Assembly: GCA_958009085.1 (NCBI GenBank)
Contig: OY253668.1
Coordinates: forward strand, 806,001 to 870,000
DNA from: Protoeuglena noctilucae
Lineage: Eukaryota
Length of the DNA stretch: 64,000 bases
Direction of reading: 5' to 3'
Shown: one piece after another, positions 1-64,000 of the stretch
Layout of the letters: each line of letters begins with the position of its first letter
Numbering within the stretch: position 1 is the first letter of the stretch
Position numbers and translations under genes: made by a program
Notes under the pieces: model-generated
What the model saw: only the letters and a program-made list of their open reading frames with translations
Told to the model about the DNA's origin: nothing
Databases searched by the model: none

Positions 1-394
1 CGCCACCAACTTTCGCGCGGCCCGACGGTGCGTTACCGACACATCTTCGTCCCGAGGCCAGCCGTTCTCCACAAGGAGCCGTTGGACCAGATCCTCGAGC
101 ACCAGCTCGAGCCCTTCGGCCGACCCCCCCCGCGCCATCCCCAAGCGCATCTGCGCTCGCCCAAGGGCACCGGCTGCCCAGCAGATCCACGAGATGTCGA
201 GGCAGCGGTGGCCGTCGCCGGAGGGGAGCCCTTCCCTTGGCACACTTTTCGGGCTGGTGCGGCCCTAGGGCAATGACCCCGCGGCCCGCCCGGCGTCTCA
301 AGAGGGCCCGGCCCCCCCGCCTGCCGGCACAACGCCTTGTCTTGTTGATTCCTTCCACCTCGCCCCCGGCGCCCCTCCTCCCCCCGCCTCTAAC

Positions 395-3055
<2,661 letters not shown>

Positions 3056-3396
3056 TAGCTAGGCCGCGTGCGGGCGCACGTGCCCGTGCCGGCGTCGTAG
3101 ATGCATGTGCAACATAAGTGACTCCGTTCTAGGCGTTTCGCTGTCCACGGGGCCGCGTCGCGCGCATGGAGGCGGGCTCTCGGAGCTCGTAACGCGCGCA
3201 GGCGACGTTGAAGCTGTCCCTCTTAAGACTAGTGTGCCTGTTCAGTTCGCTTCATCGCCTGCGCGGCGAACCCTAATCCTCCGACCAAACACGGCCACTG
3301 CACAAGGCACGCCAATGTGGCGCCTGCTCATCATCCATGCATGTCCATCAACACTGCCTCTCCTACACATGACATGCACATCACATGCGTGAGACT

Positions 3397-5585
3397 CTAC
3401 TGATCCTTCTTCGCTCCCTCATCACCCAGGAAGGTCGTCGAGTCGCCCCCAAAGTACTCGTTCGGCTGCCCATTGTCAGTCGGCGTGCTCCCCAGCGTGT
3501 GCACCCCACGCCGCTCCCCCGCGCTGCGATCACAGACCAAGGCTCCATACCACGCCCGGCAACGCTTTGCAAACGCAGACTGCGGCAGGCTGGGGGCACG
3601 GCACGCACCTTCCAGCGCCAGCCTTGCTGCTCACAGGCAAGTGAGGGCCCGGGGTGGGGTCCCGGCGTCCGGCGTCTTGAGAAACATCGTCTCCGTCGTC
3701 GTGGTCACCAGTCAGCCAGTAGTACCACTCGAACGGGTCGAACCACGACAGGATGCGGGAAAGGCTGAAGGACCCACTGGCACGCCCGGCCTCGGGTCGG
3801 GAGGCGGGACCGCGGGAGGCGAAGACGGAAGGCAGCAGGCGCTGGACGCCAGCCGAGAGCGACGCCGAGCCCAGGCCGAAGGGCCCGTCTGGGGACGGGG
3901 TCAGCAGCAAGCGCGAGCGGCCGCACAGCGAGAGGTCCGACTGCGGACGCCGAGGGATGGTCGCTGTCAGGTCAAGCGCCACAGACGGGCCCTTCCTGGC
4001 ACCGAGAGAGCCAGTCCAAGTGCCAGCGCATGCCGCGTATGTGAGGCCTGGGGCAACTCGCCAGGGTGCGGTCCTTGTCCTGGAGCTGCAGCACGGCCCT
4101 CGGGTAACTCGTCTCCAGGCTGAAGCTGCCAGGCCCGTCCGTCCTACTGACTTGGATCCACGCTAGCACGTCCGCGAGGGTGGCGTCGGCATCGAACTCG
4201 CCCGTGATGGTGCCGCGGTTGGCCAAGCGCACGCTCACGATCGCGTCCGGGACAATAGAGTCCATCCCTGCATGGGCGGCCACATAACGCCTCGTCACAG
4301 CTCTAGGGTGCGTCGAACTGTTGAGCATGCCTCGTCCCTTATGCATTGCCAGCGTCACCCTGGCCGCTCGCAGCTGCCCGGTCCACGTCCACCGCCTCCT
4401 CCTCCTCGTCACTCACGACCCGGCAGACATCCCCGTCACAGACCACCCGACCCCGCTTGGGTTCCGCCGGCTTGCTGGGCCCAGGCGCGGACTCCTGAGC
4501 AGTGGTATGCTGGGATCCCAGCCCCGACCATCCTGGGGCGGCGTCCGCGGCCGGCCCGCTCTGGGCGTTGGATGCGGTGCGAGAGGTGAGCGCATCCAGC
4601 GCACCCGTGACGGTGCGCACCACCTCGGCCTTGCTGCAGGCGCCCTGCTGGTACGCCAGGACCCGTCCCTGCGGGCTGATGATGGCCAACGCCGGCACGA
4701 ACGGCGTGGGGTACAGAGCCCTGCGGCGAGGATGGAGCCGGGCCGTCTTATCAGCGCAGCCACGGGCACACAGGCAAGGCCATCCTCGTCGCTGGCCTCA
4801 CTTGAACTGCTGGGCGGCCTTGAAGTGCCCCGCCTGCGCCGCGTCCATCGAGTCGGGCAGAGCGACCACGACGGCCTGCTCCTGCAGCCTCTTGCGCAGG
4901 GGCGGCTCGTTAAGAGCGTCCGACATGGCGTACCTGTCCACACCCTCCGTGTACAGGAGGCACACGAAGGGCTTGGACTCCATCCTGGCCTTGGCCACCG
5001 CGTCCTCCACCTTGCCGCTGAAGAAGATGCGGGAATCCTCGCCGGCGCCCGCAGCCGGCGCATCACTCCAAGAGGCCCCCTTCACGGCGCAGTTCTGCGA
5101 CACGAGCCGCTCCAGCGCGCGGGGATCGGCACCCTTGACCTCGCTTCGCTGAATTCCATTCACCCAGACCTGCGCCGCGCGGTCAGAAAGCAATCCTGTC
5201 GCGGAGGAAGGCATGACAAGCGCGCACACGTTGCCGGGGCGCACGTAAATGTCCGGCTCGCCTGGAACGTGGGCACCGAGGTGATGCCGAGGTAGTTCGA
5301 GACGTAGCTGGCCCTGTCGATGTCCAGCTCAGCGAATATCGCATCGTACTGACCCGCCAAGCGCTCGAACACGGGCGCAATCCTCCGGCACGGGCCGCAC
5401 CAGGCCGCTGCTTGCAGAAAACGCGTTGAGGGGCCTCACGGCTTGCCGGAGGGGGACCGCGTCCGCGTGGGGCGACAGGGACACGCACCTGAGAACTTGA
5501 CCACCAGCGGCTTCCGCTCGCTCATCGAGCGCGTCACCAGCGGCTGCCACTCCCCGGCGTTCGTGACATGGACCACGTCCCCCAT
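3397..5585 (-). CDS. Thioredoxin (WCGPC) + UAS-like + UBX domain protein, UBXN4/PUX11-like p97 adaptor (about 7 exons)
   Basis: Spliced reading gives MGDVVHVTN...LVVKFSAAWCGPCRRIAPVF...TSVPTFQ|VWVNG. Then a UAS-like region (FFSGKVEDAVAKAR...LYPTPFVPALAIISPQG), a UBX domain (VSVRLANRGTITGEFDADATLADV...TSYPR...DRTL|SDLSLCGRSRLLL), a hydrophobic patch (ILSWFDPFEWYYWL), and a tail GVHTLG...NEYFGGDSTTFLG resembling the UBXN4/PUX11 WNGNST motif. Confidence 0.88.
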
Positions 5586-6025
5586 CCCGCCCGCGAAGAG
5601 CGATGCCGCCACCAGAGGCGAGTCACGCAGGCGAGTGAGGGGGGATGCTTAGCAAACAGACTTTTCAGGACGGAGCTCTTTCTGGCGCGCCAGAAAACAC
5701 GACCCCCTCCCACGGTCCCTGTCAAAGCCCTCTTACGCTCATATACCTTTTATGCTTCCCTGCGCGGACGGGAGCCTGCCCAGGTCATCGGACGCGGCAT
5801 CTGAGCCGTTAGCGTCGAGAATTCCCCTGTCGCTAGCTTTGGTGGCAACCAACTCTCAATCAGCTCGCTGAGATTGCATCTTGACCCGCGCCGAGCAGCG
5901 CTTCTTCGGTCCTATCTAGAGGGGGTGGAGAAGCCATGGCGTGCGCCGCGGCCTGCATCCACGCGCTGCGTACGCCACAGCCCCTTTTCCGGAGCGATCG
6001 GCATTTGCGGATCCCGGAACGATGC

Positions 6026-7391
6026 ATGGCTATCACCTCGCATGGCTCAGGGCTCCCCCGGACGCCCCTGCGCTCGCCGGTGCCCCGGGCAGGAGAGAGG
6101 GGTGCACTCGGCCCCCAAGCCCATGCATGGCGGCCCCTGCGCGCGCTATCCATCGCGCAGTCGACCACGTCGTTCCAGCTGCCGCCGCTGAGACCTCTGG
6201 ACGAGAACTACGAGGTCGGCGCGCCGCGTTGCATTGCCGGTCAACTTCCAGAAAATGCGTGCCTGGCCCCGCCTGTCCTCTCGCCGAACGCCGGTGTCGA
6301 ACACCCGTTTCTTCCTTCCGGGTTCGCAGGCGGTGCACTGCTTCACGGACTACGCCAACTGGCTCATCCCCGGGCACCTCCTGGTGGGGCGCTATCCGTA
6401 CGTGGAGCCATCGCGGTGCAAGGATCGGGCCAAGGGAGAGGACCAGCTGATGGAGCTCGTGCAGGCCGGGTGCACGACCTTCATTTCGCTGCAGGCTGAG
6501 ATCCCGGCGCAGGAGAAGCTCCCCATCCGGGGCATGGGGGTGAGGCTGGGCTGGGCGTGAGGGCTAGAAATCGTATGCCGCGCCTGTGATGTCGTCGAGC
6601 ATCTCAGCTGGCACCTGAAACGCCCGCGTCGTTCCGGAGCCGCAGGGTTTCCTGCCCTACAAGTCGACCGTGCTGCTGCAGGCGTCGGCGCACTACGGAC
6701 CGCCCCCCATGGCGGAGGTCGAGGGGCTGAGGAACAGGCGAGGCGCTCTCTGCGCCCATCGCATAGCTGCTGCGTCCCATCTATCTTACAAGCGCCCTTT
6801 GTGACTGGGGCTCCGCCTTGACCGCCGGCTTGGTTCCAAGACGGCTCCGCAAGCGCGAGTCTCGTGCCGCCACTCGGGCTGCTCGCGCAGGAACCTGGAC
6901 AAGTTCCTGCCGCCGCGGAGGAAGCCCAAGGCGTATGCGGACCCTCGGCCGGAGCTGCAGTTCCTGCACTGCCCGATCGAGGACCTGTCGGTGCCGACGG
7001 GCGAGCAGCTGCGGGACTACGTGGACAAGGTGGTGGCGAGTCTCCAAGCGGGGGAGCGCGTCTACCTGCACTGCTGGGGAGGGAGGGGCCGCGCGGGGCT
7101 GGTCGGGGCGTGCGTGCTGGCGACCATCTACGGCATCAGGTGATGCGCGTGCGTCATGCCACGCAGGGTGATGTTGGAGCACAAGCGCTCCAGATGGCAC
7201 AGGCGATGGCCGCGGCGACCGAACTGAGCCTCAACCCTTTGCCCCGCATCATTCGCAGTGCGGACGAGGCATTGGAGCGGGTGCAGCGCTCCTTCGACAC
7301 GCGTCAGGATGGGGGTCGGCGCTCCCCCGAGACGGACGAGCAGATCGCGCTCGTGAAGGCGTTTGTGAGCTCCGCTAGGGCTGCGGCCTAA
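6026..7391 (+). CDS. Protein tyrosine / dual-specificity phosphatase-like protein (CX5R), possibly plastid-targeted; 5 exons
   Basis: Motifs ANWLIPGHLLVGRYP, FLHCPIEDLSVP, active-site loop VYLHCWGGRGRAG and C-terminal RRSPETDEQIALV. Ser/Arg/Pro-rich N-terminus. An alternative in-frame ATG lies at 5936. Confidence 0.88.
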
Positions 7392-8194
7392 GCTTCGGGT
7401 TGCCACGGCCGTGCAGGCCGCCCACGCTTCGTCGCAGGCCTCTCTCGGGCCGGTGCGGCTGATCGATGAAGACGTGTTCGAATAGGCGCGCTCACAAACG
7501 AACAATAGTGGAAAGACACGATTTTGTCTGGCACTTTCGCCGCGTCTTCTGGAAGGTGGGGACGCGACGTTCCCCAGGAGTCGCTCGCGTCGCTGACCCT
7601 TCGCCAAACATCGGGCATTCCCACACCAATTGGCAGCACATAGCGTCCACGATGTCGGCCCTCGCTCGTCCTGTCGCTCTCCCCGTCCCCACGGCCCGCC
7701 CTATGGGCGCCCGGGCCGTCAGGTACGCGGCGCGCTGGACAGAGTCGCTTCTTTTCATGCTTTTCGTTGCCCACGGCTGATCTCGCGGCCCCGAACGCCT
7801 TCGTCGACGAAGGAATCCGCTTTCAAGGCCCGGAGCGCTGAGATGCCTGTTCGTGACGGCACGTAGCCCTAAAGCTCAATGGCGCCTCCGACCGGTTTCC
7901 GTATCGCCGTTCCAGCGCAACGGTCGGCGCGCGCTCGCATGCAGCTGACCCAACCGGTCGCTTGCGCGCTCGGCCACTATCCAGGCCGTGGCGCCGTGAG
8001 CGGCCGCTGAACACCTTGCGGGGACACGTTGGCGGCGTGAACTCACAGTCGGCACGGACCGTGGTGCTCAAAGCCGCGCCGTTTCGTCGCACCGATCAGG
8101 CGACGCTCGCAGGCTCCTGCGCTCACTGCGCATCCGGCTCCGCACGTCCCGCAGGGCCCAGCCTCGCTCGCTGGTGGTGAGGCGCGCGGTGGAT

Positions 8195-9008
8195 ATGGCG
8201 GTGCGCATGTACCCCGACCCGGTCTTCATCGAGGACACGATCAAGGCCTTCCCGAACAAGAGTGTGGCGAACGCGGAGGAGGCGCGGGTGAGCCCTGCGG
8301 CTGCCAGCCTGGCGAGCCCACGAAGCGTTTGCAGACGCCTTTGAGCGTCGGATGCGCCGGGGGCCTGGCCCGACGCGGACCAGTGGGTCTGCGTGGCTGG
8401 ACGTGTGCCAAACCGTGTTGCAGGCTCTGGTGGCCGAGGGCGGGTACAAGTTCCTCGATGTGCGTTCCGAGCTCGCTCGCACGGAGGGCCCTCTGATGAG
8501 CTCGATCCACATCCCCCTGACGAAGGCCAAGAGGCGGTTCGACTCGAGCACCAGGCAGAGTGTGTACGACTACACCGAGATCAGCGAGTCGGAGTGGATG
8601 GCGCAGGTCACCAAGAAGATCCCCAGCAAGGACACGAAGCTCATCGTCGTGTGCGCCGACGGCACGACCAACGCCGTCCGCGCCCTGGAGGCTCTGGATG
8701 GCGCGGGGTACAAGAACCTGGTGGGGCTCAGGGTGAGCGGAGCTGCCTGCCTGGCTGGGCCATTCCCAGGGCCATTCCCATGCGGTCGGGGAGCACGTCC
8801 GGACTGCGATTCTCTCGCCTCGGCCTCGTCCGCGCAGGGCGGTTACTTGCGGTTCAACCAGTCGTTCGACGTCAAGGGCAACCGCCGCGTGTACACCGAG
8901 TACAAGGAGGACTACAGCCACAGCGCCGACTCGGCTGGCATCCACGCCTCGGGCGCGGGGTTCGCCAAGATGGACCCCTTGATCAAGTACGACATCATCA
9001 TCCACTGA
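8195..9008 (+). CDS. Rhodanese-like domain protein (true start probably further upstream, with a transit peptide)
   Basis: YKFLDVRSELA...SIHIPL...KLIVVCADGTTNAVRALEALDGAGYKNLVGLR|GGY. The in-frame upstream stretch RRAQPRSLVVRRAVD looks like the end of a transit peptide. Confidence 0.85.
8757..8780. repeat. 12-bp tandem duplication (GGGCCATTCCCA x2) in a rhodanese intron
   Basis: Two exact adjacent copies are visible in the sequence. Confidence 0.85.
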
Positions 9009-9072
9009 GCTGCTTGCCTGCTTGCGCTGTTGACTGTCGTGTGCTGGCCCCCATGTGTGGGGGCGCTTGTTC

Positions 9073-9077
9073 TGTAA
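9073..9077 (+). promoter_or_regulatory. Candidate chlorophyte polyadenylation signal TGTAA for the rhodanese gene
   Basis: TGTAA lies about 65 nt after the stop. UGUAA is the known near-upstream poly(A) element in many chlorophytes. Confidence 0.45.
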
Positions 9078-9208
9078 GATCCGGGACGCTATAGCACCGG
9101 TGCGCTTAAAGGAAAAAGCGATCATCGACCGACTACATGCTTAGCTGGGATGGAGCTAGGATGGAGCGGAGGGAGTATGCACGCCGCGCGGCCAGGTCAG
9201 CGCGGCCG

Positions 9209-12200
9209 TCACCCCGCCCCGACCGCCACCGTCTCAGACGCCCCGAACGTGCTGTGGCCGTCGCTCTTGCCCGCCAGCGAGGCCTTGCTGCGCGGGCCGC
9301 CCTGCACCCACGCAGTGCCCAGGCGCGCCCCCAGCACCTCCGCCTCCCGCGACGCCCGCATCTCCTCCATGGCCATCGCCCCGGCCGCGCCCGGCAGCCA
9401 GTAGGCACTCCTGGGCCGGTCCGTCGCGCCCACGTCCCGTGTGCTCTTGGGCCGCGCGCTCATGGGCCGCGCCAGGTGGGCCCCCACCGATGCCTCCACC
9501 CCCGCCGGGTGCAGCAGCCGCACCAGGTCCGCAGCGTCCGGGCCCAGCAGCACCGCCAGCTCCAGCGCGCCACGCTCCGGCAGGCGCTCGTCCCACTGCG
9601 GAGGAGCAGAAGCGGGGAGGGTGTCTGCGAACCCCTTCCATGCTCCTCCAGTACTCAGAACACATAGCCCAGCCGGCGATGCTGTTGTGAACCTGTGACC
9701 AACCCCATGTTCGCATTCCATGTCATGTCTCGCGCCTCGCCTTGATGTCCCGGATGTCGAAAGTGGCCTTTTTGCCCCCGACGGGAAAGTTGTTCCCGAG
9801 GAGGCGGTAGGTGCGGATGCCGAGCTTGAGCGACCAGAAGGCCACCTTGCCCTTGGCCGTCGCCTCCAGCTCATGCTCCACCAGCAGCTTCAGTATGTCC
9901 TTGTGCTCGTCGTTCGAACACTCGAGCTTGAACTCCTCCCCCACCGTCACCACGCGGGGCTTGGGGCCCTTCTGCGGGCGCGCGGTCGCAAGGGTTGTTG
10001 TTGCTTCACTCCTGATAGAAAGCTGCATAGCCGCAGTCGGCATCACGCATGCACCACCGCCGTCCCTTCCCCTCCCTCTCACGCCCCTCTCTCACCTTCC
10101 CTTTCTTCTTCCCCTTGCCCTTCTTGGACCCCTTCCCCTTGGCCGGCTCCCCCACCAGCTCCCGCAGCTCCTCCTCCCCCCGCGCCACCTCCCCCGGCAG
10201 CTTCGCCTGCCTGTTCAGGCACGTCGTCGTCACGTGGTTGTGCAGCACCGACACCACGCGGCCGCCGTCGCGGTGCTGGGGCAGGTCCGCCAGCTTGCGC
10301 AGCTGCCGCGCCAGCACCACCGGGGCCACGCCGGAGAGGTCGTGGTCGCTGATGTCGATCTCGAATGTCCAGCTGGGCGGGAAGGCCGGCGGGAGGCCCG
10401 AGGCGCCGTCGGCGAACTCAGACAGGGTCCCCGCCATGCCCGCCAGGAGCGTGGCTACGGCGAGCGTGGCCCGCGTGCCCATGCGGGTCCCCGCCAGGCC
10501 CAGGAAGTGCACCTTCATCCGCACGGGGTCCTCCGCCCAGATCCCCGACAGCGTGCGGACGAGCGAGCACACCCCCGCGTCGCCCAGGCCGTTGTAGGAG
10601 AGGTCGAGGTGCGTGAGGGTCTGGTTGAGCGGGATGACGTTCACCAGCGGGGCGACCCCGGGGCCGCGGATGACGTTCCGCGACAGGTTGAGGGCTCTGT
10701 GGGCGAGCGGCAGGTGATCGTTGGCGACGTCAGCGATGGGGCAAGCACTGCAAGACGAGTTTGCGGAGGGTGGGCGAGAACGCATGATGCCTGGCGCGTC
10801 GACTCACTTGAGGGTGGTGTTCTCTTCGAGGAACTCCGCGAGGACCGCACAGAAGGGCTCCCCGATGCCGCAGTTGGACATCACCAGCTGCGTCAGGGGC
10901 ATGCGGAGGTCCTTCTTGGTGACCTGCCGCGTGCAGAAGCGCAGGGCGCCGAGGAGAGTGGCCGCCGCACGCGAGCCGATGCCTGGGGGCACGAGCGAGG
11001 GTGAGAGAGGATCTGGCGCAGACACGCGGGATGGGTGGCCCGGCACGCGAGCAGACCGGAATATCACGTGGCGAGCAGACCGGAATATCACGTGGCGACA
11101 ACGACCGTGCATGCACACGCAAACACTGGGGCTTGTAGTGCAACGACGAGGCGACCACGGTCGCAGACGGCCAGAGAGGGCGCTCACCGGGGTTGTCCGA
11201 GAGGTCGAGGGAGATGAGCGTGCGCACGAGGAGGCGCGTCTCGGGCAGCCGCATCTTGAGGGGCTTCACCTCCCGGTACTTGGCGAAATCGTCCTGCTCG
11301 AGCTGCGAGAGCGTCGCCTGGCGCAGGGCGGGCGTGGACGCGCGCAGGGCGTACCCGGGCAGCTCCGTGACGCCGTCCTCGGGGATGCCCTCGAAGGAGG
11401 CCATGGCGGGCTCGGCAGCCAGCGCCGAGATGCACGTGGCCACCGAGTGCCGGCGGGACGCAGACGGCACCACGTTGAGGTGGAGGCCGCCCACCACGCG
11501 CGCGGCGGCCGACAGGGGCGGGGCGGGCCACCCGCCGCGGGCGGTGCCGGCGAGGGACGCGGAGGGGCCACCCCCGGGGGAGCTCGGCCAGAAGTCGGCC
11601 GGCATGGACGCCGCCGACGCCCTTGCCGCCTCATACATGCCCCCGGCCGTCGGACGCGACCCGGCGACCATCGACCCGGCCGTCTGCCCCACGGAAATGC
11701 GGATCGTCTCGTATGGGTTGAACCTGCGGTCGTGGGGCAGCAGCAGAGCTGTCACAAATGCCGGATGCACACGCAACGCCGCCAGGTATCTTGGCTGTCG
11801 TGAGCAGGCACTAGTAGTATCGCACCGGTTGCGTGTGTTGGGCATGGCCCCTCCGAGGGGATTGATGCCCGAGAGCTTTGCCGTCCGGTCCGACTCGTAC
11901 ATGGCCCGCATGGGCGTCGCAGGGGTGGGCCCAGGGTCCAAGAAGTCCGCCGGGCGCCCGGTGACGTTCGGGGTCATGGCCTGGTGCGTGGTCCATGGCG
12001 CGCGTGCAGCCGTGCTGAAGGGGTGCGGTGGGAGCTCGTGGCCCTGCGTCCGGGACCGAAGACGAGGCTTGCAGTGACTGGGTGTATGAAGTGCAGAGCC
12101 CTAACAGGGCGTCCCTGCAGTAGCGATCACAAGGTGCGCCCTGCTGCCCCCGCTGCCCCTCACCTCCGGGTCACGGTTCTCCAGGAGGCGCGCCAGGGCG

Positions 12201-14617
12201 ATGGTCCCGACTTCCGACAGGTGGTTCTGGGAGAAGTCGAGGGACGTGATGGGGCAGTAGACGGCCGCGCCCATGAGCCAGCTGAGGGCGCCGTCGTGGG
12301 CGGCGCAGCTCGTGACGTGCAGCGTGCCCAGCGCGCGGAGGTGGGGCAGGACCATCGAGAGGGCCTTGGCCGTCGGCTCGCTCAGGTACGACCCCGACAG
12401 CGCCAGCTGCTCGGCGTGGGGCTCGAGCTGGCTGACGAGCGCCGACAGGGGCGTGCAGCCCAGGCTCCGGCACGTCTTGATGTACATGTCCGCGGGCCGC
12501 ATCCCGATCTCCCCCGCCTCGGGCAGCTGCACCTCCTTCTGCCGGATCGCCATGTCCGTGCTTGCCGCCACGCCCTGTGCCGCCCACGCCACCAGGCCCC
12601 GCGACACGTGGTCCTTGGCACGCGCGGTCAGCCCCGGCGCGTGCGACGTCATGGCCTCGAGCGCGCCCACCACGCCCCGCAGTCGCCGCTCCTCGATCCT
12701 CTTGTGGATGTCGTCGTCCTTGTCCTTGTCCTGCGCCAGCTCCTCTAATCGGTCCCGCACCGCCTGCACCCCGACCCCCAGCAGCGCGTCGGCCCCGGAC
12801 CGGCTCGTCTGCCGCCACATGTCCGCCGCCGCCACGTGCTGCTCCGCGCCGGCCTGCAGCAGCTGCCTCCGCGACCCGGTCAGGTCACCCCACGCTCGCG
12901 GCTTGTCCGCACGACCCCCCGTGCCCGGCCGCGGTCCCGCCGCCTCTGCCGCCGCGGACGACGGTCCCGCCGTCTTCGGCCGCCGCTGCGCGACCGACGA
13001 CGTCGCGGGCTCGAAGGCCTCGTCCAGACCACCCTGCTCGTTGCCTGCATGGAAAGCATGTGACCTTGTGCCTCAGAAAATTGCCAAGCAGGCATTGACG
13101 ACAGCAAATAAGACGTTCCTCCCTGCAGCCCCTCACTCTGGATGCTATCCAGCGCCGCCTGCAAGTTGATCTCGCTCAGCGTCTTGCTCTGCTTGGACGA
13201 ACCCCGCGGTCCGGAGCTCGCTGTCCCGGGGCGGCTGGGCGACCTCTGCCCGACGGCATCCAGAGCTCGCTGGATCTGCGGAGGCGAACGGCGCAACGGC
13301 GTGACGCCAGCAGAGCCAGGGACCTGCCGATGGGACCCTAGTTGGGCACTGCTACCTCCCAGCAGTGCTCCTGAGACACGGCGCCCCTCCCGGCAGTGCC
13401 CCTCGCCTTGGCTTCCTTGGCGGGGTCATTCGTCCCAGACCACGGCCGCGAGGGGTCGGGGGAGTCCCCCGCCCGGCTGCGCGCCCTCCGCGCCTGCGAC
13501 TGCTGCTGCAGGGCCTCTAGGGCCGCCCGGTCGTGCTCCACGGCGCCCTTGCGCTCCGCGAGCTCGCGGCGGAGCTGGTCCGTCTCCGCGTTGATGACCT
13601 GCGCGGGACTTACAGCGGCAAAGGTGGTCCTGCAACCCCGGCGAGCCACAAGTCCACGCGCAGCATAGCCAGCCTGCTGGCCTCTCTTGCGCACCCCTTG
13701 GTTGCCTCACCTGGGCGAACCCCAGGTCCCGCACGTTGATGAAGTCGCTCTCGAGGTTGAGCTGGCGGCGCACGCTCTGCCGCGCCAGCTGCTCGATCTT
13801 GTGCATCATCGCCTGCCCAATCTTGGTGCGGCGCGCGCGCTCCGCGTCCTGGCCCCACAGCTCCTTGATGAGCGCGTCCCTCTCCACCTGCACCCTCTGC
13901 TCGAACTCCACCTGCCCCTGCTCCTTCAGGTCCGCCTGGACCTCCTTGATGTGTGCCAGCGCCCGCTTCCGGACCTGGTTGTTGAACGCGCTCGGCGGGT
14001 CACCCAAGAACTGCCGGTCCTCCCGCCAGTCCTTCGCCTCCGTGGACAGCTTGTGCGCGCGCGTGGCCGAAAAGACACCCTTGTGGTAAGGGCGGCCATC
14101 GGGGCTCACCAGCCCTGCGGCAGAGCACGCGGGGCCAGCTCAGCTTGAGGCGAGCATCATTAGTTGAAGACAACTGGTACCAACGCGGCCATGGGAGGTG
14201 AACCAGGGCGGGCCTGCGCGCCGGCGACGGGACGAGAAGGCGACAACATGTCTGCATGGCGCACCTGGGAGGACGCTCTGATGCGGTTGAGACTTATGCA
14301 AGTGCGCTGCTTCAAAGTCGGAAAGAAGTTCGTGACCCTTCCGCAGCTTGTCCTTGATCCTGTTGTCCGCCAAAGACCGCAGCACCGACTCCTGTGGCAC
14401 CGCCCCTGCGGCGACCAGGAGACCCCTGTTAGCCAAAAGTGTAGGTCCGACAGCATTATCGTTGTATGAAGAATGAGTGGGTTTACAGGGGAGAGGCGTT
14501 GCTGCGCGGGGTCCGCGGCAATCCCTCTGCGCCCTCGCAGTCACCTCTTCGCCCGGTGCCGGCACTCTGCCGGCCCTTCTGCCGCCGGCCCTCCGACGGA
14601 GAAGGAGGTCGATTCAT
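9209..14617 (-). CDS. Large RNI-like leucine-rich-repeat protein with N-terminal coiled coil (multi-exon; start uncertain)
   Basis: RI-type repeats ITSLDFSQNHLSEVG, LISLDLSDNPGIG, LTQLVMSNCGIG, LNLSRNVIRGPG and LTHLDLSYNGLGDAG. Pre-LRR motif YIKTCRSLGCTP. Coiled-coil exons at 13.4-14.1 kb. Confidence 0.78.
11047..11098. repeat. 24-bp tandem repeat (GCGAGCAGACCGGAATATCACGTG, about 2.2 copies) in an LRR-gene intron
   Basis: Two exact copies plus 4 nt of a third. Each copy contains CACGTG. Confidence 0.9.
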
Positions 14618-15189
14618 CGTGAACTCCTCCTCAGTCAGCGTCCATGCCCAGAGGGCGAGGAAATCAGTCCAGTGCTCCCATGCAGGGTGACGTGGCGTGC
14701 GCCCGCCAAGGGAAGGGCAAGATGCGCGGGATAACCGACACCCTGTTGGGGTGGAGGGTGGCGGGGCGTCTTGTCACCACTCACGTGTCCTCGCGCTCGG
14801 GAGCTCCGAGCTGCACCCGCTGGTCCGACCCGTGCCAGTGCCACGCCAGGCACCGTGAGTGCTGAGTGACGACACCGTCCGGTCCGTATTCATCTTATCG
14901 GCACAACGGGCAGGGCGGGCCATCGCGGCGTGCGCGGTCTCAGCCACTCATGCAAGCCACTCGTCTAGTTGCGCATTCCGCCGCTCCAGGGCGCCCGATC
15001 AATCACCCCGGGGCTCGTCCCGTCGCGTATCGCACTACAAAAAACCCAGTGCGACTGGCACCAAGCCCCCTCTGCCCCCCTCACAACATGTCGTCTCGCG
15101 GGTGCGTGTTCGAGACCGTCTTGTGTCCTCAACTCGAGGACACACAACTCTCATCTGCCCACGTCTGCCTCGTTTCTCGTGAGAGACCC

Positions 15190-15924
15190 ATGGGAGTCTC
15201 AACACGCGCCATCGCTTCTCGCAGGACCGCGGGAGAGGTCTCAGCCCGCGCGGCAGCCACGGCGTCTGAGGACTCCCGCATGATCGATCCCGCCGTGCAT
15301 AACCAGAACCTGGTGCGCGCGGCGGTGGCCGTCGCTGCCGTCGCCGCGGCTGCCAAGGCCACCGAGTTCCTGCCCAGCCACCTCGTGAGCTTCGTCCACC
15401 TGGTCAGCCTCTCGACATGGCTGGGGACCACGGTCTACACGACGCTCGTCATCGGCATCGTCCTCTTCAAGCAGCTGCCGCGGCAGACCTTTGGCCGGGT
15501 CCAGAGCAAGGCAAGAAAGCAGAGCTTTGTGTGGCCGCATCAACGGTTGTGGCGACGCGTGCCGTGCCCACATCTGCTGACCAGGTCGCCCCCGCAGCTC
15601 TTCCCCATCTACTTCGGCGTCAGCGCGGCGTGCATCCTGCTCTGCCTCGGCACGTCGTTCGCCTCCGGCCACATGGCCCGCATGCCGGTCCTCCTGACTG
15701 CCCTCGTCTCCACACTGGCCAACCTCTTCCTGCTGGAGCCCGTGACGACGTCGGTCATGTACAAGATCTACGACATGGAGAACACGGACCGCAAGCAGAC
15801 CGACGAGTACAAGGCGGCGCGCAAGAAGTTCGGGGGGCTGCACGGGGCGAGCTCCCTGGTGAACCTGGTGGGCATGGTCTGCGCCATCATGCACTGCTAC
15901 GCGCTGTCGGTGGCCATGGCCTGA
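15190..15924 (+). CDS. TMEM205: TMEM205 / DUF4149 family membrane protein (GC-AG intron 15511-15597)
   Basis: HLVSLSTWLG...IGIVLFKQLPRQTFGRVQSK|LFPIYF, then NLFLLEPVTT and KFGGLHGASSLVNL. Confidence 0.9.
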   Translation: MGVSTRAIASRRTAGEVSARAAATASEDSRMIDPAVHNQNLVRAAVAVAAVAAAAKATEFLPSHLVSFVHLVSLSTWLGTTVYTTLVIGIVLFKQLPRQTFGRVQSKARKQSFVWPHQRLWRRVPCPHLLTRSPPQLFPIYFGVSAACILLCLGTSFASGHMARMPVLLTALVSTLANLFLLEPVTTSVMYKIYDMENTDRKQTDEYKAARKKFGGLHGASSLVNLVGMVCAIMHCYALSVAMA

Positions 15925-16006
15925 GCAGCGAAGTCACGCGGGATTGAATGAGCCCGTCACTACCGGAGCGGGGGCGCCAGCGCCGCGCCGTGCGTAGTAC
16001 TACGAG

Positions 16007-18157
16007 CTACTGCTGGAGGTGGTACAGGTGGCTCGGGGCGGCCCGGAAGGTGGTGCGGAGCAGGTAGGCCCGGCTGAGGAGCGAGTCGAGGTCTGCCTCG
16101 GACCACGACGCCATAGGGGGGTTCTGGAGGAACGTGATGGCGTCGCCAAAGTCCATGCCACGGAGCTCGTCCGTCCACTGCGGTGGTAGCCGCCGGGCAC
16201 GGCGCAGCGTTCGTGCAGCACGGCGAAGCACGATGCTGGGCTCGGCCAGTCGAGGTCGGGTTGAAGGGCCACCCCAGTAGCGCTGTCACCTGGACGAGGA
16301 GGGCGGTGCAGAGGTAGACCAGCCAGTCCTGGATGTCGGGGAGGGCCGCGAGGAAGGAGTCGAAGAGGCGGGGTGCCAGGGGGAAGGGGACCTCGCGGAT
16401 GAGGAGGCAGTTGATCCAGCGGAAGGCGAATTGGAGGAAGTTGATGCCGATGGCCTCGAGGTGCTGCGGCGGAACGGACGAGATAGGCTCGGGGTCAATT
16501 CGCGCGGCCCACGGCGCACACACCAGACACCCTGCTGCCGGGAACGCAAGGGGTGCATCGTGCAAGGATGGGCGCGCGTGTGGGCGGCATCGTTGCTCAC
16601 TTCGGCGAGGGGCTGGTCGATGCGTCGGCAGAGCTCCTGCGCCCGGAAGACGGTGCGCTGAATGCCGGGCTGGGAGGAGGTGTAGTGGTCGTGGATGTTG
16701 TCCAGGAGGCGGCTGAGGCACCAGTAGGTGTCTGCCTCGGCGTCCATCACTGACGCCTCTGCGACACCGATGGAGAGGAGCATGCGCTCACGATTGATGC
16801 AAAAACGTAGGACTGATTGCCCGTGTCCCCAGCTGCACCCTGCGCCGCCACCACCACCCACCGGGGAGGGAGGTGACGTCCTCCTCCGTGCACTGGTGCA
16901 TGGGCTTGGTCACGGTCAGTTGCTCGGGGAGGAACACCCCCAGGAACCCCGTCGCAATGTCGTTCAGGCCCTGCACGTACCCCGTGCCCGGGCTCCGGAG
17001 GGCCCTGCACGGTGTGACGACCCAGGGTGCGTCAGGTCACCCGGACCAAGGCAGGCTCAGAGCACCGGATGGGGTGGTACACCATTGCCTCACCGGAGGA
17101 AGAGCAGGCGACGCAGGCACGTCTGCATCCGCGCGCAGTGGAAGACCTTGATCTCCGGCGCGGTGCGGGGCGCGTCGATCGACACCTGCTTCCACGTGGC
17201 CACCTCCTCGGCCGTGCGCTGTGGAAGCAGAGACAGGGAGGCAGGGTGCGTCAGCCGCATTTACCACGACAGCTGTGCTGCTGGATGCGCGGGGCCGGCA
17301 CGGGCGCGTCACCTCGGCGTCAGGGATGCCCTCCACGAAGGCCGTGACCAGGTGCTGATACTCGCGGCGCTTCTGTGCCAGCACCGAGTGCTGCCGGTGA
17401 CGGTTCGGCGAGGCGTACCCCAGGAGAATGCGCCAGCACTGCGGCCGCAGCTCTGCAGGCGGAAATGGCATCGGCTAGACATAACATAACCACCAAAGCC
17501 AGTGCAGAGGCCACCGCGCTGCCGACCCATGCAGCGGCCGCGCCCGCACCGGATGGGATGCCGCTCCATGCCAGGTCACGCAGCGCTTCTAAGTCGACCA
17601 CGTCCGACGACAGCACCCGCGCAAACTTGGCCCGGCGCGCCCCTCCGGGAGTCGCGATGTCTGGGTACGCGGCCTCAGTCGCGCGCGCAGGGGTCCTCGC
17701 CGGGTCTCCCGTGATCCCGTTTGGTGTTGATGGCGGTTTGGGACCCGCTCCCTCCGCGCCTGCCCGCCCTCCGGCGCCCCCGGGGGCGGGAGGGTCGCTC
17801 GCCGAAGCGTCTCCGGCCTTGCGGGTCCAGGGAGCGCTGCGAGGAGGGATCATCGGACAGATTAGCGCGTCGGCGGATCAACAGAGCTCGTACGCGACGT
17901 CGCAACGGAAAGCTGGGCGCTCGCCTGCTCAGAAGGCCGTCGAAAAAGCTGGGCTTTGCGGCGCCAGGTCCGTCGCGCGCCACGGGCGGCGCGGTGGCCC
18001 GCCCCGGATCGCTATGGAGGTCCGGATATCCCAGATCGTGTGATGAGGCCGACGGGCTCGCGTCCCCGGGACCGCCGCGACTGTCGCCCTCCGCCAAAAG
18101 TGGCCCAGCGTTATGCGGCACCGGCCTGGCCGGGTCAGGGTAGTGCACGTCGTCCAT
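16007..18157 (-). CDS. TBC-domain Rab GTPase-activating protein (Gyp1/TBC1D22 type), multi-exon
   Basis: LRDLAWSGIP|ELRPQCWRILLGY, arginine finger VSIDAPRT, glutamine finger GYVQGLND, EADTYWCLSRLLDNIHDHYT and LQFAFRWINCLLIRE. Confidence 0.93.
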
Positions 18158-18608
18158 AGCCTCCAAATGTGACCTGCGCGCCCGGGCGTATCCCGGGACG
18201 CTCTTCCTGCGCCCCACCACCAATGCACCCGTGCTCGACGTGCCCACGGGCGTGACGCAGCACCTGAGTTCTACGGTGCGTCTCGCGCCATAGGTTCTCC
18301 GGTTCCCGACGATGTCAAAGTGCCGCGGCAGCGTGCGCAGGGACGCCGGGTGTTCGCCCTAAGTCACGCTGCTGGCGACGCCACTGGCGGGGGGCAGACC
18401 CGCGTTCGCTAGAGCCCCGAGCAGCGAGCAGCATCCTGGAGCAGTTCGGCCGAGTCCTTCCAGGCGCGCCTGCGGAGACGAGGGAGCCCAGGGTCGCGGG
18501 CCGGCTAGGCTGGTCTTCCCACCTCACGCTGTGCGGCTCGTGTCGCTGGAGGGAGAGATCGGGCGGCCCCCGCTGGGCGAGCAGCCCATCTAGCCGGCCA
18601 TCGCCACG

Positions 18609-21600
18609 ATGAGCGACAAGGAGTGGGCCCCCGATGAGGACTTTGAGGAGGCCATGGCGGACGCGGGGGAATCCGAGCAGGAGGAGGTGAGGGCGTCTTT
18701 GCCGCTGGCCTGGGCGCATTAGAATGTGCGTCATGCTGTGATTGTATCGGCCAGCGAAGCGGGCCTCGCGGGAGCCCGCCCGGGAGGGCCGGCCCTCGGC
18801 TTTCGCTCCCGCGCCTCGCCCCGGCACCAGGGAGCAGCCCGCAAGGTGTCTGTGTATTGGATGCGACGCGGATGGCGAAGCCGAGCACATCGCCGCGCGG
18901 GCGCGCGCGTCGCTGCTCGTTTTTGCAGGGATGCCGCTGCGCTCCCCCGGCGAGGGCAGGGCGGTCGCCTGTGGCCACCGAGACTGATATGGACGATGTC
19001 GAGGCCGCTCCGCCCCTCGCAGGAGCCGAGACCTGAGTACGAGAGCCAATCGGACGACGAGGACTTACCAGACGAGCGCAAGGCCGTGGCCAAGGCCGAG
19101 CGCCAGCGCCTGCGCATGATGCGTGAGCAGCGCAACGCTCAGATGGAGAACCTGAAGGTCGCCAACGAGGAGGCCGCCAGGGGGGAGAGCAGCAGGTCGC
19201 GGGACCGGCTTCGGTTCCTGCTGCGCCAGGCGGAGATTTTCCAGCACTTTATGCCCAAGGGGGAGATGGAGCGGGCAAAGAAGCGGCTGAAGACCAAGTC
19301 GCACCGCCAGGAGCACGCGGAGGATGAGGAGGACGCGGAGCTGCTGAAGGACGAGGACGACGACGCGGGCCAGCGGTGAGGACGCCCAGCGCCTGGCTGA
19401 GGCTCCCCGTGCATCGGTTTGCGAGCCATAGTCCGCGTGGGTGGTGGCGCAGTCGTGCACGACGTCACGATCGCGGCCCTTGGTGATGCGACGCCTCCCC
19501 TCCTGTGCCTGCAGCATCCCCCACCGTCTGGAGGTGCAGCCCTCGTGCATCAAGAACGGGACCATGCGGTCGTACCAGATCCAGGGCCTGAACTGGATGA
19601 TCCACCTCTACGACAACGGCATCAACGGCATCCTGGCCGACGAGGTGCGCGGCGCTGCCTGGCCCTGCCCCCCGCGGCTCAGCAAGCGAGGCTCACAGCG
19701 GGGCGTGGAATCGTCACGTCGGCTGGTGCTTCTCGCAGATGGGCTTGGGCAAGACGCTCCAGACCATCTCCCTCCTGGGCTACCTGCGTGAGTTCCGTGG
19801 GATCAAGGGCCCCCACTTGGTCATCGTGCCCAAGTCCACGCTGCACAACTGGATCAACGAGTTCCGGAAGTGGTGCCCGGAGATCCGCGCCGTGAAGGCA
19901 AGTGGGACTCGCGGGGCAGGGGAGAGCGTGCCGGGTGGCACGCGGCTGTGTGCGCCCTCACCCAGGCGCCGGTGCTGTGCATGGCCGGTGGTGCGTTGCG
20001 GTCGGCGAGCGACCCCCGCGTCGTCGCGTCGCAGTTCCACGGCAACCAGGAGGAGCGCGCGGTGCTGCGGGAGACGGCCGTGGCGCCGGGTGCGTTTGAC
20101 GTGTGCGTCACGTCGTACGAGATGGTGATCAAGGAGAAGGGCCACTTCCGCCGCTTCCACTGGCGCTACATCATCATCGACGAGGCGCACCGCATCAAGA
20201 ACGTCAACTCCCGCCTCAGCCAGGTCGTCCGCATGATCAAGACCGATTACCGCCTCCTCATCACGGGCACGCCCCTCCAGGTGACGCTCACCTGGCGCCA
20301 CGGGTGCCTCCCACGCGCCCGCCCCTGCCCCTGTCCTGTGCCACCCATGGAGGCAGTCCTGAGCTGCTGGCAGTTGGCACCGCGCATTCCTCGCGCAGAA
20401 CAACCTGAAGGAGCTCTGGTCCCTGCTCAACTTCCTCCTCCCGGAGGTCTTCTCGTCTGCTGAGAAGTTTGAGGAGTGGTTCCAGCTGGGCGAGTCGAAC
20501 GAGAACGAGGCAGAGGTCGTCCACCAGCTGCACAAGCTCCTCCGGCCCTTCCTGCTCCGGAGGCTCAAGTCGGACGTCGAGAAGGGGCTCCCGCCCAAGG
20601 CGAGCGTGCGAGCGTGTGCGAGCTGGCGAGCGCGTGCTGGCACGGCTCGCGCCGCCCCGGTCGTGCGTGGGCGGAGTCGCGCACCGTTGCGCTCGCCGGG
20701 GTGGCAAGCGCGCGCACGCGGGCACCTGCTGCACCCTTGCGCTTCTGTCCTCACCCCGCTCGTTCCCGCCCCGCGCCTCTCGCAGAAGGAGACGATCCTC
20801 AAGATGGGCCTGACGGAGATGCAGAAGAAGTACCACGCGGCGCTGCTGCAGAAGGACCTGGACGCGCTCAAGGGCGGCGCCGACCGGTCGCGGCTGCTCA
20901 ACGTGGTCATGCAGCTGCGCAAGTGCTGCAACCACCCGTACCTGTTCCAGGGCGCCGAGCCGGGGCCGCCGTACATCACCGGAGAGCATCTGATCCAGAA
21001 CTCGGGCAAGATGGTCCTGCTGGACAAGCTCCTGCCCAAGCTGAAGGAGCGGGGGTCGCGGGTGCTCATCTTCAGCCAGATGACGCGGCTGCTGGACATC
21101 CTGGAGGACTACTGCCTGTACCGGGGGTACAAGTACAGCCGCATCGACGGCAACACGTCGGGGGAGGACCGCGAGATGATGATCGACACGTACAACGCGC
21201 CGGGGTCGGAGAAGTTCATCTTCCTGCTGTCGACGCGGGCGGGCGGCCTGGGCATCAACCTGGTGACGGCCGACACGGTGGTGCTGTACGACAGCGACTG
21301 GAACCCGCAGATGGACCTGCAGGCCATGGACCGCGCGCACCGCATCGGCCAGACGCGGGAGGTGTCGGTGTTCCGCCTGTGCACGGACGGCACGATCGAG
21401 GAGAAGGTCATCGAGAAGGCGTACAAGAAGCTGCGGCTGGACGCGCTGGTGATCCAGCAGGGCCGCCTGACGCAGAACACCAAGTCGATGAACAAGGAGG
21501 AGCTGCTCAACATGGTGCGGTACGGGGCCGAGCGCATCTTCTCCGGCGAGTCGAGCGACATTACCGACGAGGACATCGAGGCCATCATCAAGAAGGGCGA

Positions 21601-23278
21601 GAAGGAGACGGCGCAGCTGAACGACAAGATGAAGGAGTTCGCCGAGGGGGCCATGAAGTTCTCGCTCCACGGCGACCTGTCCGTGTACGACTACAAGGCG
21701 GACGACGAGGACAAGATGAGCCGGAAGGAGGCCTTCTCGAGCCTCAAGACCATCATCTCCGCCTCCTGGGTCGACCCCCCCAAGCGCCACCGCAAGACCA
21801 ACTACTCCGACACCGACTACTTCAAGAGCACCATGGGTGGCGGGGGCGGGGGCAAGAAGAAGGAGGCCAGTCTTGTCAAGCGCACTGTCGTCAGCGACTT
21901 CCAGTTCTACAACCGCAAGCGCATCAACGAGCTCTACGACAAGGTGGGCGGCGAGGCAGGGCCTGCACCTGGGCGCGGGTCGGCCGCTCGCATGGCTCGT
22001 GCCGCCACACTGCCCTGTCCCTCGACTCCCGGTCACTGTCCTGGTTCATGCCACCCCTGTGCCTTTGCCGCCACCGTCCTCTGCGCCCTGGACCATGGCA
22101 CCTCATTCACAGTACCCAGGCGCGATGTCGGCCCCCGTCTGCCCCCGTTGCCTTGCAGGAGGAGGCCGAGCTGCGCCACCAGCACGGGGCCAAGGAGAAG
22201 GAGGACTTCCTGCGCAAGCAGGGCCTCCCCGAGGAGGACGTGAAGAAGCAGATGGATGACTACTGGGCCAGCGCGCCGCCCAAGATCACGCAGGAGGAGA
22301 GGGACGAGCGCGACAGGCTCCTGGAGGTGACTGCGAAAGGGAGGGGCGTGGACGCACGCTCGCTGGCCTGCGCTGGCCCTCGCCTGCCGCCCCCTCTGCC
22401 ACGCGGTTGCCGCCCACACACGCGCCCTGACCCGCCTTGCCGCGCAGGAGGGCGGTTTCAAGGAGTGGACGAAGCGCGACTTCGCGGCGTTCATCCGCGG
22501 GTGCGAGCGCTACGGCCGCGAGGCTCTGACGGAGATTGCCAAGGAGGTGGAGGGCAAGACGGAGGAGGAGGTGCGGGGGTACGCCAAGGTGTTCTGGGAG
22601 CGGGTGCACGAGCTGGACGAGTCGGACAAGATCATCAAGACGATCGAGCGTGGGGAGCAGCGCATCCAGCGCAACCAGGACATCATGCAGGCGGTGGCGC
22701 GCAAGGTGGCGCGGTACAAGAACCCCCTCAACGAGCTGCGGATCCAGTACGGCCCCAACAAGGGCAAGGCCTTCACGGAGGAGGAGGACCGCTTCCTCAT
22801 TTGCGCCGTCCACGAGCTGGGCTACGGCCGGTGGGACGAGCTCAAGGCGGAGATCCGCAAGTCGTGGCGCTTCCGGTTCGACTGGTTCATCAAGAGCCGG
22901 TCGCCCCAGGAGCTGCAGCGCCGCACGGACACGCTCATCCGCCTCATCGAGAAGGAGCTGGAGGATCACGACGGCACGGGGAAGGTGTGTGCAGCGCAGG
23001 GCGGGTTGCTGCGGTGTGGTGGGGCGCAGCTTGCGGGCAGCTCAGGGGACGCCGTGTATGCTCGGTGCGTGATCTGGCCGCCTAGCAGCTGCTGTCGGGG
23101 GAGCTATCCGAGGCGGTCTGGTGCCCGCCTCTGCTCGCAGAAGAAGGAGTCGGGCAAGAGGGCGACAGCGGAGGACTCGGGGGCCAACGGGTCGGGTGCC
23201 AAGAAGCGCCGCGGGCCGGCAGCTGGTGCCGGCGGCGGCAAGAGGGCCAAGTCGCAGGCATCTTCCGGGATGGCGTAA
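18609..23278 (+). CDS. ISWI: ISWI/SNF2H-type chromatin-remodelling ATPase (about 10 exons; HAND-SANT-SLIDE C-terminus)
   Basis: Motifs [51 protein letters not shown] and [15 protein letters not shown] ([10 protein letters not shown]) and SLIDE (FTEEEDRFL...[10 protein letters not shown]) domains are present. Confidence 0.98.
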
Positions 23279-23563
23279 GCAGCCGAGCGTCGCGCCCTTT
23301 CCGCATGCTTGTTATGTGCCGCTGACCCATCCAAGGCCTGTCGCCGCAGCATTCTTCGCGGCGTCATAGCTTTGCTCACGACTTTCAAAGGTGCCATCGG
23401 GAGCTGGGAGAGCCTTGGGAGCTGGGCGCCCGACACGTGACCGTCGCATGCGCTTCAGGGGCCCACCGCCCCCTCCCATCGGGCAAACACGTCGACGTGT
23501 AGCTCAAGTCCCCTGTGGATCTCTAGAGCACAGGAGCACGCCTGAGGCCTTGCATTGGCGGAC

Positions 23564-25215
23564 ATGATCGGCCCTTTCCTGGCCGTTCTCGGCAGCGCGC
23601 TCGTCGTGACCGCCCGCGCCATCACCGACCAGCGCGATGGTAAGATATTCCTGCATGTTATGCTCTCCATGCGCAGCGGCCGTGCTCGGGGTCGCTCAAC
23701 GCCCCTCGGGAACAGGGCCGAGTGCGTCGGCGCTTCCCTTCGTTCCAACGCGGTCATTGGCGATGATATCAAAGATGTTCAATTGCGCGCGTCGGCACGC
23801 TGGGCCCGGCGCTCCCTTCCCTCACACCGCGCCTGGCGGCACCCCTCCCCTGTTTGAGGGGCGGGACTCTGGACCACAGGGGGCAAAAGGGCTGCCCCCG
23901 CCCCTCATACAATGCGTCGCCCCCACGCAGTGTATGCCCTGTATCAAGTGAAGGCCGAGGTGCACGGGAGGAGCGACGAGTGGAATGGAGTCGTGGACAC
24001 CTGGTTCGGCGACGACCCTTGCGGTGCGCATGCGTGAGAGCCCACGGCAGCCACGCCCCGACCCACAGGCTGGGTAACTTTTCAGCGCGGGCTTCCTGCG
24101 CACACGCGCAGGTGACACGAGCCGCAGCGATGGAGCGTACATGTCGTCCTGGGTGGGCGTCCAGTGCCGCTTCCAGAGCGATCTGCCCGCCGATGCCGTC
24201 CGCGTGGTCACAAACATCCACATCCCGAAGCGAGGGCTGGGCGGCACGCTCCCCAAAGCCTTCGGCATGCTCCGCCACCTTCGAGAGCTCGACATGGACC
24301 ACGACAACTACCATGGCCCGCTGCCGCCCGAGTGGGGCTGCTTGAAAGACCTCAAGGAGCTGGACTTGGCGGGCAATCCGGGCCTGAGCGGAGAGATTCC
24401 CCCCGAGGTGCGTGACAGCGATGGCAGCGAGACCAGGTCGTTCTGGTCAACCTGCACAGCCTGCAATGCTTGTTATCCTGACTTCCGCTGCCGCAGTGGG
24501 GCAACCTGGTCTCGCTGGTGGATCTGAAGCTGACGAACAACAGCGGCATCTACGGCTGCCTCCCGGACGGGCTGCCCTCGTTCGAGGTCAAGTGTGGGCC
24601 GCCGCCGGCCCCGACCTGCCCGACCTTCACCGACGACCCACTCGTCGGGACGCTGCAGGCCGGCACCCAGCTCAAGCAGTACTGCTGGCAGGAGGAGCAG
24701 GCAGAGGCCCTCAAGAACGGCACGCTGCACAGGTGCGGGGTGCAGCAGCCAGAGTTGACTCTGGCATGTTCTGCATGCGGCAGCGTGAGCGATCGCCCAA
24801 CAAATGGCCTGCGTGTGGCCACACGCAGCGACGACGTCGACGCCCTCGCCCTGAAGAAGCGCCTCGTCCCCAAGCACGTGCCCCCCGTTGTCTGCCCTCC
24901 CGTTCCGGTGGGGCCCATGCCCGTGGAGGCCGGGGTCTCCCTCACGAAGCACGTCCCCGGCTCCGCGGAAGGGGTGAGGGCGCCGGCCACCACCACGGCA
25001 GTTTTTGGCTTGCGCGACATTTTGTTGCGCATGGTGCATTTGCCACACACGCCGGCGGTCGTCAGCCACAGCAGACGCCGGTGGTGTCGACGTGCGCGCA
25101 GTTCACCACCCCGGAGATCAAAGCCCAGGAAAAGGGCCAGTTCAATCATTCCCAGGAGACCAACATCTCAAACCTCAAGCAGCGCGTGGAGGCCTTTTCT
25201 GGGCCTTCTCAGTGA
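23564..25215 (+). CDS. Secreted plant-type LRR protein (signal peptide, LRRNT cap, about 3 LRRs, Cys/Pro-rich tail)
   Basis: MIGPFLAVLGSALVVTARA|ITDQRDVYALYQVK...TWFGDDPCG...WVGVQC. LRRs read LGGTLPKAFGMLRHLRELDMDHDNYHGPLPPEWGCLKDLKELDLAGNPGLSGEIPPEWGNL. The 3' exons are less certain. Confidence 0.85.
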
Positions 25216-25346
25216 GCTCCTGCGCCATTCCCGCATGCATTCACAAAGCCATTGAATCCAACATCTTATTGACGGAGTCCTTGGCACCCTGCGAGAGTTG
25301 CACAGCGGGTCTTGCCACACCAGTCCGCACATGCTGCGGCAGGGTG

Positions 25347-26221
25347 TCATGTCACGCGAGCCGTCTGCTGCACCTTCGACTTCTTCTTGTTCCTTCGCTG
25401 ACCCTGACCTCGGTTGCCCGACTGCCGGGGCTTGGCGACGGGCACAGCGGGCATCACGCTCGCCAGGTGCGCCGTCACGGCACCAAACGGGTCCCGCTGA
25501 AACTGCGCGTGCGCCACCACCGCCTGCAGGGCAGCTCATAGACACGTGACAGATGAATCATCTCCCCTAGCAGATACTCAGGTGGCAGGAGTTCGCCCAG
25601 CCAGTCTCGCCTGCGCGCGCCGCGTCTCGTCCACGGTGATGTGCTTCCTGGCGCCCAGCGTCTTCACACTTCGGCCCCTACGGGCCTCCAGGTCCTTGCG
25701 CCGCTTGGCTCTGCGCGCTCACATGCCGGATGTCAGGAAGCTGGCCGCATGCGGCCTGGCTGGGGCTGAGCCATGATGGCCTCACTTGTCGTCTGCTGCC
25801 TTCACGACATTCTTAGAGGCCTCCTCCAACGACTTGAGGACGTCGTCGAAGTCGGTTAGGGTGCTGCCTGCGAGCCAGGCGGCGCGCACGGGCCGCAGTT
25901 GCCGACCCTACACGTGCACCGGCGAGGCGGACCCAGGCGGGTCGCCGTGGTACCTGGCTTCTTCCGCTGCTTTGCCTTCTGCTTCTTCACGCCCTCCCTA
26001 GCAGCGAGGCTGCTCCTCGCCGCCTTGTCGAGGAATGCAGCCTTCCTGGGAGCAAGCGGCGACGGTGCCAAGACATGGGATGAGAAGGCAGGCCCCGTCC
26101 CCTGCTGATACCATGCCGGTCTTGACCAAACAACCCACCTCTTCTCGTGGCGGTCACGCTTCCCGACGTCGCCAGCGGCAGCCGTGCCCCTCGCCTTCGC
26201 CTTTGCAGCAGCCTTCGCCAT
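25347..26221 (-). CDS. SLX9: Ribosome biogenesis protein SLX9/FAM207A-like
   Basis: Basic protein with TLTDFDDVLKSLEE and C-terminal motif VDETRRAQ|AVVAHAQFQRDPFGAVTAHL (GC-AG intron 25524-25610). Confidence 0.8.
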
Positions 26222-26532
26222 CGGCGGCAGTGCTGGCTGCCAGGCAACACCTATGCGATCCCGCCTTGATTCTATGCGGCGCCGATGTCATAGCCGCCGC
26301 AGCTGGGATGGCCCACGGTTCCTGCGCTCTTGCCAGTAGGCGCTCCTGGCACGGGCTCGTTCCTTCCGATCTCGCCCCCTTTCCTGCGCCCCACATCCTC
26401 TGCCCACTTCGTCGCGCGCTTCGCACGTGCGTCACACGGCTGCCTTTCCGGACAGTTACTCGGACCTGGTTGCGAGCAGGAGGCCCGCTCGCAGGCGCGG
26501 CGATCTCGTCAATTCTTCGCGGGTCAAGCACG

Positions 26533-27422
26533 ATGGCGCTCAACCCGGAGGTTAAGTGGTCGGAGCTCGACGACAGGGTGTTCATCACCTTCGAGATCCA
26601 GGCGAGACGCCGCAACCCCCTACGCTGGCCTGCCTCGGATCGCTGGCCGGCGAGTCCGCCCCGCGATGCCGTGTGCGAATCGTGTTTTCTGACGCGGCGG
26701 GGTTTGCCGGTGGATGCGGCCGTGCAGGCTGCCGGGGTCCCTGGCCGCTTCTGGAACAGACCGGCTGAGCGCGCCCGCCTGGCCCCGCGCGCAGGACGTC
26801 AAATCCCCAGATATTTCCATTCTCAACAAGGATGGCAACGGACTCGTGACGTTCCGCGGGAAGACGGAAGCGGGTGCGTGGCGATCCAACCTGCGCCCCA
26901 TGGCACGCGCTTGTGCTCTCGCAACCGGAGCATTCAAAGCCCCATTCGGTCGCAGGCCAGGAGTACTCGTGCGATCTGTCTCTTTCGGGGCCGGTAAAGG
27001 AGGATGGGAACAAGATCGCCAGGTGGGGATGCTCCGCTGAAGGTCGGGACGCAGGGAGAGGGACGGGGTGCCTGCGAGCGTGCGTGGATCACACCGCCGT
27101 CTTCGATCACCTGACTTGCAGGACCGATCGGCACGTGTCCCTGATGGTGTTGAAGGAGCAGGAGGGGCGCTGGGGCAGGCTGGTGCAGGGCAAGGCGCCG
27201 ACGTTCGTCAAGGTGGACTGGGACCGTTGGGTGGACAGCGACGAGGAGGAGGAGGGCGGGGATATGGGCGGGAGCGGCTTCGACATGAGCCAGTTCGACA
27301 ACTTCAAGAACTGGGGTGACGACGCCGGGGACGCGGGGGACAGCGACGACGAGGTGCCGGGCCCGGGGGGCGACGCCGGGGCGCCCGCGGAGGAGGCGGA
27401 GGAAGCGGAGGACGTCGAGTGA
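26533..27422 (+). CDS. p23: Hsp90 co-chaperone p23 (Sba1/PTGES3-like), 4 exons
   Basis: MALNPEVKWSELDDRVFITFEIQ|DVK...WGRLVQGKAPTFVKVDWDRWVDSDEEEE, followed by an acidic Gly/Met tail. Confidence 0.95.
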
Positions 27423-27467
27423 GCTGAGCCGCTCGCCATCTATGCTAGCCGGGCTTGAAAGAAGAGC

Positions 27468-28243
27468 TCATCGCAAGGCGTCTAGGCGACCCAGGAGGTC
27501 GTCCACGCGCCGGGAGAACTCCCCGAGATCGTGAACCTGGCCTTCCAACTTCGCCTCCCCGGACAGCTCCTCCTCGAGTTCCTTCTCCAGCGCCCACATC
27601 TGGGAATCAAGGCCCTGGACCGTGCTCTCGGGCCGGGGTCCCGCATCTGGCGCCGGGAAGCGCATGGTCGTGGCCGCAGACATGAGGAGCCGCTCCTGCG
27701 ACAGCATAGCGTCGGACGTGCTCTTGAGCGTGCGGCTGGGAGCGCAGGGATCCCCCAGCAGCCAGCGTGACATGTCGCACCTGCTGCGACAGCTCTGCGG
27801 CCGCGGGGGCCGGGGCTCGTAGGCTCTCCTCTAGCTCCCGCAGGCGAGCCAGGACCGCATTGGCCGAGGACGTCGCCCTCTCCGCGCCCCGGGCCTTGTA
27901 CGTCGTCAGGGGCCCGGCGCCCCCGTTGTCGCTCACGTGCTCCATCCCGTCCATGCATTCCGCGAGCTTGCTCCGCAAGCGGCTCTCGAACTCCTGCTCT
28001 TGCCCATGCATCTCCTCCCGCCAGGTCGACGAGCTCGCAAGGGCCGCCTCCACCTCGGCGCGGAGACCCGCGAGCTCCGCCAGGCACCTGGGGGCGCAGC
28101 GCATGCGCGCGCTTTCCGCAGGCCAGCGTTGGCAGAAGTCGAGCCTGGGCCAAGCGCCGGTCCGACTCTCACCTCTCGGACGGGCCCACGGGTTCATTCC
28201 CCCCGACCCTGTCCGTGTCCAGGGGCGCGCCCTGGTCATCCAT
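27468..28243 (-). CDS. Coiled-coil protein of unknown function (about 3 exons)
   Basis: MDDQGAPLD...|CLAELAGLRAEVEAAL...LARLRELEESL...|MWALEKELEEELSGEAKLEGQVHDL. Heptad pattern and plausible GT-AG introns. Confidence 0.6.
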
Positions 28244-28491
28244 TCCTGCCCAGGCGACTAGGCCGTCGAGAAGTCGCTATTGTGAGCCGTTCCCCAGTCG
28301 ACAGAAGCGAAGCAAGCTCGGTGCTGCAGGAAGTGGGGATGCCCTGTCAGACAGGTGGCACCCGCCGCGCCGCGGCCCATCGACGCCTGCCGTTGCCGGC
28401 GGAGCGGCTAAGAATGCGTGTCTTCCCAGCAAAGACTGCGTCAGTGAGTCATAGAACGTTGTCGATTGAGAGATCCCACCCCACCCCTGCA

Positions 28492-31400
28492 ATGGCCGAT
28501 GGAGGGCCCGTGGTGCTCATGGCGGACAAGGAGAGCGAGTCGGTGAGCCGATCGCGGACTCGCCTCGCCGGGTTACTGACGATTTCGGCATTTCGGCCAC
28601 CAGGGCCAATGCAGGCAGCCCCCCTTGCTCGGGAAGCAAATCTGATTTAGCAGGGAGGAACCCCGTCATCGGGCCACCAGCGTTCCGGGCCGTCTCCCCC
28701 CGCAGGGCCTCGGCGAAGCGCCGCGCGAGGATTCGGGGCTGGTCAGGTGAGCCACGGCTCACCGTGGGGTGCTGCGACAGCGACGCGAGGGCGGGGGAAG
28801 CGTCCCATCGCCAGCGAGGGGGCCAGCGACTTGCACGAGCCGGCACATCCGGCGCATTGCATAACGCGGCGCCCGCGGCATCGGCGTGACCGCGCGCGCC
28901 GGAAGTGCAATCGTGTTGCTGTCCTTGGCCGGATAACAGGGCCTCTCCGGTCTCTCCGGCCGCAGCGTGAACGGGAACGACGGTGCAGGGCTGAGCAGGA
29001 CCGACGCCACGACGAACCCGAACTCGCTCCGCGATTCGTTCCGCGAAGAGACTCGCGGGGAAGGTCTCCGCGCCAAGGCCGAGAGCTTCACCAGTCAGGG
29101 CCAGGCGAGTGCACGACAGCTGGTGGTTTGCAGTGGATCCGGGGCAATGGGCGCCGCATGTCGCGGGAGGGCCGCGAGGGGGACCTCGCTGAGACGGAAC
29201 ACGTCGGTCGCTCTTTCACGCAGTTCACGCGTGCCCGCACGTTCCGTCCCCCCTCGGCAGGGCCGCATGTGCCGCTCCCGCGCCCGCCTCCTGGACCGCC
29301 CCCTCCCTCCGCGTATCAGAGCCCCTTGGTGAGCGCGGGATGCGCTCGATCGCGCCTCTATATGTCGGTCTTGGAGCGCCGTGGGATTTTGTGGCATTCC
29401 CACTGCGATCGCGTCGCCCCGTCCCCGCAGCCAATGCCACCCCGGGGACCCGCGCCTCCCCCGGGCCCCTCGCCGCCCTTCCTGCCGCCGCCGCCCGCCG
29501 TCCCGCCGCCGCGGACGCTCCCACCTCCCCCGCTCGAGCCGCCACCGGTTGGAATGGCGATGCGCGCTGGGTGAGGACCTTTATGTTCGCACACGCCACC
29601 CGCGGCATGCCAGGTGCGCCTCGCGACGCATCCACTCCTGCGGCACCCTTGCCCGCAGCCCCGAGGGTGCGCTCGGCACCTTCCCCAACGCCGCCTGCTT
29701 CTTCGTCTCTTCCATGGGTGTCATCCAGGACGCCACGACCGAGGCCCTCCGCCTCACGGGGCAGCCCCTGCCCAGGATCAAGGCGCGTGGCAGTCTGCGC
29801 CGCACGTTTGTACATTGGATCGGCCCCACTTATCCTACTCCCGTTGAGGCTGGCTCGTCATTGGCCGCGACGAGCGCTGGTGCATCCCTCGACCCCACTG
29901 GCCCGCCCCTTCCGTCCCATGCAGGGCGCCCCGCTGGAGATGGTCCTCAGCGCCCAGGACGGCTCGGACAGGTTCTCGTGGAGGTCCCTCCAGAACCTGG
30001 CGTCCAACCCCAAGACGGCGTGGCCCGTGACGGTCCGGTCCCTGCTCACGTGAGGACCGGCAGCGCCCCAACCCTTTTCTGTTTTCCGACTGCGACTCGG
30101 CGCATGCGACGCCATGGCATTGCCTCGAGCCGCCCCCTCGCGTGCCCCGCCCCCGCAGCCCCGCCTCGGGCACCATGCAGGCCGTCACGGTGCTGCTGGA
30201 TGTGCACCGGGCCTCCCAGGGCATCGCGGCGCTGGTGCTGCCCATGGACGGGGACGCCTGGGTCGGGCACTGCCTCATGGAGAGCGACACCGTGTCCATG
30301 GCGCTCCTGCGACTCACGCCCCAGCTCACCATCGAGGCCGCCTCCGAGTCCTTCGCCGCCATCGTCGGGGCGCCCTTCATGGCCGTGCGGCACCGGGCGC
30401 TGTCGGACCTCGCGGACCCCTCGCACGCCCCGGCCGTGTCCCGCGCCATGGCCCTGCGCACCGCGACACCCATGCGCTTCCCGGTGTCGCCCCGGCTCTT
30501 CAAGGACGGCGCCGGCAGTGGCGACCCGGGCTCTGCGGCCGCCTCGCGCAGCAGCTCCGGGCGCCACGGCGGGGGGAGCCACGCCGCCAACGGGACGTCC
30601 CGGTCCGACGCGGGGGCGGACGACCTGCTGCGCGAGCTGAGGTGAGGCTGGTGGACCCTGCCTTGCTGCCTGCAGCATTCGCCTCGTTGTTGAGTCCCGC
30701 GATCCGCCGGTCCCCCTCGTCGCCCTCGCAGCGCCATGACTCTCAAGGACGGCTCGGGCATCGACACGGCGCCGAACATGCTCCGGTACGTGGAGGTGAC
30801 GGTGATGTGGGGCGCCACGTCGCACCTGGCGCTGGTGCGCGACGTGACGGGGCAGCGGCAGGTGGAGCTGGAGCACAAGTGGATGACGACGCTCCTGTCG
30901 CTGCTCCCGAGCGTTTGGTGGGTCTTCGACAGCGACCTCAACGTCCGCGCTGTGTCACGGTCGGTCCGGGACGTGCTCGGCTGGGACCCAGACGAGCTCA
31001 TCGGCATCCCCGGCGTCAAGCTCGTCCACCCGGAGGACATGCCCACCATCCTCAGGTGGGGGAGGCGGGCCCTGGAAGGCAGTCCGCTTGCCCCGCGGTC
31101 GGGAGGGCGCCGACGGCCCGGAGCGTCCCCTCGCTGCAGGGAGGTCCAGAGCACCGCGGAGCGCGTGTCCGCCGAGCGCCCCGCGGGCTTCGTGCGGGCA
31201 CAGAAGATGGTTTTCGAGTACCGCCGGGCCACGCGGGACGACCGGTGGGTGTGGCTTGAGTGCCACGGCATCACGGCCCAAGTGGGATCGGAGACGCTCC
31301 ACTTTGTGTGAGTGCCGGCGCCGCCCTGGGCTCGCGCGACTCCGACATGCCCGCTGCTGCGCCCCCTCCCCTGCGCGGTGCGATGGCGCCAGGCTGCCCC

Positions 31401-31804
31401 CCGCGCGCCGCAGGGTCGACGTGGACATCACCTCCCGCCACAACCTCATGGCCGAGCTGGAGGCCAGCCGCAAGGCCACGGGGGAGCTCGTGTCGCTCGT
31501 GGCCATGCAGCGCAACCACGGCCCCCGCGACCCCCTCGTCGAGGCCCACAGCCTGGTCGAGGAGCTGGCACCCACCCTCGGGTCCCTGCGCCTGGAGCCG
31601 GGGCCCCAGGTCTCGGCGGGGCCGGACGGCTGGGGCGCAACGGTCCCCGCCCAGGACCCCCGCCTCCCCCGGCGCTCGCCCCAGACCTGGCAGGCCGTCA
31701 ACCTCCTCCACCTGGCCGTGCGCACGATGGAGGCTGTGGGCGTGGGGTCCCTTGACGCCGCCCGCAGCCTCCTGCGGTCCTGGGCCGACCAAGGGCCCCG
31801 GTAA
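28492..31804 (+). CDS. Multi-PAS domain sensor protein (Pro-rich linker, 3 PAS-like domains, degenerate DHp-like end)
   Basis: PAS1 FPNAACFFVSSMGVIQDATTEALRLTG...K|GAPLEMVL; PAS2 LLRLTPQLTIEAASESFAAIVG...LVRDVT; PAS3 WVFDSDLNVRAVSRSVRDVLGWDPDELIG..VHPED..FEYRRATRDDRWVWLE..DIT. The 5' and 3' ends are uncertain. Confidence 0.78.
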
Positions 31805-32659
31805 CGAGCAGACTCCGCCTGACGCGCGTCCCGTCTCCGGCGGCGTCGGCGGGAGTCTCGCGTGGGCGCACGTGGGTGCGCCACCGACACGCATGCCGAG
31901 ATGCGGAGCAGACCGCCTGCCGCGTCGTCCCGGGCATCGGGACAGGCGCCGCGCGCCTCACCCCGGCTAATTTGTAGCCGTCGCGCAGACGTTTCGTGGC
32001 TCCCTCCTCCTTCCCCCCGTTTGTGCTCGCCCCCGTTGGTGCCCCCTGCCCCGCCCGCCCGCGTGTTGTCTTGCCCCGTGTGCCTTGCATGCTGAGTCTG
32101 CCGCCTGGATTGTTTCCGTTCTAGACATCCTGCCTGGTTTGCGCGCGTGCCGTGCAGTTCCCATGTATCCAGCAGCTCCGTGTCCCGCACGGGATGCCTG
32201 ACCGCGTGTGTAGCTGTGCCGCCCCGTCCCCAGCTTCACAAGGATACCCAGAGGTCTGCATTCCTGATTCCCACGCCCACCCCCACCCCCACCTGCATTC
32301 ATGCCGTCGGCTGCCCTGTCTGAGTTCCCTTGCACCGAATGCCGACAAGCTCCCGACTGCGCGAGCGCGCCCTGTCCCATAGCGATACCTCCTGATGGCG
32401 CACGTGCGCAGCAGTCCCGGACTCTAGCTGCTGGGGCGTGGATCCACCTGCAATGGTGCTGGCTTCGCCGCGTGTCATGCCTCGCCTTGCCGCCAGCGCG
32501 GGGGACTGATCCCTCCGCGCGGTCTAGCCACGGGGCTGGATTGGGCGTTGCCCAGCCCCGCCCTCCGCGCCCCTAGTTTCCCTTGCCGCCCAGGTGGCTG
32601 TGTAGCGCCTGTTGTCTACTTGCGTTTGAATACCCCGCTTCCTCTAGCTAACACACTTC

Positions 32660-33989
32660 CTAGGCCGGGGCCGCCAAGTCGACCACGAGGGGGCGGTGGT
32701 CGGACGGCGTGGGCCCGCTGCGGTGGTCGACGCGGACGGCCGACACGAGGCCGAACAGCCCCGGCGTCATAAGCACGTGGTCCAGCTGGGCGACCTCCCG
32801 CGGGAACTCGATGGCCCCGTCGCGGTTGCGGTCCCACCAGTGACTCCACCGCTCCTCCTGCGCCATGAGCCGCATGACGTTGTCGAGGTCGGCCACCCCG
32901 TCGCCGTCCACGTCCGCCAGCGTCGCCAGCACGCGCGACCGGGGGGCGTTGCCGGCCGCGTCAGGGTACACGTCGCTGAAGTCGTTCATGTCTCCGAGCA
33001 CGATGGCCTCCACCCCCGCGCCCCGCACCGCCGCCTTCAGCAGACCCTGCGCCACGGCGCCCTGGGCCTCCCGCTGGGCGCAGCTCTCCGCCTCTTTTGG
33101 GAACTGCGACGACGGCAAACGGCGAGGGACGTGTGCACACGCGCTGTGGGGATTTCCCTCGCACGCCTCAGCCGATGGGCTCTCTTGCTACTCACGGCCT
33201 TCAGGTGGAGGAGGAGGAGAGCCATGGGCGGGAACCCTTCCGGCGCGAGCATGGCGACGGCGTGGCGAGAGAGCCCGGACGTCTGGGGCGCCCTCCCGTG
33301 CAGCCCACACGACGAATCGGCGACTGGGTACGCGGCCCGGGCTTCGGTGCGGTACAGGGCGGCCACGGGGTCGACGCGGGTGAGGAGGGCCACGTTCATG
33401 CGCATGTGCGTGTCCTTCCCGGGCACCAGGTACGCGCGGTAGCTGCGATCGCCCTCCTCCGCCAGGGCATCGAGGAGGAGCGCCAGCGTGGGGCAGTCCT
33501 CTACCTCCTCCAGCGCCACCACGTCCGCGTCGATCGCCAGCAGCTCCCGAGCCACCTGCACAGCGAGACGTTGCATGCAGTGAGGTACAGTTCCTGCCAC
33601 GCGTTCTTACTCCCCACTTACACGAGGTGGCACCGTCCCTCCACGAGGTGGCACCTCCCAAAATGGGTGCCAAATGCCCACGGCACCTCTTGGATGTGAT
33701 GCAGAGCTCCTGCGGGGTCTCCGCGCCAGGGAGAGAGCTCCGACTCCTTTCCCTGCCCATCAGTGAGCCATTGGGCGTTATAGGACGCGATGCGCAGGAC
33801 TTTGGGGTCTGTGCGCCGGTCCCCTGCCTTGTGCACGGTGATTCCTGAGCAGTCGGGCTCGGAATCAAGCGGACGGAGGTTTAAGGGAATGTTTAGCACG
33901 GCACGCTGGGGCACGCTGCTCTGAGCGCCACGGAGGAGCAGCACCAGCGCAATTAGGGCTGGGACCCAACAGCTGCGTGCCCCGACCAT
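32660..33989 (-). CDS. Secreted endonuclease/exonuclease/phosphatase (EEP) family nuclease, 3 exons
   Basis: Signal peptide ALIALVLLLRGA, then LRIASYNAQWL, DADVVALEEVE, LHLKA, IVLGDMND, QLDHVL and SDHRPLVVDL. Confidence 0.93.
33621..33655. repeat. 14-bp direct repeat (CACGAGGTGGCACC x2, 21-bp period) in an EEP intron
   Basis: Copies at 33621-33634 and 33642-33655. Confidence 0.8.
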
Positions 33990-34213
33990 GTGGCCCCTCC
34001 TAGCAGCAGACCAGGCCCCAGCGCCCTTGTCACCTTGTAGCTAGCAACGTGTCACGACTCAAGAATGCCATTGTAAAGTATCAGAAGCGCTTTAATACCC
34101 TGCCAGACGGGACTCGAGCACAGAGAGGATCAACTGTACGCCCGTTGGACCATCTGCCGTTCCTCAGCGCCACCGTCTAGCTCGCGCCGTCCTCAGATCC
34201 GCGAAGGGCCGCC

Positions 34214-34725
34214 ATGGAGCCCCTCATGGGCCCCGTCATCCCAGCGCTACTCGTAGCGATTCATCTAGGGGGTGGAACGTACGCCTATGTAAAGAAGAGC
34301 TCCGTTCAGTCGTTCCTGGGTGGCCTGGTGGCCGGGGGCGCGGTGTGTGGCTCGCGCAGAGGGCAACAATCTAGCTGCGTGGCACCCAGGTCGCGGCGCA
34401 AATCGGCTGATCCGCTCTCTGGTCTCTCGCAGTACATCTACTCGACGTTTGCGTTTGCAACGTCTCGAGTCCATTCGGGGGCGATCGTGGGCTTCTATAA
34501 CGCCGTCTGCATGTGCGACCTCACCACCGCTGCGTTCCGCCCCAGCAAAAGGGTGGAAGGAGAGCGAGACTCCATTTCCCGCTTCGAATCCGCAGGGGCT
34601 CACTCATGGGCCTTCGTTTCAACAGGACGCAAGTCATGATGCCGGCCGGTGCGCTGGCGCTCGTCAACATCCTCGCGGGCGCATACTTTTACTACGAAAT
34701 CCAGCGCTCCAAGATCCAGTTCTGA
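34214..34725 (+). CDS. TMEM14 (FAX-like) family small membrane protein, 3 exons
   Basis: LGGGTYAYVKKSSVQSFLGGLVAGGA|YIYS...MGLRFNRTQVMMPAG matches the TMEM14 pattern GG..GY.K.GS..SL..G / MG.RF..T.K.MPAG. Confidence 0.85.
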
Positions 34726-34747
34726 CGGATTGTGACAATTGCCGAGC

Positions 34748-36808
34748 TCATCGCCCATTCACCAGGACGGCGTCGCCCTTGGCCCTGCCTGCGGCCTTGG
34801 CGGGTTTCTTGCCGCTCTTCGCCCTCTCACGCTCGTACGCCTCCTGCAGCCGCCGTAACCACGGACGGAGCTGCGCGGCGCCCTCGCGGAGGACGCGGTC
34901 CCCCGTTTCGCGGTCCCATCGGAAGAGCCCAAACCTGCGGGGCACCACGGCGCCACAGCCATCCCTGACCGCCCTGCTGGGTCAGCGACGGAGCCCTGCG
35001 CTGCTCGCACGCGCCAGCACCTCTGTGTGAAGCCGAACTGCCACTCGAAGTTGTCGTAGAGCGTCCAGTAGAGGTACCCCCGCACATCGTACCCGTCCTG
35101 GATGGCGCGCTCCACCTGAGCCGCGTAGCCCTCGATCCACCGCGGCCGCACCGTGTCCTTGCTGTCTGAAATCCCATTCTCCGACACCACCAGCGGCACG
35201 CCCACGGTGCTCAGGTGCCGGATGCACTCGTACAGCCCCTCGGGATACATCGCTGGGGGAGGCAGGGACCGTCCGTTGCTCGGCCTGGCGCAACCCATGT
35301 GGTGAAGACAGGGGGGCGCGCCCACTCACCGTAGGGCATCTCCGTCATCTCGTCGCCCGGCATGCCTGTGGGTTGGCAGAAGAGGCCGAAGACGCCCCGT
35401 GAGTAGAAGAAGTTAATGCCCAGGAAGTCCAGGCCAGGGGCCGCGCCCAGATCCAGGACCGTCCCGGTCCAAGGGACCCCGCTGTGGAACTCAAAGCGCC
35501 CCGTCCGGAAGAAGTCGATGAGCGGCTGCGGCGCAGAGGTGCCGTGCCGATGGTGGTGGGCGTCGGCAAGCGCGGGCGACAGGTTCGGACGATGCGCCAA
35601 ACGGACGCACCTGATTGGCCCACAAGTTGGTGGCGAAGGAGGCCAGCGCGCGCGCGTGCAAGTACCATTCGCTGCGCGCCCGGAACGTCACGTAGTTGTG
35701 CACGAAGCCCACACGCGCGGTGGACCCTCCCGGCATTGCCTTCAGAGCCCTGTGCATCAGGGACAGGGTCGGCTGGTAACACGGACATGTGCGGTGCCCA
35801 TACGGGCACCCATATGGCCAGGCCCAGTCACCCCCTCTCGCACCTGTAGCACTCGGCATGCGTCTTCAGGATGTTGGCGTACACGAGCCCAATGCTCTTT
35901 AGGGCAAATAGCCTCCCCGGGGGGAGCAGGCCGGCCAGGTAGCCACCCAGGAGACACTGCGGGCCAGATGCGCGGGGTGTGCATGCGATGACAGGGCATG
36001 GGAGGAGCATCTCTGCTCCGCACCCTCTCAAGGCGTGGCGCGTGGCGGACTCACCACAATGGGCTCGTTGAACGTCGTCCAGAGCTGGATGTACCGGTGG
36101 AACCGCTCAAAGACGAAAGACGCATAGCGGATGAAGTAGGGCAGGTTCTCCTCCTTCTCGAATCCACCCAGGTCCTCGAACCACGAGGGATGCGTGTAGT
36201 GCCACAGCGTCGCGTGTGGGATCTGTCCCTTGGCCTCCATGCACCGCAGCATCTTGTCGTACACGCCGAGCGCCTCTGCGCAACGTGCATCATGCGCATC
36301 ATGCGCCCTCAATGAGGATTGGCAGCGGGCTACAGGGTATGCGGCAGCTGCATGCGTCTCACCTTCGTCGAACTCTCCTGGGCGAGGCTCAATTCGCGAC
36401 CATTGGAAGCTGAAACGGAAGCAGTTGGCGCCCAGCTGCCGGTTCAGCTCCAGGTCCTCCTCATAGCGATGCCAAAAGTCGGGCCCCTCCTCTGCCCGGT
36501 CCCCGCTGAAAATCGTGGGAATGATGCCAAAGTGCTTGCGCCGCTGCCATCGGTGCCTGATGGCAGACGGAACGCAGGGTGCATCCACTCTCGCTGCCCG
36601 TGCGCGAGTCGGCGAGATGGCAAACGAACCCCAGGGTGCATCCGCTGTCGCGGCCCGTGCACTTGCCGGCGAGAAAGGCACATCGCGAGATGCAATCAAT
36701 CATATTCCCTCACCAGTTCCCCTCGGGCACGTCGCCGGTGCACTGAAACGTCGAGATGGCCGTCCCGACGAGGAACGTCTCGTCGTGCCCCGTTGCTGCC
36801 GCCCTCAT
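34748..36808 (-). CDS. Glycoside hydrolase family 1 (beta-glucosidase-like), about 8 exons
   Basis: FLVGTAISTFQCTG, DFWHRYEEDL, FRFSFQWSRIEP, TLWHYTHPSWF, acid/base TFNEP, nucleophile VSENG, GYLYWTLYDNFEW and RFGLF. Confidence 0.95.
36559..36672. repeat. Degenerate 57-bp tandem duplication making up most of GH1 intron 1
   Basis: GATGGCAgACGgAacgCAGGGTGCATCCaCTcTCGCtGCCCGTGC...CGGCGA is followed by GATGGCAaACGaAcccCAGGGTGCATCCgCTgTCGCgGCCCGTGC...CGGCGA. Confidence 0.8.
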
Positions 36809-36978
36809 CGCCCCATTCGTGAGAGTAGGTGGCGCCGAGGATATCGCTTCTTGAGTTCTTCACAACCAATCCCCAATGCGGGCAACAAATGCTCGGCTCG
36901 GGCTACACAAGCACGCTTCTGACTAAGTCCGGACTAAGTCCCCCGAAGAGAACTCCCCGGGGCCCCACCATAGGCTCA

Positions 36979-37702
36979 TCAATCGAAGTTGGTGTACATG
37001 CCATGCTGCTGCCTCGCGCGTCGCTTCTCCTCTTCCACGAAGTTCAGCCCCGACCCCTGCTGCCCGCGCGCTCTTTTCCGCCCCTCCTTCTCGTTCCATG
37101 TGAGGCGCTTGTCCTTCTTCAGCTGCTCCTTCCTCTTCTCGGACTCGAGGCGTTTTTCCTCGGCTAGGCGCGCGGCCATCTCGGCCGCTCTGCGCATGTG
37201 CTCCGCGGACTCCTCGACAGCTCCCACCCTCTCACGTGTCTCCTGCCTATCCTCCTCCTCCTCGCCGTCCTGCGCACGGTCATGCCCGCAAGACGCACAA
37301 GCATCGCAAGAGGGAGCCCCAAAGTGGCCGGCACCTGCGGCTTTCGCCCAACAGTCATGCCCATCGATGCACAAGCATCGCAGAGGAGCCCACCTGCGGC
37401 TTTCGCCCACTGTCCCACGCCCAGCTGTCCTTGGCATCCTCCTTTGGCTTTGGCACGAACAGGACGCTGGGCCCAGACTGGTATCCAGCACGCCTCAGGT
37501 CGTCCACGGTGACCTTCGCGTCCACCGGCTCCTGCAGAGCAGAGCGCGTCCGGCATTGCCCCGTCGTGCACAAAAGCAGGTCATCGTCACAAGTCGCGCC
37601 CCTCGCCTCTCGCGTTTTGGAGCTGCTCGGAGCGCTCTCTGCGTCCGAATCGTCACTGTCCCCGACCCCCACCACCTCGTCGAGAAAGCGCTTCGGGGCC
37701 AT
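36979..37702 (-). CDS. Small conserved protein, UPF0690/C1orf52-like
   Basis: KVTVDDLRRAGYQSGPSVLFVPKP...SWAW, with C-terminus LTWNEKEGRKRARGQQGSGLNFVEEEKRRAR...YTNFD resembling the KEKRKR.GQ.S.GKN(Y/F)VEEEKR motif. Confidence 0.75.
37270..37410 (-). repeat. Degenerate tandem duplication spanning an exon end and its intron (two GT..CAG units)
   Basis: GGGCGAAAGCCGCAGGTG, GCGATGCTTGTGC and GGGCATGAC each occur twice on the minus strand. Confidence 0.85.
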
Positions 37703-38031
37703 CCTGCAATCGCGCCGCGGAGATGACAGGGTGACTGTGGGCGACAGACGCACGGGGCAGGGTTTCATCGCGCCAGTGGACGTCGTCTTGCGCCAGACAT
37801 CATTAACCCACCCCATCTTCGACCCGGAGCAAGTGTTTCTAGGCAGGGCGCATCCATCTCGACTTTGTCGTATACCTCAGGTCTCGCAGGGGGTCACGCT
37901 GAGCGATTGCCTTGCCGATGTGGGGGCCTGGGCCAAGTAACTGTCGGGGCGTGAGAGCCACGCCGCCGTAGCTCCTCGGCCACCTCAGTGGGCGGCGCAG
38001 GCATCTCATCATCATAGGCGTGGGATCTGGC

Positions 38032-40453
38032 ATGTTTTCGTGGGCTCGTCTCCCGGGCGCCCTCGCCGGCGCCCTCTTGGGCACGGCGGCATTGGCGCTC
38101 GCGGACGTGGAGGTCATTAAAGGCACCGTAGCCATGGCTCGTTACCCCGCAATCGCAGCGGAGTTCGGCCCGTCGATTCCCGTCGAAGGTGAGAGCCCCG
38201 CGGAAGCGGACACTGGCCGGGACACGAGCCAATCACGAGCGACCCTTTTGCCTCTCTTTGTGCCTCGCTAGGCGTCAGAGGCCGTCTGGTCGTGGCCGCG
38301 CCCCTTGATGCGTGTCGTCCACTCGACAGGGATGCCATGCGTTTGGACCCGAGCACGATCCCGCACTGGGTGGCGCTGGTGGCGGGCACGCGGGCCTGCA
38401 CCGCCGTATCGAAGGTCGCGGCGGCGGAGAAAGCGGGAGCCGACGCGGTCATCATCTTCAGTCCCGAGGACGCTTTGGAAGGCGAGCGCCTGGGTCGGAT
38501 ACGGACGGCACCGGGCACAGCACAATTTGCGTGCCAAGCATTGGGCGTGACAGCCCTGCGCTGCCCGGCCGCCCCCGTAGTGCTGTCGCGACAGCCCGGG
38601 GACCACCTCGACGTCTCCATCCCCGCCGTGTCGGTCGCGCTCTCCAGCGGCACGTCCCTGCAGGGCATCGTCGAGGGCGCCCCCGTGGACGTCGTCATCC
38701 ACAGCGCCGTCCTGCCCCTGCTGCTTCCCATGATATCGTCGGCACTCGCCGGCGTCGTGGCGGTCTTCGCCGTCCTCGCCCTTTGCCACGCGGCCCAGTC
38801 GGTGCGGGTGCGCCGTACGCCCTCGGGACGCGCCTTCCGCCTCCTCGTGGGGGAGGGGGAGGCGCTGGAGGTGGGGGTGAGTGGTGCGGGGGGGATGCAG
38901 GGAGACTCCAGTTCACATTGGGTGACTCTAGCAGACGAGCACTGCCTCGAGCACTGCCGCAGGACCTCGACCTGCTGCCGGTCGTGGTGTATCACCGGGA
39001 CGCGGCGCAGCTGCGACGATTCACGCACGACCTGGGCATCTGCGACGAGAGAGCCGGGAAGCGAGCGGGCGCCCCCAGCTGCTGCCTGCCGTCTCCCGCA
39101 CACCGGGGGGGCGGGCATGCCACAGGGGAGCCTTTGCACCCCGGCCATGCCCGCGCCCGGTCGGTGCCCGCGACTCTGGCGGAGGCGGGTGCGACGGCGC
39201 TCCCGGCGCTGGCGGGCGGGCCCGACAGCACCAGCGATGTGGCGCGGCGGCAGGGGGCCCGCGTGGGTGCGTGGCCCTGGCTGACGCGGCGCAAGCCCTC
39301 TCGGGAGTCAGCGGCGGCCGCCGGCGAGGGACCCGGTCCCGGCGTCAGCGCGCAGGACGCGGGTGCCGGCCGGGGTACGTGCTGCTGGGGCCCACGCGGC
39401 CGCCGGCAAGCACCGCCGATGGAGGCGCTCGGGCAGGAGACTCCGCTCATCCGGATGCAGTCGGAGTCGCCGAGCGACTGGGTCTCGGCGGGGAGCGCAG
39501 CGAGCGGGGCGGAGGCGGGGGGACTCGCGGGCCTGGGGCGGAGCCTGCTGTCGTCGTTATGCCAGGCGCTGCTGGAGGCGGGGGTGCAGCCGGGGCTGCG
39601 GGGAAGGGGCGACGGGGCGGGTGCTGCGGGGGGCCGCGGGGCGCTCGCGGATGTGGACATGACGGGGGGACCGTGGACGATGTCAGGTGACAGCAACTGC
39701 GCCGACGTGGAGCGATGTGTGTGGGTAGGCGCGCAGACCCCTGACATACCATGGGCTGTGCTCCTTGCGTGATTGCAGACGAGGGGGAGAGCGAAGGGTC
39801 GTTGGAGCGGTGGGCAGCCCCGCCGGCAGAGCCGGGGCCTGGGCCCTCAGCGCCGGCCGCAGAGGAGGCGGGCGGAGGCGGGGAGCGCCTGTCAGAGCAT
39901 GTGAGACGCGTGGGGCGCGAGGGGCAGGGGCTGGATGCTGGCCCCAGCGGGGCGGCGTTTGTGACGGGCAGCGACGACCTGCAGGCGCTGCTGGCGCACG
40001 GGGGCAGCACGGGCATGCTGTGCACCGTGTGCTTGGAGGAGTACCGCGACGGCGACCGCCTGCGGGTGCTCCCATGCGGGCACCTGTTCCATGCCTCGGT
40101 GAGGGCGCTGGGTAGCCATGCTCTTCTGCTGAGGCCGCGTGTTGCCATGGACGGCGTCGATCCGCGTCAGTCGGCGCTCGCAGTGCATCGACCAGTGGCT
40201 CTCGAACCGCCACGTGGACTGCCCCGTCTGCAAGGCGGACGTGAGGGCCGGCATCCACGGCAAGAGGCACAGCGTGCCCTTCCCCGTCGCCGCCGCCAAC
40301 ACCGTCGCCCTCGCCATCTCCGCCGTCCTCACGTGCGGCTTCTGCCCTCCCTCCCGTCGCCACGACTCAGTGTGGTTCCGGGCGCCCCCCTACGGTGACT
40401 TACTCGATGCGATGCGCTCCCATGTCATTGCAGCAAGCTCCTGTTCGGAGTAA
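38032..40453 (+). CDS. PA-TM-RING-H2 E3 ubiquitin ligase (RMR/RNF13-like), multi-exon
   Basis: Signal peptide, then AEFGPSIPVE|GVRGRLVVAAPLDAC, KVAAAEKAGADAVIIF and VSIPAVSV. TM ISSALAGVVAVFAVLALC. RING-H2 CTVCLEEYRDGDRLRVLPCGHLFHAS|CIDQWL...CPVCK. Confidence 0.92.
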
Positions 40454-40657
40454 CCACGGTCTCTCCATCCCCGCAGTGTCGCGGGCGGCCCTGCGAGAGC
40501 CCCTCTTGCCGCCCACGCTGCCCCTGCTGGCCTGAGCATGTGTCGCCGAGCAGGTACAGACGGTATGCATGTTTGCGCTCCCACGCGGGAATGGCTGCAC
40601 CTGCATTGCTTGGCTCCCCATGCGCTACACCCTCGAGCACTTCAACGCTGCCCGCCC

Positions 40658-42200
40658 TCACACGACGCCCGCCGCACCCAGCAGCTGCTCCACCTCGTCC
40701 ATCGACGGCTGCGAGTCGATGGCCCCCGCCCGGGTCGTGGTCAGCGCGCCGCACGCCGCCCCGAACGCCACCGCCCGCCGCAGCACCTTGGGGCTCAGCG
40801 CTGCCACCCCGCCCGCCAGCACCAGCCGAGACACGAACCCGGCCGTGAACGCATCGCCCGCCCCGGTCGTGTCCACCACGTGCACCTCGAACACCGGCTG
40901 GAACCCCGCCACGCCCCCGAAGCTGCGTGAGGGCGAGGGCGTTTCAGCGTTTGAGACACCATCTCAGGCAGCGTGTCCCGGCCGCGGGATGGGCACCCCC
41001 GCTGCCTCGCCCGAACGCCGCGCCCTTGTCGCCGGCCGTGACCAGGACGCCCTTGACCTCCTCGGCCCCGGCCTCCCGCAGCGTGCGCTCCACGTGGGCG
41101 GGGTCGTCCAGGGCTCTTTGGGGCGAGATGTCCAGGAGCCACTCGGCCTCCTCGTCCGTCATCTTGACGATGTCCGCGCGCCGCAGCAGGGGCAGGATGG
41201 TCGGGACGGCCGCCGAGGGGTCCTCCCAAAACACGGGGCGCCAGTTCACGTCCACCACCACCAGCTTCCCCGCGGCCTTGGCTGCGGCTCAGGGGTCAAG
41301 CGATCGAATCCGCTACCGGGGCCAACAGCGTGCTCGCGCTCAGGGGGAAGGGCTCGTGTACTGGGGTCCATGCCAGCCCCCACCTGCCTCGACCGCTGCC
41401 GTGACACCCTCGCGCGTGGTGGGCTGCGCCAGTCCGAGCGTGCCCACCACCGTCACCTCCGCCTCCTCCACCAGCCCGCGTGGAATGCGATCGGCCTCAA
41501 TGTAACTGCGGGACGAAGCGGTGAGGCCAGCAGAATGCAGCGACACCGTAACGTACATGCCTGCCACCTGTGAGCGGAGCGTCACGTGCCGCGGCTCCAG
41601 CCTCACCAGTCGGCGTATTCAGCCGTCGGCGACCCAAACCCAGCGAACACCCGGTCACCGTTGCTGTGGCGGACAACCAGCACGTCCCGCGTGGGCTGTG
41701 GGGACCGCTGCACCCCCGAGGTGTCGACCCCGCGCTTCTCCATCAGGCGCACCAGCTCATCGCCGAGCGCGTCGCTCCCTGCGCCGGAAACGGCGACGGA
41801 TGACGGTGGGCGGGACGGCCGCCGGGGGCATGCCGCAGGGTGCGGAGGGCATCACAGATCGATCGACCCCTCACCGATGCATGTGACGAGCGCCGCGGGG
41901 ACCCCCAGCTGCGTGCAGGCGGTCGCCACGTTCAGGGGTGCCCCTCCCGGATATGGCGTCCACGACTCGACCTTCTCTCGGGGGGCCCCAACTTGGTCCG
42001 CCAGGCAATCAAAGAGCGCCTCGCCGATGCACACGACACGGGGGCTCGAGCTGCGGTCGACGGGCGAGAAACGCTGGAATCCGTTGTAAGGATGGCAAGT
42101 GCTAGCAACTTGCGTGGCTCGCCGACGCCATGGCTCCTGGGGAGCCCTGTCATCCTCGGCCGCACACGCACAGCCCGGGAAAGTCGGGGAGACGGCGCAG
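40658..42200 (-). CDS. PfkB-family carbohydrate kinase (fructokinase-like); start not resolved
   Basis: VVCIGEALFD, PGGAPLNVA, VVDVNWRPVFW, ADIVKMTDEEA, LVTAGDKGA, anion hole VVDTTGAGDAFTAG and GALTTTRAGAIDSQP. Confidence 0.93.
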
Positions 42201-42967
42201 GCAGGGGCTCCGAGACGCTCTTCGCGACTTATACTGACTATATCGGCGACCGCGTCGGTTTTCGTCACGCCAGGCTCGCTGTGAACGGGGTACGGGCACG
42301 AGGGGCGCAGGGGTCTAGTTACGCCCCGGCCGGGGAGATGAGGCCATCGTGCGCTGTCGCGGACGCCCAGACGACCTCTCAGGTATCAGAAATCGTCATG
42401 GCATAGCGACTCGCCGAAATTAGCGACTCCGCTGCGGGTTCTCGCGGCGGGTGAAGAGGGCCCTAAACGTGCCTCGCAAAGCTACAGAAACGCTCGAGCC
42501 CCATCGCCCGAGACTCTCAGGCAGAAACGACACGGAAGTGCTGCGCAACCTTCGCGCGATCGCCCACAGTCCCTCGCGATTCGGGAGGCGCTGCTCCCGT
42601 GTCGTTCCCGCCCCCATGGCGCCCGCACGCAAGCCCACCTCGACAGCTTGCCCGCGCGAGCACGGCAGCGAGTGAGACTCCGTCGGGTAACGACGATCGG
42701 ATCCCTGCGCACCGCGAAACCCGCCCCGCAGGGAGGGGCAGCAGGGGCACGTGCAACCCTCACGGACATCGCGGGGCAGCGGGCGCGTTGCGCTCGTCGA
42801 GCAAGTTCTTTGGTGTAATCAGCGCCGATCGATGTCAAAAGCACAACGCGACGTTGAGCATTGCGCGCGGGAAAGCAATAAATTCTTCTGGCACGAACGC
42901 CAGAGCTGATTTGCATGCCATGGGGGCGATGAGAGGGCGTCACCGTGGACTTTGCATCGTGGGCGCC

Positions 42968-45155
42968 ATGCTGGGTGCACGCACCACTGCGCCGGCCCAC
43001 CAAGGCGCCGGCGGGGGGCGTCCCAAAGTATGGCAGCCGCGCGGAGGGCCGATTTATCCGCGCGGCCGGCCTCTTCCGCATCTGTGCGCGTCCCATACCT
43101 TCGCTCCAATCTCTACCGAGGTGGACAGCATCCTGACGAAGCTAGAAAGCTTGCCTGCGCCGCTCTGGGGGACGTTCTGTGGCGGAGCGGCCGGCGTGTG
43201 GGATGGGCGGTACGCGGCCTTCGACGCCGTGAAGGCGGATGCGCAGCCACTGGTGAGATCGGATCGCTGGGCGTCGCATCGGCTGGTAGGTCACATCGCA
43301 ACGATGACAGCAGTCTCGCACCCGCCTGGCAGGCCTTCGCGGAGGATGGAGACAAGCGTCGCAAGGTGCTGGACCTGGCGACGCGCTGCGTCGAGTCGCG
43401 GGGAACCACTTCCACGGGCCCGCTGCTGCGGCGGATGGTGGCCAAGGCGCTGAGCCCGGAACGGTGGGCGCTTGCCTGCGCAATGGGATGCGCCTGCGCT
43501 CTGCCGTGGCTGCCCTGAGCCAAGTTGTCAAGCCGACACCTGCTGGGGACCGCAGAGTCGTCGAGGTCACCGCACCGCTCCTGTCTCTGGACCTGCTTGC
43601 CGACGAGGAGGGCGTCGCCAGCGTGATAGGGCGAAGCGAGGGCAGCCTGCAGCTGGAGGACATGGGGCCGGACGAGCCGGGACTGGTGTGGTTCGAGGTG
43701 CGCCTGCGCGATGAGAGGTGCGCCTGGGCACTACGCTCGCGGCAGCTATGTTGATGACATTGACAGGGGCCTCCCCTCGCGCAGGACGGGTCGTTCTCAC
43801 GCGGCCCCATCAGCCTGGCTCCAGAGGAGGTGGGGGAAGACCAGGCGCAGCGAGGGGCGGCAGAGGGAGGGGCAGCAAGTATCCGCAGTGCTGGCGGGGA
43901 CGATGACGACGACGAGGACGAGGCAGGTGCGACAAGATGGGCGTGCTGCATGCATGCCGGTCGAGGACAGGCCGCAGCCGAGTTTAAAGTCTTGCAATGC
44001 AGGTCCCCTCCCAGCCACAGTGCAAGCGGCGCTGGAGGCCGAGCGCCTGGCGGGGGAGGAGCCGACGAAGGTGTTTATGATGGAGCTGTGCATCTGCCAG
44101 GGGGCCAAGAGCCGCGTCAGGCGAGGCGACGCGGCACATGCGCACACCGTGGCAGGCGCCCGTCTCTGCAATTACGCCAGGGAGGCCCTGGGCCACCCCG
44201 CCAGTGCACGGCTAGCGTCCCAGCAACCGCGGCTCACTCCGTCGCAGGCTGCAGTGCCTGGTGCGGTCGTGGTGGGACGACGAGGCGGGGGAGATGGCGG
44301 TGGAGCTGCTGCGGACGTCGCTGTTCGCGGAGACGTGGACGGGGTCCGCTGCCTCGGAGGCGCCGGAGGGGAGGCCCTGGGGCGGCGCGGAGGGGACGCC
44401 CCTGTCTGCGGCGAGCCGCCTGCGCATGGACGACGCCCGAGGCGCGTGGAGCGTCTTTGAGGTCGAGGCCACGCCCACCGCCAATGCCGACGCTGCGGCC
44501 GCCGGGGTGCAGCAAGCTGCGGTGCGGGGCCAGCTGCGTTACCTTTCTGTCTCCCCCTTCTTTCCATGTCGGTCCTTTGCTTTGACTGGCGGCCTGCAGC
44601 AAGCGAGGTGATGCTTGCCTCTCCCGTGCAGTTCAGCTACAGCTCCGTGGAGACGCGGCAGCTCTGGGGCGTCGGGGACCTCTCGGACTCCGCAGGGGAC
44701 CTCGAGGGGGTCTGCTTTGTGCTCCCGGGGCCGTGCTTCCTCAGGCGAGACGCGAAGCATTTTTGGAGTTACGAAGGAAGGAGCACCGGTGCTGGGTGGC
44801 TCATTGGGCCAGTGGGGTCTCATGATTAGCAGCAGACCTCTTGGACTGACTCCCCATGCAGTTTGGAGATGGTGGGGCCCAAGGCGAGGCCCACAGGATC
44901 CGATGCGAGGCAGCCACGGGGCCTTCTGCTCAAATTCGGATGGGAGATCTCTCGTGGACAGATGCGGTGGGTGCCAGAGGCGGCTGTCGTGTCAGAGTGA
45001 CGTGCTCAGGGCGCTCTCCACGGCGTCTACACTGGCGAGCACTGCTACTCGACGCTCGCAGGACCATGGAGCGCGTGTATGGGCCAGACGGGGAGCTTGT
45101 GGAGGTGCGGGCCGGTTCATGCGTCAAGGGCTCGTGGGTCGGAGGCCGCATGTAG
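42968..45155 (+). CDS. Conserved uncharacterised protein, DUF3598-like, probably plastid-targeted; multi-exon
   Basis: LWGTFCGGAAGVWDGRYAAFD, EPGLVWFE|DGSFSRGP, MELCICQGAKSRVR|LQ and C-terminal RTMERVYGPDGELVEVR. The family call is from memory of the pattern, and the start is uncertain. Confidence 0.55.
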
Positions 45156-45361
45156 GTTTCAAGGTTCGCATTCTGCCGTGAAGGGGCTCGCGGACATTGC
45201 CGTCTATGTCCACTCTGTGCATGCATTCGGGTCTTTCCACGCCCTGACGGTTCCCATCGGCTGTCAACTCAGACGAACGGCATACATCTTCGCACATGCA
45301 AGTCCTGGCAAACAAATCCTGGCAAGCGGCAGCATCCGTCACCGGCAGCGCCCGGCCTCCC

Positions 45362-48300
45362 TCACGAGGACGCCGCGCCTGGCAGGGACGACCCATACCC
45401 TGAATCTCCGCCAACCACCGACCCGGAACTCGAGAGGGCGGCGTCACGGTTGCGGACCACCTGCGCATCAGCACGCAACAGCGACGTGAAGTCGTCAAAC
45501 ATGTCAAATGTTCCGCATCCGCAAACAGCAGTCACCGCGCCAGTGGCTGTGCGCGCCCGCACCCGCTTGAGCCGTGGGTCCGCTTCCATGGCCCCCTGCA
45601 TGGCCCGCGACGCGCCGTCCGCAGCCCGCCGGTCCGATCCCTGGGGCGACACCCTCTGCGCACCCTGGCCGTCCGGCTGCGCCGCCGCGCCCTTTCGGCT
45701 GACGGCGTCCGCCAAGGCCATCAGCAGCGACGCCACCTCGTTGGAGCCCATGAGAAGGTAGCGGGCGGAGGAGCGCTGGCGCCCGACGGTGCACGTGAAC
45801 AGCGCGGGCGGTGGCAGGGCCAGGGGGATGGTGGGCGCGGGGGCGGCCTTGGCGTGATGGCTGTGGCGGTGGCCGTCGGACGAGGCAGGGGGCGACCGCT
45901 CCCGCATGCTCGTCCGCAGACGCTCCCCCGCCTCGAACATGCGCTGCTCGGCAGCCTGGGGTCGGCCGAGCGAGGGCAGGGTCGGGCAGCTCATTGGTGA
46001 CACGCCTCATAAGCAGCCTCAGCACAGCCGCAGCTGCGCCGCGCCGCGCTGCCCCCTGCGCACCTGCTCCTTGGAACTGCTCCGGTTCTCCGCGCCCCGC
46101 AGCGAGTGGTTCGCGCGATAGGTCGGGCCCTGAAGCGACACCCGCGACATGTACGTGCGGCCCCCGCCCACGGTGGTACCCGAGGGACTCGCTTCCCCAG
46201 CGCCCGACGGACCCGGCCGAATCAACACGGGCGCGGAGTCCCGCGGTAGCCCCTCGTATTCGTTTGACGTGGACCGCAGGGCCTGCGTCGGACCGGGAGG
46301 CGTTGGCTGCGGGGGCAAGAGGGCCAGATGAGGTGCGTGGGGGTGTCCCTGTGTGGGGCAAGCGCAAGCGCGAGCTTGTGCCGGAGCAGCCAGATGCCAT
46401 ATAACACGGTCAGCATGCCCACTCCAAGCCTCCGCCCCATCCATCCACCACGTCCGGTCACCTTGGCGGTCGCTGACCCGGGCGCTCCCGAGTCCCCCTG
46501 CATGCCAGCCAGGTTGGCACTGCTGGAGTTGGCCGAGGAGCCGTAGCCCTCCGGCGACTCCTCGTGGGGGTAGAGCTCCCGGTCCAGGGCGTCGCGCTCC
46601 GAGGGGAGGGGCTCCCCCGCGGGGCGCAGGGGTGGGTCCAAGGCCGCAGGCAGGGCCGCCTGGTCGGGGCCGTCCGCGGCGCCCCCCGGCACGGTCCCGG
46701 CGTCCGCGTCGACGGCGAGGGCAATCCCCACGGGCGGCGGCGGGGTGGGGTCGAGTGGCCGGCCGAAGACGAGGGGGTTGTTCTGTCCCTCGAAGAGCGT
46801 GAAGATGTCCTCGTCGCGGCCGAGGAAGTGGCCGATGCACGCGACGAAGTCGTAGCTCAGGTCCCTCACGCCGTTCATCTCGGCCATCAGGCGCAGGACC
46901 TGCGGAGAGGGCGAGCAGAGAGCGCGTGGGTGCGGGACGGTGCTCGTGCGTGCAGCGTGTCGCGGATGCCCATAAGGTGTAGGAGCGTGCCGGAGGGCGC
47001 ACCCTCGTCGTAGCATTCGAACACGTCATGTATAAGAGGCCCCTGTCTGCTTACCTTGGCCATGGATGCGCCCTTGGAGAGCCCCACGGGGCGGACCTCG
47101 ACGCTCTTGGCGCCCTGGATGATGTCCACGGGGGCGTTGGAGATGGGGCCCGTCCAGAGGTGCTGGAGGAGGTCCCGGGCCTGGGGGAGGACACGCGGGA
47201 GTGGCTCTGAACGCGGGCCTGCCCGGGCCGCATGCCCAAGTCTGTGGTGACTATGGATGGCATGCGAACGAAACATCATGAACACGCGTCGTGAGGTGCC
47301 CCCCTCCCTGGCGCTCTGCGAGCTGCCCCTCGCCTGCAGCCGCCCGAACTCCACGTCGGCGTACTTGTAGTTCCACACCAGCGACGTCTCCCGCGCCTCC
47401 ACGAACGACCGGGGCGTGCGCTCGCAAAAGTAGTCGAAGACGAGTTGCACCGACTCCATCCAGTCGAGGTTCACCTTGTCGACCATCTTGAGCCACTCCC
47501 GGTGGGCCACGCCGCCCACCAGCCCGGGCCTGCGCGGGGAGGGCCGGTAAGGGGCGTCGCGACACGCACAGCCGGACAGACCGATACCGTCACCAAGCTG
47601 CCCTGCATTAACACGAGCACTTGCCTGACGAACACCCCGTTCTCCGCCACCAGCCACACGGGCATATCCCCGAAGACTTCCTCCAGGCGCGCCCTGCCGG
47701 ACCCGGAGAAGATGACCAGCGTGGAGCTGGGGTCCTGGGACAGGCGGCGCAGGACGCTGTAGGCGCTCGGGTGCACCTTGGTCAGCGCGCGCATCTGGTC
47801 GAAGTGCCTGCGGGGGGCGAAAGAGGGGCACGCATTGTTGCTCACATGAGATTCACTGCACCACCACCGGGGCTAGCCCACCCCGGCCACCGCGCCATGC
47901 AAACCATCGCTGCGCCTTCCGCACCGCCACCCACCTCTTGGGCTGCCGGGGCGCGTCCACGGCGCACGTGAGCGCGGCGTTGAACCCCATGACCAGGAGG
48001 TGCCGCTCGGTGCGTGCAAACATGTCGGCGGCCTCGAGGATGTGTAGCCCGGGGGGCACGTTGATGCGCCTCAGCTGGTGCTCCACGTGGGTGTCGTTGA
48101 GCTCCGATATGAACGTCTCCGCCCACGTCTGGGCCGTGTGCGTGGTGACGTGGTTGAAGTTCTGCCTGCGCGCGGGGTCAGGCGAGGCGACCCCGTCGCT
48201 CTCCTGCTGAAGACCGCAGTCAGTAAGCCGAGCAAAGGCCCCGAGGGCATCGGCCCTGCCTCCGCCCCCGCCTCACCGGTGCCGCTCCTTGCGCTCCTGG

Positions 48301-50735
48301 TCAGACATGTTGAGGGCGTAATCAATGGCGCTGGCCATGTCGTTGACGTTCCAGGGGTTGACCAGGATGGCCCCGGCTCCCAGGGACTGCGCCGCCCCAG
48401 CGAACTCAGACAGGATGAGGACGCCGGCGTGGTTGCGCTGGCACGCGACGTACTCGAAGGACACGAGGTTCATGCCGTCGCGGAGGGACGTGACGAGCGC
48501 CACGTCCGTGACGGCGTAGAGCGCCACCAGCTCGTTGAACGACTGCGGGGATGCAGACGGTGGCGGCGGTGGCGGTGCGATGGCTGGAAGAGCATCGGAG
48601 AGCGCACGAGCGGCACACAGCCTGCGTGCTAGTGCCGGATAGCACAGCGTGCATGTGCGTTATCCGCCCCATCTCACCAGGGATCGGTCGAGGTGGTGGA
48701 TGGGGACGTGCGTGAGGGTGCCGAAGCGCCCGTTGATGCGCCCCACGATCTCGTGCACCGTCGACCGCAGCTTCTGGTACTCGGGGACCTCGGTGCGCGT
48801 CGGCACGGCGATCTGCACGAGGAGAACCTTGTCCCGCCACTGCGAGCACGCGCGCGGAGGGGGGGCAGCGTCGGCCAGGACGCCACGCCTGGCGCAGTCG
48901 AGCCACACCGCCACTTGCATCCCGAGACTCTGTCCGCGCCCCGGGCGCACCTCCGGGTGCTCCTCCAGACACTTCTCGACGGCCAGGAGCTTCTGCGGGA
49001 TGCCCTTGATCATGTCCAGCCGGTCCACGCCCAGCATGACCTTGCGCCCGGCAAAACGCCGCCGCAGCTCGTCGATGTGGACGCGCACCTCCTCGGCCTC
49101 CAGCGCGTGCATGAAACGGTCCGGGTCAATGCCGATTGGGAAGGCCGACACGCGGGTCTGCGGGCAGGCAGCGTGGTGTCTCCCGCTCGTGCCACGACCC
49201 AAGCGTGCGAAGCCAGGCATCGCTGATGGGGCGACCCACGCTGAGCGGCTCCTCTCAGCCATGCTCATCAGAAAATCCCTCACCAGGATCCCGTTGTCCT
49301 CCACGCCCTCCGGCGTCCCCTCGAGGCCCAAGATGCGCGTGCACGCGCTGACAAAGTGCCGTGCATAGTCGTACGTGTGGAAGCCCACCAGGTCGGATGC
49401 CTGCGTGTGGGAAGAGACCCGAGGGACGCAGTTCACAAGCAAGACCAGGACGCCGCGCAGGCGGAACACAAACGCACGGCAGGCGCGCGCGTTCGCCGCA
49501 GGCACGGCCAGCCCCTCACCAGCACCCCGCGCAGAATCTCCTCTCGCAGGGGCAGCGTGCGGTAGATTTCACTGGACGGGAAGGGCGTGTGCAGGAACCA
49601 CCCGACCTTCATGTTTGGCTTGGCGCGCTTGAGGATGCTCGGCAGCAGCATGACGTGGTAGTCCTGGCACCACACGATGTCGCCATCCTGGTAGTGCTCC
49701 AGCACGACGTCCGCAAAGGCCTGGTTGGCCGCCTTGTACGCCTCCCACTGGTTGCCCATGGTGCGCATGGCCGACAGCTCCGTGTCCATCGACTGCGGGG
49801 CACGGACAGGCGCAGTGTCGCATCCACGCGCCACTGCTGCCCGCCAGCACGCCCGCCTGCCGCCCGCCCAGGGCCTCTGTCGCGGCGGCACCCACCAGGG
49901 GCACGTAGTGGAAGAGGTTCCACAGGACCTGGTTGCAGAAGCCGTTGTAGTACTGGTCGAAGGTGAGCGTGTCGAGGAAGACGGGGACGTAGTCGGCCTT
50001 GCCCAGGGCGCGCGTCATGGAGGCGCGCTCCCGGCGGGACTCGATGTAGATGCCGGGCCAGCCAATCCACTTGGTCTGGAAGTTGCCCACCCCGAGGAGC
50101 GCCGAGACCAGGCCGCCCGCTGAGACCTGCGGAACGAGAGCGGAAGCGTCACAGGCGCGGCGGTCAGGCGAACCTCGCCGGCTGCTGCGCGCTGTTGCGA
50201 TGGCGTCGCGACGACGTTCTGATCACCTGCAACAGCCACTCGTTGTCCTCTCCGCGCCGGACGTGCACGGGCAGGCGGTTCGCAACGATGAGCAGGCGCT
50301 GCGACTTGCTCGGCGCGCTGGGCGCGAGGTCCGGCCCCATCCCTGGCGCTCCTGCGTGCATTGCCAACTCCCCGTCCTGGTAGAGAGTGGCGCTCGACTT
50401 GGTGCGCCGGAAGCGCTCTCGCAGCAGACGCTCCACTCGCGACGTGCTCGGCATGGGCTGCGCCGAATCCGCCGCCCCCGCTGTGTTGCGCGGCGGAGTC
50501 GTCGCCACGTCACGCTCATCGCCCACGTCGATGGAGCCGCGGCGGCTGCGGAACGGAGGCAGGGCAGGGCGATCAAGAAAGCCTGCGTGTGTGCCTCGAC
50601 CCGCGCCGCCCGCCTGAAACGCGGCGCGGGGGCTCGCCTGCCCTGCGTCGGTCCGTGCGCTTGAGTGGCACCGGGCAGGCGGTGCGCATACGCGGAGAGC
50701 TCGAGGAGCGACACGGAGGTCTTCATGCCCGACAT
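45362..50735 (-). CDS. TPS1: Class I trehalose-6-phosphate synthase (GT20 + TPP-like domain), about 18 exons
   Basis: SRVERLLRER N-terminal motif, RLLIVANRLP, SAGGLVSAL, WIGWPG, QDYH, WFLHTPFPSSEIYR, LGVDRLDMIKGIPQK and SLRDGMNLVSFE. TPP part with GFNAALT, LGRDEDIF and FTCTVGR. Termini are approximate. Confidence 0.97.
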
Positions 50736-52629
50736 CCACCGCCCCCCCTCCGCGCGGGCGCCGACCGAGCCATGGCCGCGTGACGCCGAGGGGCTGCTTT
50801 GAGTATACCCCGCAGATCCACCCACGCTGGACTCGTCGTGCGATCCCCGGCTGTTCGCCTGGGGGCCAGAAGACCGCGGGCAAGGCGCTCAGTGAGGTGG
50901 ACGACGCAGCGGCGCATCGATATTCCAAAGAGCAAGGGGAACTAAGACCCGGCCTCGTTTGAGCCACGCGCGGGACGTTTGCCGGGCGCACCTGCCGCGC
51001 GTGGGCGCTCTCATCGCCCCTGGGGCGTGGGAATGCGGCCACGTTTTCCTCCCGCCCATGCCACGCCGTCGGTCTACCCCCGCGTTCTTCACATATCTCG
51101 GCGAGCTCGCCCAGGTCGCCGTCGGGCACCCCAGGATGGGGTCGCATCCGGCCCAGGCCTCCGGCCCCTGCGCGCCGCACGATGGAGGTCTGCTTCCACC
51201 ACCTCACGGCTACAAGCACAAAGCACCTGCCGTGCGCGCAGCCTCCCCCGCGGTCCGCCCGGGTCTGCGCGGGTCGGCAACGGTGTGCGGTCCTCACCTC
51301 CCCCTCTCCTGCGCACCGCTGCCTCCACGGGCCCAGCGTCACACAATCAGAGGCCCCCCAGTTCAACGACGACAGGAGCTGGGCTCAACGTGATCCATGG
51401 GCCAGCACCAGCTCCAGAGCACTGATGTGTGCCGCAACCACACAATTACGAGCGCGACAGGGTTTCAGAGCGAGGAGGCAGCACGTCATTAGACGACATA
51501 CAACTGTCTAAGTCCAGCTTCAAGCATCTGATGTTGCATGCACCGTGCGGCACATCATTGTCATCATCCCCCCTCGCTGTCGCTCCGGTTTTTGGCAATT
51601 TGCTTCCACATGCCCTTCTTCTCGAACCCAGGCACCGCGCGTTCCTTTTCCTGCACGTGAGGAGTACGGGTGGAGCGAAGCTCCCGTGCTCAGCACACAG
51701 TGAGGGGCTCACACACGGTGGAGGCCATCAACTCGCGGACTCTTACCTTGTAGCTGTCCCTCTCCAGCAAAGGGATGACGACCGTCGGGGTGAGCGCGAG
51801 AACTGCGAATGCAGTAGGGGTCGGCCAAGGGGTGGGGTGCCCCGCTGATCAAACCGCAGGTACTGCCACTGCGCCAAGCAACGCACGTATCGCTCCCACG
51901 AGTCCAGCGCCAATCCAGACGCCGCTCCTGGACTTCTGCTGGACAAGCTGGGGGGGCCACGCCATTCCGCTGTCCTCTGCCACCGAAATGCTAGCTAGCC
52001 GCGCATTCTGTGCTACGCGACTAAGGACTTGGAGGGAGTTGTACCACAGGAGAGCAGGGACTCGCTCTTGAAGGCCCGTTCAAGAAGCGCCCGGCTTGCG
52101 TGTCACCGAAACGTCTTCCGGCCCTCGGCCGCGGGATGGAAATCGGCTCGCCACCCCGTGCTGCTGTCACACACATTCGAAGACGAGCAATCTCGCGACG
52201 ACTGGGGTGTGCATACACTGCGGGGGCACCATCACCAACTGGTCAAGCAAATTCAGCCCTTCTGCAGCCCTCCAGCTGCGTAAGTGGATTCCTTGCGCCA
52301 AGTGTGAGACCGCTTGAGAGCCAGGTGCGCGGTGGAGGCGGTTGCATCGTGTTACGGGCGTGCACCGCGTCCTGCACAGCGCACGAGTCGGAACGGGTCG
52401 AGGCTCGCCTGTCGAGGCCAACGAGCGGTTGCAGTGCCATGCGTTCGAGGCGTTCATGGCGTTGTGGCAGTCGCCACGGCCATTTAGACGACGGGGTTGC
52501 TGCTGCGCGCGGACCCACGCTGATGGAGCTGTGCGCGCGATCTCCAACGGCGCACGCGCCCCGCATGCATTCGGATGACGACGGTTGCGCGCAGTGCTGC
52601 GGTGGATGCGTCTCTGAGGGGCGCGGATC

Positions 52630-53480
52630 ATGGAAGGGGCGAATGCATCGGCCGGGCAAGCGCGCTCGCACCCGGGCGTGATTCTGAGCCATCTGATGTT
52701 CAAGGCGGCCGCGTTCGTGTGAGTAGGTGTTCGACATGCCCACAACGAAGTGCGTGCGTGCGGATATCCTCCACTCCCACCAGCACTCCCACCCCCGCAG
52801 CTATTACATCACCTGCACCTGGATTTTCTCAACCTCTTTCATCACCAATTTCGTGGTGTGTGTGGTCCTCCTCTCCCTGGACTTCTGGGTCGTGAAGGCG
52901 CGTATTCCGCCGCTTAGCCCCATCGCTGCTCGCGCGGGCAAGATGGCGCCCTTTCCACGGCCCCGTGTCCCCCACTGCAGAATGTCTCGGGGCGCATCCT
53001 GGTGGGCCTCCGGTGGTGGAACGAGGTGTCGGAGGACGGCAACAGCGTGTGGAGGTACGAGAGCCTGGGGGCCAACGACCGCGCCGTGAGCCCGGCAGAC
53101 TCGCGGTGAGGGCCGCCTGCGTGCGCAGGGCGCCGCCTGGGTGCTGTGCCGCGACTGCCGTCATCCGACCGTGCGGCCAAGACGGCGCCCCCAGGATGTT
53201 CTGGCAGCCTCTCTACATCACTCCTGTGGCGTGGGTGGTGGTGGGCCTGGGGTCTCTCTTCAGCATCTCCAAATGGGACTACCTCCTCATCGTCATCATC
53301 GCCATCGTCATGTCCGGCTCCAACATCGCCGGGTACTACCGATGTTCGCGGGACCAGCAGGCCAAGTTCCGCAACCTGGCATCCAACGCCATGGCCGCCG
53401 GCATGCGCAACGCCATGGGGGCTTTCTTTGGCGGCAACAACAACGCAGCGCAGGGGCAGGGGCAGGGGCAGCGGGCATAG
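52630..53480 (+). CDS. TVP23: Golgi membrane protein TVP23 / ECHIDNA homologue, 4 exons
   Basis: SHPGVILSHLMFKAAAF, LLSLDFWVVK|NVSGRILVGLRWWNE...WRYES, DSR|MFW and SNIAGYYRC. Confidence 0.96.
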
Positions 53481-53517
53481 AGCATAGGTGCCTGCCTCCC
53501 CTTTAAGAGGGCGGCGT

Positions 53518-56500
53518 TTATCGCGGCGCCGGAGCCCCGCCAGGGCCGTGGACCCAGGCGTGAATGGCCTGAGACGAGCGATTGCCCAGCCAGACCACCA
53601 GCTGAGCCAGCGGGCCCGTGGCGAGCCTCCGCTGGCTCCACGCGCTGGTGGCCGCGGCCGCGACGTGGCGCCCTGCCACGGCTATTGGGCCGGAGACAGC
53701 ACTGACCGCACGGCTCAGCCGGCCCTTGGCCCAGGCGTCCACGGGCGCCGCGAGGGACCTGCAGGAGTGCCGGAGGCAGGCCGTGGGGTAGGCACGATAA
53801 ATAAAATGCGATGCGCTGTCACCGGACTCCTGGTGTCCTCTGCGGCCCCTCACCAGGCGCCCCGGCTCGTCTCGGCCCACCCCTTTGCGGCCCAGTCGCG
53901 ACCCACAGAGAGGGACTCGAGGACGGCCGCGTGGACCTCGGGCTTGACGACCCCCGCCGCGTGCAGCACGTCGTAGGCGAGGGCGGCCAGGAGCACGTAG
54001 AGCAGACAGACGGCGATGTGGCGCAGCAGGCCGGCGAAGCTGCGGGGGCGGCGCGGCGGGCGCAGGCGTGTCCTTCGGGCCCCGGGCCAGGCCCCTGCAC
54101 CGAGGGCTGCATCGAGTCGAGTCGCCACCTCACCTGAAGGGGAGCACCACGCGCCCGCCCCGGCGACCCCTGCACCGGCCGACGATGTCGGTGCGCCGCC
54201 CGACCTGCACCACGGCGTGCCCCTCTGCCAGAATTACGAGGTTCTCGTCCCACAGCGACGTGGGGCTCCGGACCAAGCGGACGCCGTCGACGTCCGCGCG
54301 CGTCCCGCGGTCGCGCGCGTGCACGGCCGGGCCGGCGTTCCCGACGAAGGTCGAGGACGCCACCTGGGCGTACGCCTGGCTCCGCAGCGCCACCCCGGCC
54401 CCGTTGCCGCTGTACCGCCCGCCCTCCACTTGGATCGTGGTGCCCAGGCCCTCCCCCACCAGGGCGCCCCCCTGGCAGTCGGAGATGACGCAGTGCGTGG
54501 CGCGGAGGTCAGCGCCGCTCCGCACCACGGCACCGGGGCCCTTGGCTCCGGCCACCTCGGTCTTGACGAGGTCGATCATCGTCACATCGCCCGTCCCCGA
54601 CAGCGCCATCCCCTGGCACTCCGTCACCACCCAGTCCTTCAACACGGTGCCCCGCGCCTTGCAGACCGCCACGGCAGGGGCGCGGGGGCCACCGCCCTCG
54701 ACTGCGGGCGCGCAGTAAAAGGGGTGAGCCAGAAAAGGAGCCACGAGACCCGCGAAGGTGCATGCACCCCAACACTCGTCCAACCCGCCCCCTCACGCAC
54801 CCGTGACCTTCTCCAAGCGGCACCCGTCGGCGTGGATGTCGATGAGGGGCCCTGCGTGCGCTGCGCCGGCGCCGATGATCTTGCCGTTCTTCAGCAGCAC
54901 CCCGGGCTTGCTCAGTTTCAGCGTGTCGCGCGCCCCCAGGCGCACGGTCGACCAGCAGAGGTCCACCTCCGTGACGCCCTCGGTGGCTAGCGCGGCCTCG
55001 ACGTCGGCCAGGGACCCCGACTGGACCTCGCGGCTGTGCAGCAGGTCGAAGGCCACGGCGCGTCCGTCCACGGGGAGGGCCTGGGGCGGGGGCGAGGAGA
55101 GGCGGCAGCTCGGCAGGCGCCGTGGTGCGCAGGCGGTGGCGAGGGGGCCACGCAGCACATCCAGGGAGCCCGCTCGCAAGCAGGGCCCTCGCCTGACACA
55201 GCCGCTTGCGCACGGCGTGGACCACCTCGTCCCGGCGGAAACCCAGGGCCAGGAGGGCCGCCATGACGCTGTCCACGGCGGGGGGCGCGGGCCCATGGGA
55301 CGGCGAGTCGTCCGACCCGGGCAGCGGCGACAGGTAGCGTGCAAAGTCACGCAGGAGGTCCTTGGCGAGCGGGCGGGCGCCGGGTTGCCGGGCAAAACAC
55401 CGCGCCACCTGCTTGCGCAGCTCCTCGGGCACCGAGCGGGGGACGTCCGGCCTGGGAGGACGGGGGGGCTCTGCTTGGGAGGCTGCGGCAAGGGCGCTGC
55501 GGGCGCGTCGGGGCAGTCACGGGTTGGGAGGCTGGCAGGCCCCGCACGGCTCACTTCTCGGACCGGCCCCCGACGGCGTGGACGATCTGGGCGGGGCTGA
55601 AGCCCGGGAAGGGGTCTTTGCTGGTGAAGAGGGCCACGACGAGGCACCCGAACGACCACATGTCCGAGGCAGTGGAGGGCGCGCCCCCCTCGGTCATGCA
55701 CTCGGGGGGTTGGTACGCAGGGTTCCCCCACGGGAAGGTCCCGTAGCCCAGGGAGGCGAGGGCGGCGGCGAGGCCGTTGTCCGCCAGGACGGCCCTCCCG
55801 TCCGGCGCGAGGAGCACGTTGGAGGGGCGGACGTCGAGGTGCGCGACGCCGCCCTCGTGGAGCTGCGCCAGCGCCCGGAGCACGGCCGCCGCGATGCCCA
55901 GCGCTTCCGGCACGTCCACCTGCGACGGCGTTGCGGAGGGCGCAGTGACTGGGGCTCAGCCACGACCGCCACACGCAGCTGACGGAGGGGCCTGCCGCTC
56001 ACGATGTCATCCCCTTCTGCCAACAGAAGCGTGCTTTGCAGCGAGTCGTTGATGCGGTCCATGACGATGCACAGCTTGCCCTCGCTGTCCACGACGTAGC
56101 CGTAGATGCGGCAGAGGGCAGAGCAGCGCCAGGACGCGCGGACGATCTGCGAGGCCACGGAGATCGCTAGACACTCGGGCATCCGACGCATGACCCGTGC
56201 CTCCAAGCATATGCCCACGCAGGGCGCCCACGCAAGCCACCACACCTCAGCCAGGTGGTCGATGAGGGGCCCCGAGGCACCCTTGGGGACGTGGAGGCGC
56301 TTCACGACGACAGGGTGCATCAGCGAGCCCACGCGGAGCTTGGCGACCGCGATTTGCGACGCCTTGCCCTCGGCAGTCACCGAGCCCTCTGCGCGGGAGG
56401 GAGCGGGCCTCCCGTGAGCCCCGCCGGGCACCCCACCGATCTCTCCTCGCCCCCCGCCGCTGTCAGGCGTGCACGCTCACGCATCACGTCCTCTGGAGCC

Positions 56501-57103
56501 AGGGCGAGGTCGGATGCCCGGATTCCCTCCACATCCAGCACGCCCCAGTCCCGCTGGGACGGGCGCAGGGCCTGCACGATGGCCGTCTTGAGCGCCTGGT
56601 CCTCCGGCCACGCCCTCCGTTCCCCGGCAGGCGTCGTCTTCGACAGAGGTCGAATAGCAACGCTTGGTGTCGGAGCAACCGAAGCAGAAGCGGACCCGTT
56701 CGGGGAAGGGGCCCGCAGAGCGTTCTGCGCGGGCAGAGTCGGTTCGATGATGCGCTGTGTGCTCGCTAACATCGTCTGAGCCGTGCACGCGCGTCAATAT
56801 ACCACGCTTGCCTCGCGATCGCTGCCCTCGTCCTCGCTGTCGTGAAGCGGGATCGTTTGGCGGCACACCGGGCAAGTGACGGCCGTTTCGTCCTCGTTGA
56901 TCCTCTGCCGCAGACACTTCGTACACACCTGGTGCCCGCATGGCGTCTCTGCGCAGGGGGAGGCGCGAGCTGCTTGGTGAGAGCATGCAAACTGTCAAAC
57001 AAATGCTTTTCTTCGACGAGGAACGCGCGATCTCGCCCGTGAGCTGCGTGTCATCCCCATGGATCGTCTCCTGACAGCTGAGACACGTTGCGGGGCGCGC
57101 CAT
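53518..57103 (-). CDS. KEG-like RING-HC + protein kinase with UBA-like, right-handed beta-helix and TM C-terminal regions; multi-exon
   Basis: RING CLSC...ETPCGHQVCTKC...CPVCR. Kinase VVVKR, RASWRCSALCRIYG..LCIVMDR, LHEGGVAHLDVRPSNVLL..LADNGL, GNPAYQPPE and SDMWSFGC. UBA-like ALLALGFRRDEVVHAV, beta-helix repeats at 54.1-55.0 kb, and TM HIAVCLLYVLLAALAY. Confidence 0.82.
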
Positions 57104-57369
57104 CGTAGGCGTCCGCAGGCCCAACGCCCGTCTCGGGCACTATGCTGCGTAGCGGGCCTCCAAGTGGATGCCGCCGGGTGCCAATGACTGCACGACAGCT
57201 ATTTCACTCACTGCTTTCATGCCATGTGTTGCGAGGATTCAAGAGGTGGGAGAGGGCGGGTAGAGAACCCACTGCTGGTGCCAATGTCAGGCAATTGCAG
57301 GGCCGAAGGATTTGCTAGCAGCTCATGGCATCACGTGCCAGCACGCTGGCGTGGCGATACAGCTACGCT

Positions 57370-60300
57370 TTACACAGCTACGCTGATGAACACGCCGTTG
57401 CACAGCACGGTCGCAACGCTGTCCGTGCACAGGAGCACGAAGACGGGGCCAGGCCCCCCCGCCAGCCCCGAGACGTCGATGGCGCGCGTGGGCAGGTTGT
57501 CCCGGGGATCGATCCGCACCATGCGCCCGGCGCGCGTGCCCACAAGCACGTCGTGGTCGCCGGTGAGGACCGAGCAGGGCTCCTGCACCTCCGTCTCGAT
57601 CAGCTGCGAATCCTTCGCGGACAGGAGGTAGAGCTGCGCCGCCAGGACTAGGACCCACGCCTCGCTGAGCACCGCCACGCGCGTCACGCCGGACAGCTGC
57701 GCCTGGGACCCCTTCTTCAGCTTGGGCACATCTGCAGTCAGGCCAGGGGGAGACACATGACCTCAGACTCAACCTCCTGGCCGAGCCGGCCCATGCAAGA
57801 GGTGCCGTGCAGCCACCCACGGGGCCTGGACGGCCCTCACCTGCCTCGTCCCATGACACCCGGAACGTCTCCACAAAGTCCTCCCCCGCGCAGACGATGA
57901 CGTGCGGCGTGGCCTCCACGAGCGTCACGATGCCCGGCAGGGGCAGCCGGAGCTTGCCGCGGGACTCACCCGTGAGGGTGTCGCGCACCTCGCCCACGCC
58001 ACCCGCGTCTGCGCGCGTGGCGAAGAGGGTGGGGCCGCTCACGTCGGTACCAAGATGTCGGGATGGGCGGGTCAGGCAGTGCGGGGTGCAGCCTGCCCTC
58101 ACCGATGGTGACGACACGTGTCATGCGGTCGTTGAAGAAGCACCCCAGCACGGGCGTCGAGTGCACTGGCTTCTCCCACAGGGCTCGGCCGGTCACTGCG
58201 CAGCACGGTGGCAGGGCATGAGAAGGCGCGACGGGCCACAAGACCAGGTCACGGCCAGCACTACTCGCAGCAGCACACGCACGCACGCACCGCTGTTGAG
58301 GACGGCGACGTCGCCGGAGAGGCGCCCCACGCAGAGGACGTCGCCCGTGCGCGCCAGGCACATGCACGTGAGGCTGTCGTCGCCATCCTGGGAGCCGTCC
58401 ATCGCCGCGAGCTCCTGCCATGGGAAGAGAAGCGTCGCGTCTATTGCACCGCGTCGGGCGGGGCAGTGCGCAAGCTGTCGGTGCTCCAGGTGCCGCGCGG
58501 GCTTGGGCAAGGCGCACCTGGATGCCGAAGCGTGTCAGGGGGAAGACCGAGTCCTCGTGGACCGTCCACACCGACACGCCCTGCGTCTCGTCCGCGACCC
58601 AGAAGCAGCTGCCCCAGGAGGCGAGAACCGAGCGCTGGTGGGCGGAGACGATGGCGTCGGGGTGCGCGCTGGACAGAAGCCAGTCAATCGTCCATTGGTG
58701 CTTGTCGGGCTGCGGGGGTGTGACACGGCACGACACGATGAGATGCTGAATGCGGGGGCGGCGTGGCAGGCCAGCTCGTGCCGCCGCGCGCCCCTCACCG
58801 TGAGGGTGAGGAGCCCGAATGGCGTGTGCGCCACCACCCTGTCGGACCCCTCGTGCCGCTCCAGGCGCTGGATGGCCAGGGGAGGGCACGCCTTCTCGGG
58901 ACCCGCCCACACACGCAGCCCCCCCGCATCCAGCTGCTGCACCATCTCCAGGCCGCCGTACTGGCCCCGGTCGCGGTACCGCAGCACCGTGCCGTCGCGG
59001 CAGCCCAGCAGCAGCCCACCGTCGATGAGCAGGGCGCTCTGGGGCGAGGGAAGCTCCGTGGGGGACGTGCGCACCACGACTGCCAAGCCCCTGCACCTGT
59101 GCACCTGCGGTCGAGGGCCGGGAGGAGTGCTTTTCAGAAAGCGTGTCGCAGGGCGATCTTTGCCCTCCTTCGCCTGTGCCTGCCACCGCTCACCACCATG
59201 CTGGACGGACCCCCCGCCGACTCGGACGTGGCGCGTGTCCCCGGCGCCCGCCCCGGCGCCCCTTCGTCCGCGCCCCGCCCTCGCGCGCCCCACCGCGACG
59301 ACCGGCTCCGCGGTGACTCGCTCATGCTGGGGCTGGCCGTCCCGGTCCCCGCCCTGCCGGCGTCCGACGGGGCTGCCCCCCCGCCCCCCCTGGCCGGCGG
59401 TGCGTCCGGGTCCGACGACGCCACGTCCATCATCCGCCGGTACCGCTGCTCCCTCTCCCGTTCCTCCTCCCCGCCCTCCTCGTCCCCCCCGTCGCTGCCG
59501 CCCCCGTCGTCGCCGTCGAAGAAGGCCTGAAGGAAGCGGCGGGCGCGCTCCTCCCGCTCCGCCGCCGCCTCGGCGTCCGCGGCGGGGTCCACCTCCGCCT
59601 CCGGCACCACGGCCGCCACCGTAATGGCCTCCTCGCTCGCCAGCACCGCCTGGGCCCCCCGGACAGCCGCGCACGTGGCCCGGCACGCGTGGAGCCACGA
59701 CACGGACACGCGCGGCGGGGCCAGCTCCAGCAGCTGCAGCCCGCCCGTGCCGGCCAGCAGCACGTGCAGCTGCGGCGCCCGGGGGCCGGGCCCCGCGTCG
59801 CCGCCTGCCCCCGCCTCGCCCTCGCCCTCTGCCCGGGCGTCGGGCCCCGGGGCGTCGGCCAGGACCTGGGCGTCGAGGACGGCCTGGCCCGGGTCGACGA
59901 GGGCGACGCAGGCGCAGGAGAGGACGTCGAAGAGAGCGAGGGCGCCCGCCTCGTCCTGGCTCAGCAGCCACGCCGTACCCTCCAGGGCGCGGAGGAAGCG
60001 GACGGGGGCACGGTGCTCGACCAGGCGCGCCAGGGCGCGGCACGAGGGGCGGTCGACGACCAGGATGGGGAAGCGGCCGCGGTCGTCGGGGCGGGCGACG
60101 GCCAGGAGCGCCAGGGCCTGGCCGCGGGGGCCGCGCATGGCCGCCACGGCCGCCACGGGGCCGCCCGGGGAGGCCAGGACGGTGCGGGTGCCGTCGCCGA
60201 GGCTCTCGAGGACCACGGCGTGGCCCAGGGACAGGCACAGCTCGCGCGGGCCCAGGGCCGTCGCCGCCCGCAGCGGCCCCGCCACGGCCACCACGGCCGG

Positions 60301-63300
60301 GTCGGCAGGGACGAGGGAGGCGTCGCCCTCGAGGGAGAAGCGCGACGACTGCACCGGAGGCTGCGTGCCGGCCTCGACCATCTGCGGGGAGCGAGTGCGG
60401 CATTCGCTGACGGAGAGGCGAGCCCGCAGGACACGGCACAAGGGAAGCTGGCCTGGAGTCGACGACCCCCGGCGCGCTGCGGGTTGCCCGGCCGTGCACG
60501 CTGAGGCTGGCACCTGTCGTTTGGCGTCGCGGAGGGCTGCCCGCAGGGGGTCAGGCTCCGGCAGGTCGACGGTCAGCCTCATGAGGGTGCGCCCGTGGGC
60601 CGTGACGGCGGCGCCCACGCCGGGGAGGAGGGCGAACCCGGTGAGCGGGGCGCACGTATCTGTCAGGAACGCCTCCTCCGTGGGCGGGGCCCCCAGGGCG
60701 ACGCGGAGGGGGTGCGTGAGGGCCACGAGGCGGGCGTCATCCGTGGCTGCCAGGATCATCGACTGCGTCTCGTCGAAGAACAGGTTGACCACCTGCGGGT
60801 GCAAGTGAGGGAGTGAGTGGTGGTGGTGGCGGCGATGAAGAGCATGAAGGGGAGGTGAGGGGGGAAAGGCTCGTTCCTTCCCTCCGCCAGGCCACCGGCA
60901 GCCACCCCGCGCCCATCCCCGCCCCGCCCGCCCTCACCGGTGTCTCGAAGGCCCTGGGTCGGCGGAACTCGAGGCATCCGTCCGGGAGGTTGAAGACGAG
61001 GAGGTCGCCCTCGACGGTCACGCACGCGAGCTCGGCGCGGCTGGGCGTGAAGCACATGAACGCGAGGTAGGGCGCGGCCAGGGGGATGCGGGCGAAGGGC
61101 TCCAAGGACTCGTCGTGGAAGACGAGGACGTTGGCCCTCTGGGCGCGGGACTCGACCGACACTGCGGGGGGGGCACGAGGGGCGCGTGCAGGGCAGGGGC
61201 TGGGACCGCGCAGGGCCACGCAGTGCGGTGGAGGGGCTCTCACGGGAGGCGAGGAGGCCGCACTCGGGGTGGGCGCACAAGGGCAGCTGCATGCCCGGGG
61301 GCGGGGGCGTGAGCTGGAGGTACTTGACGGGGAGGTACTGCTGCCGGACGTCGTGGATGACCAGGTAGCCGTCGTTGCCGGCCGTGACGGCGAACGAGCC
61401 CCGGGAGCTGAATTGGATGGCGCGCTGCAGGAAAGCGCATGCACAGTCAGCCCATGCTGCCCGCGGCGGTACCGAGCCCCGTCTGGCACGCGCCATGCGC
61501 AGGCGACGACGGCCCAGGGTGGCATGCTCACCACCGCCTCTCGGTGCTGGTGGTAGACCTCCAGGTGCGCGGCCGCTCGGACGTCCAGCACCTGCATCTT
61601 GCCATCGGCGAACCCGGCGACGAGCTCGTGCTCCGCGGTCGGGCTGCGGGCGTCAGCGGCAGGGGGGTCGGTGCGCCCGTCCCTGCCGTGTCGCGGAGGG
61701 ACGCTGCGGCGCCGCCGACTCGTCACCTGAACCGCAGCGCCGTGCAGTCGGCGCCGGCAAACAGGAACTCGCAGGCCTGCTCCATCGTGGCGGCGTCCCA
61801 GGCGCGGACCGTCATGTCGCGGGACCGCGTGGCCAGCCACGCCCCGGACGCCGAGGCCTCGAGTCCCGTGACGTCGTCGCGGTGGGACCGCATCAGCACC
61901 GTGTACCCCTGGGTCTCCGTGTCGAGCACGCCCACCGTGCCGTCCACCGTGGCCGCCGCCACCAGCCGGCCGCCCTCGGCCTGCGTGCTCGTCGCGTGCC
62001 TCCCTATCGCCTGGCGCGGCAGAACCATCGCGGCCACGGCCTGGGGCAGCGACTGCGGCCCTCACCATGCTGATGCACGTGACGGGTCCCTCGTGCTCCG
62101 CCTCCAGCACAAAGTCCGTGAAGTCCATGAGCCACAGGCGGAGGAGGTGGTCGGAGGAGCCCGTGGCGCACACGCCGTCGACCACGGCCAGGGACGTGAC
62201 GGGGCCGCCGTGGAGGAGCATGATGCTCTCCACCCGCATCCGCGCCAGGTTGATCTGCACCAGGTGGCCGCTGCACGAAACGGGGGACACGTGCGTTGGA
62301 CGGGAATCAGCCGCAGACATCACACACGTGGGGAGCCATTCTGCGCACTTGGCGGCCCACGCATGCGGGCCCTGGCCGCTCGCCTGGCCGCCGCCACGTA
62401 CGCGTACTTGGCGTCCGTCTTGAGGCTCGTGAGGTTCACGTCGAAATCCAGGTCGGTGAACTCGTTGCCGCGGAGGACGGCGAGGGCCCCGGGGTCCTCC
62501 TCCAGCCCGTCCTCGAGGCGGATGCTGCAGTGCCGGATGCTGCCGTGGCGCACACGGTGCGTGCGCACGCCGCGGCTCCCGCACGACACCAGGGTGAGGG
62601 CCTCGAAGGGGCTGAACTTGATCGCCGCCACGGGGTGGTCGAGGAACCCCTTGGCCTCGAGGCTGCGAGCAAGGCACCCGAGGGCTGCCTTGCTGTGCCC
62701 AAGGTCTGATACATCCCACATGCCATGCCATGGACCCTGCCGATCCCCTCCCTCCGCCCCGCATCTCCGGCAGCGAGTCCATCACCTGGCCGCGGCCGAC
62801 TCGGGCGCCCCAAACAGCCCCTCCAGCTTCCACACCGCCAGCACGTGACGCCCCTGGGCGTTGAGACCCACCGCGGCCACGTGGCACGCGTCCGGGCTCA
62901 CGTGCAGGCACGACAGGCCCCCCGCGTGCTCCTGCAGCACCGCGAGGCACGTGCCGCGCCGGTAGTCCCACACACGCACCTGGGTGCCGGGCCCCTCCTC
63001 CGCCGTGGCCATCACTGCGAGGGGAGGTATTCGCACCGCATGCGGCCCTTGCACGCCCCAGCAGCGCCTCGTCGGGAGCTGCAAGCCAGCCGCCCCAGCG
63101 GCGCCTCACCCCGGCCGCAGCTGCTGAAGCTGATGGTGCTGACGGCGGCCGCGTGGCCCCGGAAGAGCCTCCGGGGGGGGTCGGCCCTCTCCTCGTCACT
63201 CCCGCTCAGGTCCAGGGCCAGCACCAGCGACTGGCAGGCGATCACCAGCTCCAGCTTGCCGGGCACAAAGCACATGGTGCGGGGCTGGTCGGACGCATAC

Positions 63301-64000
63301 CCCACGAGCTTGTGCTGCGGAGCGTTCACGAGGGGGTCGAGGTCAGTGGCTGCCTGCCGGCGGCTCTGCAAGCATTTCGCGCCGCGCCTCGCCGTGCTTC
63401 CGCACCGTTGCGAAGCGTCCCTCGGCGGGCGCCCTGTCCGGCGGGGGCCCGCTCTCGAGCCGCGACTCTGCCGCCGTCCGGGCGGGCTTGACGAGCCGGA
63501 GGGTGCGCAGGCGCGCCCCGTCGCTGCGGGCCCGGCCGTGGGCAGCGACCCGGACCTGGCCGGGCGAGGTGGGATGGGCCGCGTCGCCCGCTTCGTCCCC
63601 GACGTGCTTCTTCGCCGGCGTTGCGAGCGTCTCCTGCAATCGTGGGGGTTGGGTGGGGCGTGACCGTTCGTCGCCCTGGCTGGGCGCCCGCACCGCTGCC
63701 GTGCCCGGCTCGCCCCCTCGCCTCGACGCTGAGGGGTGCGTGGGGCACCCAGACGGTGCGCACTGCCGCAACGACGTCCGGGCGATGGGAGAGGACCATG
63801 TCCTGGGGCAGGGCCGCAAACGAGTAGCGGTACGGCGACGTGAAGCAGTTGCGGACCACGAGCGACGCGCAGAGCTGGATGCTCCGGAGGGCCCGAAACT
63901 GCACGCCCGCCTGCTCCTGCATCAGCGCCTCGAGGTCCACGCACAGCACGTGCCACCCGGACGCCTCGGGGCGCACAGGGACGCGCACCGAGAGGTCCCC
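57370..64000 (-). CDS. WDR90: WD-repeat protein 90 / POC16 (centriole protein; DUF667 end plus many WD40 repeats); 5' part lies beyond the window
   Basis: WHVLCVDL...LRSIQLCASLVVRNCFTS..Y..LPQDM marks the DUF667 end. Then FRGHAAAVSTISF, VRVWDY, ATGSSDHLLRLWLMDFTDFVLEAEHEGPV and YTVLMRSHRDDV..TVRAWD. Confidence 0.9.

What the first reader, a model, noticed from the sequence alone, without database searches (positions are those of the whole stretch)
3941..57036. Unusually high frequency of GC-AG introns across unrelated genes
Seen in the sequence: restoring conserved protein motifs needs GC donors at 5261 (-, TFQ|VWV), 4061 (-, DRTL|SDL), 6738, 15511 (QSK|LFP), 19898 (AVK|FHG), 20600 (PPK|KET), 25610 (-), 26602 (EIQ|DVK), 29783, 47333 (-, RLQ|ARD), 47624 (-), 52898 (VVK|NVS) and 57036 (-). 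Probable further GC donors lie at 9740 (-), 29105, 38482, 41010 (-), 44121, 55192 (-) and 56811 (-). That is about 20 of roughly 140 hand-inferred introns (over 10%), against about 1% in most eukaryotes (established). The donors are mostly AG|GCGAG, AG|GCAAG or AG|GCGCG, the T-to-C mirror of the local GTGAG/GTGCG donors. Inference: relaxed +2 recognition by the spliceosome, GC mutation pressure, or both. The highly expressed tubulin gene uses only GT.
Basis: partly seen in the sequence, partly recalled or inferred. Interest (0 to 1): 0.72.

Follow-up and report, generated by a model that had tools for sequence, protein, structure and literature searches.

The report
Frequent GC-AG introns in GC-rich alga
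Roughly one intron in six in this GC-rich marine alga of the green lineage starts with GC instead of the usual GT, about ten times the plant norm, but the same trait is already known from other GC-rich algae.

Summary
All 20 claimed sites carry GC at the stated base. I could pin 44 introns by evidence that does not use the +2 base: RNA contigs, scoring of candidate junctions against homologue profiles with GA/GG decoys, and Pfam continuity. Of these, 37 are GT-AG and 7 GC-AG, or 15.9% (Wilson 7.9-29.4%). The seventh, 44745-44861, is new and RNA-supported. A blind, decoy-controlled scan called 30 GT, 14 GC, 1 GA and 2 GG donors and recovered seven more claims. Seven claims remain partly or weakly supported, and none was refuted. 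My sample is biased towards regions that hold claims: two genes taken blind gave 0 GC in 10 introns. GC donors sit in stronger contexts (xAG|GYNAG: 5 of 8 are GC, against 2 of 36 elsewhere; Fisher p=0.0009). That is the compensation expected of ordinary U2-type GC-AG introns under GC mutation pressure. Homologues place the organism in the green lineage, where 1-2% is usual. Elevated GC-AG is published for Emiliania huxleyi (56%) and pelagophytes (14-17%). Verdict: real, and a new member of a known kind.

The parts
15511..15597 (+). GC-AG intron (87 nt) in a DUF4149 gene; verified
   Evidence: The upstream exon ends at DUF4149 profile position 36 and the downstream exon starts at 37. Recovered by the blind scan.
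19898..20034 (+). GC-AG intron (137 nt, GCAAGT donor) in the ISWI chromatin-remodeller gene; verified
   Evidence: Best of 94 candidates against the 38-sequence profile: 251.9, against decoy 245.2 and GT 240.9. Best of 93 against the profile of the 82%-identical relative: 269.7, against 262.8 and 259.5. SNF2 profile continuity 83|84.
20600..20785 (+). GC-AG intron (186 nt) in the ISWI gene; verified
   Evidence: 730.8 against 726.5 and 904.8 against 899.9. The runner-up is a GT donor that needs a poor GGAG acceptor. SNF2 continuity 232|233. Recovered by the blind scan.
40923..41010 (-). GC-AG intron (88 nt) in a PfkB kinase gene; verified by RNA
   Evidence: Joint 40922->41011 in RNA contigs of X2 and X3, absent from the DNA run X8. 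PfkB profile positions 234 | 241.
44745..44861 (+).
   Evidence: Joint 44741->44859 with 3 ambiguous letters. The only GY..AG placement is 44745-44861.
47181..47333 (-). GC-AG intron (153 nt) in the trehalose-phosphate synthase/phosphatase (TPS/TPP) gene; verified
   Evidence: Best of 64 candidates against a 60-sequence profile: 206.3, against GG decoy 200.2 and best GT 191.5.
52898..52980 (+). GC-AG intron (83 nt, GCGCGT donor) in a DUF846 gene; verified by RNA
   Evidence: Joint 52895->52979 with 2 ambiguous letters resolves to GC..AG, seen in X2 and X3. DUF846 profile positions 49|50.
6738..6890 (+). Claimed GC-AG intron upstream of a dual-specificity phosphatase exon; supported
   Evidence: Blind scan hit. 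Donor score 5.6, rank 1 of 30. In-frame stop at +64; best GT alternative -2.1.
9596..9740 (-). Claimed GC-AG intron; supported
   Evidence: Blind scan hit. Donor score 5.7, rank 1 of 31. In-frame stop 15 nt after the donor and no GT alternative.
25503..25610 (-). Claimed GC-AG intron; donor supported, acceptor either 25503 or 25524 (both in frame)
   Evidence: Blind scan hit as 25524-25610. Donor score 5.5, rank 1 of 34. Two stops in the read-through.
29783..29924 (+). Claimed GC-AG intron (GCGCGT donor) upstream of PAS-domain exons; supported
   Evidence: Blind scan hit. Rank 1 of 28. Read-through coding score -14.1.
44121..44247 (+). Claimed GC-AG intron; acceptor supported by RNA, donor probable
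   Evidence: A piece of RNA contig X3 record 7 starts at 44245, which is the leftmost placement of acceptor 44247 with a CAG ambiguity. Donor score 5.6, against 4.0 for the one other CAG|GY donor, a GT at 43927. Blind scan hit.
47530..47624 (-). Claimed GC-AG intron (GCAAGT donor) in the TPS/TPP gene; probable
   Evidence: Homology does not decide: GC 202.5, GT alternative 201.0, GG decoy 202.9. Donor score 4.4, rank 1 of 38; best GT alternative 0.0. Blind scan hit.
55081..55192 (-). Claimed GC-AG intron after a UBA-like exon; supported
   Evidence: Blind scan hit. Donor score 5.6, rank 1 of 39.
3941..4061 (-). Claimed GC-AG intron inside a UBX domain; partly supported
   Evidence: The UBX match ends at the last residue of the upstream exon, profile position 67 of 82. 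Rank 1 of 29, score 4.9. Stop in the read-through; best GT alternative -2.2.
5170..5261 (-). Claimed GC-AG intron inside a thioredoxin domain; partly supported
   Evidence: The thioredoxin match reaches profile position 76-77 of 103 at the exon end. The downstream exon alone gives no hit. Rank 1 of 25, score 5.2.
26602..26794 (+). Claimed GC-AG intron; partly supported
   Evidence: Rank 1 of 28, score 5.5. Frame-consistent GCAG acceptor. No Pfam hit on either exon.
38482..38580 (+). Claimed GC-AG intron inside a PA domain; partly supported
   Evidence: PA profile positions 1-59 match the upstream exon. Rank 1 of 31, score 5.2. The acceptor is weak: GTAG, score 0.5.
56949..57036 (-). Claimed GC-AG intron splitting a RING finger; partly supported
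   Evidence: The downstream exon matches RING profile positions 15-40 from its first residue. Donor score only 3.1, with decoys at 2.9 and 2.7 nearby.
29105..29223 (+). Claimed GC donor; weak, acceptor uncertain
   Evidence: Donor score 6.0, but no downstream frame has a positive coding score.
56725..56811 (-). Claimed GC donor (GCAAGC) at 56811; weak, acceptor uncertain (56725 or 56389)
   Evidence: Donor score 3.1. The downstream frame after 56725 scores -5.4. The alternative acceptor at 56389 opens a 230-aa frame.
4669..4833 (-).
   Evidence: Blind scan hit: donor score 3.8, coding on both sides. Not otherwise tested.
62271..62383 (-).
   Evidence: Blind scan hit: donor score 5.2, flanking coding scores 12.5 and 9.1. 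Not otherwise tested.
45461..50545 (-). TPS/TPP gene, comparison set: 12 GT-AG introns
   Evidence: Nine by profile scoring, one RNA joint 45461-45562, and two from RNA contig length bookkeeping, 45956-46063 and 46307-46461.
19376..22447 (+). ISWI gene, comparison set: 5 GT-AG introns (19376-19514, 19645-19738, 20281-20398, 21944-22158, 22327-22447)
34935..36713 (-). Glycoside hydrolase family 1 (GH1) gene, chosen blind: 7 of 7 introns GT-AG
   Evidence: Profile scoring with decoys.
461..2813 (+). Beta-tubulin gene: 3 of 3 introns GT-AG (461-1161, 2083-2203, 2438-2813)
   Evidence: Frame translations and Pfam continuity. Reading the junctions also leaned on my recalled knowledge of the conserved tubulin sequence.

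Best explanation
These are ordinary U2-type (major-spliceosome) introns whose donor reads GC instead of GT. In a genome of 66-73% G+C, mutation or conversion bias keeps turning the +2 T into C. The change survives where the rest of the donor still pairs well with U1/U6, that is AG before the cut and G, A/C, G at +3 to +5. So GC donors pile up in the strongest contexts, and weaker donors must keep GT. The result is a steady share of roughly 10-25% GC-AG introns spread over unrelated genes.

Shown: the GC donors exist and are spliced, they are numerous, and they have the stronger context. Inferred: the direction of mutation and the role of U1 pairing.
For: - RNA contigs from two runs splice three GC-AG introns exactly, while the DNA run spans them unspliced.
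- Homology scoring picks GC donors over GT, GA and GG candidates at three further introns. Pfam continuity is exact at 15511.
- 7 of 44 pinned introns are GC-AG.
- The blind scan called 14 GC against 2 GG decoys (binomial p=0.002).
- Context compensation: leave-one-out donor score 4.37 against 3.15 (p=0.018). In the strong context 5 donors are GC and 3 GT; elsewhere 2 are GC and 34 GT (Fisher p=0.0009).
- GC and GT introns are alike otherwise: median length 117 against 110 nt, G+C 0.69 against 0.70.
- 0 of 60 introns have a U12-like donor, and no intron-intron similarity exceeds 19-24 nt.
- AGGCGAG occurs 36 times on both strands, against 17 for AGGGGAG and 18 for AGGTGAG.
- The same explanation, high GC, is given in print for E. 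huxleyi (PMC4028052, passages) and for pelagophytes (bioRxiv 10.1101/2024.10.30.620910, passage).
Against: - GC content alone does not predict the share. Chlamydomonas has 2.1% GC-AG (PMC2846911, Table 2; its genome GC of about 64% is recalled), and E. huxleyi at 65% GC has 56% (PMC4028052).
- My 44 introns over-sample regions that hold claims. The two genes taken blind gave 0 of 10.
- The blind scan favours strong donors: it recovered 4 of 7 verified GC donors but 11 of 33 verified GT donors. It made at least one false GC call, at 34935-35014, where homology prefers the GT six bases upstream.
- The context test rests on only 7 GC introns.
- No polymorphism or orthologue data show a T-to-C direction. 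All seven relatives' ISWI genes examined were uninterrupted.
Confidence: 0.65

Rival explanations
1. The lineage has changed its 5' splice-site recognition, for instance through a U1 or U6 snRNA variant or a change in a U1/U5 protein. C at +2 is then accepted almost as well as T, and the high share reflects the machinery rather than mutation pressure alone.
For: Genomes of similar GC differ widely in GC-AG share: Chlamydomonas 2.1% (PMC2846911), pelagophytes 14-17% (bioRxiv 10.1101/2024.10.30.620910), E. huxleyi 56% (PMC4028052). So something besides GC content matters. Two of the seven verified GC donors lie outside the strong context.
Against: GC donors are strongly enriched in the best-pairing context (Fisher p=0.0009), which a machinery indifferent to +2 would not produce. 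No snRNA could be examined.
Confidence: 0.2
2. The excess is an inference artefact. Consensus-like GC sites are common by chance in GC-rich DNA, real splicing uses nearby GT donors, and the true share is 1-2%.
For: - Chance sites exist: 3 of 380 random GC sites score 3 or more, and AGGGGAG decoys occur 17 times.
- One blind-scan GC call is false.
- 14 of the 20 claims lack direct proof.
- My first decoy scan was too noisy to decide.
Against: - Three GC-AG joints are in RNA contigs.
- Three more beat every GT candidate by 4 to 15 bits of homology.
- P(>=7 of 44) at 2.1% is 3.5e-5, and P(>=3 of 14) is 2.8e-3.
- No claimed site has a GT alternative scoring above 0.1, except at 19898, where homology rejects it.
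Confidence: 0.03
3. GC donors are kept by selection as weak, regulated donors that cause intron retention or slower splicing in lowly expressed or regulatory genes, rather than being neutral drift.
For: The genes with GC donors are regulators or modest enzymes, and tubulin has none. High intron retention accompanies GC donors in E. huxleyi (PMC4028052, passage).
Against: Contigs cannot rank expression or retention (notes). GH1, not a housekeeping gene, also has 0 of 7. The strong flanking consensus suggests selection for efficient use, not for weakness.
Confidence: 0.1

Closest known systems
GC-AG majority in the haptophyte Emiliania huxleyi (Feldmesser et al. 2014, PMC4028052; passages read)
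   Same: A GC-rich (65%) marine alga with GC donors far above 1%, a canonical AG acceptor, and GC content proposed as the cause. Gene predictors that assume GT mis-place junctions.
   Different: There 56% of 241 curated junctions are GC. Here the share is about 16% (7 of 44). The lineage differs: a haptophyte there, a green-lineage organism here by homology.
Pelagophytes Aureococcus anophagefferens (14-17%) and Pelagomonas calceolata (about 14%) (bioRxiv 10.1101/2024.10.30.620910; passage read)
   Same: A similar share of GC-AG, similar intron sizes (103-177 bp average there, median about 110 here), and attribution to high GC.
   Different: Those genomes are intron-poor, at 0.2-0.9 introns per gene. 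This window has many introns per gene, for example at least 14 in one gene. They are stramenopiles, not green lineage.
Green-lineage norm: 1.2% GC-AG on average over 121 plant and algal genomes (PMC6310983, passages read); Chlamydomonas reinhardtii 532 GC-AG against 25,053 GT-AG (PMC2846911, Table 2)
   Same: The same U2-type splicing. GTGAG/GTGCG-type donors with G at +3 are also what I recall for Chlamydomonas; this is recalled, not tested.
   Different: The share here is about ten times higher. My searches found no report of such a share in a chlorophyte (two searches were mis-set and uninformative).
Compensated GC-AG introns of mammals and plants (stronger consensus at the other donor positions; recalled from the literature of about 2000-2001, no paper opened)
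   Same: GC donors carry a stronger flanking consensus.
   Different: Those make up about 0.5-1% of introns. Here they are common.

Membership tests
U2-type (major spliceosome) GC-AG introns | Intron begins with GC and ends with AG | tested here: met
   All 7 verified cases do. 20 of 20 claimed donors have GC at the stated base.
U2-type (major spliceosome) GC-AG introns | Removed from mature RNA at exactly these borders | tested here: met
   Three of the 7 are joints in RNA contigs of two runs of one study and are absent from the DNA run. The other 4 rest on homology only.
U2-type (major spliceosome) GC-AG introns | Donor otherwise follows the organism's U2-type consensus, and more strictly than GT donors do | tested here: met
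   Leave-one-out donor score 4.37 against 3.15 (p=0.018). Strong-context enrichment, Fisher p=0.0009.
U2-type (major spliceosome) GC-AG introns | Recognised by U1 snRNA and spliced by the major spliceosome | not testable with these tools
   No snRNA gene lies in the window and no genome is held.
U12-type (minor) introns | Donor of the RTATCCTT type | tested here: not met
   0 of 60 verified or claimed introns start with [AG][TC]ATCC.
Introner-like (mobile, repeated) introns | Introns are copies of one another | tested here: not met
   All-against-all blastn of 60 introns found only three pairs, with matches of 19-24 nt.

The most novel reading that the evidence does not exclude
A member of the green lineage, where GC-AG is normally 1-2% even at about 64% GC, has independently evolved a splicing machinery that tolerates C at +2, for instance through a changed U1 snRNA 5' end or an associated protein. 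That would make three unrelated algal lineages (haptophyte, pelagophyte, green) converging on the same relaxation, and would give a tractable comparison with Chlamydomonas.
Probability: 0.15. Interest if true: 0.65.

Novelty: new member of a known kind. Interest (0 to 1): 0.42.

Why it matters
**Practical.** Gene finders that assume GT donors will misplace about one junction in six in this genome. E. huxleyi models suffered in the same way (PMC4028052). My own GT/GC-neutral gene finder also failed here, because the splice signals carry little information in GC-rich DNA.

**Evolutionary.** This would be a third algal lineage with many GC-AG introns, and one inside the green lineage. It would allow a clean test of whether GC pressure alone, or a change in 5' splice-site recognition, sets the share. 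Chlamydomonas would serve as a GC-rich, low-GC-AG control.

Tried and rejected
1. **Own gene finder.** I wrote an exon-chain dynamic program. It recovered at most 10 of 30 known introns and called GA/GG decoys freely, so I did not use its counts.
2. **First local decoy scan**. Decoys were too many (21-44), so I did not use it.
3. **Signal-only length-excess test**. GC excess was about 5-18 over controls and GG about 2-11. It is suggestive only.
4. **Whole genome.** None is held.
5. **Rfam on the window.** No family was found, so no snRNA could be inspected.
6. **Read laying.** It showed 15 of 48 joints, so the joints at 38482, 47333, 47624, 55192, 56811 and 57036 could not be seen. Run X5, from a second study, laid only 2 contigs.
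7. **Loose ends of RNA contigs** (ten shown). None matches elsewhere in the window. The one at 47324 runs 10 nt into intron 47181-47333 and then diverges. I could not explain it.
8. **Protein search with the UBX exon.** It found nothing, so 4061 and 5261 stay unproven.
9. **Pfam on 300 of 450 selected ORFs**. Coverage was sparse. The third batch (42-64 kb) was not run.
10. **Metagenome scan for ISWI relatives**. All seven loci examined of the 80 kept carry an uninterrupted ISWI frame, so orthologous donors could not be compared.
11. **Earlier notes of this scan.** There are none for this genome or its look-alikes. A word search returned only Ostreococcus notes, which do not bear on this.
12. 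**Literature searches 59 and 73** were mis-set (any 2 of 6 terms) and are uninformative.
Full report
**What the window is.**
- The 64-kb window has 66-73% G+C throughout and strong third-position GC periodicity. It is packed with intron-rich nuclear genes.
- Genes found: beta-tubulin, a thioredoxin-UBX protein, a dual-specificity phosphatase, a DUF4149 protein, a RabGAP, an ISWI chromatin remodeller, PAS-domain proteins and a glycoside hydrolase family 1 (GH1) enzyme. Also a PA-RING protein, a PfkB kinase, a trehalose-phosphate synthase/phosphatase (TPS/TPP), a DUF846 protein, a protein kinase, a RING protein and WD40 proteins.
- No whole genome is held, and no Rfam family reaches threshold in the window.
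- Marine metatranscriptome runs hold 54-57% of the sampled words of a 10-kb stretch. DNA runs of a coded organism hold 95-98%.
- The TPS/TPP exon finds nothing closer than 58% identity. Every named hit among the 120 listed is a green alga or land plant. The nearest named ISWI relatives are land plants.
- I infer a marine alga of the green lineage with no closely related annotated genome.

**The sites.** For 17 of them a frame-consistent acceptor with the local GCAG/CAG consensus lies 83-193 nt downstream.

**RNA evidence.**
- I laid RNA runs X2 and X3, a second-study run X5 and DNA run X8 on 37700-57650.
- Only 15 of 48 joints were displayed. One of these is a 22-letter repeat artefact seen only in the DNA run.
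- Resolving the ambiguous letters gives 11 GT-AG and 3 GC-AG introns among the 14 RNA joints.
- The GC-AG introns are 40923-41010(-) and 52898-52980(+), both claimed, and 44745-44861(+), which was not claimed.
- The DNA contig spans the whole stretch unspliced.
- Contig length bookkeeping adds two GT-AG introns, 45956-46063 and 46307-46461.
- An RNA contig piece starts exactly where the acceptor of the claimed 44121-44247 intron would be placed. A GT donor at 43927 could use the same acceptor.

**Homology evidence, blind to the +2 base.** For three genes I built local profiles from fetched homologues. For every exon pair I scored all frame-consistent G-N...AG junctions, keeping GA and GG donors as decoys.
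- *TPS/TPP*: in 9 junctions the best candidate is a consensus GT-AG, by 5.5-12.8 bits. At 47181-47333 the best is the claimed GC-AG (206.3, against decoy 200.2 and GT 191.5). At 47530-47624 the scores tie. One junction spans missing exons.
- *ISWI* (38-sequence profile; profile of an 82%-identical metagenome relative): 5 GT-AG and the two claimed GC-AG introns, 19898-20034 and 20600-20785.
- *GH1*, chosen because it held no claim: 7 of 7 GT-AG.
- *Tubulin*: 3 of 3 GT-AG.
- *Pfam*: coordinates are exactly continuous across 15511-15597, 19898-20034, 20600-20785 and 52898-52980.

**Frequency.**
- In all, 44 introns are pinned: 37 GT-AG and 7 GC-AG. That is 15.9% (Wilson 7.9-29.4%). P(>=7) is 3.5e-5 at 2.1%.
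- This sample is biased. I chose the RNA stretch and the TPS/TPP and ISWI genes because they held claims. The blind genes gave 0 of 10.
- As an unbiased check I scanned both strands for G-N donors that met four conditions. Each had to score 3 or more on a matrix without +2, outrank every other G-N site within 45 nt, lie at a drop in coding potential, and pair in frame with an acceptor 70-200 nt away followed by coding sequence.
- The scan gave 30 GT, 14 GC, 1 GA and 2 GG. GC against GG gives p=0.002.
Four of these were already verified and seven were otherwise unproven.
- It also gave two new candidates (4669-4833, 62271-62383) and one known false call (34935-35014).
- The scan favours strong donors: it recovered 4 of 7 verified GC donors against 11 of 33 verified GT donors. 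My rough correction gives about 19% GC-AG.
- I put the true share at 10-25%.

**The unproven claims.**
- In leave-one-out tests the true donor ranks first among about 33 G-N sites within 45 nt in 30 of 40 verified introns, and second in 9 more.
- All 14 unproven claims rank first.
- Their read-through coding scores are all negative, five have in-frame stops, and none has a GT alternative scoring above 0.1.
- 29105 and 56811 lack a convincing downstream frame.

**Mechanism.**
- GC donors have stronger flanks. AG precedes the cut in 6 of 7 GC donors, against 16 of 33 GT donors, and +4 is A in 6 of 7 against 17 of 33.
- The leave-one-out donor score is 4.37 against 3.15 (p=0.018). In the context xAG|GYNAG, 5 of 8 donors are GC, against 2 of 36 elsewhere (Fisher p=0.0009).
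- Length, composition and acceptor do not differ. The acceptor is GCAG in 36 of 44. None of 60 introns is U12-like, and the introns are not copies of each other.
- This is the signature of ordinary U2-type GC-AG introns tolerated at strongly pairing donors. The high GC pressure is the likely source of the T-to-C changes.
- Whether the machinery is also more permissive could not be tested.

**Comparison with the literature.**
- E. huxleyi has 56% GC donors among 241 curated junctions (PMC4028052, passages).
- Aureococcus has 14-17% and Pelagomonas about 14% (bioRxiv 10.1101/2024.10.30.620910, passage). All three are attributed to GC content.
- Plants and green algae average 1.2% (PMC6310983, passages). 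Chlamydomonas has 2.1% (PMC2846911, Table 2).
- Searches found no report of a high share in a chlorophyte. The supplements of these papers were not opened and may list per-species values.

**Verdict.** The finding is a new member of a known kind.

Noticed in passing
all 44 pinned introns, e.g. window 48543-48677 (-): The acceptor is unusually rigid: GCAG in 36 of 44 and CCAG in 6. Donors have G at +3 in 32 of 33 GT introns. A CTRAY branch-like motif is rare, in 7 of 44.
   Followed up: partly
L001:291-2933 (metagenome contig, GC 0.68): An ISWI relative 82% identical to the window's protein has one uninterrupted frame over profile positions 109-982, whereas the window's gene has at least 7 introns there. 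It is either a cDNA-like contig or an intron-poor close relative. Six more distant loci are also uninterrupted.
   Followed up: partly
window 44967-45562: One RNA contig carries + strand joints (44522-44631, 44745-44861, 44967-45061) and a - strand joint (45461-45562). The two convergent genes therefore seem to overlap in their 3' ends.
   Followed up: no
window 47324 (-): RNA contigs in X2 and X3 follow the exon 10 nt past the GC donor at 47333 and then run on for about 125 letters that match nothing in the window. This may be a paralogue, a relative or an alternative product.
   Followed up: partly
window 38777-39198: A backward joint 39198->38777 with 27 inserted letters appears both in an RNA run (X2) and in the DNA run (X8). 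This suggests a structural variant or local duplication in part of the population (table 5c).
   Followed up: no
window 35014-35020 (-): Tandem donors sit six bases apart: homology prefers GT at 35020 (124.0) over GC at 35014 (117.5), although the GC site has the better consensus. This is a possible alternative donor pair.
   Followed up: partly
window 34832-36784 (-): The GH1 gene's best full-length hits are only 28-42% identical. The few that carry names are bacterial or archaeal metagenome bins. It may be a divergent or laterally acquired gene that has gained at least 7 introns. Only the 'longer' length class was searched.
   Followed up: no
window 20804-22240 (+): The representative library holds a 479-aa protein 100% identical to this single long ISWI exon (P0121). 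This is an ORF call on unspliced DNA of this or an identical genome, not a spliced gene model.
   Followed up: no
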